A stretch of 64,000 nt of DNA, from positions 2,758 through 66,757 of the forward strand of contig CADBLE010000005.1 of assembly GCA_902795435.1 (NCBI GenBank). Reading direction: 5' to 3'. The stretch comes from an uncultured Pseudomonadota bacterium (GTDB taxonomy: Bacteria; Pseudomonadota; Alphaproteobacteria; Rs-D84). Below are positions 1 through 64,000 of this stretch, in pieces; positions within the stretch are counted from its first letter, which is position 1; each line of letters begins with the position of its first letter. Both the position numbers and the translations under genes were made by a program. Under the pieces are notes generated by a model, which saw only the letters and a list, made by a program, of their open reading frames with translations, had not been told where the DNA came from and ran no database searches.

Positions 1-41
1 TTTGTATATGAAAGGAAACAAATCATAAAACAGGATAATCC

Positions 42-455
42 ATGGCAAAAAAACCAGTTGTTATCAACGAAGTAGATTCACACATAGCACAACGTTTGTT
101 ATTACGTCGTGTTATGTTGGGTTATTCGCAATCTGATTTGGCAAAAAAATGTGGAATCAGTTTTCAACAAATACAAAAATACGAAACCGCGGGAAACAGA
201 ATTCCTGCATCTCGTCTTTTTGATTTAAGCCAGGCACTTGAAACATCTGTTGCATTTTTCTTTTCTGGATTACCGGGTAATGTTCCACCTGAAACCAAGG
301 CAAATCGTTCCACACGCGTTTCAGAACAGAAAGAAACAGACCCATTGGCAAAAAATGAATCTCTGCAACTTATAAATTTATATTGGGCTTTGCCATCTGA
401 TAGCCAACGTGAAATGGTTATGAAAATGCTAAAAACATTAAATGGGCAAGATTAA
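42..455 (+). CDS. XRE (Cro/CI) family helix-turn-helix transcriptional regulator
   Basis: 137-aa ORF. The N-terminal segment IAQRLLLRRVMLGYSQSDLAKKCGISFQQIQKYETAGNRI matches the HTH_3/XRE pattern. A hairpin terminator follows. Confidence 0.85.
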   Translation: MAKKPVVINEVDSHIAQRLLLRRVMLGYSQSDLAKKCGISFQQIQKYETAGNRIPASRLFDLSQALETSVAFFFSGLPGNVPPETKANRSTRVSEQKETDPLAKNESLQLINLYWALPSDSQREMVMKMLKTLNGQD

Positions 456-469
456 AAAAAATTGTTATA

Positions 470-502
470 AAAAAACAGCCGTATTTTAACGGCTGTTTTT
501 AT
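470..502. terminator. bidirectional rho-independent terminator hairpin
   Basis: Stem acagccg / cggctgt (475-481 / 490-496) with loop tattttaa, flanked by an A-run and a T-run. It sits between the convergent ORFs ending at 455 (+) and 517 (-). Confidence 0.7.
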
Positions 503-516
503 TTATCTGTTATCCA

Positions 517-2997
517 TTATTTTTCATTTGGATTTCTGACATTTTGGATTTCACATTGTTGATTATAATATGTTCCACCCAATATTTCGCATCTAGATTC
601 ATACCATGCGGTTGTCAAAGTACATTGGTTCAGTGCTTCGTCAAATTCAGCCAATATCTGAGATGCGCCTTCGTTTTGAGCCAAACATTGTGTTTTCAAA
701 TTACCGCTGACACAATAACCAACATCTTCTAAATTCAAATTCGCAATACTGGTTGCGTTCAATGCAGATACACCGTAATATTTCTTGTAGAATTTAGGTG
801 CTAAATCTTCTGGGTTGATAGATTTTATATCACCAGCATTCATCCAAACACCACCCATATCTTCACAACCAACAGAAAATCCGATTCCTAATTCAGCGAA
901 TACATCTTTTATCATACGGTCTCTGATTTCAAGGTTAAATGCAGACATTTCGCTGGCAGATATAGTATTAGATTTATCATTTTGTACCAAATCTGTTGCA
1001 CAGAACATTTTTATACGTCCTTCTAATGATGCACGCAATTCTTGTTTGTTCATTGTCTTGCACCCAGCATATTTGACAACTCGTTCAACTTCGCCGGTTT
1101 CTTCGTTTTTAATTTCTTCATCAGGACACAACGTGCCAAGGTATTTTGTCATAGCAACTTCGCATCCTTCTGCAACCTTTACACTATCAACTGTATCAAC
1201 TAATACCAATAATGATTGCAAACCACAAACCTTGCCGGCTGCAGGAACAAGTTTCTTTGATTTATCATCATATTTACAACCATCTGGGTCGCCATACAAA
1301 GCCGCACAAGCCATCACACGTTCATAACACATACCACGTGCCGCGACCGCTGCAATTGCCTTGGTCGAACTTTGTTCATCTTCATCAACAGTTGTATCCA
1401 AACTTTCCATTACACCTGTTTGTTCATCATAACATTCTTTTATTGTTTCAACACAAGAATCTTTTACAGATTCAATTTTTTCATCTTGTGCCTGGGCAAT
1501 TTGGATAAGGGCAGAGCGTTTAAATTCATACCAAACTGTATCAGAAATATCACGACAAGAATTTAATGCAGTTTCAACATAAATCTTTTTGTCGTTCAAG
1601 AATGCGTCAAATTCTTTATTTGCACCCAACACATCAGCTGTATCACCCAAAACAATCAAATTATTCAATCCAAACAATGCCTTGGAATAAATAGGTTCAC
1701 CAGTTGTTGTATTTATGTATTTACCGGTATAATCCAAACATTTTTCATATTTTGGACCACAAGCCATTGGGTTTTTGATTGATTCTTCAACCTTTGCCAA
1801 ACATTGATTTACGTCTGCCGAATTATGTGCACGGTATTCTTCCAATCTTGCTTCACGTAAATATTTTTCAGCCTGACGAACGGTTTCTTCAACAGATGCT
1901 TTTTTAGCATTTATGTTCTTTTCATATAAATTACAATCTTGTGTAACCAAAATTGAATAGGAAGAACGTGCTAAATTAAACATAGCATCACTGTTGCACG
2001 CATCACGTGTAACCTGGCTACATTGTTCGCTGGAAGATGTGAATAATTCTTTGCCTTCCATTTCAGATAAATTTGGTGAATTATTAGAAGAACCAAATGC
2101 GGAAGAACCACCGCCGAACACATCACCACCGCCCCAAACACTGTCAAGGCCACCAGATAAACTGGACAAATCTAATACACCAACAGAAGAACCAGAAGAT
2201 GATGTAGGTGCTGATGAAGATTTCTTTTTACCAGACAACATATCACCGATGTTATCCAACAATTTTTGTGATGCAGATGTATCTCTTTTAATTGCCGCTT
2301 CACCTTCGGTTGCAGTATACATAGCATTTACCTCAGACGCAGATTTATTGACCGCTTCCAAATTATTGTTTTGGAAATCCGCCAACATTTGCAGAGCACC
2401 ATCTAATGCTTCTTCGGTATCACGAAAATCTCTGAATCTATCACTGCAAAAACATCTTCTGTATGTTTCATTAGCAGCAGCACAAAATTGGTCCATACAT
2501 GTTGCGTAAGAATCACGACATGTCGCATAACCACCGCCAATCTTAGAAACATCATTAAACACAGCAGTTGCACGTGCTTTGTTTGCACGAGAAGTATTCT
2601 TGTCAGAAGTTTTATTTGCTTTTTTTGCAGACAAACCCGCTGTTTTCCCAGTTTTTTTGACAGCATTTGATGCGGCGGCACGTGAAACATTTACACCACC
2701 AGAAACAATATTAGAACCAGAACGAGCAGAACGAACAGAATCAACAGAACGTTGAACCGCGGCAGCACGAGAATTTACAACCGTGCGTTTCTTACTATTC
2801 GCAGACGCAGTACGCGCAATCACAGAAGTTGCAGAACGTCTGATGGAAGCATTCGCATTTACTTCCTGGACATACGAAGAGTTTCTTCCCGAAGAAGAAT
2901 TGCTACCACGTGGATTCTGTGCCTGAACCCCAAAAGCGATTTCAGGCAATATTATTGCCATAGCAGATAATTTAAGAATATTTTTTATGCCCACCAC
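517..2997 (-). CDS. secreted cysteine-rich protein of unknown function (826 aa)
   Basis: Long ORF with a signal-peptide-like N-terminus (LKLSAMAIILPEIAFGVQAQ). This is followed by a roughly 120-aa S/A/N/R/K-rich low-complexity region and then a large domain with many cysteines (e.g. CRDSYATCMDQFCAAANETYRRCFC). I recognise no family. Confidence 0.8.
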   Translation of the reverse strand: MVGIKNILKLSAMAIILPEIAFGVQAQNPRGSNSSSGRNSSYVQEVNANASIRRSATSVIARTASANSKKRTVVNSRAAAVQRSVDSVRSARSGSNIVSGGVNVSRAAASNAVKKTGKTAGLSAKKANKTSDKNTSRANKARATAVFNDVSKIGGGYATCRDSYATCMDQFCAAANETYRRCFCSDRFRDFRDTEEALDGALQMLADFQNNNLEAVNKSASEVNAMYTATEGEAAIKRDTSASQKLLDNIGDMLSGKKKSSSAPTSSSGSSVGVLDLSSLSGGLDSVWGGGDVFGGGSSAFGSSNNSPNLSEMEGKELFTSSSEQCSQVTRDACNSDAMFNLARSSYSILVTQDCNLYEKNINAKKASVEETVRQAEKYLREARLEEYRAHNSADVNQCLAKVEESIKNPMACGPKYEKCLDYTGKYINTTTGEPIYSKALFGLNNLIVLGDTADVLGANKEFDAFLNDKKIYVETALNSCRDISDTVWYEFKRSALIQIAQAQDEKIESVKDSCVETIKECYDEQTGVMESLDTTVDEDEQSSTKAIAAVAARGMCYERVMACAALYGDPDGCKYDDKSKKLVPAAGKVCGLQSLLVLVDTVDSVKVAEGCEVAMTKYLGTLCPDEEIKNEETGEVERVVKYAGCKTMNKQELRASLEGRIKMFCATDLVQNDKSNTISASEMSAFNLEIRDRMIKDVFAELGIGFSVGCEDMGGVWMNAGDIKSINPEDLAPKFYKKYYGVSALNATSIANLNLEDVGYCVSGNLKTQCLAQNEGASQILAEFDEALNQCTLTTAWYESRCEILGGTYYNQQCEIQNVRNPNEK

Positions 2998-3060
2998 TTT
3001 CGTTCTCTCTTTTTTATTTATGTTTTATTTTATCATTTTTTACAGTATTAAATCAAGTAT

Positions 3061-3681
3061 TTATTCAATACAGCAATTTACAGCATTTTTTACCCATTGT
3101 CCCAAACGTTTTACACCAGATACTTTTTCTTCTGATTTTACAGGTTTCTTGCTTGCAACCGCCTTTTTTTCAGGGACTTTACATTCTTTAATTGCACCAT
3201 CATAAAAACTAGGGATAGATTCTTGAATACCATCTAAATCTATCAAATGCATGTTTAATCCCCAGAACAATGAATATAAATCGTATGCTTTGGTAAACAT
3301 TTCATAAGCATCTTTCTTACGACCAGCACCCATTGCTTTGGTTCCAACTTCGTATAAACGCATAGATGCCGCCAATAAATGTTTAGAAATACACCAAACT
3401 TCGCCATCTTCTGGACCAGATTTCTTTACAATACGTTCCATCAATTCTTTACGCATATCACGAGCCGTGTTGATTAAATCATAAAAACCAACCTTGCCAG
3501 TTTTTGCACCACTGAAAAAGAAGTGTTCTTCCAAAGACACCAAATTCATCAACGCAATAGACAAATCTTGATCTGACGACAAATCAAGCGGATTTGCTTT
3601 CTTTTCAGCATCTAATTTTTCAATCATTTCTTCCATTGATAATTTTTTAGCGTTTTTTTTCATTTTATTTTCCTTTTTCAT
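3061..3681 (-). CDS. hypothetical soluble protein (206 aa)
   Basis: The ORF start overlaps the stop of the upstream membrane-protein ORF (TAATG). An alternative start at 3663 is preceded by AAAGGAAAA. The N- and C-termini are lysine-rich and the protein ends in NCCIE. I recognise no family. Confidence 0.65.
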   Translation of the reverse strand: MKKENKMKKNAKKLSMEEMIEKLDAEKKANPLDLSSDQDLSIALMNLVSLEEHFFFSGAKTGKVGFYDLINTARDMRKELMERIVKKSGPEDGEVWCISKHLLAASMRLYEVGTKAMGAGRKKDAYEMFTKAYDLYSLFWGLNMHLIDLDGIQESIPSFYDGAIKECKVPEKKAVASKKPVKSEEKVSGVKRLGQWVKNAVNCCIE

Positions 3682-4172
3682 TAAAGAGCGTATTTAGAAA
3701 CCAAGAAACTTACCATAAACAACATAACCAATGCCATAACCACTTTTTCAAAAGGGAAATGTGCATGATTATTATTACGACGTTTCATGAATTCATAAAT
3801 CTTTTGTGAGATAACATAGACGATTCCACCAATGATAGCCCATAACAAGAAAGCGTCTATTCCCAAGAAACAAGGTGTATAAACCAAATGTTTAATGTAC
3901 AAAGCACCAATCATTGAAAAAGACAATAACATCAAAATTGTATCACGACCAAAAAAATGCCAGTTTTTCTTGTCAAACCATTTGATTGCCCAATATCCTA
4001 AAATAACCAAGAATGCACCCAACCAAACAGCAACAGCATTATCACAAACACCCAATTTTCTGGATATTGTCAATGTTGCACCAATTGCAACCGTACAAAC
4101 CGCACATGCTGGATTTGCAAAAACATTACTTGTTGTCAATATTCCGCATAAAAATGCTAATAATTTTTTCAT
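3681..4172 (-). CDS. small polytopic membrane protein with CxxC motif
   Basis: 163 aa with a signal/TM1 segment followed by NPACAVCTVAIG (CAVC) and about 4 hydrophobic segments. Its stop overlaps the start of the downstream ORF. Confidence 0.7.
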   Translation of the reverse strand: MKKLLAFLCGILTTSNVFANPACAVCTVAIGATLTISRKLGVCDNAVAVWLGAFLVILGYWAIKWFDKKNWHFFGRDTILMLLSFSMIGALYIKHLVYTPCFLGIDAFLLWAIIGGIVYVISQKIYEFMKRRNNNHAHFPFEKVVMALVMLFMVSFLVSKYAL

Positions 4173-4231
4173 ATTTCCTTTCCTTTGTTTCGTATTCTAA
4201 CACAATTCCAGATTTTAGGTCAATACCATAT

Positions 4232-5080
4232 TTAGAGTTTTTTTACCGCCCTTAAATGTGCGGAACGTGCCCGTTGGTTATTTTCCAATTCTGCATCATC
4301 TGGGGTAAAAACCTTTAACATTTCGTATTCAGATGATGTCAGGGTTGGTAATCTTGGGTCGCCGATTGGCTGACTCCATTGTCTGAAAGTATTTTTTACA
4401 ATTCTGTCTTCAATACTGTGAAATGTGACACATACACAACGGCCGTCTTTCTTCAACATATCTTTGACAGAGATCAGGGCAGATTTAATCTGGCCCATTT
4501 CATCATTTACCGCAATACGCAGTGCCTGAAATACCGGTGCAACATCTTTCGGATTTTTGATTAAATCACGTAATTGAAATGTTGTTTGTGGTAAATTCTT
4601 TTTCAATATATTCGCTATCATATAAGATTTTTTTATATCGCCATATTCATATAAAATATCTGCCAATTCTTTTTCAGATAATGTTTCTATCAAATCTTTT
4701 GCGCTTTTTCCAGAATTAGCATTCATACGCATATCCAATGGCCCATCAAAACGGAAAGAAAACCCACGTTCACCGTTATCTATCTGCATAGATGAAATTC
4801 CCAAATCAAAAACAACATCATCAAAATCGTCAGAATTTAATTCTTTTATTTCTGAAAAAGGTTTGTTTATAAATGTAAATTTATCGCCGTATTCTTGTTT
4901 TAATTGTTCTGCGTCTGCAACAACATTTGTATCACGATCAAATGCAATTACATTTGCGCCACGTTCCAAAAAAGCCCGCGAATAACCACCCGCACCGAAA
5001 GTGCAATCAACAACCGTGCGATTTTTTATATCGCCCAATGTTTCAAGAACTTTGTCTAAAAGCACAGGTATATGTTTCAT
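4232..5080 (-). CDS. rsmH: 16S rRNA (cytosine1402-N4)-methyltransferase RsmH/MraW
   Basis: MKHIPVLLDKVLE... N-terminus, SAM-binding DCTFGAGGYS motif, and LGISSMQID and VTFHSIEDRIVK motifs characteristic of RsmH. Confidence 0.93.
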   Translation of the reverse strand: MKHIPVLLDKVLETLGDIKNRTVVDCTFGAGGYSRAFLERGANVIAFDRDTNVVADAEQLKQEYGDKFTFINKPFSEIKELNSDDFDDVVFDLGISSMQIDNGERGFSFRFDGPLDMRMNANSGKSAKDLIETLSEKELADILYEYGDIKKSYMIANILKKNLPQTTFQLRDLIKNPKDVAPVFQALRIAVNDEMGQIKSALISVKDMLKKDGRCVCVTFHSIEDRIVKNTFRQWSQPIGDPRLPTLTSSEYEMLKVFTPDDAELENNQRARSAHLRAVKKL

Positions 5081-8000
5081 TATTCAATTACCACCTTGGT
5101 TCCCAATGCAGTTAAATCTTTCGCGGTTGTTGTGTCTAATTCCACCGTTTGTTTCAGAATCAAAGACGCCACTTTTTCGTTTGAATGTAATTTCAATACA
5201 ACCTGGGTCATACCGAACGGCAGGGTGCCCAACACTTTTTTCACACCCGCCAATGCAGTTTGTGAAAACACTTCTATATTTATTCTTTTTGCGATTTTTG
5301 CGACCCATTTTGATAATGGCATCAAAGAATCTACAAATATAGAAACGCGTTCATCACGGATAGATACCTTGCCTGAAATAACAACGGCTGTTTCTGATTT
5401 TAATACATCCATCAACAAACTTGCATTTTCACCAAACGCAACACCTTCTATGTTACCAAAACTGTCAGACGCATTTATGGTCAACATTTCTTTGCCTGTT
5501 TTGGTTGTGCGTTTAGAAAACGAATTTACAATCGCGGCAATCTGTACTGGTTTTCTGTCGCCCAACTCTGCAATTTTATCACTGGTTGTTAAATTAGAAC
5601 GTGATATCAAAGATTTATATTGATCCAATGGATGTGCGGAAATATAGAAACCAAGTGCAGACAATTCGTTTTCAAGTTTTTGTATAAATGTCCATGGTTT
5701 TGTTTTTGGTAAATCTTTGCGTAATCTGTCTGTGCTAACATCATCTGCGGTGGTATTTTCAAACAAAGACAATGAATTAGATGTTTCTCTTGATTTTGTG
5801 CCGTATGCCAAAATTGCATCCGCATTCATGAATAACAACGCGCGATTTGGTTCAAGTGAATCTAAAACACCAACCTTTGCAAATGCTTCCAATATTCTTT
5901 TGTTGATAAATGGCGAACAACGTTTGATAAAATCTGTCAGATTCTTGAATTTACCGTTTTCTTCGCGTTCTGCAACAATTGCGTCCGTAGCAACAGTTCC
6001 AACACCTTTAATTGCGGCCAACGCGTAAATAATTTTACCGTTTTTAACCGTAAATGTAGATTCACTTTCATTTATATCTGGTGCAACAATTGGAATATTG
6101 AAATTAGATTTTGCATCATCTACGAACAACGCCAATTGGTCTGTGTCGTTCATGTTACTGGACATAGATGCAGCCAAAAATTCCGCAGGGAAATGTGCCT
6201 TTAAATAAGCACATTGGTTTGCAACGATAGAATAGGCGATAGCATGTGATTTATTAAACGCATATTTTGCAAATTCCTTGAATTTTTCCCACAAATCTTT
6301 TGCTTCGTCTTCTTTCAATGTGTCATGGTCGGCACAACCTTTCAAGAATTTAACCTCTAATTGTGCCAATAATTCAATTTTCTTTTTACCCATTGCCTTT
6401 CGCACGGTATCAGATTCACCACGGGTAAATCCAGCCAATGCACGTGTCAGTTGCATAACCTGTTCCTGATAAACAATAATACCATAACTTTCTTTCAAGA
6501 TTGGTTCTGCCAATGGATGAACATATTTAATTTCTTCTTCACCATGCATACGGGCAATAAATTGTGGAATAAACGCAATAGGCCCTGGACGGTTCAACGC
6601 ATTTAACGCAGATATTTCCAAGAAACTGGTCGGGTGCATTTTCTTTAATGTCTGTTGAACAAACGGGGCATCGAATTGGAATATACCTTCGGTTAAACCA
6701 GATTGCCACAACTTCATTGTTTCTTCGTCATCAGTTGGTATTTTATCTAAATCTATATTGATTCCGCGTGTTTTTTGGATAAGTTGCACTGCGTATTTCA
6801 ACACAACCAAAGTTTCCAATCCCAAAAAGTCAAATTTAATCAACCCTGCACTTTCCAAATAGTGCCCGTCAAATTGACATGATGGTAATGGGTTCGCAGG
6901 GTCACGATAAACTGGTGCAATTTTTGTTGTTGGTCTGTCACCGATAACCACACCGCACGCATGTTGTCCCAGATTTCTGATAGAACCTTCTAATTCTTCG
7001 GCAATATCCATGACCTTTTTCATATCAGAATCGCTGTCTATGATTTCGCGAATTTCACGCGTCTTTTCAACGGCTTCTTTCAATGTTTTAACATCCGCAG
7101 GTATCAATTTACATACTGCGTCTGATTTAGAATATGGCATACCATAAACACGACCAATATCACGAACCGCACCACGTGCCTGCAAACTGCCAAATGTGAT
7201 AATTCTGCACACAGAATCACGACCGTATTTACCACCAACATAATCAAGAACTTTTTCTATACCATTTGGTTCAAAATCAACGTCAAAATCAGGCATAGAT
7301 ATACGGTCTGGATTCAAGAATCTTTCAAACAATAAACCATATTTTAATGGATTTACATGTGTAATACCCAATGCCCATGCCACAATAGAACCCGCACCAG
7401 AACCACGGCCCGGACCTGTTAAAATTCCATTTTGACGACACCAATTTATGTAATCAGCAACAATAAGGAAATATCCCGGAAATCCCATACCAATAATAAC
7501 GCCTAATTCATATTCGGCCTGTTCATAATATGGGGTGGTATCTGTAATATTGTGTTGTTCCAAACGTGCCTTTAACCCGTTCATTGTATCATCACGCAAC
7601 ATCTGACATTCTGTTTCCAGGTCACCCCCAAATCGTGGCAACAAAGGTTTTTCATGCACATTTACATAAAAAGCACATCTTTTTGCAATATTTACTGTGT
7701 TTTCAAGTGCCTCTGGTAAATCAGAAAACAATTCGTTCATTTCTGCTTTTGATTTGAAATATTGTTCTGGTGATTTACGTGGACGTTCAGGGTTTATAAC
7801 ACGTGTTTGTCCTAACACACAACCCAACGCATCTGTGGCCTCGTAATCATCAGGACTTGCAAAACAAACATCATTTGTTGCAACAATTGGAACATTCAAA
7901 TCACGTGCAATTTGCAAGAAAACAGGTTCTGTTTTTATTTCTTCTGGCAAACCATGTCTTTGGATTTCCATATAAAAATTATTTCCGAATATTTCCAAGA

Positions 8001-8514
8001 ACTGTTGTGCCAATGTAAACGCAGTATTATTTTGGTCATTTAATATTGCCATACCAATCGGACCAGTATGCGCACCAGATAAACAAATAATATCTTCTTT
8101 GTGTGATTTTAATTCTGCAAATGTAATATATGGCCCAAGATGATGATTTTCTTGGCGCATATACATTATACGGCTTAATTCACACAGATTCAGATAACCT
8201 TCGTGATGTTTAGCCAATAAAACAATTTTAGACAAAGAAGATTGACGCAATATTTTTGGGTCTGCACTGTGTTGATTTAATGTTATTTCAACACCGATAA
8301 TTGGTTGCACTTTGTTTGACGGCATAACATCAGAAAATTCTGCACAACCCGACATCATATTTGTATCAGTCAATGCACATGCGAACATTTCATTGTCTTG
8401 ACACAATTCAGGAATACCCTTTAATATGCCTAATTTTTTATTTGCGCCAACGGGCAGGGTTGAACCGCCAACAGAAATCTTTGAATGAACACGCAAATGC
8501 ACAAAATCAGGCAT
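5080..8514 (-). CDS. dnaE: DNA polymerase III alpha subunit
   Basis: 1144 aa. It has a PHP-domain N-terminus (FVHLRVHS...), a polymerase core (GPGRGSGAGSIVAWALGITHVNPL, PDFDVDF) and a C-terminal OB fold region. Confidence 0.97.
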   Translation of the reverse strand: MPDFVHLRVHSKISVGGSTLPVGANKKLGILKGIPELCQDNEMFACALTDTNMMSGCAEFSDVMPSNKVQPIIGVEITLNQHSADPKILRQSSLSKIVLLAKHHEGYLNLCELSRIMYMRQENHHLGPYITFAELKSHKEDIICLSGAHTGPIGMAILNDQNNTAFTLAQQFLEIFGNNFYMEIQRHGLPEEIKTEPVFLQIARDLNVPIVATNDVCFASPDDYEATDALGCVLGQTRVINPERPRKSPEQYFKSKAEMNELFSDLPEALENTVNIAKRCAFYVNVHEKPLLPRFGGDLETECQMLRDDTMNGLKARLEQHNITDTTPYYEQAEYELGVIIGMGFPGYFLIVADYINWCRQNGILTGPGRGSGAGSIVAWALGITHVNPLKYGLLFERFLNPDRISMPDFDVDFEPNGIEKVLDYVGGKYGRDSVCRIITFGSLQARGAVRDIGRVYGMPYSKSDAVCKLIPADVKTLKEAVEKTREIREIIDSDSDMKKVMDIAEELEGSIRNLGQHACGVVIGDRPTTKIAPVYRDPANPLPSCQFDGHYLESAGLIKFDFLGLETLVVLKYAVQLIQKTRGINIDLDKIPTDDEETMKLWQSGLTEGIFQFDAPFVQQTLKKMHPTSFLEISALNALNRPGPIAFIPQFIARMHGEEEIKYVHPLAEPILKESYGIIVYQEQVMQLTRALAGFTRGESDTVRKAMGKKKIELLAQLEVKFLKGCADHDTLKEDEAKDLWEKFKEFAKYAFNKSHAIAYSIVANQCAYLKAHFPAEFLAASMSSNMNDTDQLALFVDDAKSNFNIPIVAPDINESESTFTVKNGKIIYALAAIKGVGTVATDAIVAEREENGKFKNLTDFIKRCSPFINKRILEAFAKVGVLDSLEPNRALLFMNADAILAYGTKSRETSNSLSLFENTTADDVSTDRLRKDLPKTKPWTFIQKLENELSALGFYISAHPLDQYKSLISRSNLTTSDKIAELGDRKPVQIAAIVNSFSKRTTKTGKEMLTINASDSFGNIEGVAFGENASLLMDVLKSETAVVISGKVSIRDERVSIFVDSLMPLSKWVAKIAKRINIEVFSQTALAGVKKVLGTLPFGMTQVVLKLHSNEKVASLILKQTVELDTTTAKDLTALGTKVVIE

Positions 8515-8551
8515 ATCAAAAACCCTTTACCTTTTTTTCTTTATCGTTTGT

Positions 8552-11182
8552 TTAATTTAATTTTCCATGACAATGTTTGTATTTCAAACCCGAACCACAT
8601 GGACACAATGCGTTACGACTGATATTCATATTCGCCATATGATTTTCAGAACCGCTTTGATTCAAACTAGAATCGTGTTCTGCCTGTTGTTGTGCAGTTG
8701 CATCAACATCTTCCTGGGTCAATTCCATACGGCAAATATATGCAACAGATATAGATTTGAAATTCATAATTGTGTTCTTGAATAAATCAAGTGCTTCATT
8801 TTTATATTCATACAACGGATTCTTTTGGGCATATCCACGCAAACCGATAGAACCCTGTAAATAATCCATCTGTTGTAAATGGCGTTTCCAAACACTGTCC
8901 AATGCGCCCAACATCATTTGACGTTGTGCCATTTGCATCAATTCAGGACCGTATTTTTCACATTGGTTTTGATAACGACGCAATGCCAATTTCAACAATG
9001 TTTCATACGCCACGCGTTCAGACACAGATTCATCTGTTTTCCATTTATCTAAATCTGTAATGTCTAATGAGAATATACGCATCATATCGTTATGAATTGC
9101 TTCTAAATTCCAATCCATTGGGTGTGCTTTTTCAGGAATATTGTTTTCACAAATCATTTCAACAACATCACCAATCAATTCTTCCACAAATGGATTCAAG
9201 TTTTCAGAACTCATCAATTCATCACGTTGTTTATAAATAACCATTCTTTGATCATTCATAACATTATCGTATTTCAGCAATTCTTTACGTGCTTCAAAAT
9301 ATCTTGCTTCTACGCGTTTTTGTGCTTTTTCAAGTGCCTTTGTTATCCAAGGGTGGGTAATTGCTTCACCTGGTTTTAATCCAAGGTTAGTCAACATGTT
9401 TTCCAATCTGGACGCACCAAATATACGCATCAAATCGTCGTCCAAAGCCAAGAAAAACTTAGAATCACCAGGGTCACCCTGACGACCAGAACGACCACGT
9501 AACTGGTTATCAATACGACGAGATTCATGTCTTTCTGTACCGATAACATATAAACCACCCGCATCCAATACCAACTGTTTATTCTTTTCAATTCTGTCTA
9601 TAATTTCTTTCTTTTTGTCTTCGAAATCAGGTGCAGTTTCATCAAGTTCTGCAATCAAATCGTCTGCATTACCACCCAATTTAATATCGGTTCCACGACC
9701 AGCCATATTTGTAGCAATTGTAACTGCACCTGGGGCACCGGCCTGGGATACAATTTTTGCTTCGCTTTCGTGGTGTTTTGCATTTAACACCGCAGGGTTG
9801 ATTCCTAATTTTTCACGAACGATTTTTGCCAATTCTTCTGATTTTTCAATAGACACTGTTCCAACCAACACAGGTTGTTGGCGTTCCATACATTCTTGGA
9901 TTTGTTTAATAATTGCATCGTATTTTTCAGATTTATTACGATAAATTTCATCATGATGATCAATACGTGCAACCGGTTTATTTGTAGGAATTGAAACAAC
10001 GCGTAATTTATAGATTTCTTCAAATTCTGCTGCTTCTGTCATTGCTGTTCCAGTCATACCCGCCAATTTAGGATACATTCTGAACAAATTCTGGTAAGAA
10101 ATACTGGACACAGTTTGATTTTCAGGTTGAACTGTTACATGTTCTTTTGCTTCAATTGCCTGGTGTAATCCTTTACCAAAACGACGACCAGACATCACAC
10201 GACCCGTAAATTCATCAACAATTAAAACTTCGCCATCGCGAACAACATAATTTACATTTTTGATATACAAATGGTGTGCCAACAAAGATTGTTGGATATG
10301 CATAACCAAAACAGCATTTTCAGACGCATATAAATTATCACCAACCAAAACACCGGCTTCTTTCAATAAATTTGTAGCATGGTCAATACCGGCATCAGTC
10401 AATGTAACATGTCTGTCTTTTTCATCAATTTTATAATCTTCTGGAACCAATTGAGCAACCACAGCATCAACTTTGTTATATAATTCACTGGTATCTTCCG
10501 CAGGTCCAGAAATAATCAAAGGTGTTCTGGCTTCGTCAATTAAAATACTGTCCACTTCGTCAACGATAGCATAAAAGAAAGGACGTAAAACCTGTTGTTC
10601 TTTTGTAAATTTCATATTATCACGCAGATAATCAAAACCTAATTCTGAATTTGTAACATACGTAATATCGCAATTATATGCTGCGCGTCTGTCTTCATCA
10701 GACATATCGTGTTGAATAATACCCACAGTCATACCCAAAAATCTATAAACCTGGCCCATCCAACCCGCGTCACGAGATGCCAGATAATCATTTACTGTAA
10801 TTAAATGTGCACCTTTGCCTTGTAATGCCTTTAAATACAAAGCCAATGTAGCAACCAATGTTTTACCTTCACCAGTTTTCATTTCTGAAATCTGGCCATT
10901 ACCCAAAACCATACCACCAATCAATTGCACATCAAAATGACGCAACCCAATTGAACGTTTTGATGCTTCACGAACCGCAGCAAACACATCAGGCAAAATA
11001 TCTTTTTCTTTTTCGCCATTTGCTAATCTTTCACGGAAAACATTTGTTAAATTGTGAATTTCTTCATCCGTCATTGCGGCATATTTAGGTTCCAAACCAT
11101 TTATAATTGCCACTGTTTTATCATAAGATTTAACCAATCTGTCGTTTACAGAACCAAACAATTTTTTCAATAAATTAGCCAT
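8552..11182 (-). CDS. secA: preprotein translocase ATPase SecA
   Basis: 876 aa. MKTGEGKTLVATL Walker A, DEVDSILIDEARTPLIISG, TNMAGRGTDIKLGG, and a C-terminal zinc-binding tail CPCGSGLKYKHCHG. Confidence 0.98.
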   Translation of the reverse strand: MANLLKKLFGSVNDRLVKSYDKTVAIINGLEPKYAAMTDEEIHNLTNVFRERLANGEKEKDILPDVFAAVREASKRSIGLRHFDVQLIGGMVLGNGQISEMKTGEGKTLVATLALYLKALQGKGAHLITVNDYLASRDAGWMGQVYRFLGMTVGIIQHDMSDEDRRAAYNCDITYVTNSELGFDYLRDNMKFTKEQQVLRPFFYAIVDEVDSILIDEARTPLIISGPAEDTSELYNKVDAVVAQLVPEDYKIDEKDRHVTLTDAGIDHATNLLKEAGVLVGDNLYASENAVLVMHIQQSLLAHHLYIKNVNYVVRDGEVLIVDEFTGRVMSGRRFGKGLHQAIEAKEHVTVQPENQTVSSISYQNLFRMYPKLAGMTGTAMTEAAEFEEIYKLRVVSIPTNKPVARIDHHDEIYRNKSEKYDAIIKQIQECMERQQPVLVGTVSIEKSEELAKIVREKLGINPAVLNAKHHESEAKIVSQAGAPGAVTIATNMAGRGTDIKLGGNADDLIAELDETAPDFEDKKKEIIDRIEKNKQLVLDAGGLYVIGTERHESRRIDNQLRGRSGRQGDPGDSKFFLALDDDLMRIFGASRLENMLTNLGLKPGEAITHPWITKALEKAQKRVEARYFEARKELLKYDNVMNDQRMVIYKQRDELMSSENLNPFVEELIGDVVEMICENNIPEKAHPMDWNLEAIHNDMMRIFSLDITDLDKWKTDESVSERVAYETLLKLALRRYQNQCEKYGPELMQMAQRQMMLGALDSVWKRHLQQMDYLQGSIGLRGYAQKNPLYEYKNEALDLFKNTIMNFKSISVAYICRMELTQEDVDATAQQQAEHDSSLNQSGSENHMANMNISRNALCPCGSGLKYKHCHGKLN

Positions 11183-11245
11183 TTTATTTCCTTCTTTTTT
11201 TACAATGCGATTTTGACCATTTTGGCATTGCCATATTTTTATTGT

Positions 11246-11274
11246 TTTATAGCAATTTTAGACCCTTTGGTCAA
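11246..11274 (-). promoter_or_regulatory. putative sigma70-type promoter for secA
   Basis: On the minus strand: TTGACC (11274-11269), a 17-nt spacer, then TATAAA (11251-11246), about 60 nt upstream of the secA start. Confidence 0.4.
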
Positions 11275-11346
11275 GCCACTTTATCCATATAATGCAGTTT
11301 TTTTATAAAACAAGTTTATATGTGAAAAAATCCCAGATTTTCGCGT

Positions 11347-14300
11347 TTATTCTGCGCTAGCATCATATACATTGTATGTATTATTGTTATACAAAACATG
11401 CATTTTTTTACTAGATTCTGAATTTATCGTCAAATTCTGTTGACCCATATTCACATAATATGTCTTGCCACCAATTTCCACAGCCAAAGCAGGGTGGGTC
11501 AATTGTTCCTCTGACAAACACATTTTATCTGATTCATCGTTTCCAATACGTAAATATTTTTCTGTTTCGCATACTGATTGGATTGGGTTGTTATTATAAC
11601 CTTCTGGAACACAAACCTTTGCATTATCAGATAAAATATTATCATAAATTGCTTTTCTGACCACAGATTGTTTCACGGTTACACCCGAAATATAACTGCC
11701 ACAATAACCCGGACATCTTCTTTGGCAACCTTCTAGTCCGCCAGTTGCGATATCTGCAACATAAACCCATCTTGACAACGCAGGCGCACCCATTCTGCAC
11801 CAACAATATTGTCCTGTTCCAGTCAATTCATCTAAAATATCAGAACCAGAAGTAGCATTACCATTTACAATATTTCTGCTTGCGTCTGCCGAACAAAAAG
11901 CATCACCCTCAATAACAATCCCCGCCATTTCACGATTTTCTTGAACATTATCAAAAGTGGCACGCCAACGCATTGCATCTCGCATTTCTTCATAGGTATC
12001 TGGATGTACAGTTTGGTATGGTTCATAATCATCTGCATCTATTTTGTAATTGTTTATCCATGGAATATCTATTTCAATATACCCATTTTTACAAACACAT
12101 TCTTCACCGTTCCAATTTTCGTTTTCGGAACACAATGGAACCCAATGTGCATATAATACAATATCTTGGGAATTGTCTTCTGAAATATAAGTAACCTTTT
12201 CACCACCATTTGCACTGTCATACCATCCAATAAAATTATAACCTTCTTTTATTGGTTCACATAAAATTTCTTTACCCATGCCAATATTTACAGCTTCATT
12301 TTCACAACCAGAACCACCGTTTGTATAATCGTAGGTTATATTATAAGCATTATATAAACATTCAGATTCAGAATTTGCACCATCATATAATGTCGTTGAA
12401 CCATCTGGACATTTTGTACAAGAAACCTTTGGATTTAAATCAGATTCAAATCCTGTATTATATTTGTAATATCCAATTGGACATTTTGTAATCAAACTGG
12501 TTCCTTCAAACATTTCAAACATAGACATATTTGTATCGTCATAATTTACATTATTTATTGTTCCAAATAAATCAGTTGGTATAAATCCGTATGTTGTATT
12601 TGTATTATAATCTTTGAAACCAACAATTTGTGAATCATTATAAAATGTTTGATAGAACATCATCCATTCTGGTTCACCAGACAATCTGCCAAACAGATTC
12701 TTTGGCACATAACCAGACAAATTTGTACAACCATAGAAAGTTCCATAATACATCCAACCTTGTGCATCACCATAGATATCACCAAACAATCCATCTGGAA
12801 TTTCACCAGTTAAATTTTCACAACCATCAAATGTTCCAGAATACATATTTATTGCAGGATTCCCGCTAATATTTCCAAACAATCCAGATGGTATATTTCC
12901 ATATAATTTCTTGCACCCATTAAATGTATTGGAATACATAGCGATTTTTGGACTGCCATAAATACCCGCAAATAAATTTGCTGGAATTTCACTTTCAATA
13001 TTTTGACAGTTATAGAAAGTATTACTGAACATTGCTTCACGTGTTTCACCACTGATATCAGCAAACAAGTTTTCTGTAATTTCACCCGTTATTCCTGTGC
13101 AACCCGCAAATGTTCTGTAAAACATATAATCCACAGGCGCCCCATGAACACCTTCAAATATATTTTCAGGAATAGGTGTTGTAATTTTATCGCAATTATT
13201 AAATGTGTTCGCAAATCTTGGCTGGGTTGATAAAGAATCACCGTTACCAATTGTAGGAAATACCGCACCCAAAGAGCCACGAATTGCAATTATTCTATCG
13301 TATGTGTTTGTTTCGTTACTGTTTTTAACCATACCAAATGTAATTGCACCATAATAATCACTATCACCAATATAATATTCACTAACATTTTTACTGCCGA
13401 TAGAAATTGTATATGTTTCGCCAGACATATAATTTACATAATTATGTTCTATTCTGGTTGGTTCTGGGGTTGTAATTCGTATTTGTTCAATATTGCCATC
13501 GCCCCAATTTATGATATAGGTTCCAGCCGCAGAAATACGGAAAACAAATTGTGGTGTATATGGTTTAACATCTAATTCAAATGGTGATGGAACACATCCA
13601 TATTCGTCCATTGTACCAGACGCAGAAGTAGTTCCATTTGGACATAAAATCTTTGATTCGTCCGCATTTTCAATTGTCCAAACACCCTGTGGGCAATAAT
13701 AACCAATTGGACATTCACGACATTCTGTAACATCTTGACCGACATATAAATATTCACCCGCATAACATTCGTATGTTGTTACATGGCATGAAGATTCGCC
13801 CACAGAACCATATTCAGAATACAAACCGTTTGGACAGCGTCTGCAAGAAACACGACCGTCCCAGAATTCATCAAATTCAGTTTCAACCTGATAATAATAT
13901 TCTGGACAAGCGGTAACAATACCTGAATTTTCAAATATATTTAACATTCCGTCGCCCTGGTGATCATCATTATCCAAATTCGCAAACAAGTTTTCTGGAA
14001 CCCAACCAGACAAAGAATAAGTGTCTTTAAATGTTCTGCGGAATGATTTATTCTCCAAAGAACCACTGATATTAGCAAACAAATCTTGCGGTATTTGACC
14101 ACTTAAATTTTCACATCCACTGAAAGTAGCAGCAAATATACGTTCTTTTGGTTCACCAGAAATATTAGCAAACAAATTGTGCGGTATTTCCCCTGTTAAA
14201 CTTTTACAATTAAAGAAAGTTCCTGGGAACATGTGTGGAACGGTTGTTCCGCGGATATTTGCAAATAAATTTTCAGGTATTGAATATGTTGGAACACCAT

Positions 14301-16458
14301 TTTCAGAACCTAAATTCTTACACCCAGAAAAAGTTCCATCAAACATGTACGATGCTGGTTGCCCTGAAATATTACCAAAGAAATGTTCTGGGATAGGGCC
14401 AGTAATATTTTCACATCCCATAAATGTAGAATAGAACATATGTTCCACAGGTTGCCCACGTAATTCAGCAAATAAATCTTCATCAAGAGAACCTTTCAAA
14501 TTTGTACACCCGTTAAATGTTCTCCAAAACCTTGGTTGTGTTGATAAAGAATCACCGCTATCAATTGTAGGGAATATCTTTGCCAATGACCCAGAAATGT
14601 ATTCAATTGCGTTATAAGTATTTGTTTGACCAGACCAATTCGCAAAAGAAATTGCAGCCGTTTCTACACTGGTGCTGTACCCATCTGCCAAACCACCAAT
14701 TCTGATGGTTCTGGATTTAGTATCTGAATATGTATGATAGATGGGCAAAGATGATTTATCTGTTTTTATGTATTCAGTAACATTACCATCACCCCAATCA
14801 ACATAAAATCTTCCAGATGCAGAAATACGGAATTCAAAATAATTTATTGAATTTGTGCTTATATTAAATTTTGCATCTATACATTCATTATCGTATACAA
14901 ATTGGTTTGTTGCACATATCACAGGTGTTATTGTTCCACCACCACCATTACCACCAACGGCATCACAAGAATCATTAAATACTTTTTTTCTAAATTCTTG
15001 ATCATTAGCCACCATTTCTGCACACAAAGCAGGGCAATTCTTACGACAATATTCATTCTTTGCAGTCCAATTTCCAGAATATCCAGACACGATATTACCA
15101 TAAACTACCCATCTCTTTTTATCCAAAGAACAAGAACACCCACCATAAGTTCCAGTCAAAACACCAGTTTTTATATCACCACGTGTTTTCCATGCGTTTG
15201 CCGCACAAACCGCCCAACCATTTACAGTTACACCATTAAAATCAACACCCCAACCCTGGTCAGATGTATAATAATCAAGTTCTGCCATATATTGGTCATA
15301 AATTGCGGTTCCTTCGCCTGCGTTGCCAGCAGATTGCGCAGATTTAAGATTAAACGAACTGCTACTGCCTGTTAGCAACTGATATTCTTCACCATTATAT
15401 GAATAATACACATCTGTGCTTATTTCTTGGACAGAAGGTAATTCTGATGTTGGATAATAAGAAGAAGCATTTTCAACAACACCATCTTCGCAACTCAAAC
15501 TTGGTACCGATATATTATGTTCACATTCTTGGTTTATGCCATTCCAAGTATAATCATCACCACGTGCATTACATTCAGATTCATAATCATATCTGCATGT
15601 CTGAGATTCAGTATCCCAATAATAATACCCGCCACGATTATCACATTCTGTTCTGTGGTTTTTACATTCACCATTTTCCCAATAATACAATTCACCATTA
15701 TTTACACATTCAGATTCATAATCATATTTACATGTCTGGGATTCAGTGTCCCAATAATAATACCCACCATTATCTTCGCATTCTGATTCATAATTATATT
15801 TACACGCCTGAGTTTCAGTGTCCCAATAATAATATCCACCACGATTTTCACATTCTGCTTCGTAATCAAATTTGCATTCATTGGCATTTTCGTCCCAATA
15901 ATATCCTTCACTGCATGTTGTCGTTGTATTCGGCACACAAATTTCACCATTATTTAAAATATTTGTTCCGTAAAAACTGCGAATTGTTGTCGAATATGTC
16001 TTGTTTGCACATCTTTTTGAACATTCGTCAAACCAAACATTTGAACCTTCTGGGATTGTGCTTGATGGGGCAACCGCACCACCAGAATAAGTCCAATTTG
16101 TTTCAAATGGCGCAACAATACGACACCAGCAATTTTTACCGGTATATGTCCCCGCCGGCACACTGGCATCTATTGAACCCGTACCTTTGTCCCAACCCAA
16201 AGATTCCCCATATATAGTTCCAATATTTGTTGCTTCTGCGGTAAATGTTGAACCAGAATATGAATAAGTCGGGTTTTTAACATTAAAATCATATACATGT
16301 GATGTTTTTGTGTAACCACTATCACAAACACATTCTGAACCATTGTATGTTGAATTAGTAGGGCAATTTACATCTGCCGCACGAACATTTTCCATATTTC
16401 CAACAACGATAAATAATGTCGCTGTTAAAAATCTAAAAAACATACGTTTCAACAACAT
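11347..16458 (-). CDS. giant mosaic surface protein 1 (1703 aa): G..CWC cysteine modules, YYWD tandem repeats, two BspA/DUF285-like cassettes, Cys-rich modules, conserved C-terminal domain
   Basis: Uninterrupted 5.1 kb ORF in AT-rich DNA with signal peptide MFFRFLTATLFIVVGNMENVRA. Module map in nt: CWC 15931-16368; YYWD repeats 15523-15915; CSC variant 14959-15276; BspA-like cassettes 13924-14841 and 12493-13551; Cys-rich 13591-13911 and 12355-12483; one Listeria-Bacteroides-type repeat 12142-12348; CWC 11608-12132; C-terminal domain 11350-11574. It starts only 7 nt after the stop of the upstream giant ORF. Confidence 0.9.
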   Translation of the reverse strand: MLLKRMFFRFLTATLFIVVGNMENVRAADVNCPTNSTYNGSECVCDSGYTKTSHVYDFNVKNPTYSYSGSTFTAEATNIGTIYGESLGWDKGTGSIDASVPAGTYTGKNCWCRIVAPFETNWTYSGGAVAPSSTIPEGSNVWFDECSKRCANKTYSTTIRSFYGTNILNNGEICVPNTTTTCSEGYYWDENANECKFDYEAECENRGGYYYWDTETQACKYNYESECEDNGGYYYWDTESQTCKYDYESECVNNGELYYWENGECKNHRTECDNRGGYYYWDTESQTCRYDYESECNARGDDYTWNGINQECEHNISVPSLSCEDGVVENASSYYPTSELPSVQEISTDVYYSYNGEEYQLLTGSSSSFNLKSAQSAGNAGEGTAIYDQYMAELDYYTSDQGWGVDFNGVTVNGWAVCAANAWKTRGDIKTGVLTGTYGGCSCSLDKKRWVVYGNIVSGYSGNWTAKNEYCRKNCPALCAEMVANDQEFRKKVFNDSCDAVGGNGGGGTITPVICATNQFVYDNECIDAKFNISTNSINYFEFRISASGRFYVDWGDGNVTEYIKTDKSSLPIYHTYSDTKSRTIRIGGLADGYSTSVETAAISFANWSGQTNTYNAIEYISGSLAKIFPTIDSGDSLSTQPRFWRTFNGCTNLKGSLDEDLFAELRGQPVEHMFYSTFMGCENITGPIPEHFFGNISGQPASYMFDGTFSGCKNLGSENGVPTYSIPENLFANIRGTTVPHMFPGTFFNCKSLTGEIPHNLFANISGEPKERIFAATFSGCENLSGQIPQDLFANISGSLENKSFRRTFKDTYSLSGWVPENLFANLDNDDHQGDGMLNIFENSGIVTACPEYYYQVETEFDEFWDGRVSCRRCPNGLYSEYGSVGESSCHVTTYECYAGEYLYVGQDVTECRECPIGYYCPQGVWTIENADESKILCPNGTTSASGTMDEYGCVPSPFELDVKPYTPQFVFRISAAGTYIINWGDGNIEQIRITTPEPTRIEHNYVNYMSGETYTISIGSKNVSEYYIGDSDYYGAITFGMVKNSNETNTYDRIIAIRGSLGAVFPTIGNGDSLSTQPRFANTFNNCDKITTPIPENIFEGVHGAPVDYMFYRTFAGCTGITGEITENLFADISGETREAMFSNTFYNCQNIESEIPANLFAGIYGSPKIAMYSNTFNGCKKLYGNIPSGLFGNISGNPAINMYSGTFDGCENLTGEIPDGLFGDIYGDAQGWMYYGTFYGCTNLSGYVPKNLFGRLSGEPEWMMFYQTFYNDSQIVGFKDYNTNTTYGFIPTDLFGTINNVNYDDTNMSMFEMFEGTSLITKCPIGYYKYNTGFESDLNPKVSCTKCPDGSTTLYDGANSESECLYNAYNITYDYTNGGSGCENEAVNIGMGKEILCEPIKEGYNFIGWYDSANGGEKVTYISEDNSQDIVLYAHWVPLCSENENWNGEECVCKNGYIEIDIPWINNYKIDADDYEPYQTVHPDTYEEMRDAMRWRATFDNVQENREMAGIVIEGDAFCSADASRNIVNGNATSGSDILDELTGTGQYCWCRMGAPALSRWVYVADIATGGLEGCQRRCPGYCGSYISGVTVKQSVVRKAIYDNILSDNAKVCVPEGYNNNPIQSVCETEKYLRIGNDESDKMCLSEEQLTHPALAVEIGGKTYYVNMGQQNLTINSESSKKMHVLYNNNTYNVYDASAE
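15523..15915 (-). repeat. in-frame tandem repeat, about 6 units of roughly 63-72 bp (21-24 aa)
   Basis: Protein units are C[ED]NRGGYYYWDTE[ST]Q[AT]CKY[ND]YESE. On the plus strand the motif cccaataataata recurs at about 15615, 15677, 15750, 15822 and 15894. Confidence 0.9.
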
Positions 16459-16465
16459 TTCCTAC

Positions 16466-19400
16466 TTACTCCATACTCGCGTCATATACGTTATATATTC
16501 TTCCCATATATTCAACACGCATTTTCTTGGTTGTTTCCGCATTTATTGTTAAATTTCTTTGTCCCATATTTGCATAATATGTTCTGCCATTTACCTGTAT
16601 TGCCAAAGCAGGGTGCGTCTGTTGTTCTTCATACAAACATAATTTATCTGATTCATTTTCGCCAATTCTCAAATATTTGCCAGATGGACATACAACATGA
16701 CATTCTGAAATTGCACTTGCGCCGTCATATTCCGTTGTTGTGCCATGAGGACATTGTGTCTTGGATTCATCTGCGGTTTCAACCGTCCAGACACCTTCTG
16801 GACAATAATATCCAATTGGACATGTTCTGCATTCAGCAACATTTTCATCAACATACAAATATTCACCAGCATCACATTCAAATTGTTCTTCTACACAAGA
16901 ATTTTGACCAACAGAACCAGCGTCTGACAAAGTTCCAACAGGGCACTTTACACAATCTGAAATATTTTCATCATAGTAATAATTTTCATTACATTGTGTT
17001 GATTCATCTAATTCCCAAACAGCATATAAATATTTATCACCAATTGAACCTTGTTCTATTGTATATGACAATGTTGGGTTTGAACAATTTTCGGTTTCGC
17101 ACCAACCCATAAATATGTAATTTGTTTTTTCTGGGTTGTTCAATGTAAATGTCGCGGTTTCAACATTATAAGATGTTGGGTTTTCCGCATAACCACCGTA
17201 TAATTCATATGTAATTGTGTAATCTATAGGCATACAGATTATACCTGTCTGGAAATCATACATTTTTTGTCTGAAACTTGTCTTGTCGCGCAAATACGAA
17301 GCACAGTTGCTTGCACAATGATTCTTGCAAGACGCATCATCATCGCGATTATAACGATAACCCCACTTTGAAATACGGCTTTCGATATTTCCGCCTGTTG
17401 GGGTGAAATAGTTGATTTGACACCAACAATATTGACCAGATGTTTCAACCCCCATATAACTTGTATCTGCGGTTTCGCTATCTGGTGTGTTATTGCAAGA
17501 TGCTATACCTTTGATTACACCATAATCAAAATATGTTTCCCATTCGCCATTATTTAATGTGTTTCCTTCACAACTATCACTTGCACTGCCATAACAATGT
17601 TGCCCATCATTGCTTCTTGAAATATATGAATTTCCTTTCTTGCTGATATCAACATTAAACGCAGAAGTGGTTGATGTTGTCTTGTAATATCCCACAGAAC
17701 ATCCTTCATATACACATTGTTGTGTATTTGCATCCCATCTGTAATCTTCGCCACGTGACAAACATTCTGATTCATAATCATATAAACATTCATGTGTTGC
17801 AGAATTCCAATAATATCCATCGGCACAAGAGCACGCTGATACATAACCACCATCAGAATATCCATGTTCTGGACATGCAACACACACGCCACCAGATGTC
17901 TTGTAATAATCTTCATGGCAAGGTTCTTCAATCCAACGTGCGTATAATGTTATATCTGTTGCTAATGATGTATCTATACCTGTTATTTCTGTATTATTTT
18001 CATCAAACCAACCAACAAATATTTTGCCGTCTTGTACTGGTTCAACCAATGAACTAATAAACGGTGTAGTTACGTTATATTCATAAATAACATTTGTGTC
18101 AGATTCAAATTCACCACCGTTTAATACATAGTTGATATGATATACTATCGGTGTATATGCACAAGTATTTCTGTTTCTATATATTCTGCCAGAAACCACA
18201 TAATAATCACGGCTTGAACAATTGTTATAACAATCATTTTCTGATACAGAACCAGCATCAGACCAAGGATATGAAGCAGGGCAATTTTCTATGCCAGAAT
18301 CTGTTGTTTCAGAATATTCATAATTACCACCAGAACAATATTTGTTTTCTTCACATTGTGCACAAACAAGTGTTCCAGCAGGCAAATAATATCCCGCTTC
18401 GCATCGTACAGTTTTTGGCATCCATTGTGCATAAACAGTTGTATCATGCGTTGTTCCTGTTTTGATATTTGTTATAGCATTCATATAATCTGGTGCCAAA
18501 GACCAAACAAGGAAATCATAATTTGGTTTTACAACACTTGTTGGTAACGCAAAACTATCCAATCTGGTATATGTGGTTCTTACATCACTGCCATCTAGCC
18601 ATGTACCACCATTTAATTCATAGTTCAGGTTATATTCTTCCATTTCTATGTTTGCAACACATGTCGTTGTGTCTTCTGTTACAGGCATATATTCATCGGT
18701 AGCATGTTCAACACCATTACATGTCCACCCGATTAATGTATCAAGTGTTATTCTGCATTCTGTTGCGGTTGGTGGCAAAACAGTAAATCCAACATAATTT
18801 GTTCTGGTTATTTGATGATTATTACCACAATCATATACAACACTTCCTTGTGGTGTTGCGATATTCCATCTTGCATACAATGTTACATCACCAGTCATAC
18901 CACGTGCAAAACCATATACAACATTTGATAAATCAGCAGATGTTGACCATCCATCAAATGCATATTGATGTCTGGTGTCACCGTGATGGTTATATGTTAT
19001 ATTTGATGGATATATAACATCATCTTGCTTTGTATATGTATTTGGTGTCAGACCAGTAATTTCATATTCTGTGCCATCTTCTGCAACATCTTTATAGGTA
19101 ATATGATATGTTTCCAAAACTTCTGGTTCTGGTTCTTTCAATTTTACATTACATGTTATTGTTCCATCTTTAACAGTGACATTTTCATCCAGCGCATATT
19201 CTTGTTCATCACATATCCAACCAATTAATGTTTCTGTGTCTATACGACATTCTGTCGCAGTTGCAGGTGACACGGTAAATCCAACATAATTTGTTCTGGT
19301 TATTTGACGCCTGTTACCACAATCATATACAACGTTTCCTTGTGGTGTTGCGATATTCCATCTTGCATACAATGTTATATCACCAGTCATACCAGGTGCA

Positions 19401-22400
19401 AAACCATATACCACATTTGATAAATCAGCAGATGTTGACCAACCATTAAACGCATATTGATGTATTGTGTTATCATTATACGGATATGCCACATCTGTTG
19501 GATAAACAACTGTATCTTCGGCAGTATATGTATTTGGCAACAAACTGTCTGGGATTACAGATTCCGTACCATCTTCTGTGATGTATTTATATGTAATACT
19601 ATATTCTTCGTAATTCCATTGTGGATTACATACGATTTGGTTTTCCGCAACTACCACACCTTCTGTTGCAGAATATACAGTTCCATCACAATTCCATCCT
19701 TCAAATGTTCTGTATGATGTTTCTGAAATACCGCATTCTTCCAGTGTAGCAGGGACAACAGCAAATCCAACATAATTTGTTCTGGTTATTTGACGTTTCT
19801 TACTGCAATTATACAAGACAGAACCTTGCGGTGTTGCAATATTCCATCTTGCATACAATGTTATATCACCAGTCATACCAGGTGCGAATCCATACACCAC
19901 ATTTGATAAATCAGCAGATGTTGACCAACCATTAAACGCATATTGATATGTTGTATTTTCATCATACGGATATGTCACATCCGTTGGATAAACGATATTA
20001 TCTTGCACAGTGTATTCTCTTGGGTACAGAGTATCCAATACGCCTTCTGTACCATTTTCTGTGAAATATTTATATGTAATGTGATATGTAACCGTATCAA
20101 AGACAGCATAAAATACCTTATTGCCAGTGTTTTGTACCGGATTAAATACATATTCCACCACAGGTTCTGCACAATTTGCGCTGCCTTCGCACCAACCTTT
20201 GAATGTATATCCCTGTAACACAGGATTATTCAGTGTAAATGTTGGGGTTGTGATATTATATCTTGATGGATTTGCCTTTGGTAATCTTGCACCACCCAAT
20301 TCATATCTAATGTTATAATCTTGTAAATTCCAAACTGCATATAAATCAACCGTTGCATTGTCTTCATCCGTCAAATTCTTGACAATAATATCATTATTGG
20401 CAGATGGATAATACATCACACTGTTATTATTGGCATCTGTTGACCAACCAACAAAACTATACCCATTTTTAACGATTTCATCATGGTTTGTAATATCACA
20501 ATTTTCGTTATAAACACAAGATATGGTTGCTTTTTCACCTGTTCCTGTATTTGCATTAAATCTTACATTATAATTATGAACATTCCAAACAGCATCACAC
20601 ACAACATCTTCATCTGGGACAACAATATAATCAACCAATACCTGTGGTGTATTAGAAACATTGCCAGCGCATCTCCATCCCTGGAATGTATAACCAGGAT
20701 TTGGACATTCAGAACTATCAAGCAACGCTTCGTTTTCACCGTATGATACATCTTTTGTAACGTGTTTATCCGCAGAATTATTACAATTATATGTAATTGT
20801 TCTTGTGTTTGTTTCCCAAACACCAGTCATTGTTACAACATTGTTATTAGGCACCAATCCATTGGTATTCACAACAATATTTGAACCTGTATAAATATAT
20901 TCTGTACCTTTGTTGTCAACAAATCCTTTGAATGTGTATCCCGGTCTTGATTGTGGAACATTACACAATGTGACGCTGGTATCTGTTGGCAAAGTATATG
21001 CCTTGGATGAATCAGGACATTCTTCAATATTTTCTATATCAACATATTCTATTGTTGCAGGATATCTACAAACACTGATTGTTTCTTCTGGGGTATAAGA
21101 TTGATTTGTAATATATCCTGGCTTAGTTGGACAATACGCAAAACAATCGTTTTCTCTGCTTCTTGGTTCATTAGAACCAGCCGAGAACACACCCAACAAA
21201 ACAGCACAAGAATTATCACCTTGGTTTTCATCTGGATTGAAATTCCAAGTACCTTCTTGGCAATAGAATCCAGATTTACATTTATTGCAAGTTGTTGAAT
21301 TTGCAGGCAAATAATAACCGTCATCACAATGATAACTGCCTAATTTCCAAATAGCATACAATTTTACGACACCTGGTTCTGTCAGTAAATTTTTAACCAA
21401 GATTCTATTGTCTTCGTTTGGAACAAAAACATTTTCTTCATCATACGCATCTAATGACCAACCAACAAAATCATATCCTAATTTGGTAATTTCATTGTTG
21501 TTTGTGACGTCACAATTCGTGCCATATTCACATATTACATTTGGTTTAGAACCTGTTCCTGTATTTGAATAAAATACTACTGTATATTTATTTGCATTCC
21601 ATACAGGTTCACAATCAACATCAAAATCATTTGCCCAATAATTAGTGGATGTTAAATTAAATTCTGTGTTATCTGCACGTGAATGACATTGCCATGAATC
21701 AAATTCATATCCTGTATTATTCCCACAAACATTTTGTCTTACTGTATAAGCACCAGCATACGAAACCGTGTCTGTAACAATATTATTTGAATCACACAAA
21801 TAACGTATTGTATATTCTTTATTTCCCCAATTCGCCCAGAACGTTAAGTTCCCAGTAGAACCCTTTGTTATCACTGTATATTCTTCACCGGTCAAATTAC
21901 TATTATTATACCAACCAGCAAATTCAAAACCTGTCCTTATTGGTTCTGGCAAAACAATATCTGATTCTATTTCCGCATTGTAAGTACGTGGGACATATGT
22001 ATCAGCAGTGAAAGATCCATTGTTCAAATTATATGTAATTGTATAAGGTTCAACATACCATTTTGCGTATAATTGTTTATTTCCAGTTGAACCTTTCGCA
22101 ATTTTTGTTATTTGGTCGCCTTCAAATTCTGGGTTATCAAACCATCCCAAGAATCTATAACCAGTTTTACTTGGATTATACAACACAATTGTTTCTGTCT
22201 TCATATTATATGTTGATGGATTTCTTTCGTCGTTAGTTCCACCATTCAAATCATATTCTATTTCGTATGTTGTTAATTCCCAATTTGCATAATATGTTGT
22301 TGTAGCAGCAGGTTCTACATTTGGTATGTATTCAATATAAGGTTGTTCATAACAAGTTGTTCTTGATCTGTCTGTGCACCAACCAATGAAACTATATCCT

Positions 22401-24250
22401 GTCTTTTCATTTGGCTCTGCAGTAATCGCAATACCATTGTTGTCACGTAATTGTGCGTATGTATATTGACTTGGTTCAAGTCCTGGTAAATCAATGGTAG
22501 AATTGTTATCATTTATATCTTTATAATTGATAGCATAAACTTTTTCTTGCCATTTTGCGTTACATATCGCATCAGATTCTATTGTATAAACACCAGAAAT
22601 AAATGTATTTACCACACTTGATACATCAGTATCAGATACAGCATTACAATCCCATCCTGTCTGGGTTTGACCGACCATATTACAGAATGGGGCAACCATT
22701 GTAAATGTTGAATCATAAACAACACCAGAAGTATTAGTTATTCCATTTTCACCGCAAGAATATGTGATTACATATCTGTTGGCTTCCCATTTTGCATAAA
22801 AAACTTTATTACCATAACTTCCTTGTTCAATTGTGTGTGTTTGATGCACATCAGAACAATATAAATTATTTTCGCACCAACCAATAAATGTATATCCACG
22901 TTTTGTTGGATTATTCAATGTAAATGTAGGTGTTTCTACATTATAAGATGTTGGATTTGTCGCGGAACCACCGTCCAGGTTATATGTTATTGTGTAACCG
23001 ACTGGCGCCCAAACCGCATATAAATCTTTATTACCAGTTGAACCTTGGGTAATTGTATATGTAAGTGTAGGGTTTGAACAATTTGCACTGTTTTCACACC
23101 AACCAGCAAATTCATAATTTGCTTTTGTTGGGTTTACCAATGTAAATGTAGGTGTTTCTACATTATAAGATGTTTGATTTGTCGCAGAACCACCATCTAA
23201 ATGATATATGATTGTATAATCTGTTGCTCTCCAAACTGCATATAAATCTCTGTCACCAGTTGAACCTTGGGTAATTGTATATGTAAGAGTAGGGTTTGAA
23301 CAATTTGCACTGTTTTCACACCAACCAGCAAATTCAAAATTTGATTTTGTTGGATTATTCAATGTAAATGTAGGTGTTTCTACATTATAAGATGTTTGGT
23401 TTGTCGCAGAACCACCATCTAAATGATATGTGATTGAATATGATTGTTCTGTCCAGAATGCTGTAAATTCCAAATTCCCAACAGAACCATTTTGCACAGT
23501 ATATGTTTGTACACGATTTGTGCAATTTGCATCATTCACACACCAACCATCAAAATCATATCCAATTTTAGTTGGATTATTTATTGTAAATGTTGCGGTT
23601 TCAACATTGTAAGATGTTGGATTTACCGCATTACCACCATTTAATTCATAAGAAATTGTATAAGGAATAATATTCCATCCCGCATACAAATCCTTATCCC
23701 CGATGGAACCAGAATCTATTCTTGTGACCAAAAATCCAGAATTCTGGGTTTGTGAGGCATTATCATTACTATACCAACCGACAAAATCGTAACCATTTCT
23801 GGTCGCTGGCAACAATTCAATATCAGGAGATTCAACAGTATAAGAGGAAGGATTAGAACTGTTGTTTGTCCCGTTATATAAATTGTAGTAGTTGATATCG
23901 TAGGAATGCACCACACAGTGTACATTTGCGGTATTTACCTCTGTCATGTTTTCATAACCGGTTTTACATTCAGCGGTATATGTGCAAGTGCCGGTTGTTT
24001 CATCAACCGTCAGATTACAAGAGGCCGTATTTACTGCCAAATCTGTACATTCTTGACACCATCTTGCAGAGAAAACAACAGTACTGTTTTCATCAGCATC
24101 CAAAGCGTCGTATGTACACATCAAAGATTCATTTGGAGCAACAAAGAAAGAGTCCGCAAAAACAGGATTCATGACAAAAGGCACCACCAACGCAAACAGC
24201 ATTGCTTTTATATGATATAAAAACACCGCGGAAATCCGCCTTTTTATCAA
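16466..24250 (-). CDS. giant mosaic surface protein 2 (2594 aa): about two dozen Listeria-Bacteroides-type repeats, Cys-rich modules, one G..CWC module, conserved C-terminal domain
   Basis: Uninterrupted 7.8 kb ORF. TTG start at 24250, preceded by AGGAAGG. Signal peptide IKAMLFALVVPFVMNPVFA. Repeats of about 70-80 aa have the pattern Y.I.Y.L.GG......Y......L..P...GY.F.GW.......LYA.W. Module map in nt: Cys-rich 21060-21330, 18150-18405, 17708-17920 and 16694-16996; CWC 17228-17707; C-terminal domain 16469-16693. Confidence 0.9.
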   Translation of the reverse strand: MIKRRISAVFLYHIKAMLFALVVPFVMNPVFADSFFVAPNESLMCTYDALDADENSTVVFSARWCQECTDLAVNTASCNLTVDETTGTCTYTAECKTGYENMTEVNTANVHCVVHSYDINYYNLYNGTNNSSNPSSYTVESPDIELLPATRNGYDFVGWYSNDNASQTQNSGFLVTRIDSGSIGDKDLYAGWNIIPYTISYELNGGNAVNPTSYNVETATFTINNPTKIGYDFDGWCVNDANCTNRVQTYTVQNGSVGNLEFTAFWTEQSYSITYHLDGGSATNQTSYNVETPTFTLNNPTKSNFEFAGWCENSANCSNPTLTYTITQGSTGDRDLYAVWRATDYTIIYHLDGGSATNQTSYNVETPTFTLVNPTKANYEFAGWCENSANCSNPTLTYTITQGSTGNKDLYAVWAPVGYTITYNLDGGSATNPTSYNVETPTFTLNNPTKRGYTFIGWCENNLYCSDVHQTHTIEQGSYGNKVFYAKWEANRYVITYSCGENGITNTSGVVYDSTFTMVAPFCNMVGQTQTGWDCNAVSDTDVSSVVNTFISGVYTIESDAICNAKWQEKVYAINYKDINDNNSTIDLPGLEPSQYTYAQLRDNNGIAITAEPNEKTGYSFIGWCTDRSRTTCYEQPYIEYIPNVEPAATTTYYANWELTTYEIEYDLNGGTNDERNPSTYNMKTETIVLYNPSKTGYRFLGWFDNPEFEGDQITKIAKGSTGNKQLYAKWYVEPYTITYNLNNGSFTADTYVPRTYNAEIESDIVLPEPIRTGFEFAGWYNNSNLTGEEYTVITKGSTGNLTFWANWGNKEYTIRYLCDSNNIVTDTVSYAGAYTVRQNVCGNNTGYEFDSWQCHSRADNTEFNLTSTNYWANDFDVDCEPVWNANKYTVVFYSNTGTGSKPNVICEYGTNCDVTNNNEITKLGYDFVGWSLDAYDEENVFVPNEDNRILVKNLLTEPGVVKLYAIWKLGSYHCDDGYYLPANSTTCNKCKSGFYCQEGTWNFNPDENQGDNSCAVLLGVFSAGSNEPRSRENDCFAYCPTKPGYITNQSYTPEETISVCRYPATIEYVDIENIEECPDSSKAYTLPTDTSVTLCNVPQSRPGYTFKGFVDNKGTEYIYTGSNIVVNTNGLVPNNNVVTMTGVWETNTRTITYNCNNSADKHVTKDVSYGENEALLDSSECPNPGYTFQGWRCAGNVSNTPQVLVDYIVVPDEDVVCDAVWNVHNYNVRFNANTGTGEKATISCVYNENCDITNHDEIVKNGYSFVGWSTDANNNSVMYYPSANNDIIVKNLTDEDNATVDLYAVWNLQDYNIRYELGGARLPKANPSRYNITTPTFTLNNPVLQGYTFKGWCEGSANCAEPVVEYVFNPVQNTGNKVFYAVFDTVTYHITYKYFTENGTEGVLDTLYPREYTVQDNIVYPTDVTYPYDENTTYQYAFNGWSTSADLSNVVYGFAPGMTGDITLYARWNIATPQGSVLYNCSKKRQITRTNYVGFAVVPATLEECGISETSYRTFEGWNCDGTVYSATEGVVVAENQIVCNPQWNYEEYSITYKYITEDGTESVIPDSLLPNTYTAEDTVVYPTDVAYPYNDNTIHQYAFNGWSTSADLSNVVYGFAPGMTGDITLYARWNIATPQGNVVYDCGNRRQITRTNYVGFTVSPATATECRIDTETLIGWICDEQEYALDENVTVKDGTITCNVKLKEPEPEVLETYHITYKDVAEDGTEYEITGLTPNTYTKQDDVIYPSNITYNHHGDTRHQYAFDGWSTSADLSNVVYGFARGMTGDVTLYARWNIATPQGSVVYDCGNNHQITRTNYVGFTVLPPTATECRITLDTLIGWTCNGVEHATDEYMPVTEDTTTCVANIEMEEYNLNYELNGGTWLDGSDVRTTYTRLDSFALPTSVVKPNYDFLVWSLAPDYMNAITNIKTGTTHDTTVYAQWMPKTVRCEAGYYLPAGTLVCAQCEENKYCSGGNYEYSETTDSGIENCPASYPWSDAGSVSENDCYNNCSSRDYYVVSGRIYRNRNTCAYTPIVYHINYVLNGGEFESDTNVIYEYNVTTPFISSLVEPVQDGKIFVGWFDENNTEITGIDTSLATDITLYARWIEEPCHEDYYKTSGGVCVACPEHGYSDGGYVSACSCADGYYWNSATHECLYDYESECLSRGEDYRWDANTQQCVYEGCSVGYYKTTSTTSAFNVDISKKGNSYISRSNDGQHCYGSASDSCEGNTLNNGEWETYFDYGVIKGIASCNNTPDSETADTSYMGVETSGQYCWCQINYFTPTGGNIESRISKWGYRYNRDDDASCKNHCASNCASYLRDKTSFRQKMYDFQTGIICMPIDYTITYELYGGYAENPTSYNVETATFTLNNPEKTNYIFMGWCETENCSNPTLSYTIEQGSIGDKYLYAVWELDESTQCNENYYYDENISDCVKCPVGTLSDAGSVGQNSCVEEQFECDAGEYLYVDENVAECRTCPIGYYCPEGVWTVETADESKTQCPHGTTTEYDGASAISECHVVCPSGKYLRIGENESDKLCLYEEQQTHPALAIQVNGRTYYANMGQRNLTINAETTKKMRVEYMGRIYNVYDASME
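18640..20110 (-). repeat. three direct in-frame copies of a roughly 490-bp (about 163-aa) unit inside giant gene 2
   Basis: The motif aaatccaacataatttgttctggttatttga recurs at about 18783, 19276 and 19762. Each protein unit is Y[HS]ITYK....DGTE ... QYAF[ND]GWSTSADLSNVVYGFA.GMTGD[IV]TLYARWNIATPQG.V.Y.C......ITRTNYVGF. Confidence 0.85.
22995..23440 (-). repeat. two near-identical 222-bp (74-aa) adjacent Listeria-Bacteroides-type repeat units
   Basis: aaccttgggtaattgtatatgtaag occurs at 23041 and 23263 (period 222 bp). The protein units Y.I.YHLDGGSATNQTSYNVETPTFTL.NPTK.N.EFAGWCENSANCSNPTLTYTITQGSTG..DLYAVW are almost identical. Confidence 0.85.
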
Positions 24251-24274
24251 GAAACCTTCCTCTTTCTTAAAGAT

Positions 24275-24304
24275 ATTGTAGAAAAAAACCTATTCTTATA
24301 TCAA
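24275..24304 (-). promoter_or_regulatory. putative sigma70-type promoter of giant genes 2 and 1
   Basis: On the minus strand: TTGATA (24304-24299), an 18-nt spacer containing a T7 run, then TACAAT (24280-24275). SD AGGAAGG and the TTG start at 24250 follow. Confidence 0.45.
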
Positions 24305-24354
24305 GCAAAAAAACGCATTTTTTGTATATTTTTTTAATTTTTTTACACACTATA

Positions 24355-24383
24355 AAAAAGCCCGGAAAACAGGGTTTTTTATA
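24355..24383. terminator. weak hairpin with flanking A/T runs (possible terminator of giant gene 3)
   Basis: aaaaagccc-ggaaaaca-gggtttttt has only 3 G:C pairs plus A:T pairs. On the minus strand one stem pair becomes an A-C mismatch. Confidence 0.3.
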
Positions 24384-24523
24384 TATAAACAAATATGTTT
24401 TTGTCAATTATTTTGACTATTTTTATTTATAAAAAAATTTACAGTAAAAAAATGTTGTTTTTGTGTTTTTATTTTGCATTTTTTTGTGTTATTATTATAG
24501 CGAAGAGAGAAGGGAGGTATTTT

Positions 24524-24739
24524 ATGAAATCTAATATTACAGAATTAAAACCATCTGATATTACAAGTGAAGTATTTCTTATCTCTAAAACACAAATAGA
24601 TTTTATTTCTGCTAATTTTGGCGACGCCATGGCAGAAGCATTAAATCTGAAATCTTTATCATATAAATTCCGTAAAATCGCAGCAGACACTTTGGTCAAA
24701 GCACTGAATTCTGCCAGCACAATGGGGGGACGTCAATAG
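24524..24739 (+). CDS. small hypothetical protein (71 aa), divergent ORF between giant genes 3 and 2
   Basis: ATG at 24524 is preceded by GAAGGGAGG 6 nt upstream, the strongest Shine-Dalgarno I saw in this window. No TM segment. The ORF-track start at 24395 is an upstream extension through very AT-rich, promoter-like DNA. Confidence 0.55.
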   Translation: MKSNITELKPSDITSEVFLISKTQIDFISANFGDAMAEALNLKSLSYKFRKIAADTLVKALNSASTMGGRQ

Positions 24740-24775
24740 TCCTTTTTTTATTTTTTATATATTTTTATTCGATAA

Positions 24776-27700
24776 TTATTCGGATGTTACATCCCAACCT
24801 GCAAATACATAACCCGGTCTGGTTGGAACAGTTGGTACAAAACTTGTATCATACATACAAGAATCATTTATTATATCTGTTCCGTCATTATAGTTATATT
24901 TCAACGGCAAACCATTTGCATTCCAAATTGCATTTACAAATATTGTTTCAGGAACATTTGTTAAATTGAATACGCTGATTCCAGATTGGGTTTGTGGATA
25001 TTCAACACCACTTGTATTACGTGACCAACCCATAAAATCATACCCAGTGCGTTCAATTTCATTATTAGAAATATCGCAATTTGTATCATAATAACATGTC
25101 ACAGGTGCCTTTTCACCGTTACCACCATTTGCATTAAATACAATTGTGTATTGAATTGGGGTAAATATTGCATACAATGTTTTGTTTCCACCGACAGATG
25201 TATCAAAACTATATTCAATTTCAGGGTTTGCACAATTTTCAGTTTCACACCAACCAATAAATTCATATCCGTTTTTAGTTGGGTTATTCAATGTAAATGT
25301 TGGTGTTTCTACATTATACGATGTTGGATTTGTACCAGATACAATACCATCATCTAAGATATATGTAATTGTATAATCAACCGGTGTCCATTGTGCATAC
25401 AATGTTACATTTTCTACCCCAGACCAATCGAACAGAACGCTAAGATCGTATTCATCATTTTCACCTTTTACAATCTCATTACCAGAACCATCTGATTCCA
25501 GATTCCATGAATTAAATTCATAATTATTCAATACAGGTGTTTGATTTGACACACAATTTTGACCGTCCACACAAATAACATCATTTGGCATACCAACAAC
25601 ATCTTTCTGGATATTTTTATCAAAATGTACATTTATTGTCATAACCCATTGAGCATATAAATCTATATTACCAATTGTATCCGCAGGTATATCCAATGTG
25701 TTTATTGTTTCTTCACAATCATCGGCACCAACACACCAACCGATAAATTGATAACCATTTTTAATTGGTGCATTTGGTGTTATTGTTTGGTTTTCACTGG
25801 CAGAATATGTGTATGTATTTGGATATACACCACCCAATTCATTTTCCCAATCATAATAATTGATATTATAAACATTTGGGGCCCATTGTGCATACGCATT
25901 GATATCACCAATTGTTCCACCAACAATTACCAATGTCTTTTGTGAATCACCACAATTATCAGAATTCAAACACCAACCATTAAATGTATAACCACGTTTT
26001 TCTGGCTCAATCGGTGTTATTGTTTGACTGTCATCAGAATATATATATGTTGCCGGTGTAATTTCAGACAATTCATTCGCACCATCATAATATTTAATAT
26101 TAAACACATTTAATTTCCATTGTGCATATAATGTCTTGTTACCAGTTGAACCTTGTTCAATTGTGTATGTAAGAACAGGGTTATCACAATCAGTATCGTT
26201 TTCGCACCAACCAACAAATTCATGGTTTGCTTTTGTTGGGTTAAACAATGTAAATGTTGGTGTTTCAATATTATAAGATGTTGGATTTGTGCCAGATACA
26301 ACACCACCATCAAGTTCATAAGAAATTGTATATGCATATTTACATGTTGATATATCATCACCATTTTCACCATAATATGCGTGTCCACCAGATTCTGGAA
26401 TATAAGTTCCACCCAAAGAATCATTCACAGGACAGTCTCTGAAACACATATTAATTGAAGAATTTGAGACAGCCCCCTCTATTGATGTGTATCCAGATGG
26501 ACAGAATGCGCACCATGGTTTTCCTGCATCGTTGAACTGTTCACGTGTTGAATTATACATTCCGTCCGGACAATATTGTTTTAAATTTGTATATTGAAAC
26601 ATATATGACACCTGATTTGGTGATGTATCATCGGTAATATTTTCCAAAAATGATTCAGGAATATATTCTGTTGTAGTCGTTCCATCCGAAAATCCTTCCA
26701 AACCACTACAGCCATTGAACATTCTTAAGAACATCCATGTTGCAGGATCACCCGATATACCTGCAAACAGATTACCTGGAACAGTTCCCGTAAGATTTCT
26801 ACAATTTTCAAACGTTAAATTAAACATATACGGTGCCGGATTACCAGATATACCCGAGAACAGATTGCCAGGTATTGTTCCAGTAATATTAGTACAGTCT
26901 GTAAACGTGGCTGAAAACATATGCGGTGCTGGATTACCAGATATACCAGAGAACAGATTGCTAGGTATTGTTCCGGTAAGTCCACTACAACCATTGAACG
27001 TGCCTTTAAACATACCATTCACAGGTGCACCATGAACACCATTAAACAATGTTGGCGGTATTGCATATTTTTTACCAGGATTGTTTGGGTCATCTATATC
27101 CGTATCAAGCATATTTGTTACGCCCGAAAATGTATAAATAAATCTTGGTTGTTTTGACAATGAATCACCATTACCAATTGTTCCAAATATTGCACCCAAT
27201 GAACCAGATATACCCGCAATCTTTTTAGGTGTGCTAACACCACTGTTACTCATAGCAAAATCAATCGCTGAATAACTGCTGTCACTAGCTGGATTTGAAT
27301 TATATCCTGTTGCGCTTCCACTGAATCTTATTTCATGTTTATTTGCTGCATTTGTATACTTACAACCGTATGTAGCATCTGTAGTATTACCGGTACGATC
27401 AATTGTATTACCAGCACTACGTACATGATCACCCCATCTATCGCTGTCTATCAACACACCATCATCACCGCAATCAACATAGAACACACCAGATGCAGAT
27501 ATACGGAATCTGTATGTATCATTTTCACCCATTGGTGTTGTTGTTAAAGTAAATTTAACAGGTTCCCATTTTGCCCAGAATTCTTTATCACCTGTTGCTT
27601 CTGTACCAATTGTTTGTGTGTAAGAACAATTTTGCAATTGTGCGTCAGTGCACCATCCGACAAATATATAATCTTCACGTGTTGGCTTGCCATTAATTGT

Positions 27701-30700
27701 TGCACCAACACCGAATGTATAAGAGGTTGGGGCGTCAACATAATTTGTCGCACCATCCATATTGTTATATGTAATTGAATACCCAGCATTTTCCCATTTT
27801 GCATACAATACTTTATCGCCAGTTGTTGAACCTTGTTCAATTGTGTATGTAAGAACAGGGTTATCACAATCTGCATTGTTTTCGCACCACCCATTAAATT
27901 CATAGTTTGCCTTGGTTGGATTTTCCAATGTAAATGTTGGTGTTTCAATATTATACGATGTCGGGTTTGTGCCAGATACAACACCACCATATAATTCGTA
28001 TGTAATATCATAATTGATTGGTGTCCATTTTGCATATAATGTTATTTCATCGCCGTCAGTTAAATTTAATACATTATTAAAATACACAACTTTTTGATTA
28101 CCAGCTTGTGTTGTATGTATGAAATCTGTACCTGTGCCGTCTGCAGCACTATTCCAAGAAACAAAACTATACCTGTCTCTTGTTGGCCAATTTGAGCTAT
28201 TATACAGTATACTGCAACCTTGCCTATCTGTACAAATTGTATCAGCTGGAATATTTTGTACTTCACTGTTACCGGCGTTAGCATCAAAATGTATTGTTAC
28301 CTGTCGCAGCCATCTTGCATAAACAGTTACTGTGCCACTTGTGCCAGCATCTATTGTTAATGTCTTTGTACAATTTGCAGTTGCTTCAACATTATCACAC
28401 CATCCAACAAATACATAATGTTCTTTTGTTGGCTCAACCGGAGTGATTTCTTGATTATCGGTTGGGTTATATGTATATGTGTTTGGTGTTATGTTATTCA
28501 ATTCCACACCATCACTGTAATATTTAATATCATATGTATTTTTCATCCATTTTGCATATAATGTTTTATTACCTGTTAAATCAGTTATAGTAGTTATTTG
28601 TTCACCACTAAAATCAGATGTTTCATACCAACCGTCAAATACATAACCCGCAGGTGCATTATTTGGTTGATAATCGCTGATATGATATGCATTTGTGGTG
28701 ACATTAACACCGTCACTGGTTCCGTCAAAATCGTGTTGCTCGGTCTTTAATACGGTTGAACCATCCATAAATGTAACCGTTGCATAACATTGCGCAACCT
28801 GCCATGATGCTGGTTCAGAATCAGGGTAGGCATCTGGACATTGTTTATACAATTCGTCTTGATTTGCATAGAAAATACTATTGTTCATATCTACAATATT
28901 TGTAAATATGTTTGGAAAACTGTGATTCCCCATACCCGAAGCATACGCAGAAGCAGTAACACCTGTAAATTCATCTACATCTCCCGTTGATTTTGATTTA
29001 TCATAACTGTTTGTATAATATCCACGTTCTGCCGGGACACATGGACTACGATGTGAATCATTATATTGAATATCGCTAAAATCACCATTATATAAAGACA
29101 ATTCATATTCTGGGTTTCCTATATAATAACCCCTTTTACAACTTGCTATACCAACTGTTGCAGGAAAGCACAAATCATATAAACCCGTTATCGTATTGTA
29201 TTTACAAACACTTTCTAGATTATAAACAGTAGAATTTATACTATTATTTGCATCATAATCTGCAGAGATTTCTGTGTTATTAAACAAACTACCGGATAAA
29301 TCAACATTATCTGGTGAATTAGCATACATAAATCTTGCGTTACAATTTTCCAAACTATCCGCATATTCATCAGATTTAACACGCAATGCACCAAAACTTG
29401 AATTATCAACCGCTGGACATATTACGGTTTCTCTGACCCATTTTGCATATAATGTTTTATTACCAGTTAAATCGGTTGCAGTTGTAATTTTATTACCGCT
29501 GAAATCAGATGTTTCATACCAACCGTCAAACACATAACCTGCAGGTGCTTGTAGAGTTGGTTGATAATTGCTGATATGATATGCATTTGTGGTAACATTA
29601 ACACCGTCGCTGGTTCCACTGAAATCGTGTTGTTCTTCTTTTAATATAGTACCACCGTCCTTAAATGTTACCGTTGCATAACATTGTGCAACCTGCCATG
29701 ATGCTGGTTCAGAATCAGGGTAGGCGTCTGGACATTGTTTATATGCATCTGAAAGTACCCCTATATCCATTGTTCCAGGATTCACGACCACACCACGCGA
29801 AATACTACCCATAACCCCCATATTATTAGCCATTATTAGTTCTTGTGAGTCTAGATTGTCTTTTGCCATAATTAAATCATATGTTGCGGTATAATATCCA
29901 GGTTCTGCCGGCACACACGCAAATGAACTAAGTGGTGTTGTTGCAAGTATAGAACGAAAAGCTTCAGCTTCGCTCTGCGAATTATATTCCATTGGCAAAA
30001 CATGTGCATCAAGTTGTGTTTGTGTTAAATAATACCCAGATTTACAATATTCGACATATAAATCGTAACATCTGTCATATTGTGCAGTCGTTTGATTATA
30101 TTTACACAATAAATATAATCCAACATCATTTTTATTTATATCTAAATTTGTATTATATCCAGAAATTTGCGACACACTAACATTACTATACATAACAGAT
30201 GGATTTGACCCGAAAAGCAGAGGCACCATACAATCTTCAATACTGTCACTTTTTAGATAATCCCCACCAAGTGCTTTATTTATTATTATTGATTGCGCAT
30301 AATACGCACCGATATTTGTATTATCGAATATTGGACATTTTACGTTCCCTTGTGGTGTTGTTTCATTATAATCATAATCACGAGAATCTGGACAATAATA
30401 ACCATCATTACATTCTGCACATTCTCTGGAACCCGCTGGTAAATAATAACCCGCATCACAATGTATTCTTGTTGATTCTTCACAAGTTTGTGAAACGGTT
30501 GAATACAAAGATTCACGAAACTCTTGTGGGAAAAACGCAAAACCATATATACCACAAAAAGACTGACAATTTGTGTTACAACTCGAATCACTTCCTGCAT
30601 ATACCCATTGGGAAAGGGCGGTTTCACCGTTTAATTTTTCTATACGGCACCAACAATGATTACCGCTATCTGTAATGTTCGGATTACCAGTTTGATATAT

Positions 30701-33700
30701 TGTTCCGCCAGTTTCAGAACAACCAGCAGTACCGTTTATAACACCCAATTCGTTTTTAACTTCCCATGAACCAGGTTTTAAGGTTCCAAATATACTACTG
30801 TCGCTACAATCAGATGAATTTGTTTGTGTCAATAAATTCTCGTAATAACAGCTATCAACCTGTGGGTTTTTAACTTTAACATATTCCAAACTTGGATTAG
30901 AAGTATCAAAATCACGAGAGGTTAATTCATACCCACTTTGGCAAGACAATGATGAAATATCACATGCGTTTTTGTTATTCAATACACACGTAGGTGAACC
31001 ATAATACATTTTACATGTAGCGCTTTGTGGGGCATATGGTGTTTGCGCGTTTGTTATATGATAATACTCTTCACAATCTACAGAAGAATTTCTGTAACAC
31101 ATATAAATATTATCAGCGTTTGTTCCATCACGGAAACCTTCTGGACACAAAGAACATTCATTACCGTTTTTATATTCGCCCGCACCACAAGAATCTAAAC
31201 GCCATTTTGCATATAATGTTATTGTTGCGGTTGGTGTATATGGACTGCTAACCACATTGGTAAGATTGGAATCAGAATACCAACCATCAAATGTATAGTT
31301 TGCCTTGGTTGGTTCTGGCAAAGTTATTGCAGGCGAACCGTATGTGTAATCATAAGGTTCTATCGCATCACCACCATTTGTATTATATGTAATTCTATAA
31401 ACATCTGGGGAACAAACCTGATTGTTTAATGAACCGAACACCGCAGCACGGAACGCGAGGGCGTTTGAGTAGTCCGTGATCCGCATGTAGTCCTCACAGC
31501 TGCCCGCGCAGTGGACCGCACAATACGACGCGTTTCCATCGTCGCGGTTAAACACCCAAGGGGAAGACAAGCTCTGCAATGTGTCACCATTTGGTATATA
31601 GCCATCCAATTGGCAATAGCAATATTGTCCCGTACCTGTTTCATCCGTTAAATTACTTACAAAATGGTCAGGTTCGAATGTGTATCCATTTTGATCATAC
31701 CATGGATTCGCTACATTACGTGTTGAACATCTGCCATGTCCCTTGATTATTCCTTTTGTACCATAATCTACAGCAAATGCCATTGGGTCATTTGATATGA
31801 TTGTATTGGACATTCCGTATGTATCATAGTCGGTCCCAGTGCTATCGTTTGATGTATAGCCGTTAGCATCCGTTGTACCGATTGTTGACATAAGGTCTGG
31901 GGTTATATGATAATGTGTTTCACAACCCAAGGCAGAGCAGGTGTCAGGCATATCATAATAATCATTGCCACTTACAGATACAGAATGATCTATATTAGCA
32001 GTTGTACAAGCACGATAACATTCTTTTATATTTTGTGCATTGGTTCCATCACGGAAACCAGCCGGACACAAGAAACAAGCACCTCCATTTTCATATTCAC
32101 CCGCACCGCAAGAATCCGAACGCCATTTTGCATATAATGTTATTGAGCCCGTTGGGGTATATGGACTGCTAACCACATTGGTAAGATCGGAATCAGAATA
32201 CCAACCATCAAATATATTGTTTGCCTTGGTTGGTTCTGGCAAAGTTATTGCAGGTGAACCGTATGTGTAATCATAAGGTTCTATCGTATTACCACCATTT
32301 GTATTATATGTAATTCTATAAACATCTGGGGAACAAACAGAATCAAACAAAGCAGTTCGTAAACTCAGCGCCAGTTGACCACCATCACGCATTCCGTATG
32401 CACAATTAACAGAACAATTGTTTGCACATTGTCCTGCATTATCATAAGACGATAACAATAATGAACCCGAAGATATATTTTTAGTAACACCTGATGATGT
32501 ATAGTTATACAATTGACAATAACAGTTTGGACCAGAATTATCTGGCAAACTTGTGTTTATAACAGTATGATTTGTTCCTGTTTGGGTACTGCAAACACTG
32601 CGTCCTCTGACATACCCTTTGTCAGCCCCATAATATACGGCGAACGCATATTGAACACCATATATACCAGCAACAGCCGATGACAAACCACCGTAATTGC
32701 CAATTTGCCCACCATCAGATCCATTTGCAACATAATCTGCTCCCGCTTCACTAGTCCCCATTATTTCTGTCAAACTTTGGTCAGAATGATAATTTATCGG
32801 ACAAGATAATTGTGTCCATTGGGCTTGAACCCCAGTTGCAACACTGGATATTATTCCACCGATATATGTTGCCACACAACCATTAGACACAGTTGTATTT
32901 GCACCTTTTATTGTTCCATTTGCTAATTTCCAACCAGTAAATGTATATCCAGAACGAGTTGGGACAGATGGCAAAGTTAAATTTCCACCGTATATGCAAG
33001 AACCATTTGCAATCGTATTTCCACCATTTTCATCCCAATTTAATGTGATAGTGGCTGGTGTCCATTGTGCTACAATATATGTAGAAGTGCCACTTGATAC
33101 ACCTGTGTAAGTACTTGTACAACCACCAGATACTGTTTCACCGGCATTATGAATTGAATTGTCAGCCAATTTCCAACCAGTAAATGTATATCCAGAACGG
33201 GTTGGGGCAGATGGCAAAGTTAAATTTCCATCGTATATGCATAAACCATCCGCTATTGCAACGCCACCGTTTTCATCCCAATTTAATGTTATTTCTTCTG
33301 GAACCGGATTGAATGTCATACTCTTTCTAACCATACCTTGTTGATTGGCTAATTTTATCAATTGGTATTGTCCAGAATCTGGGGCAAATTGTGGTGCAAG
33401 CCCACCAAAACTCCATTTTTGACCATTCAACACTTTGTTCATGAAATATTCCACAGAATCACGTGAATAATCAGATAATTTATATCCCGCTCCGGTTGAA
33501 AGTTCCTTATCTGGATTGTTTTGCATACCAAAACATTCCATAAGTGTTTCTCCACTACAATTAGCAGAAAAATATGAACCAGAAGAAGGCACCTTATACG
33601 ACATCATAAACACCGCCAATGGACTGATATAAGCATATCCATCTGTGCTGCCTTTAGGGACTTGTATGTTATTCAAATATTTTGCAACATTTTCGTTTTT

Positions 33701-36700
33701 ACAAAAATCTGCGCCATATTCTTTTTCATCACAAACAAAAGCATACTTACCATTTGGTTCTATATTTAATATAAGTGGTGCGATATTACTTAAATGTTCT
33801 AAATTGTATTTCTTATCATTTATTATTAATTGTCCTGTCAATGGAATATAATCAGAAACCACATCGCCCGCAACGCACCCAATCCACACACCACCAGCAT
33901 CAAATCCAGCAGGATTTTGTTCTTTATCAACATAACCATTAAATGCAAAACCGTCACAATATGGTAATTCTGGTAAAACTGGTAAATCTAAACCTTCACT
34001 AATTTTACCGATAAATGTTACATATTCTGAAATATTATCTTTGTTTCCAATAAATGACGAACCAGCAGATAACAACGAATGATTGTTTTCCCATAATGCA
34101 TCTTTCGCTAAATCTGCTTTGTACTCTTTATCAATAAAAGTACCAATTCCAACAAAAGAATTCTGCGATGTTGCCCAATATCTTATTTCTGTATTATTCT
34201 TTTTGTATACATCATATGGATTAAGATATTCATCAACATATGTTAAATAAGAGTTTTTATTGTAACACCATTGGTCATCTTTAGATATCCCAGTATAACT
34301 GTTCATACAAACTTTTTCATCTGTATTACAACCAACATTTACAATATTCATTGGACAACGATATTGATTATCTTTTGATACACACTCTTCACCATTTTGT
34401 ATATATCCTGTATCACAATTATCTATTTTTATACTACAATGATCTCCTGTGCTTGATGTATTCATATATTCTACCCATGATGTATCTCCTATATATGAAC
34501 ATGTTGAATGTGGTGGACAATTCAAAGCAGGACAACTTTTTGTTACAGAACATGTACCATTGCTATAAATAGGATATTCGTCTGGACATTTTACACAACT
34601 GTTCGTTGTTTCATCAAAATATTCTGTTCCATCACAAATTATTTCTTCCCATTGTGCTGTAATAGATGTAGAAGTGCCACTTGATACACCTGTGTAAGTA
34701 CTTGTGCAACCACCAGATACTGTTTCGCCGGCATTATGAATTGAATTGTCAGCTAATTTCCAACCAGCAAATGTATATCCAGAACGGGTTGGGGCAGATG
34801 GTAAAGTTAAATTTTCACCGTATACGCATGAACCATTTGCAATTGTATTTCCACCATTTTCATCCCAATTTAATGTGATAGTGGCTGGTGTCCATTGTGC
34901 TTGGATATTTGTTGAAGTGCCACTTGATACACCTGTGTAAGTACTTGTACAACCACCAGATACTGTTTCACCGGCATTATGAATTGAATTGTCAACCAAT
35001 TTCCAACCGCTAAATGTATATCCAGAACGAGTTGGGGCAGATGGCAAAGTTAAATTACCATTTAATGTACAAGAACCGTTTGCAATTGCATTTCCACCAT
35101 TTTCATTCCAATCTAATGTGATAGTGGTTGATGTCCATTGTGCTGTAATAGATGTAGAAGTGCCACTTGATACACCTGTGTAAGTACTTGTACAACCGCC
35201 AGATACTGTTTCACCAGCATTATGAATTGAATTGTCAGCCAATTTCCAACCAGCAAATGTATATCCAGAACGGGTTGGGGCAGATGGCAAAGTTAAATCA
35301 CCATTTAATGTGCAAGAACCATCTGAAATTGCATTTCCACCATTTTCATTCCAATTTAATATGATATTTACAACAGTTGGTGTTGGACATATATTCATAC
35401 TCTCGTTAATGGCAGGATTGCTTCCATCACGCCAAGTTTGATAATAAAACATTGTTGCACATCCCCGAGCACAGTCGTTTTTACAATCAGAATAATTACT
35501 AATTTGCGAAGAATCTATATAAAACCAAGATGAATCCACTGGTGTTTCTGTGCCAGTAGAACCAGATTTCGTTTTTGTTACACGACACCAACAATTATTA
35601 CCAGTTTTAAGGTTTCTTTCTGTAACAAGTGTTGAATCCACCCCAGATTCAGTTGTTTTTCCCGTATTTATACATGTTGTTTCACCGTATAATACATTAT
35701 AATCCAAATCCATTACCATCCAAGTACTAGCATCTGCTGGAATTAAATTTGAACAATCATTCAAATAAGAATTCACACCACTAAATGAGCCATTAAACGC
35801 AGATTTACCAGCAAAACACCCAGAACCAGCAACAGAACCCAATACACTATCTTCATAATTTGTACATGTTTGTTCTTCCCATTGTGCTTGAATACTTGTT
35901 GACATTCCACTTGACACACCTGTGTAAGTACTTGTACAACCACCAGATACTGTTTCACCGGCACTTTTTATTGTTCCGTTTGCCAATTTCCAACCATTAA
36001 ATGTATATCCAGAACGGGTTGGGGCAGACGGCAAAGTTAAATTTCCACCGTATGTGCAAGAACCGTTTGCAACATCCCCACCACCATTTTCATCCCAATT
36101 TATTGTTATGGTTGCTGGTGTCCATTGTGCTGTAATAGATGTAGAAGTGCCACTTGACACCCCGGTATATGTTGCCACACAACCATTAGACACCGTTGTA
36201 TTTGCACCTTTTATTGTTCCGTTTGCTAATTTCCAACCAGTAAATGTATATCCAGAACGGGTTGGGGCAGATGGTAAAGTTAAATTACCATTTAATGTGC
36301 AAGAACCATTTGAAATTGTATTTCCACCATTTTCATCCCAATTTAATGTTATAACGACGGTTGGTTCCGGTTCTTTACCACCGCCTTCTGGATAATCATC
36401 AAATCTTTCTTTGTTTCCAGTATCTTCAACACCCGCACAATTTGAATTGCATTGGAATTTTGTCAGTGATGTATGATGCGGAATATTATCATAAGTTATC
36501 TCTGTTGATTTACCAGTATTATTATACAATATGTTTGCATGTAATCTGGTTGAACGTCCAAACGTTGAAGAATTTAACATTTTATGCAATTCTTTTTCTT
36601 GTGTCAAATTATATATAATCGCATCTTTGTCTGTTTGGCTAAATTTAACATCTTTGCCAACCTGATTAGTGAAATATTCCTCATACGCCATAAACATAGC

Positions 36701-37837
36701 GTTCAACATATCTTGCAACCCCAGGGCAGCAGGATATATTAAAGGCATTTCTTTACCATACATATAAAAAAGAGATTTATCATCCTGGGCTATTCCAGAT
36801 GTAGCAGAATAATCAGCCAAAACAATTTCGCTGACAACACCGTTTTTATCTTCAATAACAGCGGTCCATCCTTTTCCGAAAACTTCTCTTAAAATGAAAC
36901 GGTCCATACCAAAACCAGCGGCAATTCCAGCGTTTATAAACGGTGTTTGGTCTGTATATATTATTATATCATAAGATGCACCAGTATCAACACCATTACA
37001 TGATGTAACATATTTATCATTTCCAGTAAGTTTTGTTCCCATTGGACACAACGCTATTGGTGGAAGTTCTGTATCTGCAATAACACCCGCTTTTACCTGA
37101 TCTTCCACTGTTTCATTCAAAACAAATATATTTCCTTTTAAATCAACAGTACCATTTGTATTGTATTTATAATCTAAAATAGGTGTATCATAAATGTTGT
37201 ATTTAACACTGTTACCTCCTGATGTGGTCATGGAATTTGGATGTATCATATACCAAAAAGACGAACCAACCGAATGGTCTGATTTACAATCATCAACAAA
37301 ATTTAATTTCATCAAATCTTTGTATGAATCAACAGGACAAACATCTGTACTGCTTGATTTGATAGGAACAAAATGATCTGATGAATACAATAAATCTTTA
37401 ATGGTTGAACCAGATTTCTGTAAATAACTTCGTGCTGCAGTATATAAAGACCAGTCATGATATTCTGGGTATTTTGTCAAGAAATTAAAATACCCCGAGA
37501 TAACCATATATTCTATCAAAGCATCATTCTGTATATCGTTTAAAGCGATACAAGTATTACCGCCTTGCTGTCTCATTATATATCCCGCTTCACACTTCAC
37601 AACACAATTTTCAGAATTATTAGAAAGATAAAAATTGCAAGAATCACCCGAAAAAGCATTTAAAGACGAAAAAGACAACACCAACGCAAAAAGCATTGCT
37701 TTGATAACAGCAAAAATTTGGCGGTTTTTAGCCACTTTTAAGATTTTCCGTCCTTTCTTTATGTTTATCTTAGAAAAAAACAAAGGGGTGTGTAAAGGGA
37801 AAAATTTCGTGATTATATATAAATATATAAAATTCAT
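24776..37837 (-). CDS. giant mosaic surface protein 3 (4353 aa as maximal ORF; likely GTG start at 37735)
   Basis: Uninterrupted 13 kb ORF. Starting at GTG 37735 gives the signal peptide (M)AKNRQIFAVIKAMLFALVLSFSSLNAFS, homologous to the N-terminus of giant protein 2. Module map in nt: unique N-terminal region about 36359-37650; 243-bp repeat blocks 35873-36358, 34643-35374 and 32812-33297; CWC modules 35375-35872, 32330-32811, 31410-31930 and 30480-31010; unique region 33298-34642; a roughly 900-bp duplication at 28545-30340; BspA-like cassette 26570-27560. Many Listeria-Bacteroides-type repeats run to the very C-terminus. The C-terminal domain of proteins 1 and 2 is absent. Confidence 0.9.
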   Translation of the reverse strand: MNFIYLYIITKFFPLHTPLFFSKINIKKGRKILKVAKNRQIFAVIKAMLFALVLSFSSLNAFSGDSCNFYLSNNSENCVVKCEAGYIMRQQGGNTCIALNDIQNDALIEYMVISGYFNFLTKYPEYHDWSLYTAARSYLQKSGSTIKDLLYSSDHFVPIKSSSTDVCPVDSYKDLMKLNFVDDCKSDHSVGSSFWYMIHPNSMTTSGGNSVKYNIYDTPILDYKYNTNGTVDLKGNIFVLNETVEDQVKAGVIADTELPPIALCPMGTKLTGNDKYVTSCNGVDTGASYDIIIYTDQTPFINAGIAAGFGMDRFILREVFGKGWTAVIEDKNGVVSEIVLADYSATSGIAQDDKSLFYMYGKEMPLIYPAALGLQDMLNAMFMAYEEYFTNQVGKDVKFSQTDKDAIIYNLTQEKELHKMLNSSTFGRSTRLHANILYNNTGKSTEITYDNIPHHTSLTKFQCNSNCAGVEDTGNKERFDDYPEGGGKEPEPTVVITLNWDENGGNTISNGSCTLNGNLTLPSAPTRSGYTFTGWKLANGTIKGANTTVSNGCVATYTGVSSGTSTSITAQWTPATITINWDENGGGDVANGSCTYGGNLTLPSAPTRSGYTFNGWKLANGTIKSAGETVSGGCTSTYTGVSSGMSTSIQAQWEEQTCTNYEDSVLGSVAGSGCFAGKSAFNGSFSGVNSYLNDCSNLIPADASTWMVMDLDYNVLYGETTCINTGKTTESGVDSTLVTERNLKTGNNCWCRVTKTKSGSTGTETPVDSSWFYIDSSQISNYSDCKNDCARGCATMFYYQTWRDGSNPAINESMNICPTPTVVNIILNWNENGGNAISDGSCTLNGDLTLPSAPTRSGYTFAGWKLADNSIHNAGETVSGGCTSTYTGVSSGTSTSITAQWTSTTITLDWNENGGNAIANGSCTLNGNLTLPSAPTRSGYTFSGWKLVDNSIHNAGETVSGGCTSTYTGVSSGTSTNIQAQWTPATITLNWDENGGNTIANGSCVYGENLTLPSAPTRSGYTFAGWKLADNSIHNAGETVSGGCTSTYTGVSSGTSTSITAQWEEIICDGTEYFDETTNSCVKCPDEYPIYSNGTCSVTKSCPALNCPPHSTCSYIGDTSWVEYMNTSSTGDHCSIKIDNCDTGYIQNGEECVSKDNQYRCPMNIVNVGCNTDEKVCMNSYTGISKDDQWCYNKNSYLTYVDEYLNPYDVYKKNNTEIRYWATSQNSFVGIGTFIDKEYKADLAKDALWENNHSLLSAGSSFIGNKDNISEYVTFIGKISEGLDLPVLPELPYCDGFAFNGYVDKEQNPAGFDAGGVWIGCVAGDVVSDYIPLTGQLIINDKKYNLEHLSNIAPLILNIEPNGKYAFVCDEKEYGADFCKNENVAKYLNNIQVPKGSTDGYAYISPLAVFMMSYKVPSSGSYFSANCSGETLMECFGMQNNPDKELSTGAGYKLSDYSRDSVEYFMNKVLNGQKWSFGGLAPQFAPDSGQYQLIKLANQQGMVRKSMTFNPVPEEITLNWDENGGVAIADGLCIYDGNLTLPSAPTRSGYTFTGWKLADNSIHNAGETVSGGCTSTYTGVSSGTSTYIVAQWTPATITLNWDENGGNTIANGSCIYGGNLTLPSVPTRSGYTFTGWKLANGTIKGANTTVSNGCVATYIGGIISSVATGVQAQWTQLSCPINYHSDQSLTEIMGTSEAGADYVANGSDGGQIGNYGGLSSAVAGIYGVQYAFAVYYGADKGYVRGRSVCSTQTGTNHTVINTSLPDNSGPNCYCQLYNYTSSGVTKNISSGSLLLSSYDNAGQCANNCSVNCAYGMRDGGQLALSLRTALFDSVCSPDVYRITYNTNGGNTIEPYDYTYGSPAITLPEPTKANNIFDGWYSDSDLTNVVSSPYTPTGSITLYAKWRSDSCGAGEYENGGACFLCPAGFRDGTNAQNIKECYRACTTANIDHSVSVSGNDYYDMPDTCSALGCETHYHITPDLMSTIGTTDANGYTSNDSTGTDYDTYGMSNTIISNDPMAFAVDYGTKGIIKGHGRCSTRNVANPWYDQNGYTFEPDHFVSNLTDETGTGQYCYCQLDGYIPNGDTLQSLSSPWVFNRDDGNASYCAVHCAGSCEDYMRITDYSNALAFRAAVFGSLNNQVCSPDVYRITYNTNGGDAIEPYDYTYGSPAITLPEPTKANYTFDGWYSDSNLTNVVSSPYTPTATITLYAKWRLDSCGAGEYKNGNECSLCPEGFRDGTNADNIYMCYRNSSVDCEEYYHITNAQTPYAPQSATCKMYYGSPTCVLNNKNACDISSLSCQSGYELTSRDFDTSNPSLEYVKVKNPQVDSCYYENLLTQTNSSDCSDSSIFGTLKPGSWEVKNELGVINGTAGCSETGGTIYQTGNPNITDSGNHCWCRIEKLNGETALSQWVYAGSDSSCNTNCQSFCGIYGFAFFPQEFRESLYSTVSQTCEESTRIHCDAGYYLPAGSRECAECNDGYYCPDSRDYDYNETTPQGNVKCPIFDNTNIGAYYAQSIIINKALGGDYLKSDSIEDCMVPLLFGSNPSVMYSNVSVSQISGYNTNLDINKNDVGLYLLCKYNQTTAQYDRCYDLYVEYCKSGYYLTQTQLDAHVLPMEYNSQSEAEAFRSILATTPLSSFACVPAEPGYYTATYDLIMAKDNLDSQELIMANNMGVMGSISRGVVVNPGTMDIGVLSDAYKQCPDAYPDSEPASWQVAQCYATVTFKDGGTILKEEQHDFSGTSDGVNVTTNAYHISNYQPTLQAPAGYVFDGWYETSDFSGNKITTATDLTGNKTLYAKWVRETVICPAVDNSSFGALRVKSDEYADSLENCNARFMYANSPDNVDLSGSLFNNTEISADYDANNSINSTVYNLESVCKYNTITGLYDLCFPATVGIASCKRGYYIGNPEYELSLYNGDFSDIQYNDSHRSPCVPAERGYYTNSYDKSKSTGDVDEFTGVTASAYASGMGNHSFPNIFTNIVDMNNSIFYANQDELYKQCPDAYPDSEPASWQVAQCYATVTFMDGSTVLKTEQHDFDGTSDGVNVTTNAYHISDYQPNNAPAGYVFDGWYETSDFSGEQITTITDLTGNKTLYAKWMKNTYDIKYYSDGVELNNITPNTYTYNPTDNQEITPVEPTKEHYVFVGWCDNVEATANCTKTLTIDAGTSGTVTVYARWLRQVTIHFDANAGNSEVQNIPADTICTDRQGCSILYNSSNWPTRDRYSFVSWNSAADGTGTDFIHTTQAGNQKVVYFNNVLNLTDGDEITLYAKWTPINYDITYELYGGVVSGTNPTSYNIETPTFTLENPTKANYEFNGWCENNADCDNPVLTYTIEQGSTTGDKVLYAKWENAGYSITYNNMDGATNYVDAPTSYTFGVGATINGKPTREDYIFVGWCTDAQLQNCSYTQTIGTEATGDKEFWAKWEPVKFTLTTTPMGENDTYRFRISASGVFYVDCGDDGVLIDSDRWGDHVRSAGNTIDRTGNTTDATYGCKYTNAANKHEIRFSGSATGYNSNPASDSSYSAIDFAMSNSGVSTPKKIAGISGSLGAIFGTIGNGDSLSKQPRFIYTFSGVTNMLDTDIDDPNNPGKKYAIPPTLFNGVHGAPVNGMFKGTFNGCSGLTGTIPSNLFSGISGNPAPHMFSATFTDCTNITGTIPGNLFSGISGNPAPYMFNLTFENCRNLTGTVPGNLFAGISGDPATWMFLRMFNGCSGLEGFSDGTTTTEYIPESFLENITDDTSPNQVSYMFQYTNLKQYCPDGMYNSTREQFNDAGKPWCAFCPSGYTSIEGAVSNSSINMCFRDCPVNDSLGGTYIPESGGHAYYGENGDDISTCKYAYTISYELDGGVVSGTNPTSYNIETPTFTLFNPTKANHEFVGWCENDTDCDNPVLTYTIEQGSTGNKTLYAQWKLNVFNIKYYDGANELSEITPATYIYSDDSQTITPIEPEKRGYTFNGWCLNSDNCGDSQKTLVIVGGTIGDINAYAQWAPNVYNINYYDWENELGGVYPNTYTYSASENQTITPNAPIKNGYQFIGWCVGADDCEETINTLDIPADTIGNIDLYAQWVMTINVHFDKNIQKDVVGMPNDVICVDGQNCVSNQTPVLNNYEFNSWNLESDGSGNEIVKGENDEYDLSVLFDWSGVENVTLYAQWTPVDYTITYILDDGIVSGTNPTSYNVETPTFTLNNPTKNGYEFIGWCETENCANPEIEYSFDTSVGGNKTLYAIFTPIQYTIVFNANGGNGEKAPVTCYYDTNCDISNNEIERTGYDFMGWSRNTSGVEYPQTQSGISVFNLTNVPETIFVNAIWNANGLPLKYNYNDGTDIINDSCMYDTSFVPTVPTRPGYVFAGWDVTSE
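28545..30340 (-). repeat. two direct copies of a roughly 900-bp unit inside giant gene 3
   Basis: About 320 bp is near-identical at 28541-28860 and 29431-29760. It encodes YKQCPDAYPDSEPASWQVAQCYATVTF.DG.T.LK.EQHDF.GTSDGVNVTTNAYHIS.YQP..APAGYVFDGWYETSDFSG..ITT.TDLTGNKTLYAKW. The upstream parts of each unit are more diverged. Confidence 0.8.
32812..33297 (-). repeat. 243-bp (81-aa) repeat block A, 2 units
   Basis: Units are ITLNWDENGG...LTLPSAPTRSGYTF.GWKLA......TV S.GC..TYTG...AQW. The DNA motif aatttccaaccagtaaatgtatatccagaacg.gttgg occurs at about 32925 and 33167. Confidence 0.9.
34643..35374 (-). repeat. 243-bp (81-aa) repeat block B, 3 units
   Basis: The motif recurs at 34748, 34991 and 35234, an exact 243-bp period. 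The units are highly similar to each other and to blocks A and C. Confidence 0.9.
35873..36358 (-). repeat. 243-bp (81-aa) repeat block C, 2 units
   Basis: The same unit as blocks A and B, with the motif at about 35977 and 36226. Confidence 0.9.
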
Positions 37838-37864
37838 TGAAAACGTGTTTTTTCATGGTATATT
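37812..37864. promoter_or_regulatory. putative back-to-back promoters for rnpB (+) and giant gene 3 (-)
   Basis: Plus strand: TTGAAA (37837-37842), 16 nt, then TATATT (37859-37864), which places the transcription start near the rnpB 5-prime end. Minus strand: TTCAAT/TTTCAA on the same bases, 18-19 nt, then TATAAT (37817-37812). Confidence 0.4.
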
Positions 37865-37870
37865 TATCCC

Positions 37871-38179
37871 ATCAGGTGCGAAAGGGCATAGCGGTATCAC
37901 ATTTGTCGTGATACTGAGGAAAGTCCGGACTGCACGGGACAGCATAGTGGCCAACAGCCACGCAGAGTAATCTGACGATTAGAGCAACAGAGACGAGCGT
38001 ATTAAATTACGGTGAAACGGGCAATCTCTATGCGCAGCAACCTCAAGTAGGATTTCTAGGTGTGTCCCCACCGTTACGGAAATCGGGTAGAGGGCTTTGA
38101 CATCTTATGGCAACATAATTTGCAGATTAATTATGCCCGCAATTAAATTGCACAGAATCCGGCTTATTGAACACCTGAT
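37871..38179 (+). ncRNA. rnpB: RNase P RNA (bacterial type A, compact)
   Basis: Universal P4 elements GAGGAAAGTCCGGAC (about 37914-37928) and ACAGAATCCGGCTTA (about 38152-38166). The terminal P1 helix pairs atcaggtg (37871-37878) with cacctgat (38172-38179). The region is locally GC-rich and non-coding and is followed by a terminator. Confidence 0.9.
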
Positions 38180-38185
38180 AAAAAT

Positions 38186-38212
38186 AAAATCGCCAAACGG
38201 CGATTTTTTTAT
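38186..38212. terminator. bidirectional rho-independent terminator (rnpB / tolA-like)
   Basis: Stem atcgcc (38189-38194), loop aaac, stem ggcgat (38199-38204), then a T-run, with an A-run upstream. Confidence 0.75.
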
Positions 38213-38213
38213 T

Positions 38214-38960
38214 TTACATAATTTCACCAGTTGATGGATAAAATGTTACACTGATGTCTTTCCATTTTTCATATTCAGAACGTGGCAACATTGAAAATGG
38301 ATTACATGTTTTAATTGCAGATTTTGCAGTATCCAAAACATACGCAAAATCAGGGTCGGTATTTGCACGTGATTCTGATTCAAACCATAATCTATCAACA
38401 ACACCTGTTGGCAATAATTTCATGTGGGCGGTTAAACGAATATCTTCCAATCCAGAACGTGTTTTATCTATGGTCCAACAACGTGTCAAAACAACACGCA
38501 AAGCATCTATAACAGACACCGTCATTGTACGATCCAAAGACAACACTTCACGATTGACTTTTACCACTGTTTTTTTGCGTGGTAATGGTTTATTTTCTGT
38601 TTTTTTATTTTTTTCATTTTTTGCCGGGGACGAAGTTGATTTTTTACTTTCATCTTCTATCATAGTCGGTTGTTTTATCTCTATTTTTTCTTCCGGTGTA
38701 TTTTTTGTATTTTTTTGTGTTTCTTCCGGCTTTTTTTCCACTTTTTCATCTGGTTTTGTTGTATTATACAGACGTGTTTCTTCACCAGAAATTTTTACAT
38801 TTTTAAGGTCAATTTCTATGATTTGAATGCGGTTTGGCGACACCAATTTTGCACGTTCAACAACCACTGAAAAAGACAACATAACAATCGCAATTAAAAC
38901 CAAATGCCCAAACACGGACATCAAAAAATTTTCACTATCAAATTGCGTTTTTGCTTTCAT
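38214..38960 (-). CDS. tolA: TolA-like protein (TonB_C/TolA family)
   Basis: 248 aa with an N-terminal TM anchor, a K/E/P-rich linker and a C-terminal TolA/TonB-like domain. It lies immediately downstream of tolQ-tolR. Confidence 0.75.
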   Translation of the reverse strand: MKAKTQFDSENFLMSVFGHLVLIAIVMLSFSVVVERAKLVSPNRIQIIEIDLKNVKISGEETRLYNTTKPDEKVEKKPEETQKNTKNTPEEKIEIKQPTMIEDESKKSTSSPAKNEKNKKTENKPLPRKKTVVKVNREVLSLDRTMTVSVIDALRVVLTRCWTIDKTRSGLEDIRLTAHMKLLPTGVVDRLWFESESRANTDPDFAYVLDTAKSAIKTCNPFSMLPRSEYEKWKDISVTFYPSTGEIM

Positions 38961-38968
38961 AATTTTTG

Positions 38969-39373
38969 TTATTTATTATCAATTTGTGTTCTTAGACCGA
39001 CACGTTGAAAACCAACATCTTTTAATTTACCCATCATGGACATCACAGCACCATAATCAGCATGTGTATCACCACTTAAAGTAATAGATAAATTTGGATT
39101 TTCACCACGCATAGCAATTGCACGCTTTACAATTTCATCACGTGGCAATTTTGTATCCAACAAATAATAGTTTCCTTTGCTATCAACACTGATTTGAATT
39201 GCATGGTCATTACCAGTCATTGCAGACGTGCCCGCACGTGGTAATTCTATATCAATACCAGTTGTCATCATTGGGGTTGTTACCATAAACACCGCCAACA
39301 ATGTTGTCATAATATCTATCATTGGTGTCAAAGACATATTTCCATCGGAAACACCAGAACGTCTGCGAGACAT
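38969..39373 (-). CDS. tolR: TolR/ExbD family biopolymer transport protein
   Basis: 134 aa. The N-terminus LTPMIDIMTTLLAVFMV and the remainder are typical of ExbD/TolR. Confidence 0.9.
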   Translation of the reverse strand: MSRRRSGVSDGNMSLTPMIDIMTTLLAVFMVTTPMMTTGIDIELPRAGTSAMTGNDHAIQISVDSKGNYYLLDTKLPRDEIVKRAIAMRGENPNLSITLSGDTHADYGAVMSMMGKLKDVGFQRVGLRTQIDNK

Positions 39374-39390
39374 ATTTTCCCCCGTGATAA

Positions 39391-39882
39391 TTATTTATGT
39401 TTCATTTCTTTTACAGATTCATCCAGTTTATCGTATAAATCATCTGATTTCTTAGAAAATACATTATACGCAATAGCAGCAGGAACCGCGGCAATCAAGC
39501 CCAATGCAGTTGTTCCCAATGCAACCGCCAAACCTGGTGCAATAACACCAATGCTGACCGATTGGTTTACACCAATAGATGCGAAAGAATCCATAACACC
39601 CCAAACGGTTCCAAACAAACCTATAAACGGTGCGACATAAGAAACCATAGATAAAAACCACAAATTTTTATCAAAAGGACGTATCAATTTATCCACAATA
39701 GTTTCAAGATTGTCGCCATTTTTTACAGAAACAGGGTTGCGTTTTTGATAATGCCAAACACGTATTTTTTCAATAATAATTGCCCATGATAAAATACTGG
39801 CAAAAACCAAGATTACAGAAACGAACAAAGTCATTAAATCACGGCCTGTGAATAATGATAATAATGAAAAACTATTTTCCAT
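39391..39882 (-). CDS. tolQ: TolQ/ExbB/MotA family proton channel protein
   Basis: The likely start is MENSFSLLSLF at 39882, preceded by AAGGAAGAGAG. The ORF-track start at 39972 would overlap ybgC. It has three TM segments and the conserved APGLAVALGTTALGLIAAVPA motif. Confidence 0.9.
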   Translation of the reverse strand: MENSFSLLSLFTGRDLMTLFVSVILVFASILSWAIIIEKIRVWHYQKRNPVSVKNGDNLETIVDKLIRPFDKNLWFLSMVSYVAPFIGLFGTVWGVMDSFASIGVNQSVSIGVIAPGLAVALGTTALGLIAAVPAAIAYNVFSKKSDDLYDKLDESVKEMKHK

Positions 39883-39904
39883 CTCTCTTCCTTTTTTTAC
39901 TTTA

Positions 39905-40282
39905 TTATCCCAACATTTTAATAATAGTGTCAGGTATTGCCTTTGGTCGCATATCACCACCGATATACGCAATTGTTATGTTCATTATAGCACAAATTTT
40001 ATCGTCTTTCACGAACTTTTGTTCAATAACCATAGATGCAGAACCAATTTTTATTGGCGTGGTATGCACTTGAAAATCTTCGCCTAGTAACAATGGCTTA
40101 GAATATTTTATATTCAATTCACGCACAACAAAGCCCAAATCTCCGTCTGGAATTACAACATTTTTAGACCAATTTGTGCGTGCACGTTCACCAATTTCAA
40201 TATAGCGTCCGTGATACATGATTCCTTCTGCGTCGGTATCTGCATACGCGACTGTAAAATTAAATATATGTGTTTTTTCCAT
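39905..40282 (-). CDS. ybgC: acyl-CoA thioesterase, YbgC/4HBT family
   Basis: 125 aa with a hot-dog-fold thioesterase N-terminus (FTVAYADTDAEGIMYHGRYIEI). It occupies the classical position upstream of tolQ. Confidence 0.85.
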   Translation of the reverse strand: MEKTHIFNFTVAYADTDAEGIMYHGRYIEIGERARTNWSKNVVIPDGDLGFVVRELNIKYSKPLLLGEDFQVHTTPIKIGSASMVIEQKFVKDDKICAIMNITIAYIGGDMRPKAIPDTIIKMLG

Positions 40283-40297
40283 GATTTTTTCCCGAAA

Positions 40298-41290
40298 TTA
40301 TTTTTCAAACCCAAGATGTTTATATCCTGCATCGGTTATAACACGACCACGTGGTGTGCGTTGAATAAAACCAATTTGCATTAAATATGGTTCAATAACA
40401 TCTTCTATTGTGTCTGACGGTTCTGATAAAATAGCAGACAAATTATCTATACCAACCGGACCACCAGCATAATTTTTAATAATAGATGTCATATATTCAC
40501 GGTCAATTTCATCAAGCCCGATTTCATCTATGTGTAATTGGTGCAGGGTGGTTTTAATTGTTTCACCATCTATCAACGATTTACCAGACGCATTTGCAAA
40601 ATCACGCGCACGTTTCAATAATCTGTTCGCAATACGCGGAGTTCCACGTGAAGATTTAGCCAACATATTTGCACCATCTTCATCTATATCCATACCCAAA
40701 ATTTTAGCACTGCGCATAATGATTTTTGCCAAATCTGAGGCAGGATAAAAAGATAATCTTAAATCTATACCAAATCTGTCACGTAATGGGTTAGACAACA
40801 AACCTGTTCTGGTTGTTGCACCAACCAATGTAAATGGGGGCAAATCTATACGAACACTTTTAGCAGTTGGTCCTTCGCCCAGCATAATATCCAATTTGAA
40901 ATCTTCCATTGCAGAATACAAAACTTCTTCAATAGCGGTTGGCAAACGATGAATTTCATCTATAAACAACACGTCCATTGGTTCCAGCGCAGTTAAAATT
41001 GCTGCCAAATCACCTTGTTTTGTAAGCATAGGGGCAGATGTCGCACGGAAATTAGTCCCCAATTCATTTGCAACAATGTGTGCCAATGTTGTTTTCCCCA
41101 ATCCTGGGGGACCGTATAACAAAACATGGTCCATTGCTTCGCCACGATTACGTGCCGCAGAAACAAACACAGATAAATTCTGTTTTAATGCGTCATGTCC
41201 AATAAAATCATTTAAAGTTTTTGGACGAATATTAGCAGACATTTCGTCTGGGATATTTGGGTCCATAAAACGTTTTTTATCTTCCATCAT
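40298..41290 (-). CDS. ruvB: Holliday junction branch migration helicase RuvB
   Basis: [31 protein letters not shown] Walker [10 protein letters not shown] Walker B, and a winged-helix C-terminus. The likely start is MMEDKK at 41290; the ORF-track start is 41332. Confidence 0.96.
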
Positions 41291-41291
41291 T

Positions 41292-41963
41292 TTACAACAA
41301 CTTGTCTTCACCAAGATTTTCACGACCAACATAGGCCTTCAAATCGTTATACATTTGTCTTAAATCTGCAGATTGAGTGTAATATGCATCTGCATTTTTA
41401 ACACGTATTGTTTCAAGTTCTATCTTTGCCTGTTTATTCAGGACTTGTTTCAGGTGTGCACCAAACGCAAGCGCTTCTTCACTTTCGTTTTGCCCCTGTA
41501 ATAAAACCCCACGATTTGGTCTGGTTGATAAGAAACCAAAATCAGAGATAGATTCTTCTGGTGAAACCAGCGCAAAACCAGTTACTTCTGTTCTGCGCAT
41601 CAACATTTGTAATACATACCATGCACCCATTTGATGTCCAGCCAACCAAATTTTTTCGCTTTCTTCGTTTTGATTTTGTATCCAATTCATAACCATCGCG
41701 ATATCTAACATATTATCATTGACAGTTCCAATTGAACCTTCTGAATCATTGACACCACGATAATTAAAACGAACAACTGAAAAATCCAAATCCATAAAAG
41801 CACGGAACATTGCGTAAGAAACCCTGTCGTTCATGTGGCATTTTTGACGCGGACTGCCCGACAAAATAACCGCTAGTGGCGAACCTTCTTTGCTTGATTT
41901 ATGATATACAGCATGTATTTTTCCTGCCTTGCCTGGGATAATAACATCAATCATATTTTTCAC
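41292..41963 (-). CDS. alpha/beta-hydrolase-fold protein (COG2945-like) with non-canonical nucleophile elbow
   Basis: 223 aa. The pattern ...PLAVILSG.P......NDRV....F......[17 protein letters not shown]... resembles the COG2945 hydrolase family. The expected G-x-S-x-G position reads GHQMG. Confidence 0.65.
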
Positions 41964-42111
41964 CTTATTTTTTCTTTCTGGTTATATTTATAGAACAATT
42001 TGATATTTATTTTCAATAAAAATATTTTTTGCTTTGACATAATGCTATAAAATATTCTATTATCTTATTGAATATATGATTTCATATATAACGAGAGAAA
42101 GGTTGAAACAT

Positions 42112-43035
42112 ATGAAAAAATTGACTTTTTTGGCTATAATGCTGGCTGTTTTTGTAAATAATGTTCGTGCAGAAGAATACGAAGATTATACATACGAAGA
42201 ATTCCAAACTGTGTATAACGAAGTTCCTGTGCAATCATATTATGCATATCCAGATGACCCGAACTTCATTCCTGAAACAGAATTTATGAATGAAGACGAC
42301 GATACTGATTATGACGAAATTATCTATGAAGTTCGCTCAGAAGAAGCACAATATCATCCGGGCGTTCAATTCACAGACAGACCAACAGTTATTTGTCGTG
42401 ATTTCAATTGCACAAGATTAAACAACCGTATTACACGTACTTTCTTGTTCAACAGTTTGTCTAATATGTTTTTAACAAACGCTCATTCCAGATTATATAT
42501 ATGTGAAGCAGACCCATTTTCACGCAGTTGTTTGCAATCTGGTATAACTTTCCCGGTTCGTTCTGGAATCGCAAACGCATTGGTAAAAATACCAAAGGCC
42601 ACAATTTCCCAGGTAAATTTATCAACAGGTTTATCCCGTGCAACTGTGACAATGACATATGAATTCTTGATAAACGGTATCCAACGTTCTTGCGAACCAA
42701 CAATTATGGATATTTCTGTTCCTAATAATTCCCAAGCAACTTTGAGCAACCGTGAATTTTCATGCAGTTTGACCAGTGACGGTGTATCAAATGTATCATT
42801 ATTATTAAATATAGATTACATTGATTTGGACTATGGTTTAATTGGTGGATATTATTCATTGGGTATGCAGGGTCCAACAATGGGCAGTGGTTCTGGATAT
42901 ATCGTATTCAAAACAGAATTCACAACAAATGGTTCTAAATTCCGTGCTAAAACATTCAAAGATACAGCAAATCTTGATGACCCAGCAAGAAATATTCAAC
43001 CAGGTGAATACGCAGTAGAGGCATGGGGCAAATAA
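42112..43035 (+). CDS. secreted hypothetical protein
   Basis: The likely start is MKKLTFLAIMLAVFVNNVRA at 42112 (SD AAAGG); the ORF-track start is 42076. An acidic N-terminal stretch is followed by a Cys-containing domain. It lies upstream of the two-component pair on the same strand. Confidence 0.7.
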   Translation: MKKLTFLAIMLAVFVNNVRAEEYEDYTYEEFQTVYNEVPVQSYYAYPDDPNFIPETEFMNEDDDTDYDEIIYEVRSEEAQYHPGVQFTDRPTVICRDFNCTRLNNRITRTFLFNSLSNMFLTNAHSRLYICEADPFSRSCLQSGITFPVRSGIANALVKIPKATISQVNLSTGLSRATVTMTYEFLINGIQRSCEPTIMDISVPNNSQATLSNREFSCSLTSDGVSNVSLLLNIDYIDLDYGLIGGYYSLGMQGPTMGSGSGYIVFKTEFTTNGSKFRAKTFKDTANLDDPARNIQPGEYAVEAWGK

Positions 43036-43087
43036 TTTCACCCAACGGTCTATTACTGCCGTATACTATTATAAGATAAAGACGCAG

Positions 43088-43735
43088 ATGACCAAAAATA
43101 TACTTGTTATTGACGACGATAAAATGTTGCGTGATACATTGGCAAACGGATTACGCAAAGCGGGTTTTGACGCCGTTAAATCAGAATCTGCCGAAGATGG
43201 TCTTGAATTTTTATCCCGTATGAAATTTGACGCTATTATTCTGGACAGAATGATGACTGGTATGGACGGTTTAAGTTTCTTGAAAAAAATCCGAAGTGAA
43301 AACAATAAAACGCCTGTGATTATGCTGACCGCGTTAAGTGGGCCAGAAAACACAATAGATGGTTTATTGGGTGGGGCAAACGATTATTTGGCAAAACCGT
43401 TTCAATTTCAAGAATTGGTATTGCGTTTGAATAATATAATGGCTCAAAATCAAGACATTCAACCAAATCAACAAATGCCTGTCGGACTCAGTTTTTCTGA
43501 AAATGAATTTTTTATTGTAAATCCAGATACAAACGACAAAAAATTGCTGTCTTTGTCCGCGGAAGAAAAGAAATTATTACAAAATCTTGTCAATCCAGTC
43601 GGCAATATTGTGTCCGCAACACCAATGGTGGCAAAACGCTTGCGTAATAAAATAAATAGTGTATTATCAAACATAGATATAATAACAGTCCGTGGTGAAG
43701 GATATAAAATAATAACTATAAACAAAGCGGTATAA
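43088..43735 (+). CDS. OmpR-family response regulator
   Basis: Receiver domain (ILVIDDD..., DAIILDRMMTGMDG, ...KPF) plus a winged-helix output domain (...ITVRGEGYKI). Confidence 0.92.
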   Translation: MTKNILVIDDDKMLRDTLANGLRKAGFDAVKSESAEDGLEFLSRMKFDAIILDRMMTGMDGLSFLKKIRSENNKTPVIMLTALSGPENTIDGLLGGANDYLAKPFQFQELVLRLNNIMAQNQDIQPNQQMPVGLSFSENEFFIVNPDTNDKKLLSLSAEEKKLLQNLVNPVGNIVSATPMVAKRLRNKINSVLSNIDIITVRGEGYKIITINKAV

Positions 43736-43737
43736 AA

Positions 43738-45018
43738 ATGAGACTTATTCCACGCAGTTTCTTGGCCAGAACAATTTTGATGGTTCTTGTACCTTTGATT
43801 TTTGCATTGACTATCGTTGCAAATGCTTTCTTTGGTAACCATTGGACACGCGTTCATTCTACATTGGCACGCACATTGGCTGGCGAAGTTGCAACCATGA
43901 TGAATTTCTTGGACAAGGGTGATGAACAATCTGTAAAAATGTTATCCACAGGTATTGGAATAAATACATCTATTCATGATTCCTTAAAACGCCCAAAGCA
44001 TAATGATAATGATTCTATGGAAGCGGGCCCATTAGCATCTGAATTACATAAAAGTTTGAAACAAAAAGCAAACATTTATATTGACCGTGGCAAAAGATTG
44101 GTTTTCATAGATGTCCCTACAAAAGACGGTAAAATTGCGACATTTGCAACATCTATGCACCGTATTTATTCAACCAGTGCAGAAGTATTTTTAATCTGGC
44201 TGTTTGGTTCAATTCTAATTGTGTCTATATTGGTCACACCATTTATTATATTACACACACGCAGTATTCGTCGCATTGCCAAGGCCGCAAACAAATTTGG
44301 TCGTGGCATGGATGTCCCGGGATTTCAACCTGCTGGTTCTGCTGAAATCCGCGAAGCAGCAAACGCCATGATTACAATGAAAGAAAGATTAAACAGATAC
44401 AACAAAACCAGAACAGATATGTTAAATGCGGTCGGTCATGATTTGAAAACCCCATTGACCCGTATGCGTTTGGCGGTTGAAACAGATTCTGCATCAAAAG
44501 AAGATTTATTGCACAATATTGACCGTATGTCTGAAATGGTAAATGGATATTTGGCATTTGCCCGTGGCGAAACCCCAGAAATAGAACAGGCGGTTGAATT
44601 ACCAGCAATGCTGACCCGTATTGCCCGTGATTCTGCCCCAGACAAAGAAATTATCCTGGATTTTCCAGAAACGCCTGCACAATTTTATGCACGCCCATCT
44701 TCATTGACCAGCGCATTTACAAACATAATTGAAAACGCGGCCAGATATACAAAAAAACAAATGAAAATCACAGAACAAGATTCCGAAGAATCTGTAACCG
44801 TAATAATTGAAGATGACGGCCCAGGTATCCCAGACGATAAAAAAGCATCTGCATTACAACCATTTGTTCGTTTGGATGAATCACGCGGTGATTTTACTGG
44901 CGGAACAGGACTTGGATTATCTATTGCACAAACTGCGATTGAAAATCACGGCGGACAAATATTCCTGGAAAACAGTGATTTAGGTGGCTTAAAGGTCCGC
45001 ATTGTATTACCTTTATAA
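43738..45018 (+). CDS. EnvZ-like sensor histidine kinase
   Basis: Two TM segments, a HAMP-like region, H-box AVGHDLKTPLTRMRL, and ATPase N/G boxes (NIIENAARYT, DDGPGIP, GGTGLGLSI). It starts 3 nt after the regulator. Confidence 0.92.
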   Translation: MRLIPRSFLARTILMVLVPLIFALTIVANAFFGNHWTRVHSTLARTLAGEVATMMNFLDKGDEQSVKMLSTGIGINTSIHDSLKRPKHNDNDSMEAGPLASELHKSLKQKANIYIDRGKRLVFIDVPTKDGKIATFATSMHRIYSTSAEVFLIWLFGSILIVSILVTPFIILHTRSIRRIAKAANKFGRGMDVPGFQPAGSAEIREAANAMITMKERLNRYNKTRTDMLNAVGHDLKTPLTRMRLAVETDSASKEDLLHNIDRMSEMVNGYLAFARGETPEIEQAVELPAMLTRIARDSAPDKEIILDFPETPAQFYARPSSLTSAFTNIIENAARYTKKQMKITEQDSEESVTVIIEDDGPGIPDDKKASALQPFVRLDESRGDFTGGTGLGLSIAQTAIENHGGQIFLENSDLGGLKVRIVLPL

Positions 45019-45039
45019 TTAAAACAAGAGAAAAATAAC

Positions 45040-46749
45040 ATGAATCTTTATAAATATGTATCAGACGAAATAAACAAAAAATTAGGTTTTGAAGCAAAAT
45101 TAGACGTTCCAAAAAATCGTGATTTTGGTGATTTTGCAACAAACGCTGCCATGGTTGGTGCAAAAATTGCAGGTAAAAACCCACGCGAATTGGCAAACGA
45201 ATATTTACCATTATTACAACAACTTGATTTTGTAAAGGAAGTTTCCATCGCAGGTCCAGGATTCATCAACATTAAAATCAAAGACGATTTTATTTTAGAT
45301 AATGCAACCGCACCAAAACCTATGACCGCAAAAGAACCTTTGGTTATAGATATGGATTATGGTGCATATAATGTTGCAAAATCTTTACATATTGGTCATT
45401 TGCGTACATCTATCGTTGGTGATACATTTAACCATATTGCAAAATTCATAGGTCATAAAACTTTTTCTTGGAATCATATTGGGGATTGGGGCAAACCAAT
45501 GGGATTGGTTATCGCGTGGATAGAACGCTTGCACCCAGAATTGCCTTATTTCCAAGACAATTTTAACCCAGAAACACCCGTAGATTATGAAATTGATGTT
45601 GCAGAATTAAATAATTATTATCCATCTGCGTCTTCTTTCGCGAAAGAAAACCCAGAATTTCAAGCACGCGCCCAAGAAATCAAAGCAAAATTCCAGGCGG
45701 GACATCCGGGTTATTTCGCATTATACGAAAAATTCTTGGCTATATCTTTACAGGCAATGAACAATACCGTTAAACGTTTGAATATTTTACCTTTTGATTA
45801 CGATTTGGGCGAAAGAAACGCGGCTAAATATCTGAAAGATGTAGAAGAAATATTAAACGAAAAACATATGATTTATGAAAACGAAGGCGCACAAATCATA
45901 AATGTTAAACGCGATACAGATACAGCACCAATGCCACCATATATGTGGCGCGATTCACGTGGTGCAGACACATACGATTCTACTGACTTAGCGGCTGTTT
46001 ATTGCCGTAAAAAGATAGATAATCCAGATAAAATTATTTATTTTACTGATTTGCGTCAATCTTTGCATTTTGAACAATTGTTCCGTGCCGCTGATATGTC
46101 TGGGATATATCCTTATGATAAATTTGAACATATTGGATACGGAACCATAAACGGCAAAGACGGCAAACCATTTAAGACACGTGATGGAAATGCGGCCGGT
46201 CTTGATGATATTTTAGATATTGCAAATGACGCAGTTATCGCACGTGTTGCAGAATCTGGCAAAAAATTAGATGACGAAACAATTAAAAGTATTGCTTTGG
46301 CCGCGGTTAAATTCAATGATTTATTACATGATGTAAAATCAGATTATGTTTTTGATCCATCATCTATAACCAGTTTTGAAGGAAAAACCGGCCCATATAT
46401 CTTATACACAGCGGTCAGATTAAATTCTGTTATGAAACGCGCAAACGCAGACATTACCAAACCAGAATCATTTGAATTATCTGCCGAAGAACGCAATTTA
46501 TTGATAGAAATCATGGATTTTGAACATACTATATTGTCCGCATACGATAACCGTGCAACAGATATGATTGCGAATTATGCGTATGATTTATGCCAATTGA
46601 TAAACAATTTCTATCATAATTGTCCAATATTGCGTGATGATGTTACACCTGAAATCAAGGCAGGGCGTTTATACATTGCAAAATTGGCGTTTGATACATT
46701 ATCAACTGCTATTGATTTAATGGGGCTGAAAATACCGAACGAAATGTAA
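45040..46749 (+). CDS. argS: arginine--tRNA ligase
   Basis: 569 aa with a class I HIGH motif (SLHIGHLRTSIVGD) and an ArgRS N-terminal and anticodon-binding layout. Confidence 0.95.
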   Translation: MNLYKYVSDEINKKLGFEAKLDVPKNRDFGDFATNAAMVGAKIAGKNPRELANEYLPLLQQLDFVKEVSIAGPGFINIKIKDDFILDNATAPKPMTAKEPLVIDMDYGAYNVAKSLHIGHLRTSIVGDTFNHIAKFIGHKTFSWNHIGDWGKPMGLVIAWIERLHPELPYFQDNFNPETPVDYEIDVAELNNYYPSASSFAKENPEFQARAQEIKAKFQAGHPGYFALYEKFLAISLQAMNNTVKRLNILPFDYDLGERNAAKYLKDVEEILNEKHMIYENEGAQIINVKRDTDTAPMPPYMWRDSRGADTYDSTDLAAVYCRKKIDNPDKIIYFTDLRQSLHFEQLFRAADMSGIYPYDKFEHIGYGTINGKDGKPFKTRDGNAAGLDDILDIANDAVIARVAESGKKLDDETIKSIALAAVKFNDLLHDVKSDYVFDPSSITSFEGKTGPYILYTAVRLNSVMKRANADITKPESFELSAEERNLLIEIMDFEHTILSAYDNRATDMIANYAYDLCQLINNFYHNCPILRDDVTPEIKAGRLYIAKLAFDTLSTAIDLMGLKIPNEM

Positions 46750-46763
46750 AAAAAGGGGCCAAA

Positions 46764-47498
46764 TTGTATAAATATGCAAACAAACATGCGGAATTGTTAA
46801 AGAAAATTCCTTTTGGAAAGTTTTCAGCACATGCAGATTTTATAAATTCGGTTGTAACAAACCCTAATAAATTTGGCACTTTTGAGAACATATTAAAATG
46901 TTATTTTTACATATCCGAAGAAATTTGGGATTACAGCAGCCCAAAGTTTTTATTGCGCTATAATAAACATAATTCAACTTTTTATGCTTATGATTTTATA
47001 TCTCATAAACAACGTGATGTTAAATCTGGTAAAAACAGGCTCAAACTAACAAAAATGATGAAATCTGTATTGAATAAAGACGGAACAAATTGCCATCATC
47101 ATAAAGAAACAGGTTTGATAATAAACACCAGACAAAAAGATAAAAAGAAAGAAATAGCAAGTTTAAGAAATGAATTTTTAAGATATGCATATATGTATAA
47201 CGACCATCTGGAATTTTACAAAAGAAATCAATACGAAATGCCGGAAGAATGGCTGGAACATTTATATGTGATTCTGCAAAAAATCGTTGAAACAGCCGAT
47301 GTTTTCTACAGACAACGCGCATACGATATGTTGACCAAAGAAACAATCAATATTTTATGCAACGAACACATTATTTCAAATTCTTTGATAGAAATTAAAA
47401 CAGGGCGTTATAATCGTGCAGACATAATCAACCAATTAAAAGAACATAAACAACATATGTTTGGCGAAATAACACACCAATATCAAAGAGTCAAATAA
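46764..47498 (+). CDS. hypothetical lysine-rich protein (244 aa), orphan
   Basis: TTG start preceded by AAAAAGGGG. There is no in-frame ATG until far downstream. I recognise no family. Confidence 0.6.
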   Translation: MYKYANKHAELLKKIPFGKFSAHADFINSVVTNPNKFGTFENILKCYFYISEEIWDYSSPKFLLRYNKHNSTFYAYDFISHKQRDVKSGKNRLKLTKMMKSVLNKDGTNCHHHKETGLIINTRQKDKKKEIASLRNEFLRYAYMYNDHLEFYKRNQYEMPEEWLEHLYVILQKIVETADVFYRQRAYDMLTKETINILCNEHIISNSLIEIKTGRYNRADIINQLKEHKQHMFGEITHQYQRVK

Positions 47499-47528
47499 TA
47501 AGGTATTATAATACCGTATAGATTTTTC

Positions 47529-47557
47529 TTGACTTTTCTGCATCTTTGCCACATAAT
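47529..47557 (+). promoter_or_regulatory. putative sigma70-type promoter of rplM-rpsI
   Basis: TTGACT (47529-47534), 17 nt, then CATAAT (47552-47557), about 40 nt upstream of rplM. Confidence 0.5.
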
Positions 47558-47597
47558 ATGCGTGCTATTTTTAACAAACACTAAAAGGTAAAAAACA

Positions 47598-48071
47598 ATG
47601 GCACAAACAAAATCATTAAAAAAGAGCGAATTGGAAGCCAAATGGTATCTGATTGACGCTACAGATTGCACATTGGGACGTTTGGCGGCTTTCACCGCAA
47701 ACATCTTGCGTGGCAAAAACAAACCAACATGGACACCAAACATGGATTGCGGTGACCATGTTATCATTATCAATGCTGAAAAAGTTGCTTTGACTGGTCA
47801 TAAAGCAGACAAAACAAAATTCTTCTGGCATTCTTTATGGACAGGCAGCACCAAAGAAAGAACTTTGGGTCAAATGCGTTCTGAAAAACCAGAAAAATTG
47901 ATTACAAACGCAGTAAAACGTATGATGGGTCGTCGCACAGCTGTTGCTTTGGCAAACAAACGTTTGACAAAATTGCATGTATATGCTGGCGCAGAACACA
48001 AACATTCTGCACAAAACCCAATCGTTATCGATTTCGCAAGTTTGAACCGTAAAAACAAAAGGGGCGAATAA
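47598..48071 (+). CDS. rplM: 50S ribosomal protein L13
   Basis: [16 protein letters not shown]...[27 protein letters not shown] is the L13 signature. Confidence 0.98.
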
Positions 48072-48592
48072 TGACAGAAACAAAGAAAACAACAGCAACT
48101 AAAACTGCTGCAAAGAAAGCAGCCCCTGCAAAAAAAGCTGCTGCACCAAAAACAACAGCAACAAAAGCAGCTGCTGTAAAAGCACCAGTTGCATCTGCAA
48201 AATTGGCAGACGCAATCTATGCATCAGGTAAACGTAAAGATTCTATTGCTCGTGTTTATCTGAAACCAGGTAAAGGCGCAATTATCGTGAACGGCGAAGA
48301 AATGAAAAAATACTTCAAACGTTCTGTATTGCAAATGATTTTGGTTCAACCATTCGAAGTAACAAAACGCGATGGCGCATATGATGTTGTCGCTATGGTT
48401 CAAGGTGGTGGTTTATCAGGTCAAGCAGGTGCCGTAAAACACGGTATTTCCAAAGCACTTGAAAAAGCAGAACCAGAATTGCGCAAAGCATTGAAATCTG
48501 CAGGATTCCTTACACGCGATAGTCGTGTTGTTGAACGTAAACACTATGGTTATCATAAGGCACGTCGTTCAACTCAGTTCAGCAAACGTTAA
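48071..48592 (+). CDS. rpsI: 30S ribosomal protein S9 with a roughly 45-aa Ala/Lys/Thr-rich N-terminal extension
   Basis: The core is ...[17 protein letters not shown]...[19 protein letters not shown]...[10 protein letters not shown]. The start overlaps the rplM stop (TAATG). Confidence 0.97.
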
Positions 48593-48626
48593 AGAAACGT
48601 TTTGTGGAACATTATGGAACACAAAC

Positions 48627-48655
48627 AAAAAACCGCCAAATTGGCGGTTTTTTAT
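48627..48655. terminator. bidirectional rho-independent terminator
   Basis: Stem aaccgcc (48631-48637), loop aaatt, stem ggcggtt (48643-48649), then a T-run, with an A-run upstream. Confidence 0.8.
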
Positions 48656-48669
48656 TAAACAACAATTTT

Positions 48670-48852
48670 TTAACGACCAGGTTTTTGGATAACATGTGTT
48701 TTTACAACATTTTGTTGAATTGCTTTTGCTTTCTTAGAAGCATCCAGCAACCCAGCACTTATTCCCAAAAACGCAACAGTCATTACTATAATAGCAACTT
48801 TATTTGCGCGTTCTAAACTTTTCCAAGTAATTATGTCTGGTGTTTGTGACAT
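48670..48852 (-). CDS. small single-TM protein (60 aa)
   Basis: ATG at 48852 is preceded by AAGGA. It has one hydrophobic helix (VAIIVMTVAFLGISAGLL). Confidence 0.5.
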   Translation of the reverse strand: MSQTPDIITWKSLERANKVAIIVMTVAFLGISAGLLDASKKAKAIQQNVVKTHVIQKPGR

Positions 48853-48912
48853 TTTTAATCCTTTGTTTTTTACACACATATATTAAATACTAAAAAATAA
48901 TTTTGTCAAGAT

Positions 48913-49137
48913 TTATTTTGTTTTTGCAAATGGATTATAATAATTCATCATTTTATTTTCATTATTCCAACCCCAAGTTTTTTGATTTTTTTCAAGTTTA
49001 TCTTGAATTTTATCTTTATTTTTGTGCATATAAAACGCACCCAAAGTAACCAGACCTGTAATTAAAACAGCCGGCACAACATCTTTCTTTAAGATTATCC
49101 ACATTGCGTTCCAAAATTGCTTGTATTCTTGTGTCAT
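48913..49137 (-). CDS. small single-TM protein (74 aa)
   Basis: The ATG is preceded by AAGGA. It has one hydrophobic helix (VVPAVLITGLVTLGAFY). Confidence 0.5.
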   Translation of the reverse strand: MTQEYKQFWNAMWIILKKDVVPAVLITGLVTLGAFYMHKNKDKIQDKLEKNQKTWGWNNENKMMNYYNPFAKTK

Positions 49138-49272
49138 ATTTTATCCTTTTTTCTTATGGTTTGATTGTAAAAACACAAAGAATATAGTCAAGCATTTTTT
49201 TTAATGTTTATGTTGCGTTTATTAAAAAATCTGTGTATAATCAGTCCCGATTTACAATCCAAAGGATAAATT

Positions 49273-50571
49273 ATGTTTACAAAAGAAAAAATTAAAGATT
49301 TACATTATTCTGTATCCGGTAAAATTTCCGCAGAAGATATCCAAAAAATGGCTGATGAAGTTTTGACAGAATTCGGCAAAACTGCAAAAATCGCTGGTTT
49401 CCGCCAGGGCCATATTCCATTATCAGTATTACGCCAAAAATACAATGCATCTGCATACGGCGAAGCAATCGACAAAGCATTAAACAACGATATGACCGCA
49501 TATATGGAAGAAAAGAAAATCCGTTTAGCAGGTCAGCCAAAGGTTGATTTAGATGGTTGGGAAATTGGTAAAGATGTTGAATATTCCATGGAATTTGATA
49601 TTTTGCCAACTTTACCTGCAATTGATTTAGAAAAAATCACAGTTGTTAAAAAAGTTGCAAAATTAGACGAAAAAGAAGTTGAAACAGCACTTGAAAACAT
49701 CCGCAAATCTCGCAGTGTTGCTGAAAAACAAGACGAAAAATACAAAGCGAAAAATGGCGACGTTGCTGTTATTGATTTCAAAGGTTTCATTGGTGATGAA
49801 GCATTCGAAGGTGGCGAAGCATCTAAACATCATTTGATTTTGGGCAGTGGCTCTTTCATTCCTGGATTCGAAGACCAAGTTATTGGCCACAAAGCAGGAG
49901 ATAAATTTGATGTAAATGTTAAATTCCCATCAGAATATCATGCTGAAAATTTGGCTGGTAAAGATGCCAGATTCGAAGTTTTGGTTCACGAAGTTCGCAA
50001 ACACATTTTGCCAGAAATGACAGACGAATTGGCAAAAGAAGTTGGTCAAGAATCTGTTGAAAAATTGAAAGAACATATCCGCAATATTATCAGCGAACAA
50101 TACGCAGAAGCCGCTCAACGCGATATGCGTAACGAATTGTTGGACGAATTGGCTGACAAAGTTAAACTTGATTTGCCAGAAATCTTGGTTGAACAAGAAT
50201 TGAATATGGCAAAACAAGAACATGACCATCATAATGCGGAACACGGCCACGACCATAAATGGGACGAAAAGAAAGAAAAGAAAGAAGCAGAACGCCGTGT
50301 AAAATTGGGTCTTATCTTGGCTGAATGGGGCACTCAAAACAAAGTTGAAGTAACCCGCGACGATTTACAACAAGCCATCTGGGCAGAAGCATCACGCTAT
50401 CCAGATCCAAAACAAGTATTTGAATTCTATAACAAAAACCAAAACGCAGTTGCAATGTTGCGTGGTATGTTGTTTGAAAGAAAAGCATTGGATACAATGC
50501 TGACTCATGTTAAACAGAAAGAAAAATCTGTTCCAGCAGAAGAATTATTCAAACAAGCATCTGTTAGATAA
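49273..50571 (+). CDS. tig: trigger factor
   Basis: 432 aa with the ribosome-binding GFRQGHIP signature, a central FKBP-like PPIase region (GDVAVIDFKGFIGDEAFEGG...) and a C-terminal arm domain. Confidence 0.95.
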   Translation: MFTKEKIKDLHYSVSGKISAEDIQKMADEVLTEFGKTAKIAGFRQGHIPLSVLRQKYNASAYGEAIDKALNNDMTAYMEEKKIRLAGQPKVDLDGWEIGKDVEYSMEFDILPTLPAIDLEKITVVKKVAKLDEKEVETALENIRKSRSVAEKQDEKYKAKNGDVAVIDFKGFIGDEAFEGGEASKHHLILGSGSFIPGFEDQVIGHKAGDKFDVNVKFPSEYHAENLAGKDARFEVLVHEVRKHILPEMTDELAKEVGQESVEKLKEHIRNIISEQYAEAAQRDMRNELLDELADKVKLDLPEILVEQELNMAKQEHDHHNAEHGHDHKWDEKKEKKEAERRVKLGLILAEWGTQNKVEVTRDDLQQAIWAEASRYPDPKQVFEFYNKNQNAVAMLRGMLFERKALDTMLTHVKQKEKSVPAEELFKQASVR

Positions 50572-50594
50572 TTCAAATCAAAAAAACAAACAAG

Positions 50595-50627
50595 AACCGT
50601 CCATAAAATAGGACGGTTTTTGTTTTT
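50595..50627 (+). terminator. rho-independent terminator of tig
   Basis: Stem aaccgtcc (50595-50602), loop ataaaata, stem ggacggtt (50611-50618), then a T-run. Confidence 0.8.
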
Positions 50628-50637
50628 ATAAAAAATA

Positions 50638-50665
50638 TTGACATTTGTGTAATTTTGTCTATAAT
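50638..50665 (+). promoter_or_regulatory. near-consensus sigma70 promoter
   Basis: TTGACA (50638-50643), 16 nt, then TATAAT (50660-50665), about 30 nt upstream of the ORF at 50697. Confidence 0.65.
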
Positions 50666-50696
50666 ATTATAAAACAATATAACAAAAAGGTTAAAC

Positions 50697-51710
50697 ATGT
50701 CTAAAATTTCTGAATTTATTGAAGAAAAACGTCATTTATATGAAAACGGAAAATATTTTGATTTGTCTGGTTTGGCTCGCACACCAGAAATATATATGGC
50801 GGGATTTCGCAACAGTCAGGCGTTAAAAGAATTGCCACAAAAAACCAAAAACAAAACAGAATATCGCAGACCAAATCCTTTTTTCGCTGTTTCAATAATT
50901 GAAAAAGAAATTTTGGAACAATTAAAATCTAAAACAAGATTACTGGAACCTTATAATAAAGCAACCCCTCGCAATAAATTGTTATATTGGGGCGCTTTGT
51001 TTGATACCTTGTCTGATTTCTATATTAAAAATATAGGTGGTTTATCTGTAATTGAACCAAGACAACAATACATCAAACAATCTGAATATGAAAAAATGCC
51101 GAAACGTTATCGCAGTGCATTGAAAAAAACAAAAAAAGGTTATGTTGTCGAAAAAGAACCTGACGCTAAAAAATATAGATTGATGTTCAATCAAGCGGAC
51201 CACATAAAATTCTCTAAACTTATGAAAGAAGCCAAAGAATTAATCAAATCTATTTACACAGACACTGTTATTGAACATGAATTGGTTGGCAACAGTTTTC
51301 GTAAAACAAAAAACAACCTGTCTGAACGCTTTGAATACAAATCTATCCATGGGACAATGCCTTCTCCTGTGGACAGAATAGACCAATATTTTATTACAGA
51401 CAAAGAAGTAGAAACAGTTAAAAAATTAAAAATTATATTCCGTGAAATCCAAGATATGTTCTACTATTTTGAACACAAATCAAATGCACAAGAAACCATT
51501 TACGAATATAATGATGCACAACGCAGACATAATGTTGTAAAAGATGCCCAATCCGTCACACGCACCGCACAACAATATGTAGTAAGTGTAAAGAAAGCAT
51601 CAAAATATCTTGATAAATATGATGTTATGGCTGCAGAACACGCGTTTGAAAACACAAAAAGACAAGTTTTAAGTGGATTGAAAAAACAACTAGATTTCCG
51701 CATACAATAA
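50697..51710 (+). CDS. hypothetical basic protein (337 aa), paralog A of a tandem pair
   Basis: It shares motifs with the next ORF: Y.DLSG, EY[EK].[ML]PKRYR.A.[KR]K, ....L[IV][KS][SK]IY, and F[IV]T[DN].[EQ]....[IV]KKL. I recognise no family. Confidence 0.7.
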   Translation: MSKISEFIEEKRHLYENGKYFDLSGLARTPEIYMAGFRNSQALKELPQKTKNKTEYRRPNPFFAVSIIEKEILEQLKSKTRLLEPYNKATPRNKLLYWGALFDTLSDFYIKNIGGLSVIEPRQQYIKQSEYEKMPKRYRSALKKTKKGYVVEKEPDAKKYRLMFNQADHIKFSKLMKEAKELIKSIYTDTVIEHELVGNSFRKTKNNLSERFEYKSIHGTMPSPVDRIDQYFITDKEVETVKKLKIIFREIQDMFYYFEHKSNAQETIYEYNDAQRRHNVVKDAQSVTRTAQQYVVSVKKASKYLDKYDVMAAEHAFENTKRQVLSGLKKQLDFRIQ

Positions 51711-51721
51711 GAGGCAAAAAA

Positions 51722-52687
51722 ATGTTAGAAAAATTGAGAAATGCTTTTATAACAATCATGTCTCAACACAGTGACAAATACAAAGACCTTGTCACACAGC
51801 GCGACAATGCATATAAATTAGAAAAAATGTATCCAATCGCTGTTTTTAATGATATGCAACACAATTTTGCACGCAAAAATAATTATGATTTATCAGGAGC
51901 AAAAAACATTCCTATGTTTGAATCTTATTTGACATACAAAGATGAATGTTGGGCCCGTTATACAAATTATGAAAAACAAAACCCTCAAAACCAAGTTTTG
52001 TTACATGCATTGGCATATAAAAAACTGATTGAAATATACAAAAAATATCTGGATAAAAAATTTGAAAAATGCGGAATAATGACCCAACCAACATCAAAAG
52101 ATATTCCTGTATTATCTGCACAAGAATATAAAAATTTACCAAAACGTTATCGTGGTGCTTTCCGTAAATACAACGATAATTTATACATATTATCTGCACC
52201 ATATAAATCAATGCGTATTTCTTCTACATTTTTAGAAAGTATCTATGTAGTTAAATTATTACAACAGGCAGAACAATTGGTTTCTAAAATTTATCGTGAA
52301 ACCGATAATCCTGATATAGATTTTGGTGGCATGAAAATATACGAAGGCAACAACAAACCACATCCTGCGTTTGTGAAAGATTCTTTTAATTCTATGTTTG
52401 TAACAAATGAACAATTTAACACCATCAAAAAATTACATTCTGTTTTCGTAGAAATATCCAGATTTACTATGCCTTGTGCTGTATATATTCCATCTAAAGA
52501 ATCTGTACATACCAATGCACCTGTGTCTGGGGCGTGGGGTATTTATGATGAATATGAAAAAGAACAAAAACGCAAAGGAACTTATTTGCGCAGTCGTGAA
52601 AAATTACAACCACATATAGACACATATAAAAAAGAACACGCAAAAATTATATCTGAATTGAAAGAAAATCTTGAAAATATAAAATAA
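51722..52687 (+). CDS. hypothetical basic protein (321 aa), paralog B of a tandem pair
   Basis: See paralog A. It starts 11 nt after paralog A and is followed by a terminator. Confidence 0.7.
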   Translation: MLEKLRNAFITIMSQHSDKYKDLVTQRDNAYKLEKMYPIAVFNDMQHNFARKNNYDLSGAKNIPMFESYLTYKDECWARYTNYEKQNPQNQVLLHALAYKKLIEIYKKYLDKKFEKCGIMTQPTSKDIPVLSAQEYKNLPKRYRGAFRKYNDNLYILSAPYKSMRISSTFLESIYVVKLLQQAEQLVSKIYRETDNPDIDFGGMKIYEGNNKPHPAFVKDSFNSMFVTNEQFNTIKKLHSVFVEISRFTMPCAVYIPSKESVHTNAPVSGAWGIYDEYEKEQKRKGTYLRSREKLQPHIDTYKKEHAKIISELKENLENIK

Positions 52688-52716
52688 AAAAGGCCACAAA
52701 TTGTGGCTTTTTTTAT
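52688..52716 (+). terminator. rho-independent terminator
   Basis: Stem gccaca (52693-52698), loop aat, stem tgtggc (52702-52707), then a T-run. Confidence 0.75.
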
Positions 52717-52796
52717 TGAATTAAATTTTAATATTGTTTATTATCAAACAAAATTCAAGGGGGGCAGAGGGAACAAACCAAAAAAGGACAAATAAA

Positions 52797-53762
52797 ATGA
52801 AGGCCTATCTTGATATTCTTAAAAATTGCCTTGAAAACGGCACTTTATCAGATAACAGAACTGGAATTCCAACAATTCGCATACCATGGGGTGCAACATT
52901 TGAACACGATATGTCAAATGGCTTTCCATTGGTCACTACAAAAAAAATGGGATTAAAAAATATATCTACTGAATTGGAATTTTTTATAAATGGTTACACA
53001 GATAAAAAATGGTTACAAGACCGCAAATGCCATATATGGGACGAATGGGCAAATATAGATGCATGGAAACCATCATACGATAAAAAGTTAGAAATGATGG
53101 AAGAACGTGCAAAAAATGCTGGCAGAATCGTATCTGAAGAAGAAAAGAAAGAATTACAAAATCAAGAAATGAACCTTACACGCGATTTGGGTCCAATTTA
53201 TGGATGGCAATGGCGTCATTTCGGCAGTACATATCATTTCAATCCATTTATTGAATCAGATAATTATGATTTAAATAATCCTGGTTTTGACCAATTAAGA
53301 TGGGTTATTGACACCGCTAAAAAAGACCCTAATAATCGTCGTTTGATTGTAAACGCTTGGAATCCAACAGACATGAAAAAGATGGCTTTGCCACCATGTC
53401 ATGTTATGCACCAGATTTTGATTCATAACGGCAAATTGAATTTGATTTGGACACAACGTTCATGCGATATGTTTTTGGGTATACCATATAATATTGCATC
53501 ATACGCAATGTTGCTGTTGTTATACGCAAAAGAATTGGGATATAAACCGGGCGTTTTACGTGGTGAATTACATGATGTTCATATTTACGAAAACCACATT
53601 GACCAGGTAAAAGAACAATTATCCCGCACACCATACAAATTGCCAACGGTTGAAATACCAGATGAAAATTGGCACGGTATGTTGAATTGGCAGGCAAACA
53701 ACGGATTTTCATTAAAAGACTATGTTTGTCATGAATCTATCAAAGGTAATGTTGCCAGATAA
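52797..53762 (+). CDS. thyA: thymidylate synthase ThyA (long form with a roughly 45-aa insert)
   Basis: MKAYLDILKNCLENGT..DRTG, FPLVTTKK, IWDEWA, catalytic ALPPCH, and RSCDMFLGIPYNIASYA. The start is ATG 52797; the ORF-track start is 52734. Confidence 0.95.
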   Translation: MKAYLDILKNCLENGTLSDNRTGIPTIRIPWGATFEHDMSNGFPLVTTKKMGLKNISTELEFFINGYTDKKWLQDRKCHIWDEWANIDAWKPSYDKKLEMMEERAKNAGRIVSEEEKKELQNQEMNLTRDLGPIYGWQWRHFGSTYHFNPFIESDNYDLNNPGFDQLRWVIDTAKKDPNNRRLIVNAWNPTDMKKMALPPCHVMHQILIHNGKLNLIWTQRSCDMFLGIPYNIASYAMLLLLYAKELGYKPGVLRGELHDVHIYENHIDQVKEQLSRTPYKLPTVEIPDENWHGMLNWQANNGFSLKDYVCHESIKGNVAR

Positions 53763-53768
53763 AATCAT

Positions 53769-53799
53769 AAACGCCCGATAAAAAGGGCGTTTTTCTTTT
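53769..53799 (+). terminator. rho-independent terminator of thyA
   Basis: Stem acgccc (53771-53776), loop gataaaaa, stem gggcgt (53785-53790), then a T-run. Confidence 0.8.
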
Positions 53800-53941
53800 G
53801 ATTTTGCTTGATTTTCTTAAAAAAACTCTATATAATACGCTTGATTTCGTGGGTGGGCACGATTTCAATAAGATTAACCCCACAAGACCTCGTCTTTTTA
53901 TAAAAAGCAATATGACGACGGCAAACTTTGTTATAATTCTT

Positions 53942-55642
53942 ATGAAAGATTTATCCAAAGATTTATTTAATCCATTATCCGGCGAAGATTTCGTCCAGAT
54001 GTTTGATAAAAACTATGGCACACAAGAAACTTTGCAGGGAACTTTGCAGGGTTATGCTACAAAAGGAACTGTAAAAGACATCCGTGGCGATTTTGCTATG
54101 GTTGATGTTGGTTTGAAATCAGAAGGCCGTATTCCATTAAAAGAATTCGGTGCATCTGTTCCATCTGTTGGTGATATCATTGACGTTTTCGTAGAACGTT
54201 ATGAATCTCGCGAAGGAACCGCAGTTCTGTCTTATACAAAAGCACGTGCTGAAAAAGCATGGAAAGATTTGGAAAAAACTGTTGCAGAAGGTATTGACCC
54301 AGAAGGAACAATTATTGATGTTGTTCGTGGTGGTTATACTGTTGATATCAACGGTGTATTCGCATTTATGCCATCTTCTCAGGTTGATCATAAACCTGTC
54401 CGTGATGCAAAATCTTTGATTGGCTTGAAAGACAAATTCCGTGTATTAAAAATGGACGCTTTGCGTACAAACGCAATTGTATCCCGTCGTGCAATCCAGG
54501 CTGATACTATCGCTGCTGCACAAAAAGAAGCAATGAAAAACATTTCATTGGGCGCAGTATTAGAAGGTACAGTTAAAAACATCACAGATTACGGTGTATT
54601 CGTAGATTTGGGTGGTGTTGACGGTTTGTTACACGTTACAGATTTGTCTTGGAAACGTATCAATCACCCACGTGAATTGGTTCATGTTGGTGAAAAAATC
54701 AAAGTCAAAGTTATTCAATTTGACCCAGAATCTCATCGTATCTCTTTGGGTGCAAAACAATTGGAAGAAGACCCATGGGAAACAGCTTCCAAAGCATTCA
54801 ATGTTGGCGATACAGTAACTGGTAAAGTTGCATCTTTGACAGATTACGGTGCATTCATTGATTTGGGTAATAATATTGAAGGTTTGGTTCACATGTCTGA
54901 ATTGTCTTGGACCAACAAAAACATTCACCCAAGCAAAGTTTTGCAAAATGGCCAAGAAATCAACGTTGTTGTTTTGGACATTGACCAAGAAAAACGTCGT
55001 ATCTCTTTGGGATACAAACAATTACAAACTAACCCTTGGAAAGAATTCGCAGAATCTCACAAGGTTGGTGACGTTATCACAGGTCCAATCAAAAACACAA
55101 CAGAATTTGGTTTATTCGTTGCTTTGACACCAGACCTTGACGGTATGATTCACATTTCCGATTTGTCTTGGAACAAATTAGACGAAGAAGAATTGAAAAA
55201 ATTCGTTCGTGGTCAAGAAGTGACAGCAAAAATTTTGGACATCAATCCAGAAAAAGAACGTATCACTTTGGGTATCAAACAATTGACAGAATCTGCTGAA
55301 AACAACAGCACAACTATCAAAAAAGGCGCCGTTGTTTGCGGTACAGTTTCTGAAATCACACCAGATGAATTGGTTCTTGATTTGCCAGGCGAAGCAAAAG
55401 GAACAATCCGTCGTACAGATTTATCTCGTGAAAAAGCGGAACAAGACACATCTAAATTCAACATTGGTGATTCCGTAGAAGCATCTGTTGTTTCTGTAGA
55501 TGGTAACAATGTTAAATTGTCTATCCGTGCTTTACAGGTAACTTTGGAAAAGCAAGCAGTTAAAGAATTCGCTAACGAAGCCGATTCTGGTTCCGTATTG
55601 GGCGACATCTTGGGTGCTGCAATTGAAAACAGCAAAAAATAA
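53942..55642 (+). CDS. rpsA: 30S ribosomal protein S1
   Basis: Six S1 (OB-fold) repeats, e.g. G.V..I.DYGVFVDLGGVDGLLH.SE/DLSW. The likely start is MKDLSKDLF at 53942; the ORF-track start at 53798 runs through promoter-like and 5-prime UTR sequence. Confidence 0.95.
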   Translation: MKDLSKDLFNPLSGEDFVQMFDKNYGTQETLQGTLQGYATKGTVKDIRGDFAMVDVGLKSEGRIPLKEFGASVPSVGDIIDVFVERYESREGTAVLSYTKARAEKAWKDLEKTVAEGIDPEGTIIDVVRGGYTVDINGVFAFMPSSQVDHKPVRDAKSLIGLKDKFRVLKMDALRTNAIVSRRAIQADTIAAAQKEAMKNISLGAVLEGTVKNITDYGVFVDLGGVDGLLHVTDLSWKRINHPRELVHVGEKIKVKVIQFDPESHRISLGAKQLEEDPWETASKAFNVGDTVTGKVASLTDYGAFIDLGNNIEGLVHMSELSWTNKNIHPSKVLQNGQEINVVVLDIDQEKRRISLGYKQLQTNPWKEFAESHKVGDVITGPIKNTTEFGLFVALTPDLDGMIHISDLSWNKLDEEELKKFVRGQEVTAKILDINPEKERITLGIKQLTESAENNSTTIKKGAVVCGTVSEITPDELVLDLPGEAKGTIRRTDLSREKAEQDTSKFNIGDSVEASVVSVDGNNVKLSIRALQVTLEKQAVKEFANEADSGSVLGDILGAAIENSKK

Positions 55643-55664
55643 TTTTTGATTGTTTTAACCTTAT

Positions 55665-55698
55665 AAAAGTCCCACTTTTTTGTGGGACTTTTTATTTT
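55665..55698 (+). terminator. rho-independent terminator of rpsA
   Basis: Stem aaagtcccac (55666-55675), loop tttttt, stem gtgggacttt (55682-55691), then a T-run. Confidence 0.85.
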
Positions 55699-55741
55699 AT
55701 TTGTGATAAAATACACAATAATAAAAAAAAGAGGTTATTTT

Positions 55742-56299
55742 ATGAAACCAGAAATGCTTGTTTTTGTTGGTGGCCAGGGTTCAGGCAAGGGCACTTTCGC
55801 TAAAATGTTATTAAAGCAACATAATTATAATTATATAGAAGCGGGCGATATATTACGTCAAATGCCAAACGACAGTGAAATAGGTAAAAAAATTGCCCGT
55901 GGTGAATTATTACAAGACGAAGAATTATTTCCCATTATTGAAAAATACATAACAACAGACAAAGATATTATCATGGACGGTTTTCCACGAACAATTGGTC
56001 AAGCCAAATGGTTGGTTGAAAAATATTCTGATATATTTAATATCCGTGTTATCTTTCTGAACATCACAGAAGAAAGAATGATTGCACGTATCAAGAACAG
56101 AATAAAAGAGGGCGGAAATCGTGCGGACGATATGGATGAAAACGCTGTCCGGAAACGTATTGCCGCGTTCAAAACAATAACCATGCCGGCAATTGAATGG
56201 TTATCTACAAAACCTGATGGTATTGAATTCTTTGATATAAAATTACCAGGTGATGATGTAGATATAAATTTCAATTATATAATGAAAACCATCAAATAA
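55742..56299 (+). CDS. adenylate kinase family nucleoside-monophosphate kinase (short, lid-less)
   Basis: P-loop GGQGSGKGT, ...AGDILR..., DGFPRT, and ...R.DD....V.KR. ATG 55742 is preceded by AAGAGG. Confidence 0.8.
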   Translation: MKPEMLVFVGGQGSGKGTFAKMLLKQHNYNYIEAGDILRQMPNDSEIGKKIARGELLQDEELFPIIEKYITTDKDIIMDGFPRTIGQAKWLVEKYSDIFNIRVIFLNITEERMIARIKNRIKEGGNRADDMDENAVRKRIAAFKTITMPAIEWLSTKPDGIEFFDIKLPGDDVDINFNYIMKTIK

Positions 56300-56328
56300 A
56301 AAAATCGCCAAACGGCGAGTTTTTTATT
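56300..56328. terminator. bidirectional rho-independent terminator
   Basis: Stem tcgcc (56305-56309), loop aaac, stem ggcga (56314-56318), then a T-run. It matches the rnpB/tolA terminator at 38186-38215 at 29 of 30 nt. Confidence 0.75.
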
Positions 56329-56608
56329 TTTGTTCTTTTGCTTTCTTATTTGCAAAGGCGACTATCCCTAAACCTGCAACAATTGAACCATATAACAAAA
56401 AAGCTTCAGCAAGCGATTTTCCAAAAGATTTTTCTTCAATATCAGATGGCAAAACACCATTTGTTTGATATTCAGTTTGTTCGCTTGGTGTCATATATGC
56501 ACGTTCATCATATGCTTTTGCTTTTGGTGATAAAGCCAAAGACATAAGGGCAATCAAAGCCATTTTCTTGCCACCAACCAACAAATTATTCATTTTTTGT
56601 TTTGACAT
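56324..56608 (-). CDS. small secreted/membrane-anchored protein (94 aa)
   Basis: The likely start is MSKQKMNNLL at 56608 (SD GAAGGG). It has a signal-like segment ALIALMSLALSPKAKA and a C-terminal hydrophobic helix. Confidence 0.5.
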   Translation of the reverse strand: MSKQKMNNLLVGGKKMALIALMSLALSPKAKAYDERAYMTPSEQTEYQTNGVLPSDIEEKSFGKSLAEAFLLYGSIVAGLGIVAFANKKAKEQK

Positions 56609-56671
56609 TATAAACCCTTCTATTTCTATAAGAAAAATATAATACAAAAAATATTTATTGTCAATATTTAG

Positions 56672-57556
56672 TTAAAACACACGACGACGGGCGATTGTGT
56701 ATAAACCATATCCGGTCAATAAAACCATAATACAGATAAATATTACCAATGCGGTGTGTGCATGGTTCGCGTATGGTAATTCCATATTCATTCCGTAATA
56801 GCCAACAACCACACTTGGTACCATCAAAACAATGTTCCAAATTGTTAAACGATTAATGTAAGTATTGGAATCTATGTTAATGACGCTTTCAAATGTTTCT
56901 TTGATAGATTTTAACATCTTGCTGTAACTGGTCACAACTTCAATGGCCTGGTTAAATTCAATACGGGCATCTTCGGATAATTCTTGGTTGTCTTCGTCTT
57001 TTACAAAACCACGCAATTTATCCAATTTATCCATAACTGCAATATTACCTTTTAATGATGCCATATATAAAGTATATGCATTTTCAACTTCCAATAACTG
57101 CATCAATTCTTGTTTACGAATATTTTCTTGTAATGCTTTTTTAGAATTTACAACTTTCTTGTTTAATTCTTTCAATGCACGCAGATAAGATTCAGCAATA
57201 TAATAAATTATATTCAAAATAAATGTTTCGCGTGTATTCATTTCGTCATCTTTGATTTTATCTAACAAATCACATCTTTTACGACAAACAGTTATAACAT
57301 GTTTATTAGAATAAATAATAGACAATGGTTCGGTGTGCCATGTTGTATCCATTTCACGGTTTGCAATAGGGAAACGAACAATTATAACCTTGTAATCATC
57401 TTCTAATTCAAGACGTGGTTGTTCATCAGGGTCCAAAATATCTGATATAGTATCTTCGTCTATTTTGTATTCGGTCAATAAACGTTCAAAATCTTCATGA
57501 TCTGGGTTACCAACATTTACCCAAGAGAATGTTTTTAATTTCTTTGTGTCAAACAT
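56672..57556 (-). CDS. corA: CorA family magnesium/cobalt transporter
   Basis: 294 aa with a C-terminal pair of TM helices and the YGMN signature (GYYGMNMELPY). Confidence 0.9.
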   Translation of the reverse strand: MFDTKKLKTFSWVNVGNPDHEDFERLLTEYKIDEDTISDILDPDEQPRLELEDDYKVIIVRFPIANREMDTTWHTEPLSIIYSNKHVITVCRKRCDLLDKIKDDEMNTRETFILNIIYYIAESYLRALKELNKKVVNSKKALQENIRKQELMQLLEVENAYTLYMASLKGNIAVMDKLDKLRGFVKDEDNQELSEDARIEFNQAIEVVTSYSKMLKSIKETFESVINIDSNTYINRLTIWNIVLMVPSVVVGYYGMNMELPYANHAHTALVIFICIMVLLTGYGLYTIARRRVF

Positions 57557-57763
57557 GGCATTCTCCTTTATTTTTAATTGGAAAATTCATCTCTTATAAA
57601 ACGTAAGAATTTTATCATAAAAAGTGTAAAAATCAACTTTTTTTGACACACAAAAAACACACGAAAAAACAGTGTTTTTGGGTACTTATATTTTTTACTT
57701 GCACGAATCGGTAAAATGTTACTAGTATTCGCTTGAAGTATAACAAAAGGAAAGGGCAAAACA

Positions 57764-58138
57764 ATGATAGTTGGAATTGGTATAGACCTGGTAGAAAGCG
57801 ACAGATTTCTTGATTGGTCTGCATTTAAGAAACAACGTATCTTTACAAAATCAGAACTAGAATATGCCGAAAACGATTCTGCAAATGCTGAAAAACATCT
57901 TGCTAATTTCTGGGCTGCCCGCGAAGCGGCGTTGAAAGCATTAGGCACAGGTTTCAGCGAAGAAATTTCTTTTTCAGATATATCTGTTGAACATGATGAT
58001 AATGGCCGTCCTGAATTGGTTATTGTTGGCGGTGCAAAAAATGTATTGAAAGAAATCGCCGGTGCAAATGCACATGTTATGTTATCCATCACAGACCAAT
58101 CTGATTATTCTGCAGCAATGGTTGTGATTGAAAAATAA
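57764..58138 (+). CDS. acpS: holo-[acyl-carrier-protein] synthase
   Basis: MIVGIGIDLVESDRF..., ...FWAAREAALKALGTG..., 124 aa. Confidence 0.93.
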   Translation: MIVGIGIDLVESDRFLDWSAFKKQRIFTKSELEYAENDSANAEKHLANFWAAREAALKALGTGFSEEISFSDISVEHDDNGRPELVIVGGAKNVLKEIAGANAHVMLSITDQSDYSAAMVVIEK

Positions 58139-58154
58139 TAAAAAAACAAAATTA

Positions 58155-58183
58155 AAAAAACCGCCATTTGGCGGTTTTTTTTA
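58155..58183. terminator. bidirectional rho-independent terminator
   Basis: Stem ccgcc (58161-58165), loop attt, stem ggcgg (58170-58174), flanked by an A-run and a T-run. Confidence 0.8.
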
Positions 58184-60265
58184 TTCTTCGTATTCCATTT
58201 CGGCCTGATATTGCGCTTCTTCTTCATCATAAGACAAATCATCAGGATTTACAGGTACAGATTCTGCTTCTTCTGACGGCAGAGATTCATCTTCTGATTC
58301 TGGTACAACATCGGTTTCTTCTGGCTGTGATTCTGAAACGAATATATCGTCATGTTTAGAAGAAACTTCATACACAGGTTTATCAACAACCGGTTCCGCG
58401 ATTGGTTCTTCATCAACTTCTTCTTCGTTTACCATTCCAGATGTCATAACATTAGCAGGAACCGCATCCAACACAACCGGTTCTGTTGGTTCTTCCGCTG
58501 GTGTTTCTTCTTCTACAAAAACATCATCTTCAACCGGTGCTGGTTCTTCAACAACAGGTTCTTCTGCGGTTGTTTCTTCAACGACAGGTTGTTGTTCAAC
58601 AACTGGTTCTTCTGGCATTGGTTCTTTTTCTTCTGACACAGGTTCTGTCACATCAAGAAAAACTTCATCTGCATCAACAACAACATCTTTTGGTTCATTT
58701 GAAACAGTTTTTTCTGGTTCTGCTTGCTGTTCAACAGTTGGTGCAACCAAAGAAGGTGTTGTTGTTTGCATATTCTTTTGATATGCCCACAATGTGAACA
58801 CAGACAAAACAATCAAAACCAATAATAATATGTAATATATGAACGCAGGTTTAGAACGTTCTTGTTTTACAACATCCATATAATTCTGTAAATTTTGTGG
58901 TTCTGTTTTTGGTGCATTATCTATCTGAGGCACAGGTGGCATAGGTCTTATTACATTTTCAACCGGTGCAGGTTCTTCAACAATTGGTTCTTGCACAGCC
59001 ACAACAGGTTCTTCTTCAACCGGTGCATCTGTTATATCCGCCACAGGTTCTATTGGTGTAAATGTTTCAAGCACAGGTTTTTCTTCTGTGGTATCTGGCA
59101 AAACATTTTCAACAGGTTTAATTTCCAATGGTGTGTATTCTTGTTCTTCCAATACCGGTGGAACGAAATCAACATCTTCTGATTTTTCTGGTTCTTCAAC
59201 ATTCATCATGTTTGTGTATTCTTCCACAGATGGTTCAGGAACAGGAATTTCTTGAAATTCTGAAACACTTTGTTCCGATTTAACCGGTGTATCTTGAATT
59301 TCATTTGAATATTCCGAAGTAAATACTGGTGTATCAAAATTAATTGGTTTGAACGCGATTTCTTCGTTCATAATTTCAGGGTCTTTGTCAAACAAAGGTT
59401 TTATTTCTGATTTTTCTTCTTCAACTTCATCAATTTCTTCATCATATTCTTCGTCATCATCAAAATCTTCTGGTTCTGATGCAACTTCATATTTAGGTGC
59501 AACAGAAACAGCCTTGCTTTTTGGAGCAGGGGTTTGATGAACAATTTGTGTTTCTGGTTGATTTAACAAATCACTTGCTAATTCTGCATCAACGGTTGCG
59601 ATTTCCAATCTTTTTTGTGCAGATTCCAAACGCTTTTTAGCACGTTTAATTTTTTCATTTGTCGCATCTATCTGAGATTCAATACGCAAAATCTTGGACG
59701 CAGATTGTTTTGTTGGCACTTTGCCAATTTCTTTTTTCTGTTGTGATAACTTTGCACGCAAAGATTTCAATCTTTCCTGTAATCTGATAACTGTTTCTTT
59801 TGTGCGAACGATTGTAGCATTTGTTTTTGTTATAATTTCATTTGCAACATTTAATCTGGTCATAGCACTGTGTCGGGCCGCAGAATCACGCAAAATATTT
59901 AATTGAACCACATGTTCAGAAATATCATCACCCGCAACATAAGCATTGATTAAATTTTCATAAACATTTAATCCAGAATATTCAATATCTAATTTTTGAT
60001 ATTTATTATCTTGCTTTGGACGAATAGTTTCCAAATCAACATTATATTGACCAGATAAAATTTCATCCCATTTTTTATCGCCATCTGGATTTATAACCAA
60101 CAAGACATTTGGTTTCTTTTCCGTAATGGTATTATCAACGACAAATACCAAAACATCATTTTCATCATAGAAAGCATTTATATGATTGTTTTCTATTAAA
60201 TATGGACGCATAACTAAATCGCCATAATTTGTTTCAGAAGAAATATCTGTTCTCTCTCCAATCAT
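58181..60265 (-). CDS. acidic Pro/Glu/Val-rich bitopic membrane protein (694 aa), unknown function
   Basis: Long ORF containing an N-terminal globular part, a basic coiled-coil-like segment, a DE-rich stretch (EPEDFDDDEEYDEEIDEVEEEKSE), a single TM (AFIYYILLLVLIVLSVFTLWAY, nt about 58800-58865) and a C-terminal (E)EPVVE-type repeat region. Confidence 0.75.
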   Translation of the reverse strand: MIGERTDISSETNYGDLVMRPYLIENNHINAFYDENDVLVFVVDNTITEKKPNVLLVINPDGDKKWDEILSGQYNVDLETIRPKQDNKYQKLDIEYSGLNVYENLINAYVAGDDISEHVVQLNILRDSAARHSAMTRLNVANEIITKTNATIVRTKETVIRLQERLKSLRAKLSQQKKEIGKVPTKQSASKILRIESQIDATNEKIKRAKKRLESAQKRLEIATVDAELASDLLNQPETQIVHQTPAPKSKAVSVAPKYEVASEPEDFDDDEEYDEEIDEVEEEKSEIKPLFDKDPEIMNEEIAFKPINFDTPVFTSEYSNEIQDTPVKSEQSVSEFQEIPVPEPSVEEYTNMMNVEEPEKSEDVDFVPPVLEEQEYTPLEIKPVENVLPDTTEEKPVLETFTPIEPVADITDAPVEEEPVVAVQEPIVEEPAPVENVIRPMPPVPQIDNAPKTEPQNLQNYMDVVKQERSKPAFIYYILLLVLIVLSVFTLWAYQKNMQTTTPSLVAPTVEQQAEPEKTVSNEPKDVVVDADEVFLDVTEPVSEEKEPMPEEPVVEQQPVVEETTAEEPVVEEPAPVEDDVFVEEETPAEEPTEPVVLDAVPANVMTSGMVNEEEVDEEPIAEPVVDKPVYEVSSKHDDIFVSESQPEETDVVPESEDESLPSEEAESVPVNPDDLSYDEEEAQYQAEMEYEE

Positions 60266-60282
60266 TTGGCATCTCCCGTTTT

Positions 60283-60978
60283 TTATTTTTTCTTTGGTGG
60301 TGTGAATTGATATGCCTGACGACAGTGTTCATAACAATAAGGTTTACCAGAGAAAACCTGTTCACCACAAAAATGGAAATTATCTGAATCAGGGTCGCCA
60401 ATTGGCCAACGACACTGGTTAGTTTTAAGATTAGCCATCTGTAAAGCGTGTTGAATCAACAATTCATGCAAAGCCAAATCTTTTTTTGTCTTTTTAGACG
60501 CAGTTTTAATTACTGGTTTTTCTTCAACTGGTTCTTTTACAGATTTTGTTTTAACTGCTGGTTTAACTGCTTTTTTAACTTCTTTCTTTGGTGCAATTTT
60601 TTCAACTTTCTTTGCAGCTGCCTTTTTAACAGGTGTTGCTTTTTTATTTGCTGTTTTTGGTGTGACAGTTGTTTTTTTTGCAACTTTCTTGGTTGTTTCT
60701 GCCTTTTTAACAGGTTTTACAGTTGTCTTTTTTACAACCTTGGTTTCTGCTTTTTTGACAACTTTCTTTGCAACTTCTTTTTTAGCCACAGTTTTTTTAG
60801 CAGGGGCTTTCTTGTCTGTTTTTTCTGTTGCCTTGGCATTCCAACCCAAACGGTTCAATTTGCCAACAACAGCATTTTTAGACATACCTAATTTTTTGCC
60901 CATTTCAGAAGTTGATAAACCTTTGCCAACCAAAGATTTAAGTTTTTTCAACATATTTTCGTTCCAGCCTTTACTCAT
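60283..60978 (-). CDS. gcrA: GcrA cell-cycle regulator with expanded Lys-rich linker
   Basis: N-terminus W.E....LK.L...G.S.SE....LG.SKNAVVGK.NRLG and C-terminus CRWPIGDPDSDNFHFCGE....GKPYCYEHCRQAYQ are GcrA hallmarks. The central roughly 115 aa are K/A/V/T-rich. Confidence 0.9.
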   Translation of the reverse strand: MSKGWNENMLKKLKSLVGKGLSTSEMGKKLGMSKNAVVGKLNRLGWNAKATEKTDKKAPAKKTVAKKEVAKKVVKKAETKVVKKTTVKPVKKAETTKKVAKKTTVTPKTANKKATPVKKAAAKKVEKIAPKKEVKKAVKPAVKTKSVKEPVEEKPVIKTASKKTKKDLALHELLIQHALQMANLKTNQCRWPIGDPDSDNFHFCGEQVFSGKPYCYEHCRQAYQFTPPKKK

Positions 60979-61050
60979 GATAAAAAGTCCTTGTTTTTAT
61001 ATCTGGTATAATTGTATCATAAAAACGAATCGAAACGCAAGAGGGAAAAC

Positions 61051-61512
61051 ATGATTTCTTATATATTTTTTTCTTTACTTCTTATCGGGGCAATATTTTG
61101 TGCATATCGTATGGCCGAAACAGATTTCAAACGCAGAATTATCCCAGATGTCTATTTATTCCCATTTTTATTTGCAGGTTTATTGGTCACAACATTTTTC
61201 ACATGGCCAATAACATCTGCCGACGCAATCATAGGCGGTGCAACTGGATACTGTTTGGGGTTGGTTGTCGGTTTTGTTTTTGAAAGAATAAAAAAAGACG
61301 AAAAATACCCACCAATCGGTATGGGCGACATAAAATTGTTAGGTGCAGGCGGAATATGGCTGGGCACAATAGGGTTAGCAATCGCAATGGCTATATCATG
61401 TGTTTTATCGTACATTTGGGGATTTTCTAAAAAAGAAAAATATGTTCCTTTTGCACCTTTCTTTTTAATTGGTGGATTTTTGTCTTTAATTATAATTCAA
61501 TTTTTGTTATAA
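61051..61512 (+). CDS. A24 family prepilin peptidase (CpaA/TadV-like, no methyltransferase domain)
   Basis: Polytopic membrane protein of 153 aa from ATG 61051 (SD GAGGGA) with both catalytic Asp motifs (RRIIPD and GMGDIKLLGAGG). Confidence 0.8.
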   Translation: MISYIFFSLLLIGAIFCAYRMAETDFKRRIIPDVYLFPFLFAGLLVTTFFTWPITSADAIIGGATGYCLGLVVGFVFERIKKDEKYPPIGMGDIKLLGAGGIWLGTIGLAIAMAISCVLSYIWGFSKKEKYVPFAPFFLIGGFLSLIIIQFLL

Positions 61513-61529
61513 TTGGTAAGAAAGGAAAG

Positions 61530-62399
61530 ATGAAAGCGAGATATTTAAGATTTTTGTTATCTTTTGTATTGGGCGGATTTTACGCATTTTCTGGTAATGC
61601 CGCATCATCTATTTTTTCTAATTATGGTCAAATACAAAATGTTCAAAATTATTCTACAAACCCATTTTGGACGCCAAGTTCCCCTTATAATCAACGTCTG
61701 CCACAACCTGTTTATGTTCAGGGTGCAGATTTAACCGCAGAAGATTGTTTCAAGGTGGTTCAATCTTTGGTTTCTGTTCAATGTATGGCGCGCGATAACT
61801 GCAAAGAAACATCTTTGGCGGATATACGTCCTGCTATAATGGTTCAATTATCTAATCTGCCGGGTGCAAATTATGTTTCCGCATGTTCTGGATACATAGA
61901 TGGTGTGTATGAATCTTATGTTTCACAATTTGGAAATAATGTTCCGAATCGCCAGGTGGCTTTCCCAACGGCAACCGCACCAAACCAGAATCTAAACAAT
62001 AACAACAATGTTATTCCAATAAAAAATCCGTATGAGGTTAAAACCCCACAATGGCAACAAGAGATAAATGAACGAACGCAGGAATTACAAGAATTACAAC
62101 GTCAAAATGGTGCGGGCAGCGAACAACTGTCCGCAACTGCTTTCCCAGAAACATATTCAGATTTGTCTTTTACAGAACGTATGGAAAATGCAAGACAGGG
62201 CTATGAACCATTTGCTGGGAAACACGCGTATGTAATACCAAAATTTCAAACGGAAGAAGAATGGTGTTCATCAAACACAAATGCTCCTGAATGCAAGGGA
62301 TATAAAGCACGCCAGGAAGCAATTGAAGCAGCCAAAAGAAAACAAGACGATCCTACAACAACCAGCATAGAAAACGGCAGAACGGTATTCACAATATGA
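61530..62399 (+). CDS. secreted hypothetical protein (289 aa)
   Basis: Signal peptide LRFLLSFVLGGFYAFSGNA. It has Cys pairs and a Q/N-rich middle, and its stop overlaps the next start (ATGA). Confidence 0.7.
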   Translation: MKARYLRFLLSFVLGGFYAFSGNAASSIFSNYGQIQNVQNYSTNPFWTPSSPYNQRLPQPVYVQGADLTAEDCFKVVQSLVSVQCMARDNCKETSLADIRPAIMVQLSNLPGANYVSACSGYIDGVYESYVSQFGNNVPNRQVAFPTATAPNQNLNNNNNVIPIKNPYEVKTPQWQQEINERTQELQELQRQNGAGSEQLSATAFPETYSDLSFTERMENARQGYEPFAGKHAYVIPKFQTEEEWCSSNTNAPECKGYKARQEAIEAAKRKQDDPTTTSIENGRTVFTI

Positions 62400-63433
62400 A
62401 AAAATTATTATGTTTAATCTTTTCTATTTTGTTTGTTATGAACGCTAATGCGGCGGATAGTGCATTGGAAAAATGCTTGAAAAAAATCACCGCAGATGAA
62501 GTAAATTGGAATAACGGTATATCCCAAATTTTTGGTAATACAGATTTAGACGAATCAAATGTTGAAGTAAATAAATCTAAAATTTACGATTTGTTAACTA
62601 ACAGATTTGAAAGTTTGTGTGGCACAGAACTTATGGCCATCGCAAAAACATCCGCAGAACGTGGTCAAATAAATTTCAAACATAATAACAAAGATTATGC
62701 TTTTAATTTCAGTGTTGATAAACTATTCGATAATTTCGGTATTCAAACGGGTATATTGGTTATAAACAAAAGAAATTTACACACAAACGAAATATTAGAG
62801 AAAGATTCTCTGCCAAAAAGCACTTCCAAAACCAACCCGTACAGATTTTTCTCTGACGAATGTTCTGACCACGCAATATGGGATAATCTTGATGATGACG
62901 CTGCTGTAAATCAGGCAGGCCAGGCAATATTTACTGAATATGGCGGTTCAGCAAATGAATTTTTCATTGATTTTGCTGTTGGAGATGATAATCGTGCATT
63001 CCCTGGTTTGATAATTGAAGATGTGACTTATTCAACAGAAGAAAGGGTTGTTTCATATACTAATCTTAAAACCGCTATTGAACGCACCAGACAATTTGCA
63101 AATAAATTAAAGGGTGGCAGTTGTTCCAACCAGCAATTATCTGTATATTTGGTTGCGTTAAATGTGCAAAAACAAACACAAAACACCTCATCACAAAGTG
63201 CAGGGTGGCGTGATGCAACAGCGACTTCGACAGGTATAGCGGCTGGCGTAGGGGCAGGTACAGCCATAGCATCAAGCCTTGGCCTAATTGCCGCAGGAAG
63301 TGCCACTATCCCAGTAGCAGGTTGGATTGTTGCGGGTGTTGCGGGTGTTGCTGCTATTGGTTTTGCATTATGGCCAACTAATATCGCAAATATTGAACGT
63401 GTTATGATTTTAGACGGTCCTTACGATTTATAA
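62396..63433 (+). CDS. secreted hypothetical protein with Gly/Ala-rich C-terminal membrane segments (345 aa)
   Basis: Signal peptide LLCLIFSILFVMNANA. The C-terminus is STGIAAGVGAGTAIASSLGLIAAGSATIPVAGWIVAGVAGVAAIGFALW (glycine-zipper-like). Confidence 0.7.
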   Translation: MKKLLCLIFSILFVMNANAADSALEKCLKKITADEVNWNNGISQIFGNTDLDESNVEVNKSKIYDLLTNRFESLCGTELMAIAKTSAERGQINFKHNNKDYAFNFSVDKLFDNFGIQTGILVINKRNLHTNEILEKDSLPKSTSKTNPYRFFSDECSDHAIWDNLDDDAAVNQAGQAIFTEYGGSANEFFIDFAVGDDNRAFPGLIIEDVTYSTEERVVSYTNLKTAIERTRQFANKLKGGSCSNQQLSVYLVALNVQKQTQNTSSQSAGWRDATATSTGIAAGVGAGTAIASSLGLIAAGSATIPVAGWIVAGVAGVAAIGFALWPTNIANIERVMILDGPYDL

Positions 63434-63441
63434 TTTCATAA

Positions 63442-64000
63442 ATGGAAGAGAGAAAATTGTTGCGCAAAATCATATTTTTTCTTGCTTGTTTTTTTGTGTA
63501 TGGCGCATCCGCACAGACAATTGATGAAATCGGCACAAACCCTGATTTAAAAACCTCAGAAGAATTATTAGCAGAATACAGAAGCACCCATTCAACAAAT
63601 TGTGCAAATGAAATTTTTTCCAATGCTTTGCAAAAACATTCAAACGAAATAAATTCTGAAACCGAAGAAGAAAAAGTAAAATTTTGGGCACAAACCACCA
63701 TGCAAGACCCCGAAGTTTTGGAACGCATTTTAAATTGTCCAGAATTACAATCTATTCAAGAAACAACCACTATTATTTTTGACCCGATTGTTTATAATTT
63801 TCCAGACAGCGACCGTCAAATCACTATAAACTATTCAACCCAGCCAAAAGTATTGAAACAACACATTACTTTGTCTCGCAAACGCAGTTTACCAAACGGA
63901 GAAGTCAGCCCAAATTTAGAAAACATTGAAGATGGTTCTAAATATATTTATACAGAGCCTGCATGGTATGGTATTTTGGTCGTTCAACATGATTCTTTGT
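63442..64000 (+). CDS. secreted hypothetical protein, 3-prime partial at window end
   Basis: Not in the ORF track because it is open at the window edge. ATG 63442 gives MEERKLLRKIIFFLACFFVYGASAQT..., which stays open through position 64000. Confidence 0.6.
   Translation, partial: MEERKLLRKIIFFLACFFVYGASAQTIDEIGTNPDLKTSEELLAEYRSTHSTNCANEIFSNALQKHSNEINSETEEEKVKFWAQTTMQDPEVLERILNCPELQSIQETTTIIFDPIVYNFPDSDRQITINYSTQPKVLKQHITLSRKRSLPNGEVSPNLENIEDGSKYIYTEPAWYGILVVQHDSL

Follow-up and report, generated by a model that had tools for sequence, protein, structure and literature searches.

The three giant proteins encoded here (G1-G3) are probably Sec-exported, diversifying, modular surface adhesins that make up the outer binding layer of the cell. 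Surface display and adhesion are suggested by their domain content, fast evolution and the lifestyle of the host lineage. The genes lie back to back and uninterrupted on the minus strand, and the locus takes up 26,491 nt (26.5 kb) at a GC content of about 36%, or 41.4% of the window (the whole stretch of DNA analysed, 64,000 nt).

11347..16458, minus strand: gene 1 (G1), 1703 aa, from ORF and module map.
16466..24250, minus strand: gene 2 (G2), 2594 aa, TTG start, from ORF, profiles and module map.
24776..37837, minus strand: gene 3 (G3), ORF of 4353 aa, from ORF and module map.

These coordinates and lengths are exactly those of an earlier sequence-only reading of the window. Its view that they are not chance ORFs also holds, since frames of 5-13 kb stay open at this GC content. 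Annotation of the window bears out the flanks that it had named (secA, rnpB and tol genes): secA (8552-11182) and dnaE adjoin the locus on one side, and rnpB (37872-38182) on the other, followed by a tolA-like gene, tolQ and ruvB. Since the flanks are housekeeping genes and synteny is conserved across the genus, origin from a mobile element or prophage was ruled out.

The host is closely related to Candidatus Enterousia (order Rs-D84), with RuvB 85-88% identical to that of Candidatus Enterousia MAGs and with GcrA present. Genomes of this lineage measure 0.75-1.0 Mb (PMC12306168), which agrees with the earlier description of a reduced alphaproteobacterial genome. Respiration and standard transporters are absent from Rs-D84, a partner-dependent life has been proposed, and the group is common in human, ruminant, horse and chicken guts (PMC12306168). 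It is also found in flagellate-free higher termites (PMC11257099), so that the partner need not be a protist. The locus alone would amount to about 3% of a genome of less than 1 Mb, and a MAG carries several related genes, which makes the giant proteins the most obvious candidates for partner contact.

Start sites and control regions were located as follows.

24251..24775, unstranded: G3-G2 intergenic region, with the G2-G1 promoter region and a 70-aa gene.
24304-24275, minus strand: G2-G1 promoter, TTGATA-18-TACAAT.
24527-24739, plus strand: conserved 70-aa gene between G3 and G2.
24724-24746: terminator-like hairpin by the 70-aa gene.
37736..37871, unstranded: divergent promoter region, from the likely G3 GTG start to rnpB.

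The gap between genes 2 and 1 measures 7 nt, as had been noted, and the two would be expressed as one shared transcript, while G3 would have a separate one, divergent from rnpB. The conserved small gene 3' of G3 is convergent with it. The TTG start of G2 is preceded by the ribosome-binding site AGAGGAAGG. The true start of G3 is probably GTG 37735, after an AAAGGA ribosome-binding site, giving 4319 aa; from this start, G3 has a classical signal peptide paralogous to that of G2. The G1 start differs in public gene calls. By sequence rules, cleavage is placed at VRA|AD in G1, VFA|DS in G2 and AFS|GD in G3 (from GTG 37735). Signal-peptide-like N-termini are also found in 64 of 69 ORFs of the wider family, against 58 of 215 controls, and the claim that all three proteins are exported is thus upheld.

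The order of modules differs in each protein. G1 runs from the signal peptide through a CWC module, YYYWD Cys repeats, a second CWC, cassette 1, two Ephrin_rec_like modules, cassette 2, another Ephrin_rec_like, one Flg_new repeat and a third CWC to a C-terminal domain (CTD). In G2, the signal peptide is followed by about 20 Flg_new repeats with 'G2 units' of 80 aa set between them, then YYYWD, CWC, Flg_new, two Ephrin_rec_like modules and the CTD. G3 has a signal peptide, an orphan N-terminal region, 22 Flg_new repeats, four CWC modules, two copies of a 240-aa unit and one cassette; it lacks the CTD.

The Listeria-Bacteroides-type repeats reported earlier for all three proteins are found in each by two profiles. 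Flg_new (PF09479, cut-off 27 bits) scored 48.7 bits in G1, 451.4 in G2 and 558.1 in G3, and TIGR02543 (cut-off 20.95 bits) scored 26.8, 332 and 386, which places all three within both families. An HMM built here counted 1, 20 and 22 Flg_new copies, 43 in total. The Cys-rich modules, proposed for a check against GCC2_GCC3, passed the cut-off of Ephrin_rec_like / GCC2_GCC3 (PF07699, 23.1 bits) in G1 (31.8 bits) and G2 (24.3 bits), but the G3 copy reached only 13.5 bits. A modelled copy gave a local Foldseek alignment to TNFR1 (1ncf, probability 0.99). The Ephrin_rec_like family is mostly eukaryotic. The modules here resemble Ephrin_rec_like / TNFR-type ones in profile score and local TNFR1 fold, but they serve as short connectors after each cassette and before the CTD of a bacterial protein. 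The check for PKD domains gave no match with whole proteins or with isolated segments.

The cassettes occupy three stretches, in agreement with the locations previously given.

13966..14868, minus strand: cassette 1 of G1, aa 531-831, six 31-residue repeats.
12451..13581, minus strand: cassette 2 of G1, aa 960-1336, seven 31-residue repeats.
26537..27553, minus strand: cassette of G3, aa 3429-3767, five repeats.

Each begins with a beta-sandwich carrying the motifs F.FRISA.G.FYVDWGDG and GSLG..FPTIGNGDSLSTQPRF, and continues with 5-7 solenoid repeats of the form MF..TF.GC.NLTG.IP..LF..ISG.P. An AF2 model of G1 cassette 2 (pLDDT 89.1, pTM 0.88) shows this beta-sandwich plus solenoid. Of 40 spacings between repeats, 31 measure 31 residues, which gives a period of 31 and not 26 as first read. 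Canonical LRR classes have periods of 20-29 residues. The label "BspA/DUF285-like" was not sustained either. Eight cassette copies gave no match to DUF285, LRR_5 or any LRR profile at E ≤ 10, and isolated cassettes gave none to DUF285 (PF03382) at E ≤ 1. Foldseek of the cassette 2 model against the PDB returned nothing at E ≤ 0.001, and the 50 matches listed contain no LRR. With the period of 31, identity with DUF285, with BspA-like LRR (LRR_5, PF13306) and with canonical LRR was therefore rejected. There was a weak match, through 'NLTGxIP', to FLS2, an LRR receptor of plants (whole-sequence E 0.004, domain E 0.4). The cassettes share with BspA LRR_5 / DUF285 proteins (Tannerella, Treponema, Mycoplasma, gut protists) a hydrophobic 'MF..F.GC..L' core in a solenoid repeat, and those are also surface proteins of gut-associated organisms, but they differ in the period and in the conserved beta-sandwich that starts each cassette, which those families lack.

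The recurrent G..C[WY]C module (CWC) was indeed recovered with an iterated HMM, in 3, 1 and 4 copies in G1, G2 and G3, with the pattern G..C[WY]C ... W ... C...C...C.

15934-16215, minus strand: CWC core in G1.
14953-15225, minus strand: CWC core in G1.
11608..11913, minus strand: CWC core in G1, copy 3.
17231-17515, minus strand: CWC core in G2.
35384-35692, minus strand: CWC core in G3.
32321-32611, minus strand: CWC core in G3.
31409-31747, minus strand: CWC core in G3.
30479-30739, minus strand: CWC core in G3.

It has no Pfam match, and in other Enterousia loci it is also encoded by small ORFs of its own.

The shared C-terminal domain described by the sequence-only reading is present in G1 and G2 but not in G3, which ends in a truncated Flg_new repeat.

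11353..11574, minus strand: CTD of G1, aa 1629-1702, about 70 aa at the extreme C-terminus (own HMM).
16472..16693, minus strand: CTD of G2, aa 2520-2593, 67% identical to the G1 CTD (own HMM).

The AF2 model of the CTD (pLDDT 92.4) is a small, soluble, all-beta domain of six strands. No PDB sequence match was found, nor a Foldseek match of the model to any PDB chain, and the profile search returned only unnamed short fragments. Of the best 154 cassette-family representatives, 42 carry the domain, most of them at the extreme C-terminus, and its sequence is conserved rather than polymorphic across otherwise unrelated architectures. A sorting or anchoring role for this conserved terminal domain of G1 and G2 is suggested by these features. 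Since G3 lacks it, sorting by the CTD cannot hold for all three proteins.

The remaining segments of note are all in G3.

36350..37732, minus strand: N-terminal orphan region, aa 36-496.
33290..34690, minus strand: central orphan region, aa 1050-1516.
28736..30343, minus strand: two 240-aa units, aa 2499-2736 and 2805-3034, 35% identical, with Flg_new after each.

The N-terminal region has no Pfam match and no homologue in 5.8e9 proteins, JGI metagenomes or PDB sequences. The central region has one relative (P0114), for its Cys-rich first ~100 aa only; apart from this match, neither region has relatives in the 5.8e9 proteins, two JGI metagenome scans or PDB sequences. The 240-aa unit has one relative, P0035. 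Overall, Pfam-type domains cover 11% of G1, 54% of G2 and 33% of G3, and public records call them no more than 'InlB B-repeat-containing protein' or 'hypothetical protein', so that existing family names fit these proteins only in part, as had been suspected. The former is the name that NCBI gives to members of the family. The cassette with its 31-residue solenoid, the CWC module and the CTD are three domain families without a Pfam entry that are ready for profiles; the cassette and the CTD have confident structure models and no PDB relative by Foldseek. The new profiles offer a handle to annotate thousands of 'hypothetical' giant proteins of gut metagenomes.

The cassette family is large: metagenomes yield 2568 representatives at E ≤ 1e-3, of which 881 also pass E ≤ 1e-30, and the proteins reach 7626 aa and have as many as 25 cassette stretches. 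All 74 cassette loci recovered come from gut or rumen alphaproteobacterial MAGs, with several paralogues per MAG, and as far as tested the family is restricted to gut and rumen Alphaproteobacteria of Candidatus Enterousia / Rs-D84.

The route of export beyond the Sec signal was also studied. G1-G3 were scanned for an autotransporter barrel, a TPS domain, an RTX/T1SS signal, a T9SS CTD and a lipobox, and none was found. The earlier statement that no dedicated secretion or mobility genes lie nearby stands, since the window contains no secretion, transposase or integrase gene and no transporter family recurs across the 74 loci. When the neighbours of these loci were clustered for a linked transporter or sorting partner, no family was found next to more than 9 of them, and the most frequent annotated ones were housekeeping genes or lacked a Pfam match. 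With no recognisable outer-membrane translocation or anchoring device and no linked transporter, the proteins may be periplasmic or released. The locus gives a handle on how a minimal diderm exports disulphide-rich proteins of 4000 residues without a recognisable secretion system.

Known systems were compared one by one. Giant Gram-negative adhesins (RTX proteins LapA, SiiE and MpIBP, FHA-type proteins, autotransporters including rickettsial Sca) are likewise very large and repetitive, belong to diderms and are thought to extend binding modules, but G1-G3 have none of their RTX repeats, TPS domain, beta-barrel or YadA anchor. Autotransporters and trimeric autotransporters were rejected because neither the barrel (PF03797) nor the YadA anchor (PF03895) is present and the CTD model is a small soluble beta domain. 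T1SS RTX adhesins were rejected on the lack of a HemolysinCabind match, the presence of Sec-type signal peptides, and the absence of a transporter from the window and of a recurrent one from the 74 loci. Sec signal peptides together with the Cys content of 3.4-4% found here are atypical for T1SS substrates. Because of this Cys content, the proteins would be expected to fold with disulphides in the periplasm. For two-partner secretion (TpsA), both the TPS domain (PF05860) and an Omp85-type neighbour are missing. T9SS cargo, judged within the window, was rejected since TIGR04183 and TIGR04131 gave no match and the CTD model has no Foldseek match in the PDB. The T9SS Por_Secre_tail of Bacteroidota is also an all-beta domain of about 70 aa that forms the very C-terminus of modular, often giant surface proteins exported through Sec, but the CTD here has no NCBIfam or Pfam match and its host is alphaproteobacterial; an analogy in function between the two may be offered as speculation only. 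Membership of the class 1 internalins (InlA, InlH; NF033189, NF033188) was rejected too, with a score of 21 bits where 1600 and 1050 are required and with the B-repeat alone aligning.

Closer to G1-G3 are the Flg_new surface proteins, including the giant ones of gut Clostridia, which are also giant, repetitive, exported and from gut organisms. Giant gut proteins with the Listeria-Bacteroides repeat have been read as cell-cell adhesion proteins (bioRxiv 10.1101/2023.11.21.568195). Unlike Flg_new/internalin proteins, those described here come from a diderm with a genome below 1 Mb and have no internalin LRR/IR, LPXTG or GW anchor. In addition, Flg_new makes up only 11-54% of each protein, the rest being lineage-specific modules without a profile.

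Comparison with a sister MAG (L006), assembled independently from another sample, gave the rate of change. SecA and DnaE are 96% and 97% identical, G1 77-80% and G2 56-60%, with dS of 0.59-0.90 across all genes compared. The dN/dS ratio is 0.18 for G1 and 0.35 for G2, against 0.03-0.04 for housekeeping neighbours. These values indicate purifying selection on G1 and G2; since overall dN/dS is below 1, relaxed constraint alone might account for part of the acceleration. The G1 orthologue in the sister MAG lacks a block of modules of about 750 aa that includes cassette 2, while the more distant P0003 keeps it. Together with the module maps, this supports the picture of mosaic proteins with shuffled modules, and architectures vary greatly among paralogues and between sister genomes.

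From these data, the adhesins may be pictured as follows. The Flg_new beta-repeats would form long stalks that hold the binding modules (cassette, TNFR/ephrin-receptor-like cysteine knots and CWC modules) out to the surface of a partner, perhaps another microbe or a protist, perhaps host mucus. The repertoire would diversify as residues are quickly replaced and whole modules are gained, lost or duplicated, with the ORFs kept intact. The modules offer a handle for baits or antibodies to trace this partner. In a bolder version, to which we give little credence, cassette, CWC and CTD would constitute an unrecognised surface-display system of reduced-genome gut Alphaproteobacteria, the CTD being a new sorting or anchoring signal for outer-membrane machinery and the giant proteins the attachment organelle of a Patescibacteria-like episymbiosis that arose independently in Proteobacteria.

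Proteins that are exported, very large, repetitive and fast-evolving, with many paralogues per genome, would also fit a protective coat, that is, an S-layer- or glycocalyx-like shield or released matrix against phages, protozoal grazing or host factors, with the fast evolution reflecting escape from phages or antibodies; nor did profiles or PDB sequences identify a specific ligand-binding domain in the orphan regions. We consider a coat unlikely, since Flg_new, solenoids and TNFR-like knots are typical of binding proteins and not of self-assembling lattices, and a conserved lattice protein would not differ so greatly in architecture between paralogues and sister genomes. The roles of coat and adhesin are mutually compatible.

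Delivery of an effector or toxin, with the repeats as a stalk and G3 aa 36-496, 1050-1516 and 2211-2498 as enzymatic or toxic parts extracting nutrients from prey or partner, on the model put forward for the giant proteins of predatory Omnitrophota, appears quite improbable. About 40% of G3 is unassigned, with no relative in the 5.8e9 proteins or the JGI metagenomes, and in a lineage without standard transporters metabolites must come from other cells (PMC12306168). Against this, no hydrolase, toxin or peptidase profile matched at E ≤ 1, no PDB sequence matched, there is no co-oriented immunity-like gene downstream (the small gene 3' of G3 being convergent), and the CTD is conserved, unlike in polymorphic toxins.

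Finally, two independent short-read contigs break in or at the edge of the genes (L001 at window position 18977, and L006 at the G3 3' end), the interior of G3, known from this single assembly, was not found in the 5.8e9 proteins or the two JGI metagenome scans, and G3 ends in a truncated repeat, but it is very improbable that the ORFs, G3 above all, are chimeras from repeat collapse or mis-joining or non-functional relics, since their frames are open, G1 and G2 are under purifying selection, no exact DNA repeat in the locus is longer than 81 bp, and identity between internal repeats does not exceed 92%. L001 reproduces G1 and the 3' third of G2 at 99.99% identity. In the sister MAG, the orthologues of G2 (2622 aa) and G1 are intact, the 7-nt gap between them is kept, and the start of the contig carries the conserved C-terminal end of G3 with its stop codon.

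The three open reading frames of the locus were recovered at exactly the coordinates proposed in the sequence-only reading, and are listed here with two smaller genes of the window.

517-2997, minus strand: ORF of 826 aa, no Pfam/NCBIfam match
11347-16458, minus strand: G1, ORF of 1703 aa
16466-24250, minus strand: G2, ORF of 2594 aa, TTG start
24527-24739, plus strand: real gene of 70 aa (MKSNITELKPSD…) in the 525-nt G3-G2 spacer
24776-37837, minus strand: G3, ORF of 4353 aa

G1-G3 together span 26,491 nt, 41% of the window. Since frames of 5-13 kb remain open at about 36% GC, chance origin is excluded, as had been argued, and the 7-nt gap between G2 and G1 was also found. Window annotation placed secA and dnaE downstream of the locus, and rnpB (Rfam, 186 bits), a tolA-like gene, tolQ and ruvB upstream, in agreement with the secA and rnpB/tol flanks described earlier. 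Housekeeping genes make up the remainder: argS, rplM, rpsI, tig, thyA, rpsA, corA, a member of the adenylate kinase family, the genes of a two-component pair, and that for the alphaproteobacterial regulator GcrA. Genes for secretion, transposases or integrases were not found within the 64-kb window, as previously stated for the flanks.

Judging from the sequence, the most likely start of G3 is GTG 37735, which follows an AAAGGA ribosome-binding site and lies about 136 nt from rnpB, leaving room for divergent promoters. The RNase P RNA gene (region 37736-38182) is divergent from G3 and lies only 34 nt from the upstream in-frame ATG. From this GTG, G3 carries a classical signal peptide (MAKNRQIFAVIKAMLFALVLSFSSLNAFS followed by GD), paralogous to that of G2 (ending …IKAMLFALVVPFVMNPVFA, followed by DS); that of G1 ends …NMENVRA, followed by AD. 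The three proteins are thus predicted to be exported, as first read.

Profile annotation, suggested earlier as a check, recognised two Pfam/NCBIfam elements: Flg_new/List_Bact_rpt repeats (1 copy in G1, 20 in G2 and 22 in G3) and short Ephrin_rec_like (GCC2_GCC3) cysteine modules. The other modules were defined by self-comparison and iterated HMMs.

Modules outside Pfam (self-comparison and iterated HMMs; CWC by iterated HMMs)
Cassette (beta-sandwich plus solenoid repeats), 300-380 aa: two in G1, one in G3
CWC, cysteine-rich core G..C[WY]C…W…C…C…C, about 95 aa: three in G1, one in G2, four in G3
YYYWD Cys repeats, 27 aa each: G1 and G2
G2 unit interleaved with Flg_new, 80 aa: G2
Duplicated unit, 240 aa: G3
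CTD, C-terminal domain, about 70 aa: G1 and G2

Pfam-type domains cover 11% of G1, 54% of G2 and 33% of G3, and family-specific modules 71%, 23% and 28%, leaving 18%, 23% and 40% unassigned. The unassigned regions of G3 (aa 36-496, 1050-1516 and 2211-2498) gave no Pfam match at E≤1 and no relative among 5.8 billion proteins, JGI metagenome contigs or PDB sequences, apart from one relative (P0114) of the Cys-rich first 100 aa or so of the second region. The C-terminal domain thought to be common to all three proteins is shared by G1 and G2 (67% identical) and is missing from G3, which ends inside a truncated Flg_new repeat. The Ephrin_rec_like/TNFR-type modules, of a mainly eukaryotic cysteine family, act as linkers that follow each cassette and precede the CTD (12358-12489, 13594-13914 and 16700-16999). 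Stand-alone CWC ORFs of 126-181 aa occur in other loci (L025 2548-3024, L032 16265-16801, L038 20351-20731, L040 255-800), so the CWC module probably folds independently.

The cassettes had been described as BspA/DUF285-like with a 26-residue repeat. The measured period was 31 residues in 31 of 40 spacings, with 5-7 repeats per cassette, whereas canonical LRR classes have periods of 20-29 residues. Neither the isolated cassettes (E≤1) nor eight cassette copies (E≤10) matched DUF285, LRR_5 or any LRR profile, and against PDB sequences the cassette profile gave only a weak 'NLTGxIP' match, to FLS2, a plant LRR receptor. The AlphaFold2 model built from an 8-copy alignment was confident (pLDDT 89.1, pTM 0.88), with an N-terminal beta-sandwich, a solenoid low in secondary structure and a terminal Cys knot. 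Foldseek returned no PDB match at E≤0.001; the only matches were local, the sandwich aligning with Ig-like or sugar-binding-type domains and the knot with TNFR1 (prob 0.99), and no LRR was among the 50 matches listed. The earlier label is not supported by profiles, period or Foldseek, and the likeness to BspA/DUF285 is at motif level only.

Direct search with G1 gave only four real relatives because of its word prefilter. With the cassette profile as query, exhaustive HMMER searching retrieved 2568 cluster representatives, 881 of them at E≤1e-30. Many are giant, with up to 7626 aa and up to 25 cassette stretches, and in public records such proteins are called 'InlB B-repeat-containing protein' or 'hypothetical protein'. 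A genome scan located 74 cassette loci in species-representative genomes, all in gut or rumen alphaproteobacterial MAGs, many named Candidatus Enterousia sp., from hosts including human (Hadza), sheep, goat, buffalo, yak, deer and horse. Several MAGs hold at least three separate family loci (e.g. JAZNBN01, JAFRSF01). Even larger members occur in other MAGs of the group (L016 2495-21085, L013 2-12334, L026 1-11925), one of them exceeding 6000 aa (NCBI MBO4480294.1, 6326 aa).

The window RuvB is 85-88% identical to that of Enterousia MAGs, and SecA and DnaE are 96-97% identical to those of the sister sheep-rumen MAG SRR873606_bin.79 (L006). An ENA metagenome contig encoding the same SecA matches window 1-18977 at 99.99% identity, and the closest relative belongs to the assembly AUXO01, the sheep rumen metagenome (PMC4158751). 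Enterousia/Rs-D84 genomes measure 0.75-1.0 Mb and lack the TCA cycle, respiration and standard transporters, 'obtaining metabolites from other cells' (PMC12306168); they were also obtained from rumen fluid fractionated by size and density, a method for reaching small-genome bacteria (PMC8992543). Neither description mentions these giant proteins.

Divergence was measured against the L006 orthologues. dS was similar across genes (0.59-0.90), while the giant genes showed 6-15 times more non-synonymous divergence, with dN/dS of 0.18 for G1 and 0.35 for G2 vs 0.03-0.04 for secA, dnaE and rsmH; G2 retains only 56-60% identity. Comparison of related genomes, proposed earlier for module shuffling, revealed that about 750 aa, comprising cassette 2, Ephrin_rec_like, Flg_new and CWC, are missing from the L006 G1, a block kept by P0003, a more distant relative in a different genomic context. 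As judged from these substitution rates and module losses, the giant genes are thus kept by selection yet diversify quickly through substitution and module indels. Their position, flanked by ruvB-tol on one side and secA-dnaE on the other, recurs within the genus, with one cassette gene beside secA (L022) and another downstream of ruvB-tolQ-tolA (L042).

By a crude rule applied to family ORFs with intact 5' ends, signal-peptide-like N-termini were present in 64 of 69, vs 58 of 215 control ORFs of the same loci. The Cys content of 3.4-4% suggests oxidative folding outside the cytoplasm. No autotransporter barrel, YadA anchor or TPS domain was detected in the giant proteins by profile searches, nor any RTX repeat, T9SS tail or lipobox. 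Each neighbour family recurred at 9 of the 74 loci at most, and the annotatable top recurring neighbours are housekeeping genes. The CTD, well conserved across very different architectures, is the extreme C-terminus in most of 42 carriers (among the best 154 of 2568 representatives). Its confident model (pLDDT 92.4) is all-beta with six strands, and the domain has no PDB relative by sequence or fold and no named relatives in profile search. It is the sole candidate handle for an outer-surface location, one that G3 lacks.

We consider it fairly probable that a very small gut bacterium, metabolically dependent, has its binding surface formed by this lineage-specific, expanded, fast-diversifying family of Sec-exported giant modular proteins. 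Binding would fall to the cassettes, Cys knots and CWC modules, with the Flg_new arrays serving as spacers. Giant repetitive adhesin-like proteins, including Flg_new-rich giants of mammalian guts, were already described (bioRxiv 10.1101/2023.11.21.568195); new here are the module set, with three unprofiled domain families, two of them having confident models without PDB relatives, the host lineage, and the lack of a recognisable outer-membrane export device. That the exported proteins make up a protective coat is an improbable alternative to a binding surface. Effector or enzyme delivery via the orphan regions is a little less probable still.

No internal DNA repeats of the locus exceed 92% identity, and exact repeats extend to 81 bp at most, so reads or k-mers above 81 bp resolve it unambiguously. 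L006, assembled from another sample, holds an intact G2 orthologue (2622 aa, 20 Flg_new plus CTD) and, after the same 7-nt gap, a G1 orthologue of 947 aa; its contig starts with '…PVPTRTGYVFAGWNVSAE-stop', matching the unusual G3 end '…TVPTRPGYVFAGWDVTSE-stop', then the conserved spacer. G1, G2 and the G3 3' end are therefore independently confirmed, the G3 interior being from this assembly alone, and an assembly artefact or gene decay is very improbable. Two independent short-read contigs stop in or at the edge of giant genes (the near-identical L001 at window 18977, L006 at its position 1) although exact repeats do not exceed 81 bp; such breaks may stem from variation between strains in the fast-evolving genes.

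Six more window ORFs of 244-694 aa had no Pfam match (among them 42076-43035, 46764-47498, 50697-52687, 58181-60265 and 61530-62399), consistent with the mere 10-19% of proteins reported as annotatable per MAG in the rumen fractionation study that included Rs-D84 (PMC8992543). The 826-aa ORF has homologues in L006 (83%), L066 (46%, Cys-rich), L043 and L037, and its product is another lineage-specific protein near the giant-gene locus. The 70-aa gene, convergent with G3 and divergent from G2, has a GGGAGG ribosome-binding site, a terminator-like hairpin at 24724-24746 and no Pfam match. Its L006 counterpart is 93% identical, next to a far less conserved G2, and a homologue in L022 (33% identity) lies between a cassette gene and secA; the gene may encode a small, conserved partner of the giant genes or a regulator of them.

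Follow-up and report, generated by a model that had tools for sequence, protein, structure and literature searches.

What does a 75-residue domain do at the end of two giant proteins of a gut alphaproteobacterium, and why does a third giant protein, encoded beside them, lack it? The genes concerned lie within the window, i.e. the whole 64-kb stretch of DNA analysed here, which belongs to a genome of 955 kb. Mosaic exported proteins are encoded by 41% of this window, and by a large share of the whole genome too. The order Rs-D84, to which Candidatus Enterousia belongs, occurs widely in the rumen, the hindgut, and the guts of chickens, humans, and termites. Genomes of this order are smaller than 1 Mb and lack respiration and most transporters, which suggests that these bacteria depend on partners (PMC12306168). 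The features discussed below are as follows:

8552..11182, minus strand: secA, 164 nt downstream of P0001 and on the same strand
11347..16458, minus strand: gene P0001, 1703 aa
11350..11574, minus strand: end domain (CTD) of P0001, 75 residues, two-Cys type (VCETEKYLRIG...YNVYDASAE), from translation, BLASTP, HMM, and AlphaFold
16466..24250, minus strand: gene P0002, 2594 aa
16469..16693, minus strand: CTD of P0002, 75 residues, from translation, BLASTP, and HMM
24776..37837, minus strand: gene P0003, 4353 aa, of the same mosaic family and without a CTD
24779..24922, minus strand: the ending that P0003 has instead, part of a Flg_new repeat (profile positions 4–38 of 65)

The CTDs are exactly the final 75 codons of P0001 and P0002, and the peptides that the earlier note gave for this shared end are correct. 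A reading of 11350–11574 and 16469–16693 on the plus strand is ruled out, as the plus frames are full of stops and the genes therefore lie on the minus strand. The two copies align without gaps at 50 of 75 positions (67% identity; BLASTP, E 5e-27), and the CTD and a 174-column match of 40% identity across Cys-rich modules are the best-scoring BLASTP segments between the two proteins. A profile HMM of the domain is matched over model positions 1–75 at the very end of the P0001 open reading frame. The similarity noticed at the DNA level also holds, with a mean column identity of 83% over 258 columns including the flanks, as does the difference between the upstream neighbours: an unannotated Cys-rich domain ("CWC") precedes the CTD in P0001, and an ephrin-receptor-like Cys-rich module precedes it in P0002.

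Both carriers are mosaics. P0001 contains a Sec signal peptide, Cys-rich repeats, 2 LRR-like modules (neither with a Pfam match), 1 Flg_new repeat, the CWC domain, and the CTD, while in P0002 the signal peptide and the CTD are accompanied by 16 Flg_new repeats, ephrin-receptor-like modules, and a CWC domain. The stop of P0002 lies just 7 nt from the start of P0001, and this short gap makes it probable that the two genes form one operon. By Pfam score, P0001 (48.7 bits, 1 repeat), P0002 (451 bits, 16 repeats), and P0003 (558 bits, 20 repeats) are all members of the Flg_new or Listeria-Bacteroides repeat proteins (PF09479; gathering cut-off 27 bits), a membership that concerns the carrier proteins and not the CTD; the family definition is silent on this domain, which lies outside every Flg_new match.

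AlphaFold predicts that the CTD is compact and all-beta, with six strands (pLDDT 95.9, pTM 0.84), and a Foldseek search with this confident model finds no match in the PDB; a PDB profile search was likewise empty. Profile searches of the whole P0001 and P0002 proteins against Pfam and NCBIfam (E ≤ 0.01) return no match over the CTD, and among 84 isolated CTD members no T9SS or other sorting-domain model of these databases is matched, with none for T9SS at E ≤ 1. The one recurring match, to PF17834 (GHD), is local and sub-threshold: it covers a single hairpin, appears in 19 of the 84 members, and was judged to be a motif resemblance. We take the CTD to be an independently folding, extracytoplasmic all-beta domain of a new sequence family. 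The only fold neighbours come from BFVD and are weak, i.e. 4 uncharacterised gut-phage proteins (TM 0.55–0.60, E 0.045–0.22). A phage origin of the CTD was rejected: tblastn against 50,697 phage records is without a match, as is the search of IMG/VR contigs, and the gene of the N-terminal type described below sits among housekeeping genes.

These searches agree with the earlier view that the CTD is unlike known C-terminal signals (LPXTG, the T9SS CTD, RTX/T1SS, and the autotransporter barrel). Specifically, the short motif, hydrophobic helix, and basic tail of sortase and exosortase signals (LPXTG, PEP-CTERM, GlyGly-CTERM, etc.) are absent from the CTD. CTERM models match neither P0001 nor P0002 over their whole length at E ≤ 0.01, and Firmicu_CTERM is the only CTERM-type match among the 84 members (2 members, E 0.012, below the cut-off). 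A T1SS/RTX signal does not fit proteins with Sec signal peptides, a folded beta C-terminus, and no RTX/HemolysinCabind match, nor does an autotransporter (T5SS) barrel fit a domain of 75 residues and six strands that has a polar end and no match to PF03797. No Pfam match to dockerin (PF00404) is found either, and the CTD model is all-beta. The last 30 residues are polar (..KKMHVLYNNNTYNVYDASAE), the domain ends in Glu or another polar residue, and the tails of P0001 and P0002 show no hydrophobic or charged stretch and no terminal aromatic beta-signal. Conserved across all CTD subfamilies are Asp73 (99%), Tyr42 (96%), Cys4 (96%), Tyr69 (93%), Pro30 (89%), and His11 (81%), with residues numbered after a 77-residue model.

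The domain recurs well beyond the two giants, with 5 copies in this genome, all C-terminal, and 632 protein clusters in public metagenomes. The CTD occurs only in one family of gut Alphaproteobacteria, Rs-D84, with Candidatus Enterousia and sister genera: of 301 genomes of the order, 231 carry the CTD, every one of them from this family and together from 9 of 29 genera, and none of the 306 other alphaproteobacterial genera sampled has it. A genome can hold up to 16 paralogues with an identical signature. Carriers are between 180 aa and more than 5000 aa long and have very unlike architectures; they include small, nonfibrous proteins of 180–250 aa, and those inspected with a complete N-terminus have Sec signal peptides. 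Short matches that seemed to consist of a signal peptide and the CTD alone turned out to be fragments or to have miscalled starts.

Is the domain always C-terminal, as a sorting, anchoring, or secretion-recognition role proposed for it would suggest? Among the top 149 representatives, 131 (88%) carry it within 10 residues of the C-terminus and 148 carry it once; in the remaining 18 it lies further than 10 residues from the end. The CTD is N-terminal in at least 137 clusters, where it stands directly after the signal peptide and is followed by a ConA/LamG-fold (lectin-like) head, and other proteins have one further domain beyond it. The terminal pattern thus stands in part: the CTD is usually terminal, single, conserved, and carried by varied exported proteins, but the N-terminal clusters contradict a strictly terminal position. 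Among the single candidates tested, no transporter or anchoring gene shares the CTD distribution, and the sole secretin is universal in the order.

The end of P0003 (...PTRPGYVFAGWDVTSE) was described earlier as an abrupt stop in a Listeria-Bacteroides-type repeat. The repeat is there, and the CTD HMM finds no copy in P0003, as had been claimed, but the protein is not truncated: the same partial Flg_new ending recurs in about 20 other exported, CTD-less paralogues in this genome, and it is also seen on small partner proteins encoded in other genomes. A degraded CTD behind P0003 was rejected, as the HMM is negative over the 525-nt spacer; a plus-strand open reading frame of 114 aa, without a Pfam match, is all that this spacer contains. 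In the closest relatives, an orthologue of the P0003 end is not assembled or absent. The CTD and the C-terminal partial Flg_new repeat interchange on otherwise similar small proteins, and on giants as well.

Modules are also exchanged upstream of secA. In related species, a CTD-ending gene lies upstream of secA at 28 of 55 loci, and among 20 such syntenic genes the CTD is kept while the module before it swaps (Flg_new, CWC, or LRR with ephrin-like). The CTDs of these 20 genes have a mean pairwise identity of 39%, vs 25% for the 125 aa before them, and in 96% of pairs the CTD is the more conserved part. A functional link between the CTD and the Sec machinery was considered and set aside, as the adjacency to secA is most simply conserved gene order. 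In the spacer between P0001 and secA a scan found no terminator-like site; by eye, the spacer also contains a TTGACC/TATAAA-like pair that the scan does not list. A small CTD gene in this genome adjoins secG-rnc-lepB, a neighbourhood unique to this genome.

Small CTD genes also have recurrent neighbours. At 14 of 38 loci, a small CTD-ending gene lies directly downstream of an exported LamG-fold head gene, with a gap of −71 to +6 nt (mostly −11 to +6), and at 4 more of the 38 the upstream gene encodes another beta-rich head. The CTD and LamG also occur in one chain, in either order. A Rosetta-stone inference from these fusions is weakened by the two orders and by the abundance of LamG in genomes without the CTD (one has 16 LamG copies and no CTD), and because the family is so mosaic, fusions prove little.

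How, then, might the CTD act? We tentatively favour, at somewhat less than even confidence, the reading that it is a portable module through which the proteins of a mosaic surface repertoire are docked or anchored, and that it acts in its folded state. The CTD is one interchangeable end module in a combinatorial set of Sec-exported, disulfide-rich mosaic proteins, whose other parts are Listeria-Bacteroides repeats, ephrin-receptor-like and LRR-like modules, the CWC Cys domain, and LamG-fold heads. A putative site formed by His11, Lys26, Thr28, Pro30, Tyr41-Tyr42, Asn53, Tyr69, His/Tyr72, and Asp73 may fasten the carrier to a conserved component, which would be the envelope of the cell itself or a further subunit of a surface fibre, and the variable remainder of the carrier would then be displayed. 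Because of its compact six-strand fold, the CTD would be recognisable wherever it stands in the chain. We infer that the domain binds something, and that its target is the bacterium's own surface apparatus rather than a host ligand. In the N-terminal clusters, where a LamG-fold head follows the CTD, the lectin-like head would be the obvious ligand binder and the small CTD the obvious attachment part. Among the single candidates tested, none qualified as a binding partner or receptor or shared the distribution of the CTD.

All of these docking arguments fit a conserved lectin-like tip equally. In this reading, which we consider somewhat unlikely, the CTD would itself be the binder, a small domain of lectin-like or receptor-binding type at the far tip of an adhesin fibre, and would recognise a conserved structure on the partner or host (a protist, another bacterium, or a mucus glycan). 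The conservation of Tyr-Tyr, His, Asn, and Asp across all subfamilies is consistent with a binding site of this kind, the terminal position recalls phage-fibre tips, and the sole, weak fold neighbours are the uncharacterised gut-phage proteins. Moreover, the carriers are adhesin-like repeat proteins of a genome-reduced bacterium that is probably partner-dependent (PMC12306168). However, conservation is higher in the CTD than elsewhere in the protein, and it is the variable parts that look like specificity determinants. The domain is also often joined to a bona fide lectin-fold head, so that a second binder would be needed only if the protein were bivalent, and it has no sequence relatives in phage records or viral contigs.

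The docking reading can be extended to the ending of P0003. The CTD and the terminal partial Flg_new repeat may be two "address" modules of an undescribed surface-assembly system peculiar to the Rs-D84 family, in which giant stalks and small LamG or CWC heads, exported separately, would be plugged together or onto the envelope, with the CTD as a docking tag of new fold. We regard this larger scheme as unlikely; if it were true, a bacterium with a genome of less than 1 Mb could produce a broad set of contact fibres with few genes, and reshuffle it.

It is distinctly unlikely, in our view, that the CTD is a folding or oligomerisation nucleus, i.e. a "foldon"-type element that joins or caps fibre chains as in phage fibritin, the C-terminal domains of phage fibres, or the trimeric mosaic fibres of Bdellovibrio. 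Its terminal position at either end of elongated repeat proteins and the weak fold likeness to uncharacterised phage proteins would suit such an element, but the CTD also occurs on the 180–250 aa nonfibrous proteins, which have no obvious need for an assembly nucleus. The many different modules that precede it argue against a cap for one repeat type, and the monomer model is compact and very confident alone.

An obligate C-terminal secretion-recognition signal is unlikely because of the internal and N-terminal copies, the lack of a co-distributed transporter, and the CTD-less mosaic paralogues, P0003 among them. That the CTD is a sorting or secretion signal in the manner of the T9SS CTD, by which an outer-membrane translocon or attachment machinery carries a periplasmic, disulfide-bonded protein to the surface, is highly improbable: its length of about 75 aa, beta-rich fold, single copy, 88% C-terminal position, and lineage restriction follow T9SS CTD logic, the Sec-dependent, Cys-rich carriers must cross the outer membrane after folding, and a single secretin is conserved in the genome, but at least 137 clusters have the CTD behind the signal peptide and others have a further domain after it, P0003 and about 20 mosaic paralogues do without it, 0 of 84 members match T9SS or other sorting-domain models of NCBIfam or Pfam, the tail lacks a hydrophobic or charged stretch and a terminal aromatic beta-signal, and the secretin, rejected as a dedicated translocon, occurs in 28 of the 29 genera of the order vs 9 of 29 for the CTD.

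On many of the mosaic exported proteins, the CTD is all that stays constant. Once identified, its target would tell the fixed end of these proteins from the displayed one, would turn CTD fusions into a handle for labelling or capturing either these uncultured cells or their partner, and would enlarge the small set of bacterial surface docking or sorting modules by a new fold. As the family is absent from Pfam, NCBIfam, and the PDB, its description also brings an annotation gain for hundreds of "hypothetical" proteins.

Three known systems invite comparison. The T9SS CTD (Por_Secre_tail, PF18962/TIGR04183) is likewise a lineage-restricted, single, beta-rich, C-terminal domain of about 70–100 residues, carried by many Sec-exported surface proteins that are otherwise unrelated, giant adhesins among them. 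By contrast, the Enterousia CTD has no sequence, profile, or structural match to it, is alphaproteobacterial, and can also stand N-terminally or before another domain; no dedicated machinery for it was found, and a search for SprA_N gave no match in this genome, nor in any control genome. To our knowledge, T9SS is known only from the Bacteroidota group.

Dockerins of cellulosomes resemble the CTD in length (about 70 residues), in their mostly C-terminal and sometimes N-terminal or internal position, and in being single modules on many exported proteins of one organism. They dock onto a partner in the folded state, as is proposed here for the CTD, and occur in modular gene rows in gut and rumen organisms. 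They differ in having a Ca-binding, helical, duplicated EF-hand-like fold vs the predicted all-beta fold of the CTD, and no counterpart of cohesin was found for the latter.

SLH domains and the GW modules of Listeria InlB hold unrelated exported proteins on the surface of the producer from a terminal position (for SLH, at either end). These are Gram-positive or monoderm-type wall anchors with other folds, usually in tandem, whereas the CTD is single, has no sequence match to them, and belongs to a diderm bacterium with TolQR, a secretin, and TolC-like proteins. InlB nevertheless shares with P0001 and P0002 the combination of a B-repeat (Flg_new) and a C-terminal module, which in InlB is a noncovalent anchor.

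The 955-kb assembly (15 contigs, 35% G+C), in which the window is C5:2758-66757, encodes three giant exported mosaic proteins, P0001, P0002, and P0003, whose genes lie in the window as follows:

11347-16458, minus strand, gene of P0001 (1703 aa)
16466-24250, minus strand, gene of P0002 (2594 aa)
24776-37837, minus strand, gene of P0003 (4353 aa)

The P0002 stop and the P0001 start are just 7 nt apart. The intergenic DNA separating P0003 and P0002 is very rich in A+T and contains a 114-aa open reading frame on the opposite strand (24395-24739, plus) with no Pfam match. An earlier note on this DNA claimed that the last 75 residues of P0001 and P0002 align end to end, and we find that they do so without gaps, with 50 of 75 positions identical (BLASTP, E = 5e-27). 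The coordinates it assigned, 11350-11574 and 16469-16693, are indeed the final 75 codons of both genes and the peptides were quoted correctly; the nucleotide sequences are alignable, and the modules upstream are unlike in the 2 proteins, both as it had stated. This terminal domain (CTD) has no match in Pfam or NCBIfam. Across the 3 giants, Pfam recognizes only Listeria-Bacteroides repeats (Flg_new, PF09479) and ephrin-receptor-like Cys modules; the only NCBIfam matches are to the model of the Listeria-Bacteroides repeat and, below threshold, to internalin models that hit this repeat in P0001.

Two further module types are visible in the mosaic proteins:

11575-12130, minus strand, Cys-rich CWC domain of P0001 (P0002 has it too, and P0003 has several)
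12370-14900, minus strand, LRR-like modules of P0001 (residues about 520-870 and 960-1320)

The CWC domain is about 130-180 residues long, its signature is G..CWC(R/K/Q)...W......C...C...C(A/G), and Pfam gives no match to it at E <= 0.1. It precedes the CTD in P0001 and follows it in several homologues; in small proteins it stands by itself after a partial Flg_new repeat. The 2 LRR-like modules, preceded by a conserved 'F.FRISA.G.FY(V/I).WGDG' unit, are built of about 25-residue repeats (..F.GC.NL.G.IP..LF..I.G.P....F...) that look like BspA-type leucine-rich repeats, and the first of them, scanned alone, has no Pfam match at E <= 0.1.

An HMM built from the P0001 and P0002 copies, run on six-frame ORFs, reveals 5 CTDs in the genome, each at the extreme end of its ORF. 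The carriers are P0001, P0002, one protein of 1031 aa, another truncated by the start of its contig, and a small one of 208 aa counted from the start codon (open frame 220 aa). Besides the 2 giants, 3 further carriers with an assembled N-terminus have Sec signal peptides. Searched against 1.84 billion representative proteins from public metagenomes, the profile hits 632 clusters with E <= 1e-3 and 243 with E <= 1e-10. The CTD is present in 231 of 301 genomes of the order Rs-D84, with up to 16 copies per genome, and in 9 of its 29 genera, all belonging to one family; it is absent from all 306 other alphaproteobacterial genera sampled, and no relatives occur in the phage records or viral contigs searched.

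The SecA of this organism is 87-96% identical to that of MAGs from rumen, hindgut, and horse faeces named Candidatus Enterousia or 'Alphaproteobacteria bacterium', and 77-78% identical to that of termite-gut MAGs. Enterousia are uncultured, with genomes under 1 Mb and neither TCA cycle nor respiration (PMC12306168); the literature on them makes no mention of CTD carrier proteins. TolQ/TolR-like genes, one secretin, and three TolC-like proteins establish that the envelope is diderm. The CTD is part of the surface-protein repertoire of a group of uncultured gut symbionts.

AlphaFold2 (84-sequence alignment; pLDDT 95.9, pTM 0.84) models the CTD as a compact domain of 6 strands forming 3 hairpins. 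Conserved positions are Cys4, Leu10, His11, Ile12, Gly13, Leu22, Lys26, Thr28, Pro30, Tyr41, Tyr42, Met45, Asn53, Tyr69, His/Tyr72, Asp73 (99%), and Ser/Thr75, with variable loops at 47-51 and 54-58. One subtype, which includes P0001 and P0002, has a second Cys at position 21; the other has Tyr there and is preceded by a 'G-x-G-A-D-E-x-x-D-C-G' motif. Foldseek finds no match to the model among solved structures (best E 2.4, TM <= 0.32), nor does a profile search of PDB sequences. Among predicted viral structures, 4 uncharacterized gut-phage proteins resemble the model (TM 0.44-0.60, E 0.045-0.22), which may serve as a lead only. Such proteins from human-gut phage contigs (BFVD A0A8S5NPH6, A0A8S5UTN0, and A0A8S5SD73; TM about 0.6, 17-22% identity) are the only structures found with a CTD-like fold. 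The CTD represents a genuine domain family, not described before and limited to a single lineage, with no sequence or structural match in the libraries searched (Pfam, NCBIfam, and the PDB).

Hits to the domain are usually, not always, C-terminal, the point that the earlier note wanted checked. Specifically, the CTD lies within 10 residues of the C-terminus in 131 of 149 top representatives (88%) and is single copy in 148; in the other 18 it lies farther from the end. These exceptions are real architectures. In several, the CTD directly follows the signal peptide and precedes a 200-220-residue domain; several others carry one further CWC domain C-terminal to it, one an LRR-like module after it, and another 2 copies in tandem. 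The N-terminal arrangement forms a populous family, in which at least 137 clusters (90% identity) can be aligned from end to end; the gene of one member stands among housekeeping genes. Very short matches are fragments, and no protein made solely of signal peptide and CTD was found.

The secA gene lies 164 nt downstream of P0001, and 28 of 55 Enterousia-like secA loci have a CTD-ending gene on the same strand at most 1 kb upstream, with a gap of typically 155-170 nt. What precedes the CTD varies across 20 of these syntenic genes: it is mostly Flg_new, CWC in P0001 and one other, and LRR plus an ephrin-like module in the closest relative (SecA 96% identical). Averaged over pairs, identity is 39% in the CTD vs 25% in the 125 residues before it, and in 96% of pairs the CTD is the better conserved part. 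Since the preceding modules differ while the CTD persists, modules are shuffled around a retained end piece. In the secA region of the window (8552-11346, minus strand), no terminator-like site was found in the spacer between P0001 and secA; a TTGACC/TATAAA-like promoter pair is visible there by eye and was not listed by a consensus scan.

P0003 was said to end abruptly in a Listeria-Bacteroides-type repeat. The repeat is indeed partial, the last 48 residues (24779-24922, minus strand) matching only Flg_new profile positions 4-38 of 65, but the ending is not damaged, as it recurs in about 20 exported CTD-less paralogues of this genome, mostly of about 410 aa (..GKTF[RK]GWRFS..). Small proteins in other genomes end likewise. 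Sites of the recurrent terminal form (profile positions about 2-42 of 65, '..P.K.G..F.GW..') and of a two-gene unit on other contigs of the assembly are:

C8:8810-9304, C8:55027-56376, and C11:10123-11442, partial Flg_new repeat (about 17 more in the genome)
C8:8810-10050, minus strand, recurrent two-gene unit with tight, often overlapping spacing

In the C8 unit, an exported LamG-fold gene (C8:9304-10050) is followed, with a one-base overlap, by a small-protein gene with the partial-repeat ending, whose counterpart in other genomes ends in a CTD instead; thus, on small proteins and giants alike, the end module can be either the CTD or the partial repeat. The partial repeat may be a second docking tag. 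In other genomes it also occurs N-terminally, right after the signal peptide, in LamG-fold and CWC-domain proteins. Gene 1 of such units encodes signal peptide, partial Flg_new, and LamG head ('ESTGTQ[WY]IDTG ... G.P.CM[YF]D.V...FYYN.GTG.F'), and gene 2 a small Cys-rich protein with either ending.

The domain after the N-terminal CTD is modeled as a ConA/LamG/pentraxin-type jelly roll (AlphaFold, pLDDT mostly 85-96 in that part), with Foldseek matches to LamG domains, pentraxins, CBM66, and a Bacteroides putative carbohydrate-binding protein (E 1e-5 to 1e-3). Of 38 small CTD-ending genes surveyed in other genomes, 14 lie directly 3' of a gene whose product combines signal peptide, partial Flg_new, and LamG-like head, at distances of -71 to +6 nt (mostly -11 to +6), 4 more follow a similar gene with another beta-rich head, and 8 follow a CTD-less gene with a CWC domain and/or partial-repeat ending. 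Seen from the LamG side, the link is looser: LamG and CTD share a chain, in either order, in 8 of 30 loci, and one genome with 16 LamG copies lacks the CTD.

A co-occurring transporter had also been proposed as a check. The single secretin is found in 295 of 301 genomes and does not track the CTD, because it is present in 28 of the order's 29 genera. A SprA_N search gave no hit in this genome, nor in any of the control genomes. The small CTD gene of this genome adjoins secG, rnc, and lepB (C7:20950-23549), a neighborhood not conserved in 16 other genomes and therefore probably due to chance.

We tentatively favor a docking or anchoring domain that ties its carrier to something constant; the CTD would be recognized in its folded state, and this folded domain would link the carrier to a constant element. 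This reading fits because the CTD is single copy, usually terminal at either end, autonomously folding, and better conserved than the rest of the protein, because all subfamilies share the same conserved polar and aromatic signature, and because it combines with lectin-fold heads and interchanges with a second end module. No binding partner was found, and the docking mechanism is inferred. The CTD could instead be a conserved ligand-binding tip, which we consider unlikely, or an oligomerization or folding nucleus, which seems less probable still. A sorting signal is very improbable. Of the earlier idea of sorting, anchoring, or secretion, an anchoring-type module is the part we retain, while the CTD is unlikely to be a linear or strictly C-terminal signal for secretion, given that it is also N-terminal and internal, that paralogues lack it, and that no transporter is co-distributed. 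Although membership tests place the CTD outside the T9SS CTD, dockerins, and SLH or GW anchors, these are its closest analogies.

Follow-up and report, generated by a model that had tools for sequence, protein, structure and literature searches.

A widespread unnamed six-cysteine domain in giant secreted bacterial proteins and its diversification by DGRs in stand-alone homologues

The eight cysteine-rich modules encoded in the window (the whole 64-kb stretch of DNA analyzed) are confirmed as real copies of one domain family, which is best explained as a widespread, unnamed extracellular domain of ~110–130 aa with six conserved cysteines. The family is established as a scaffold of diversity-generating retroelements (DGRs), a statement that holds for the homologues and not for the window copies as targets. 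The reading that accounts best for the data as a whole, and which we regard as very probable, is that of an extracellular binding domain that serves as a DGR scaffold in homologues and is mostly fixed in the window, with one copy, g3M3, standing apart.

The module family and its host proteins

All eight segments lie in frame within three minus-strand open reading frames encoding giant secreted proteins, which were delineated from the ORF list, translation, and Pfam: g1 (11347..16458 (-), 1703 aa), g2 (16466..24250 (-), 2594 aa), and g3 (24776..37837 (-), 4353 aa). A first-pass annotation had placed eight module copies in these genes. A family HMM of 181 domain instances, none of them from the window, was run on the six-frame translation of the 64 kb and finds exactly those eight and nothing else. 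An alignment of the eight segments shows an invariant G, C-x-C, C-x3-C, R, and final C, and their domain E-values range from 1e-29 to 2e-4. In g1, the modules g1M1 (15928..16320 (-), E = 2e-4, GC3 0.25), which is the weakest copy, g1M2 (14956..15324 (-), E = 8e-13, GC3 0.20), a C-S-C variant, and g1M3 (11605..12045 (-), E = 4e-16) are accompanied by BspA-like repeats, one Flg_new repeat, and a conserved C-terminal domain of ~70 aa. The same C-terminal domain is found in g2, together with 18 Flg_new repeats and the structure-modelled copy g2M1 (17225..17620 (-), E = 1e-29, GC3 0.42). The third protein combines 21 Flg_new stretches with g3M1 (35381..35797 (-), E = 6e-17), the two C-Y-C copies g3M2 (32318..32710 (-), E = 1e-21) and g3M3 (31403..31852 (-), E = 4e-29), and g3M4 (30473..30841 (-), E = 4e-20); g3M3 belongs to a subfamily with stand-alone DGR targets of ~290 aa. 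Nucleotide composition is ordinary in seven of the eight copies (at background in g1M1, g3M1, g3M2, and g3M4), g3M3 being the exception.

The motif skeleton originally described for the module agrees with the family consensus over 237 instances (w.v.f...G...G...Cs...g.yCwC...Wv...C...Ca..Ca...fR.a.f). The C-x3-C-x3-C cluster ascribed to every copy is present in general but not in g1M1, which has only two helix cysteines and also lacks the strand cysteine. The "final Cys" is indeed common to the window copies but falls outside the family core because stand-alone homologues stop before it. All six cysteine columns are filled in 297 of 311 family instances, which bears out the expected conservation of the cysteine pattern. 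Together with the signal-peptide-like N-termini of g1, g2, g3, and the small homologues, it upholds the proposal that the module is extracellular and disulfide-rich. An exhaustive HMMER search retrieved 1,522 cluster representatives at E ≤ 1e-3, of which 334 also pass E ≤ 1e-10; these representatives are now without domain annotation, and the 1,522 could receive one. The domain coincides with the exact protein end in about half of 158 retrieved proteins. Family members occur widely in Alphaproteobacteria of the gut and rumen ('Candidatus Enterousia' / Rs-D84 type) as well as in other metagenomic lineages. Within Pfam, NCBIfam, and PDB sequences, the claim that the module is undescribed is supported: no Pfam match above the curated threshold covers it in the eight copies, 42 family members, or the DGR target P0005, no NCBIfam match covers it, and sequence and profile searches gave no PDB-sequence match. 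Scattered sub-threshold matches to uDENN, XPA_C, HasA, META, and EGF_Mua-3 in the modules, the 42 members, and P0005 were rejected as noise.

The 81-aa repeats that had been seen to alternate with the module in the third gene were identified as Listeria–Bacteroides repeats (Pfam Flg_new). Pfam and NCBIfam (PF09479 / TIGR02543) assign 1, 18, and 21 of them to g1, g2, and g3, with E-values down to 8e-172, and this repeated occurrence above threshold places the host proteins, not the module, among the Listeria–Bacteroides repeat surface proteins. The window proteins resemble these (Flg_new / InlB B-repeat, PF09479) and the BspA-type giant surface proteins in their Flg_new repeats, signal peptides, and BspA-like repeats, whereas the cysteine module belongs to none of these families, whose models do not extend over it. 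In keeping with this, a module-bearing relative is named at NCBI after its InlB B-repeat only, as 'InlB B-repeat-containing protein [Alphaproteobacteria bacterium]'.

DGR targeting of stand-alone homologues

The suggestion that the module is the ligand-binding unit of these proteins has strong indirect support, because DGRs, mutagenic elements that generate new binding specificities, hypermutate exactly this domain in homologues. There, the variable repeat (VR) corresponds to the C-terminal half of the module, from W-V-F via C-x3-C-x3-C to F-R, and spans ~130–150 nt. A DGR target is recognized by a VR and a template repeat (TR) that are about 85–95% identical and differ essentially only at TR adenines. 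This is what the homologues display, with TR/VR pairs mismatched almost only at template adenines in six independent loci. TR adenines account for 11/11 mismatches in L002 (p 1e-9), 11/11 in L021, 9/10 in L023, 6/7 and 10/12 in L024, 13/15 in L058 and L059, which represent one DGR on two contigs (p 1e-7), and 14/14 between the TR of L018 and the VR of L016, both from one Ca. Enterousia MAG (p 7e-12). Next to the homologues of the module, L002, L018, L020, L022–L025, and L058 encode reverse transcriptases that are homologous to one another, carry IGNLTSQ and Y-x-DD motifs, and match Pfam RVT_1. The stand-alone homologues carry their VR at the extreme C-terminus followed by a hairpin; in L058 and L016, whose terminal VRs are proven, this hairpin measures 13–16 bp. 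In a set of 13 variants from the rumen, alignment columns have low entropy (mostly ~0) through 'SAWV' and very high entropy thereafter, save at Cys, Gly, and F-R. Partial 'TR-like' module fragments at L028, L034, and L036 were rejected as DGRs, showing no adenine bias relative to neighboring genes.

In the stand-alone homologues, the TR encoding W-V-F through F-R-x-x-x-F-G is copied by a DGR via an adenine-error-prone reverse transcriptase, and this copying randomizes ~10–14 Asn (AAC) codons. In the predicted structure, the randomized positions map to the end of the last strand and to a single face of the stapled helix, along which they form a stripe (i, i+3, i+4, i+7, i+8, i+11); as the variable residues share one helix face, that face would be the binding surface. 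By extension from the function shown in homologues, the eight window copies, which are built into three giant secreted adhesin-like proteins, would act as ligand-binding units.

The homologues are comparable to the DGR proteins of C-type lectin fold, namely Mtd (Bordetella phage BPP-1), TvpA (Treponema denticola), LdtA (Legionella), AvpA, and TaqVP, with which they share a VR/TR pair, adenine-specific mismatches, an adjacent DGR-type reverse transcriptase, Asn (AAC) codons clustered at variable sites, and a secreted or surface location as presumed ligand binders. In contrast to these systems, the reverse transcriptase is accompanied by an accessory gene, a conserved 108-aa ORF that matches nothing in Pfam, and in the window the domain occurs in several internal copies within giant proteins, with no local DGR. 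The DGRs of reduced-genome episymbionts (CPR bacteria and DPANN archaea) likewise diversify small secreted proteins with unannotated VR domains (PMC5758913, categories g and h), although phylum and target domain are different.

The window copies and the GC-rich island of g3M3

Orthologues allowed three window copies to be compared: g1M2 and g1M3 with P0045, an orthologue of g1, and g2M1 with P0032, an orthologous fragment of g2, each 68% identical to its counterpart. A protein search with g3 residues 1676–2452, in which Flg_new repeats dominated the matches, returned no g3 orthologue. [quoted passage not shown] Conserved above the protein average, g1M3 and g2M1 therefore look, from their sequences, like fixed binding modules with fixed specificities. 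This description is established for these two copies only, since g1M2, at 54.5% identity to P0045, is less conserved than its protein.

The closest relatives of g3M3 are P0274–P0289, in which the module is located at the protein end, and L058 constitutes a complete DGR on the g3M3 subfamily. Within g3M3 lies a GC-rich island (31427..31572 (-), aa 2093-2137, PWVF...LAFRAAVFGS) that resembles a DGR template repeat and is a candidate VR. No 135-nt stretch of the 64 kb exceeds its GC content of 0.59–0.61 (versus 0.36), its GC3 of 0.71 versus 0.22 is the maximum of the gene, and its A content is 0.17 versus 0.33. Of the eight window modules, only g3M3 has a match to a foreign TR: over 142 nt, the island and the TR of L058 share 74% identity (E 3e-22), and the island is changed at 17/32 TR adenines compared with 17/107 other bases, a 3.3-fold difference (p 5e-4). 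The second-highest GC window (63204-63338), considered as a further VR, encodes a Gly/Ala-rich membrane segment and was rejected. The invariant 3′ end of the g3M3 island had no exact match in a scan of viral contigs. The island probably is, or recently derives from, a DGR target; it might be a VR on which a DGR located beyond the window acts in trans, or it might have been imported recently from such a target.

Alternatively, all eight window copies could be fixed and no DGR act on the giant proteins, the island being a remnant that domain shuffling or gene conversion brought in from a stand-alone DGR target gene. We consider this a serious possibility, albeit one that we lean against. It agrees with the window itself: within the 64 kb, none of the eight modules has a TR-like repeat, and no DGR-type reverse transcriptase motif (I/LGxxxSQ, YxDD) was found in the six frames. 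All eight copies are internal, and none offers a VR at a protein C-terminus; the island lies in the middle of its protein (aa 2093-2137 of 4353), while the proven targets here have a C-terminal VR. No hairpin or inverted repeat follows it, unlike terminal VRs, and of the 34 positions at which it differs from the L058 TR, 17 are non-A bases. However, an unmaintained patch of 140 nt with a GC3 of 0.71 in a genome with a GC3 of 0.22 should decay, and the other seven copies carry no such patch. In at least nine other MAG loci, including L004, L007, L010–L014, and L017, multidomain proteins retain similar islands that are GC-rich and TR-like, a persistence that suggests ongoing overwriting from a template. 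The excess of changes at adenine positions likewise argues against a relic, and a remote VR, located on another contig than its TR, exists in Ca. Enterousia (L016/L018).

Predicted fold and relation to the C-type lectins

AlphaFold2 models of P0005, a proven DGR target (pLDDT 93.2, pTM 0.85), and of g2M1 (pLDDT 78.4, pTM 0.76) agree in the order of strands and C-terminal helices. They point to a five- to six-stranded beta-sheet containing the G-x-x-C-W-C strand, a long alpha-helix with C-x3-C-x3-C, and a short F-R helix. The three helix cysteines are probably disulfide-bonded to three sheet cysteines; a handful of paired cysteine losses in sequences, with two counter-examples, suggests the pairing C1–C4, C2–C5, and C3–C6. 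The AlphaFold and Foldseek check advised in the first-pass annotation revealed no known fold in the PDB, the best E-values being 1.8 and 0.42 (PDB) and 0.52 (BFVD) with TM ≤ 0.27.

[quoted passage not shown] Its VR end, x-F-R, faintly recalls the G-F-R end of FGE-sulfatase-type VRs. Large surveys have assumed as much for uncharacterized VR-bearing domains: Roux et al. 2021 describe annotated VR regions as systematically C-Lec and uncharacterized ones as probably new C-Lec variants, and attribute to the C-type lectin fold in DGR targets a 'near-universal conservation' and a 'seemingly unique ability' (PMC8144416). We nevertheless find this identity improbable for the module. In two independent AlphaFold2 models, the N-terminal part is all-beta, with a sheet uninterrupted by helices, and the variable residues come after it on a C-terminal alpha-helix; the cysteine spacing i, i+4, i+8 suits a helix. 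Structure comparison of both models by Foldseek against PDB and BFVD did not recover C-type lectin topology: against 350,542 PDB chains, a library that may not include the solved DGR variable proteins, the best E-value was at least 0.4 and no C-type lectin appeared among the 50 best matches listed. [quoted passage not shown] While those proteins vary on beta-strands and loops, the module family is predicted to vary on a disulfide-stapled alpha-helix.

That the module is a structural spacer or stalk of giant adhesins with no binding role of its own, akin to EGF-like or GCC2_GCC3 cysteine-rich repeats, is highly improbable: it does sit between repeat blocks, with Ephrin_rec_like cysteine-rich repeats close by and weak sub-threshold EGF_Mua-3 matches (E 0.14) at the N-terminal edge of two copies, but these EGF-like matches fall outside the HMM core, the VR-equivalent segments of g1M3 and g2M1 are better conserved across orthologues than the remainder of g1 and g2, which does not suit a spacer, and DGRs diversify the domain in at least six independent loci at positions that the models place on one exposed face, such a face being the ligand-binding surface in all studied DGR systems (PMC5758913, PMC8144416). 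The Ephrin_rec_like/GCC2_GCC3 and EGF-like repeats are, like the module, extracellular, disulfide-rich, and present in the same proteins, but they comprise 40–50 aa without a beta-sheet/helix core, and their only matches are sub-threshold and outside the module core.

A bolder version of the binding-domain reading, which we hold tentatively as a nearly even call, is that the module represents the first well-supported DGR scaffold outside the C-type lectin fold, a beta-sheet plus a helix stapled by three disulfides with a hypervariable face, used both stand-alone and in giant adhesins of reduced-genome gut Alphaproteobacteria, with g3M3 as a live mid-protein VR rewritten in trans. Massive sequence variation is viewed in the DGR field as borne almost exclusively by the C-type lectin fold, and a second, unrelated scaffold would challenge that view. 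A very small (~110 aa) disulfide-stapled scaffold with one variable helix face would also be a compact natural framework for engineered binders. For giant, otherwise unannotated surface proteins, the modules provide a functional handle by pointing to the specificity-determining parts, and a route from DGR-evolved binding units to fixed adhesin parts is suggested. The closest genomic relatives of the window are Ca. Enterousia / Rs-D84 MAGs with genomes under 1 Mb (PMC12306168); if the genome of the window organism is likewise <1 Mb, as reported for Ca. Enterousia (PMC12306168), g1, g2, and g3 with their ~26 kb would occupy roughly 3% of it. Both the link to DGRs and the deviant nucleotide composition of g3M3 go beyond the first-pass annotation.

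The cysteine module and its family

The first-pass annotation had described a G-x-x-C-[WY]-C cysteine module, present in eight copies across three giant proteins and assigned to no named domain. All eight segments (g1M1–g1M3, g2M1 and g3M1–g3M4, designated after genes g1, g2 and g3) are in frame and mutually alignable, with invariant glycine, C-x-C, C-x3-C, arginine and terminal cysteine. A family HMM trained on 181 domain instances, none from the window, recovers exactly these copies from the six-frame translation of the window (domain E-values of 1e-29 to 2e-4). The lack of a name is borne out by hmmscan searches of Pfam with the eight copies (E ≤ 10), with 42 family members (E ≤ 1) and with one stand-alone member, by NCBIfam and by profile searches against all PDB sequences, none of which returned a consistent match for the module. 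Exhaustive HMMER searching of 1.84 billion cluster representatives retrieved 1,522 proteins at E ≤ 1e-3, of which 334 pass E ≤ 1e-10, and the module is a real, widespread and unannotated domain; the initial observation and its interpretation are both judged sound. Family proteins measure 115 to 6,218 aa and carry one to seven copies each, with the consensus w.v.f...G...G...Cs...g.yCwC...Wv...C...Ca..Ca...fR.a.f over 237 instances. The last copy reaches the very C-terminus in about half of 158 retrieved proteins. A word-indexed search yielded only small secreted single-domain proteins (P0001–P0008).

Three details of the original description require adjustment. The shared cysteine skeleton holds overall, and the six cysteine columns (C1–C6) are all filled in 297 of 311 family instances, but g1M1 is degenerate and lacks two of the six. 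The final cysteine, although present in the window copies, lies outside the family core. The 81-aa repeats correspond to Flg_new repeats.

Retroelement-driven diversification in homologues

On contig L002, which encodes the stand-alone family member P0005, the 3'-terminal 134 nt of the gene recur 317 nt downstream with 92% identity. The downstream copy encodes SRWVFQNANGSVADCRSNCANNCGNNVRNNSAFRAGVFGS, and it has an adenine at each of the 11 mismatches (p 1e-9). Beyond this copy come a 108-aa ORF and, after it, a 341-aa reverse transcriptase (RT) that matches Pfam RVT_1 and contains the motifs IGNLTSQ and YCDD. Such adenine-restricted mismatches between a template repeat (TR) and a variable repeat (VR), with an RT alongside, are what defines a diversity-generating retroelement (DGR). 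Within the module, the VR extends from W-V-F via C-x3-C-x3-C to F-R-x-x-x-F-G.

The association is seen again at independent loci. Of 32 loci from a metagenome scan, L020 and L022–L025 carry homologous RTs, and L021 (11/11), L023 (9/10) and L024 (6/7 and 10/12) show adenine-biased TR/VR mismatches. Scanning genomes with the g3M3 subfamily returned 17 loci. Every one belongs to an uncultured alphaproteobacterium of the gut or rumen, and many bear the name Candidatus Enterousia. One Ca. Enterousia MAG contains an Asn-rich TR with an RT (L018) and a matching VR that terminates a 164-aa secreted protein (L016), and 14/14 mismatches between the two are at adenines of the L018 TR (p 7e-12). The closest relatives of g3M3 are proteins of about 290 aa whose N-terminal parts are near-identical and whose ends are hypervariable after "SAPWVF". 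P0275 belongs to this group and lies in a complete cassette in L058 (VR 6743–6892, TR 7072–7221), where 13/15 mismatches are at adenines and where an accessory ORF of 108 aa, the one also seen in L002, and an RT complete the set. In 13 rumen variants, column entropy is low, mostly near zero, up to "SAWV" and then very high except at the cysteines, the glycine and F-R.

The RTs of the L002 and L058 cassettes are 51% identical. The 108-aa ORF between TR and RT (L002 2901–3227, L058 7455–7781) matches nothing in Pfam or NCBIfam and so cannot be recognised as Avd, the usual accessory protein. Short palindromic repeat elements surround the L018 cassette (900–1300 and 2830–3050) and also occur at the N-terminus of P0004; where read through, they give peptides of the "...IPAFAGMT..." type. 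These elements may be the reason why the assembly breaks and leaves TR and RT on one contig and the VR on another.

Predicted fold and variable face

AlphaFold2 models were obtained for g2M1 (69-sequence alignment; pLDDT 78.4, pTM 0.76) and for the proven DGR target P0005 (42 sequences; pLDDT 93.2, pTM 0.85). Both models have an identical order of elements, namely five to six β-strands, a long helix and a second helix, with C-W-C in one strand, the C-x3-C-x3-C cysteines on the long helix and the conserved arginine on the second helix. Combining the P0005 sequence, the TR sequence and the predicted secondary structure, variable codons 96, 97 and 99 would lie at the end of the last strand, while codons 108, 111, 112, 115, 116 and 119 would form a helical stripe (i, i+3, i+4, i+7, i+8, i+11), with codon 120 also variable. 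Cysteines 105, 109 and 113 would occupy a face neighbouring this stripe. Because cysteines are on rare occasions lost in pairs (four losses of C3 with C6, two of C2 with C5 and one of C1 with C4, plus g1M1, against two counter-examples), a disulfide pairing of C1–C4, C2–C5 and C3–C6 is suggested.

Foldseek searches with these models returned no significant match in the PDB (best E-values 0.42 for g2M1 and 1.8 for P0005, TM ≤ 0.27) or in BFVD (best E-value 0.52), and C-type lectin entries were absent from the best 50 matches listed in every search. [quoted passage not shown] This matters because surveys hold VR domains to be systematically CLec and the fold to be near-universal (PMC8144416); VR-domain classes have been catalogued (PMC5758913), and one recent paper raises only the possibility of other domains (PMC11661182). 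The module is, on the models and the cassettes together, a scaffold for DGR diversification with a predicted fold unlike that of C-type lectins.

Window copies and their host proteins

Genes g1 (11347–16458, 1703 aa), g2 (16466–24250, 2594 aa) and g3 (24776–37837, 4353 aa) are consecutive ORFs on the minus strand, each with a signal-peptide-like start. Neither an RT motif nor a TR-like repeat of any of the eight modules was found in the 64-kb window. Orthologues of g1 (P0045) and g2 (P0032) in a related organism are each 68% identical overall, whereas the VR-equivalent segments of g1M3 and g2M1 are 97.8% and 92.5% identical, respectively; no other parts of their proteins are conserved as well as these two segments, which are thus not hypervariable. 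g1M2 is 54.5% identical to its orthologue. The g1M3 and g2M1 segments use codons (AAG, CAA, AGA, AAA, GAA, ATG) that are not derivable from AAC templates. GC3 in the seven copies other than g3M3 is background-like (0.20–0.25), with the exception of g2M1, and these copies are read as fixed-specificity binding modules homologous to the DGR scaffold. The VR-equivalent of g2M1 (17249–17368) has a moderately raised GC3 (0.42; gene mean about 0.22) and could be the remnant of an older segment of DGR origin, yet it is conserved in the orthologue.

The remaining copy, g3M3, carries the mark of a DGR template in its nucleotide sequence. Its VR-equivalent island (31427–31561, minus strand, aa 2093–2137; PWVFNRDDGNASYCAVHCAGSCEDYMRITDYSNALAFRAAVFGSL) differs from gene g3 in G+C (0.59 versus 0.36), NNC codons (0.42 versus 0.11) and A content (0.17 versus 0.33). 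Positions 31434–31568 form the 135-nt stretch with the highest GC anywhere in the window (0.607; mean 0.358, sd 0.05), and the GC3 maximum of g3 also sits in the island (0.78; mean 0.22, sd 0.08). The island is 74% identical to the L058 TR over 142 nt (E 3e-22), with differences at 17/32 template adenines versus 17/107 other bases (p 5e-4). Comparable GC-rich, TR-like islands lie inside multidomain proteins at nine or more further loci from alphaproteobacterial MAGs; in most of them, as in g3M3, a Flg_new repeat comes after the island.

The chance that the island is a live VR served in trans is close to even: its GC-rich composition is kept despite an AT-rich genome, it recurs across species, and the L016 VR and L018 TR of Ca. 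Enterousia occupy separate contigs (being remote, or divided by an assembly break), whereas its mid-protein position, the lack of a TR within the window and the lack of a downstream hairpin, in contrast to the 13–16-bp hairpins of the proven terminal VRs of L058 and L016, argue against it. Only slightly less probable is that the island is a recent relic of domain shuffling. The second-highest GC stretch (63204–63338, plus strand) was rejected as a VR since its high GC follows amino-acid composition; it encodes a C-terminal segment, hydrophobic and rich in Gly/Ala, of a secreted protein of 345 aa (62396–63433).

The three genes lie among chromosomal housekeeping genes (dnaE, secA, rsmH/mraW, RNase P RNA, tolQ–tolR with ybgC, and ruvB, including the order ruvB-ybgC-tolQ-tolR) at a window G+C of 36%. 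Both this gene order and the G+C content are compatible with an alphaproteobacterium, and the TolR encoded here is present on 13 public contigs. The bacterial RNase P class A RNA (37872–38182, plus strand, 186 bits) lies on the strand opposite to g3, 35 nt upstream of its start codon. The closest module relatives in the genome scan come from Ca. Enterousia/Rs-D84-type MAGs, which are described as gut bacteria whose genomes stay below 1 Mb and whose metabolism is reduced (PMC12306168). If the window genome is that small, g1–g3 (about 26 kb) would make up about 3% of it, which would be consistent with an attachment-dependent lifestyle and would parallel the DGR enrichment of CPR/DPANN episymbionts noted in the literature (PMC5758913).

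Pfam matches in g1–g3 comprise Listeria-Bacteroides (Flg_new) stretches (1, 18 and 21, respectively) and two Ephrin_rec_like repeats, and NCBIfam matches are to repeat models only. BspA-like repeat blocks (F.GC..L.G.IP..LF.GI.G.P...MF) occur at approximately 13600–14900 and 12300–13500 in g1 and 27000–28200 in g3, as read off translations, each preceded by a conserved β-rich "F.F.ISA.G.FYVDWGDG" unit. Because neither unit matches Pfam or NCBIfam at E ≤ 0.1, they constitute a second unannotated recurrent module, shared with relatives P0009, P0012, P0013 and P0039. A conserved C-terminal domain of about 70 aa (C..G.YLRIG....DK.CL..EQ.THPALA..I.GK.YY.NM.....IN....KKM.V.Y....YNVYD.S.E) closes g1 (11347–11607) and g2 (16466–16700) as well as many relatives, among them P0011, P0016, P0031 and P0035; its sole Pfam match is a sub-threshold DUF3781 (E 0.0014), and it may act as a signal for sorting or anchoring. 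Proteins upstream of the DGR target genes in L002 (388–1347) and L016 (9390–10634) have ends that resemble it by eye, unaligned. The giant relatives P0009 (6218 aa) and P0012 (4750 aa) carry five to seven module copies each and end in a conserved domain of about 230 aa (...EIEH..PA..FGSNFTEW..GDP.C...) that is endonuclease I-like by eye only.

Follow-up and report, generated by a model that had tools for sequence, protein, structure and literature searches.

Diversity-generating retroelements (DGRs) rewrite part of a target gene: the transcript of a non-coding template repeat (TR) serves for cDNA synthesis, with random misincorporation opposite adenines, and the cDNA overwrites the variable repeat (VR). 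To our knowledge, the C-type lectin (CLec) fold has so far been held to be near-universal among DGR targets. According to large surveys, VR regions with an annotation are systematically of the C-type lectin type and located at the C terminus (PMC8144416). Cellular DGRs, such as those of the Treponema denticola TvpA group and Legionella LdtA, diversify surface-exposed proteins, and their targets are lipoproteins of the C-type lectin or formylglycine-generating-enzyme type with a C-terminal VR (PMC5758913). In non-phage DGRs, remote targets are documented at distances of more than 100 kb from the reverse transcriptase (RT) gene (PMC5758913). In the Ig1 and Ig2 classes of Wu et al. 2018, the VR lies within the gene, and the 3' recognition segment therefore has to encode protein too (PMC5758913); Roux et al. 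2021 re-read these targets as Ig domains beside an uncharacterised VR domain (PMC8144416).

The locus described here lies in a stretch of 64 kb (the window), in which a G+C-rich island on the minus strand, at about positions 31431 to 31572, is very probably the VR of a DGR, as judged from its alignment with the cassettes of relatives. It resembles the DGR of Bordetella phage BPP-1 (mtd VR, TR, avd, and brt) in several respects. The RT of the relatives is homologous to Brt along its entire length (E = 1.1e-45), mismatches between VR and TR fall at adenines, AAC codons occur in the TR, G+C-rich constant segments flank the core, and the VR is about 140 nt long and encodes about 47 residues. Unlike the BPP-1 system, the element here is chromosomal rather than phage-borne, the VR of the window ends about 2,218 residues before the C terminus and has no downstream G+C-rich inverted repeat, the 108-amino-acid accessory open reading frame (ORF) of the relatives has no detectable similarity to Avd, and the variable domain is not predicted to adopt a C-type lectin fold. 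As in the TvpA/LdtA group, a cellular DGR would diversify a surface-exposed protein, and the target can be far from TR and RT, as for loci L012 and L018, two separate contigs of one metagenome-assembled genome (MAG). In contrast to that group, the target is a giant protein of Flg_new repeats whose VR is internal and lies on a helical scaffold rich in Cys. The internal VR is shared with Ig1 and Ig2, which, however, are phage-tail-type proteins of ordinary size. No DGR target of comparable size or repeat architecture was found in the DGR literature searched. The position of the VR deep inside the gene, the predicted non-CLec fold, and an accessory gene unlike Avd are thus the unusual features here.

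A G+C-rich island in a giant repeat gene

The island lies within a gene at 24776 to 37837 (minus strand) that encodes a protein of 4,353 amino acids with a signal-peptide-like N terminus and about 20 Listeria-Bacteroides (Flg_new) repeats (Pfam PF09479, E = 7.6e-172, 20 stretches). A sliding count over the whole window placed the richest 120-nt stretch at 31443 to 31562, with a G+C content of 0.608, which is about 4.7 standard deviations above the window mean of 0.358 (standard deviation, 0.053). The full island, 31431 to 31572, has a G+C content of 0.596 and an A content of 0.16, compared with 0.33 to 0.34 A in its flanks. In 40-codon windows over 33 ORFs, GC3 has a mean of 0.244 (standard deviation, 0.081) but reaches 0.775 in the island, and finding at least 31 of 40 codons ending in G or C at the giant gene's own rate of 0.217 has a binomial p of 9e-14.

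These counts bear out the description given in an earlier, sequence-only reading of this DNA. Its 73 G+C between 31441 and 31560 (about 61%) were recounted as exactly 73, and the island that it had set apart from the rest of the DNA is indeed the 120-nt G+C maximum of the 64 kb. The reading frame, said to be kept through the patch, is uninterrupted from 24776 to 37837 and yields the peptide as quoted, which corresponds to residues ∼2087 to 2136 of the protein. The G/C-ending codons are foreign to the gene as proposed (GC3 of 0.775 against 0.22), the paralogous modules do use A/T-ending codons (GC3 of 0.19 at 32306 to 32482), and a recheck of the sequence agreed with boundaries sharp to within about 10 nt. 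The GC/GC3 profile that had been suggested as a check shows that comparable patches are not common in the window, where the next highest GC3 is 0.55. A DGR was not among the explanations offered in that reading.

Alignment with template and variable repeats of relatives

The TR of a relative (L001) aligns to exactly the span of the island, 31431 to 31572, with 74% identity over 142 nt (E = 7e-20), and the VR and TR of another (L147) align with the island at 78% and 77% identity (E = 5e-30 and 3e-26). The internal organization matches that of a VR. The putative mutagenised core, codons 2097 to 2126 (31460 to 31549, minus strand), contains variable codons, most of them NNC, interleaved among constant codons that are free of A, namely TGY for Cys and GCG for Ala. 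Opposite the AAC codons of the L001 TR, 11 of 12 window codons keep C at the third position, and positions 1 and 2 vary; this A-to-N pattern is read against heterologous TRs only, those of L001, L147, and other relatives. Among 39 homologues, the hypervariable columns, with 10 to 15 different residues each, are those of the AAC/AAT codons of the TR and of the variable codons of the window core, and Cys, Trp, Phe, and Arg are invariant.

The core is bordered by two constant segments. On the 3' side, the G+C-rich segment CTCGCGTTCCGTGCTGCGGTGTTCGGTTC (31431 to 31459, minus strand) is a candidate IMH-like VR end. All of its 29 nt recur unchanged in the L016 TR and the L011 VR, and window positions 31431 to 31460 match the end of the L016 VR at 30 of 30 nt. 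In a "Candidatus Enterousia" MAG, the identity between the L012 VR and the L018 TR stops inside this segment, at ...GTGTTCGG. On the 5' side, the segment GCTTGTCTTCCCCTTGGGTGTTT (31550 to 31572, minus strand), which encodes L-S-S-P-W-V-F, is where TR/VR identity begins in L001 and L147. Both edges of the island therefore coincide with the start and end of TR/VR identity in the cassettes of this lineage, and a mutagenised region bordered on either side by G+C-rich constant segments is a described DGR feature (Wu et al. 2018, PMC5758913). In the relatives, TR/VR-type similarity with equal G+C does not extend through the flanking domain. DNA homology to their target genes crosses the 5' junction (window 31861 to 31431), and same-codon identity inside the VR and upstream of it, compared for four relatives, gave mixed values. 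Downstream of the VR, there is no G+C-rich inverted repeat but only an AT-rich one, 82% complementary, at 31393 to 31433. This counts weakly, because only 34% of DGRs have a G+C-rich inverted repeat (PMC5758913).

DGR cassettes in gut and rumen Alphaproteobacteria

The relatives with complete cassettes are gut and rumen Alphaproteobacteria, with the gene order target with VR, TR, 108-amino-acid ORF, and RT. In L001, the VR (10743 to 10892) and TR (11072 to 11221) form a 150-nt repeat in which 13 of 15 mismatches fall at TR adenines, and in L147 this holds for all 19 of the 19 core mismatches. The RT next to the TR in the relatives is of the RVT_1 family. In L147 and L153, the cassette is located beside secG-rnc-lepB. 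For the L001 RT, Brt of BPP-1 is the best match among solved structures and group II and retron RTs match far more weakly (∼1e-17); an RT search returned more than 1,000 homologues at an E value of ≤1e-60. The 108-amino-acid ORF is conserved immediately upstream of the RT in all loci whose contigs extend that far (L001, L016, L018, L147, L148, L150, L151, and L152); it has no match in Pfam, NCBIfam, PHROGs, or PADLOC and no detectable similarity to Avd or any other family in these searches.

The VRs of the lineage have a G+C content of 0.60 to 0.68 and an A content of 0.09 to 0.16, and the TRs have a G+C content of 0.56 to 0.59. The RT genes of the same cassettes are at 0.28 to 0.40 and the hosts at 0.33 to 0.42. 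As far as these cassettes indicate, a G+C-rich VR and TR in an AT-rich host is a hallmark of the lineage.

Two MAGs bear on how VRs are served. In the "Candidatus Enterousia" MAG, TR and RT are on contig L018 and the VR is on contig L012, with 20 mismatches at A sites and 5 at other sites, so that action in trans does occur in the lineage. In the RGIG7797 MAG, a VR-like island (L011) mismatches the only TR seen in the MAG at 22 non-A sites, which suggests that VR copies that are unserved or differently served may exist. Internal VRs followed by Flg_new repeats occur elsewhere in the lineage (L147, P0009, P0010, P0014, and P0022), and most of the short homologues stop directly after the VR.

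A Cys-rich domain carries the probable variable repeat

The VR is carried by a Cys-rich domain, residues 1980 to 2138 (31424 to 31900, minus strand), which a domain hidden Markov model (HMM) from the 39 homologues matches with an E value of 9e-68. An AlphaFold2 model of this domain (pLDDT of 89.8 and pTM of 0.86) presents a beta-sheet followed by two helices, at model residues 124 to 140 and 145 to 156, both of which are encoded by the VR. Three C-A-x-x units would align the variable pairs along a single helical face. The model has no fold match in the PDB (best Foldseek E value of 1.2, TM score of ≤0.21), in a set that includes the solved DGR variable proteins, or in BFVD (best E value of 0.6), and a profile search of PDB sequences with the domain gave no match. 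The VR-carrying domain is thus predicted not to have the C-type lectin fold, and the modelled fold is one not yet linked to DGRs. The VR likely varies a ligand-binding surface of this giant adhesin-like protein.

Further copies of the domain are found in the same genes. A paralogous copy at 32336 to 32776 (minus strand; HMM E = 8e-27) lacks the VR signature, with A/T-ending codons, GCA for Ala, and a GC3 of 0.23. The same HMM recovers weaker copies at 35444 to 35773 and 30551 to 30817 in this gene (gene 3) and at 17276 to 17641 in gene 2.

Search for a cognate template and competing explanations

In the 64-kb window, blastn with a word size of 7 and the island and the L001 TR as queries returned only the self match, with no second island copy or TR, and tblastn retrieved neither an RT nor the accessory ORF. 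The additional flanks, about 7 kb on the left and 4 kb on the right, come from rumen contigs located through two smaller proteins of the window and contain no TR, RT, or accessory ORF. A pattern scan of genome contigs recovered relatives but no cognate TR, and a first metagenome scan and a scan of viral collections gave no match. Of the 120 loci from a second metagenome scan, only 8 are members of the family and none has an RT; where the island aligned, these family loci are 70 to 74% identical. The cassettes of four RTs from other samples (P0041, P0043, P0044, and P0045) are all non-cognate, and the predicted antisense-TR peptide, used as a protein query, had no match. Each TR of the relatives differs from the window VR at 20 to 26 non-adenine positions and by a 3-nt indel. 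With neither TR nor RT in the window and its ∼11 kb of flank, and no cognate TR from these scans, current activity is unproven. The homology, codon pattern, composition, and working cassettes of the relatives are observed directly; we infer that the window VR was written by retrohoming in this genome, and we lean slightly toward a VR that is still served in trans, with continued activity, by a TR and RT outside the window.

The same searches would also be accounted for by a fossil or orphan VR, written by an ancestral DGR or arrived with its domain, in a genome now without a matching TR and RT, where the island would be no more than a coding stretch of unusual composition. The L011 island, unmatched to the only known TR of its MAG, and the older domain copies in the same genes, which retain no VR character and so show that decay does occur here, agree with such a history. 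However, the island has a GC3 of 0.775 and an A content of 0.16, equal to those of demonstrably served VRs, in a gene whose own GC3 is 0.22. Its scaffold codons remain free of A and its 3' segment is identical to that of a relative at 30 of 30 nt, so that any loss would need to be recent, and far-off targets are documented in non-phage DGRs (PMC5758913). We consider a fossil rather unlikely.

The sequence-only reading had listed, as one possibility, a gene-conversion or horizontal-transfer tract from a higher-GC homologue. Its notion of a short tract overwritten from a separate donor stands, but the type of donor does not: judging by the relatives, the donor would be a non-coding TR copied via RNA by an RT, in AT-rich hosts. 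A tract that recombined in from the DGR target of another organism, or from a homologue of higher G+C, without retrohoming here, would likewise bring foreign composition and sharp edges, and the same habitat is rich in related target genes, the RT search alone giving more than 1,000 homologues. Yet the edges fall exactly at the limits of TR/VR identity, which random recombination endpoints would not predict. No high-GC homologue was retrieved, as the family-specific matches all come from loci of 33 to 48% overall G+C and none is closer than 78%, and contigs of high G+C that the search patterns picked up showed no match to the island. A high-GC donor was rejected because the RT genes of the cassettes are themselves AT-rich, and transfer without retrohoming is improbable.

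An embedded nucleic-acid element or a chimeric assembly, also put forward in that reading, has in its favour the locally high G+C and a stop-free alternative frame (31429 to 31647, minus strand). The element survives only in the sense that the 3' end of the island appears to be a conserved IMH-type recognition or priming segment. A structured RNA was rejected, with fold z-scores near zero (−0.21 and +0.45 against dinucleotide shuffles) and no Rfam family (best E value of 0.84). As to an antisense gene, the alternative frame was rightly regarded as a by-product, since gene callers report a like artefact antisense to the TR in L147. A chimera was rejected because the frame, the family-invariant residues, and the DNA homology to the relatives (31861 to 31431) run continuously through the junctions. 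A structured RNA, antisense gene, or protein-binding site selected for its G+C, or an assembly chimera, is therefore very improbable as the origin of the island.

Proposed mechanism and implications

With the island read as a VR, the mechanism would be the one established for DGRs in general, which the complete cassettes of the lineage also show in their sequences. A TR beside a Brt-like RT gene would be transcribed, and its RNA would be copied to cDNA by the RT with random misincorporation opposite template adenines. The cDNA would then replace the VR, starting at the fixed G+C-rich 3' segment and running back as far as the homology reaches. The scaffold codons, held free of A (GCG, TGC, CTC, TTC, and CGN), would escape mutagenesis, and the diversified codons would change from AAC in the TR to NNC in the VR. 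Because the cDNA copied from the TR overwrites the VR, the sequence of the VR would follow the TR rather than host codon usage, and an island rewritten by an error-prone RT from a separate template would ignore the codon usage of its gene. The A-free scaffold and the AAC-to-NNC codons would together account for codons ending in G or C, for an A content of only 0.16 against 0.33 in the flanks, and for the sharp edges. No high-GC organism is needed, because TRs and VRs of 56 to 68% G+C occur beside RT genes of 28 to 40% G+C in AT-rich hosts. The variable residues would sit on the two helices of the Cys-rich domain in a secreted repeat protein of 4,353 amino acids.

We tentatively propose that gut and rumen Alphaproteobacteria have a chromosomal lineage of DGRs acting in trans on the middle of this surface protein, where it would vary one face of a disulfide-rich helical hairpin on a non-C-type-lectin scaffold with a small non-Avd accessory protein. 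If so, mutagenic retrohoming can proceed where the 3' context is coding throughout, and DGRs can plug into single modules of giant adhesins. If the window copy is active, a module inside a giant repeat adhesin joins the targets of DGRs, and a helical scaffold rich in Cys, other than the C-type lectin, joins those that display variable residues. It would also point to a very large family of Brt-like RTs (>1,000 homologues, E ≤ 1e-60) in uncultured gut and rumen Alphaproteobacteria, in which surface variation probably bears on attachment to the host or to particles.

The island also turns an unexplained compositional anomaly into a recognisable VR signature. In an AT-rich genome, a coding island of about 140 nt that is G+C rich, A poor, and NNC rich would mark a VR even when TR and RT are far off, a remote VR that standard DGR finders, which begin from the RT, would miss. 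The only comparable G+C peak in the 64 kb, at 63199 to 63318 (0.583), was considered as a second VR and rejected: it encodes a Gly/Ala-rich hydrophobic segment with normal GC3, and its composition is an effect of the amino acids encoded.

Composition of the island and its match to DGR repeats

The G+C-rich island at approximately 31431 to 31572 (minus strand) is very probably the variable repeat (VR) of a diversity-generating retroelement (DGR). A recount of positions 31441 to 31560 returned exactly the 73 G+C of the sequence-only reading, and the richest 120-nt stretch (31443-31562) has a G+C content of 0.608, against a mean of 0.358 (sd 0.053) for all 120-nt stretches of the window. The excess sits chiefly at synonymous sites. 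G+C at third codon positions (GC3) is 0.775 in the patch, versus an average of 0.244 (sd 0.081) for 40-codon windows in 33 ORFs; none elsewhere in the window exceeds 0.55. Given the 0.217 frequency of G/C-ending codons in the gene itself, 31 or more such codons out of 40 would arise with a probability of 9e-14, and the island is real, far beyond chance. The sole other G+C peak, at 63199-63318 (0.583, second highest), has normal GC3 and encodes the C-terminal part, hydrophobic and rich in Gly and Ala, of an apparently secreted protein of 345 aa without a Pfam family; this is an effect of amino acid composition with ordinary third positions, and a second VR there is ruled out.

The template repeat (TR) of L001, a contig of a relative, matches window positions 31431-31572 at 74% over 142 nt (E 7e-20), and the VR and TR of another relative, L147, match the island at 78% (E 5e-30) and 77% (E 3e-26), respectively. 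The edges of the island are the ends of the TR/VR alignments. Opposite the 12 AAC codons of the L001 TR, the window has AAC, CGC, GAT, GTC, CAC, GGC, AGC, GAC, TAC, ATC, AAC, and GCC, with the third-position C retained in 11 of 12 and positions 1 and 2 varying, while its constant codons (GCG, TGY, CTC, TTC, CGN, and GTG) contain no A. At its end, the island shares 30 identical nt (31431-31460) with the VR end on L016, a contig of the water-buffalo metagenome-assembled genome (MAG) RGIG7797, and 29 of them are identical also in the L016 TR and in the VR of L011, from the same MAG.

The encoded protein follows the same pattern. A query of 217 residues around the patch retrieved 39 homologues from gut and rumen metagenomes, most of them of about 290 aa and ending a few residues past the patch equivalent (...LAFRAAVFNSVQ-stop). 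These are hypervariable between an invariant S-x-P-W-V-F and L-A-F-R-A-A-V-F around fixed Cys and Ala positions, which suggested the VR of a DGR. Across the 39, the columns with 10 to 15 different residues are those encoded by AAC or AAT in the TRs, and those from A-free codons vary little or not at all.

Membership in this VR/TR family explains the composition of the island. In the lineage, G+C is 0.60 to 0.68 in VRs (A, 0.09 to 0.16) and 0.56 to 0.59 in TRs (A, 0.20 to 0.24), versus 0.28 to 0.40 in reverse transcriptase (RT) genes and 0.33 to 0.42 in host DNA; the window VR has G+C of 0.596 and A of 0.16, between flanks with A of 0.33 to 0.34. The TR carries a 12-nt periodicity, TGC GCG AAC AAC, three times over. 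Scaffold codons have to avoid A, because A-bearing codons would be mutagenised, and the diversified codons derive from AAC. DGR repeats have G+C-rich constant segments at both ends (Wu et al. 2018, PMC5758913). The codon usage that looks "foreign" therefore reflects the template and does not point to a high-GC donor.

Complete cassettes in relatives

On L001 (226 kb), the 3' end of the target gene P0003 recurs downstream as a 150-nt direct repeat, after which come a 108-aa ORF and an RVT_1 RT. The repeat copies differ at 15 of 150 nt, with A in the downstream (template) copy at 13 of these. L147 is arranged likewise, its core having 19 mismatches at adenines, and the order TR, 108-aa ORF, RT recurs on L016 and on L018, a contig of a Ca. 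Enterousia MAG. From end to end, the RT of L001 aligns with PDB chain 8ub7_A (E 1.1e-45), compared with values near 1e-17 for the RTs of group II introns and retrons; the chain matches brt of the prototype DGR, that of Bordetella phage BPP-1, at 100% identity. In the alignment, IGNLTSQ of the L001 RT lies opposite IGSLTSQ of Brt, a motif typical of DGRs. More than 1092 homologues at E<=1e-60 make this a large RT family. The 108-aa ORF, conserved in the cassettes, matched nothing in Pfam, NCBIfam, PHROGs, or PADLOC.

The cassette directly adjoins secG-rnc-lepB in L147 (4029-5818), L148, L149, and L153, a conserved chromosomal location in several relatives; secG-rnc-lepB is absent from the window. 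Closely upstream of short DGR targets lies a 140-aa gene (L001:9480-9902 and L004:9546-9965), a paralogue of the target N-terminal part (47 to 54% identity) without the variable domain. L004 (NODE_15, 286 kb) has no RT within 10 kb of its target P0016; the RT homologue P0112 is recorded on a contig of the same length (286,009 nt), which suggests that P0016 is a non-adjacent target with its RT on the same replicon.

Other origins of the island

A tract copied by recombination from another organism's target gene is improbable, since both edges fall exactly at the TR/VR homology limits of the lineage and no donor candidate is nearer than 78%. The earlier proposals of a conversion tract and of a recombination site each caught part of the DGR explanation; the high-GC donor attached to the former falls away, as the codon usage stems from the template. 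A structured RNA finds no support in fold z-scores of -0.21 and +0.45 or in Rfam, where no family matched. Against a chimeric assembly, the junctions are crossed by the reading frame, by invariant residues, and by DNA homology to the relatives' targets (31861-31431). The frame is indeed intact, the patch forming residues ~2087 to 2136 of the 4,353-aa product of gene 3 (ORF 24776-37837, minus strand). The stop-free alternative frame (31429-31647, minus strand) was rightly regarded as a by-product: it is the counterpart of a spurious ORF antisense to the L147 TR and a separate consequence of the A-poor composition of the repeat. At L147:1711-2094 (minus strand), gene callers report that antisense ORF as 127 aa.

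A probable variable repeat inside a giant gene

A DGR VR is a known kind of element, and the island is no new category; what is new is that it lies within a giant gene of adhesin-like character, far from any template, on a scaffold of no recognised type. The 4,353-aa product contains about 20 Listeria-Bacteroides (Flg_new) repeats, and its N terminus resembles a signal peptide. Three giant Flg_new-repeat genes stand in tandem on the minus strand (11347-16458, 16466-24250, and 24776-37837), and an RNase P RNA gene (37872-38182, plus strand; bacterial class A, 186 bits) lies on the opposite strand, 35 nt away from where the last of them is annotated to start.

The Cys-rich domain with the VR has older paralogous copies in gene 3 (32336-32776, 35444-35773, and 30551-30817) and gene 2 (17276-17641). 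They use A/T-ending codons, as the sequence-only reading had stated (GC3, 0.18 to 0.29; Ala as GCA), and appear to be either VR modules that have since decayed or duplicates that never served as targets. One copy still reads C-A-N-N-C-S-V-N-C, resembling an unmutated template.

The window VR is internal, with 2,218 further residues after it, whereas VRs of surveyed DGRs are C-terminal with few exceptions, a placement credited to a requirement for cis elements in non-coding DNA (PMC5758913, PMC8144416). Targets of the lineage form a graded series, from a terminal VR through one Flg_new repeat after the VR (L147, P0009, P0010, P0014, and P0022) to the giant protein of the window. No G+C-rich inverted repeat was found downstream of the window VR.

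A confident AlphaFold2 model of the VR domain from the 39-sequence alignment (pLDDT 89.8, pTM 0.86) predicts a beta-sheet followed by two helices, the latter being the VR. Three C-A-x-x units set variable pairs at i, i+1, i+4, i+5, i+8, and i+9, a periodicity that would place them on one helical face. Foldseek with the model retrieved nothing in PDB (best E 1.2) or BFVD (best E 0.6), nor did a profile search of PDB sequences; the lack of PDB matches indicates that the domain, as modelled, is not a recognisable C-type lectin.

Possible template in trans and activity

The organism is a rumen alphaproteobacterium with GcrA, related to Ca. Enterousia and to "Alphaproteobacteria bacterium" MAGs. 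No TR, RT, or 108-aa ORF lies within the 64-kb window or in added flanks of roughly 7 kb and 4 kb, taken from rumen contigs 99 to 100% identical to it. All TRs recovered from relatives show 20 to 26 non-adenine differences from the window VR plus one codon, so its cognate TR is a different one; searches of genome, metagenome, and viral collections, of the contigs of RT homologues, and with the predicted antisense-TR peptide did not retrieve it.

DGRs of this lineage do act in trans. The Ca. Enterousia MAG has TR and RT on L018 and a VR on a separate contig, L012, with 20 adenine mismatches versus 5 others; their identity stops at ...GTGTTCGG, and the window keeps ...GTGTTCGG. In RGIG7797, a VR-like island of 61% GC at a gene's 3' end (L011:7574-7746) has its last ~40 nt in common with the TR on the other contig (L016:678-805), the only one seen in this MAG, and misfits it elsewhere (22 non-adenine mismatches), which suggests a second DGR or an orphan VR.

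Unlike the paralogous domain copies, the window VR has not drifted toward the AT-rich codon usage of the gene, which is read as recent or ongoing retrohoming; the balance tips slightly toward a VR that is still being diversified.

A loose search pattern also matched a recurrent 121-nt segment in contigs of ~60% GC, several labelled human gut metagenome (L028, L030, L031, L038, L039, and about 30 more loci). By blastn it shows no relation to the island, and it differs at a handful of positions between contigs; a further hypervariable repeat and a simple conserved gene are both possible readings.
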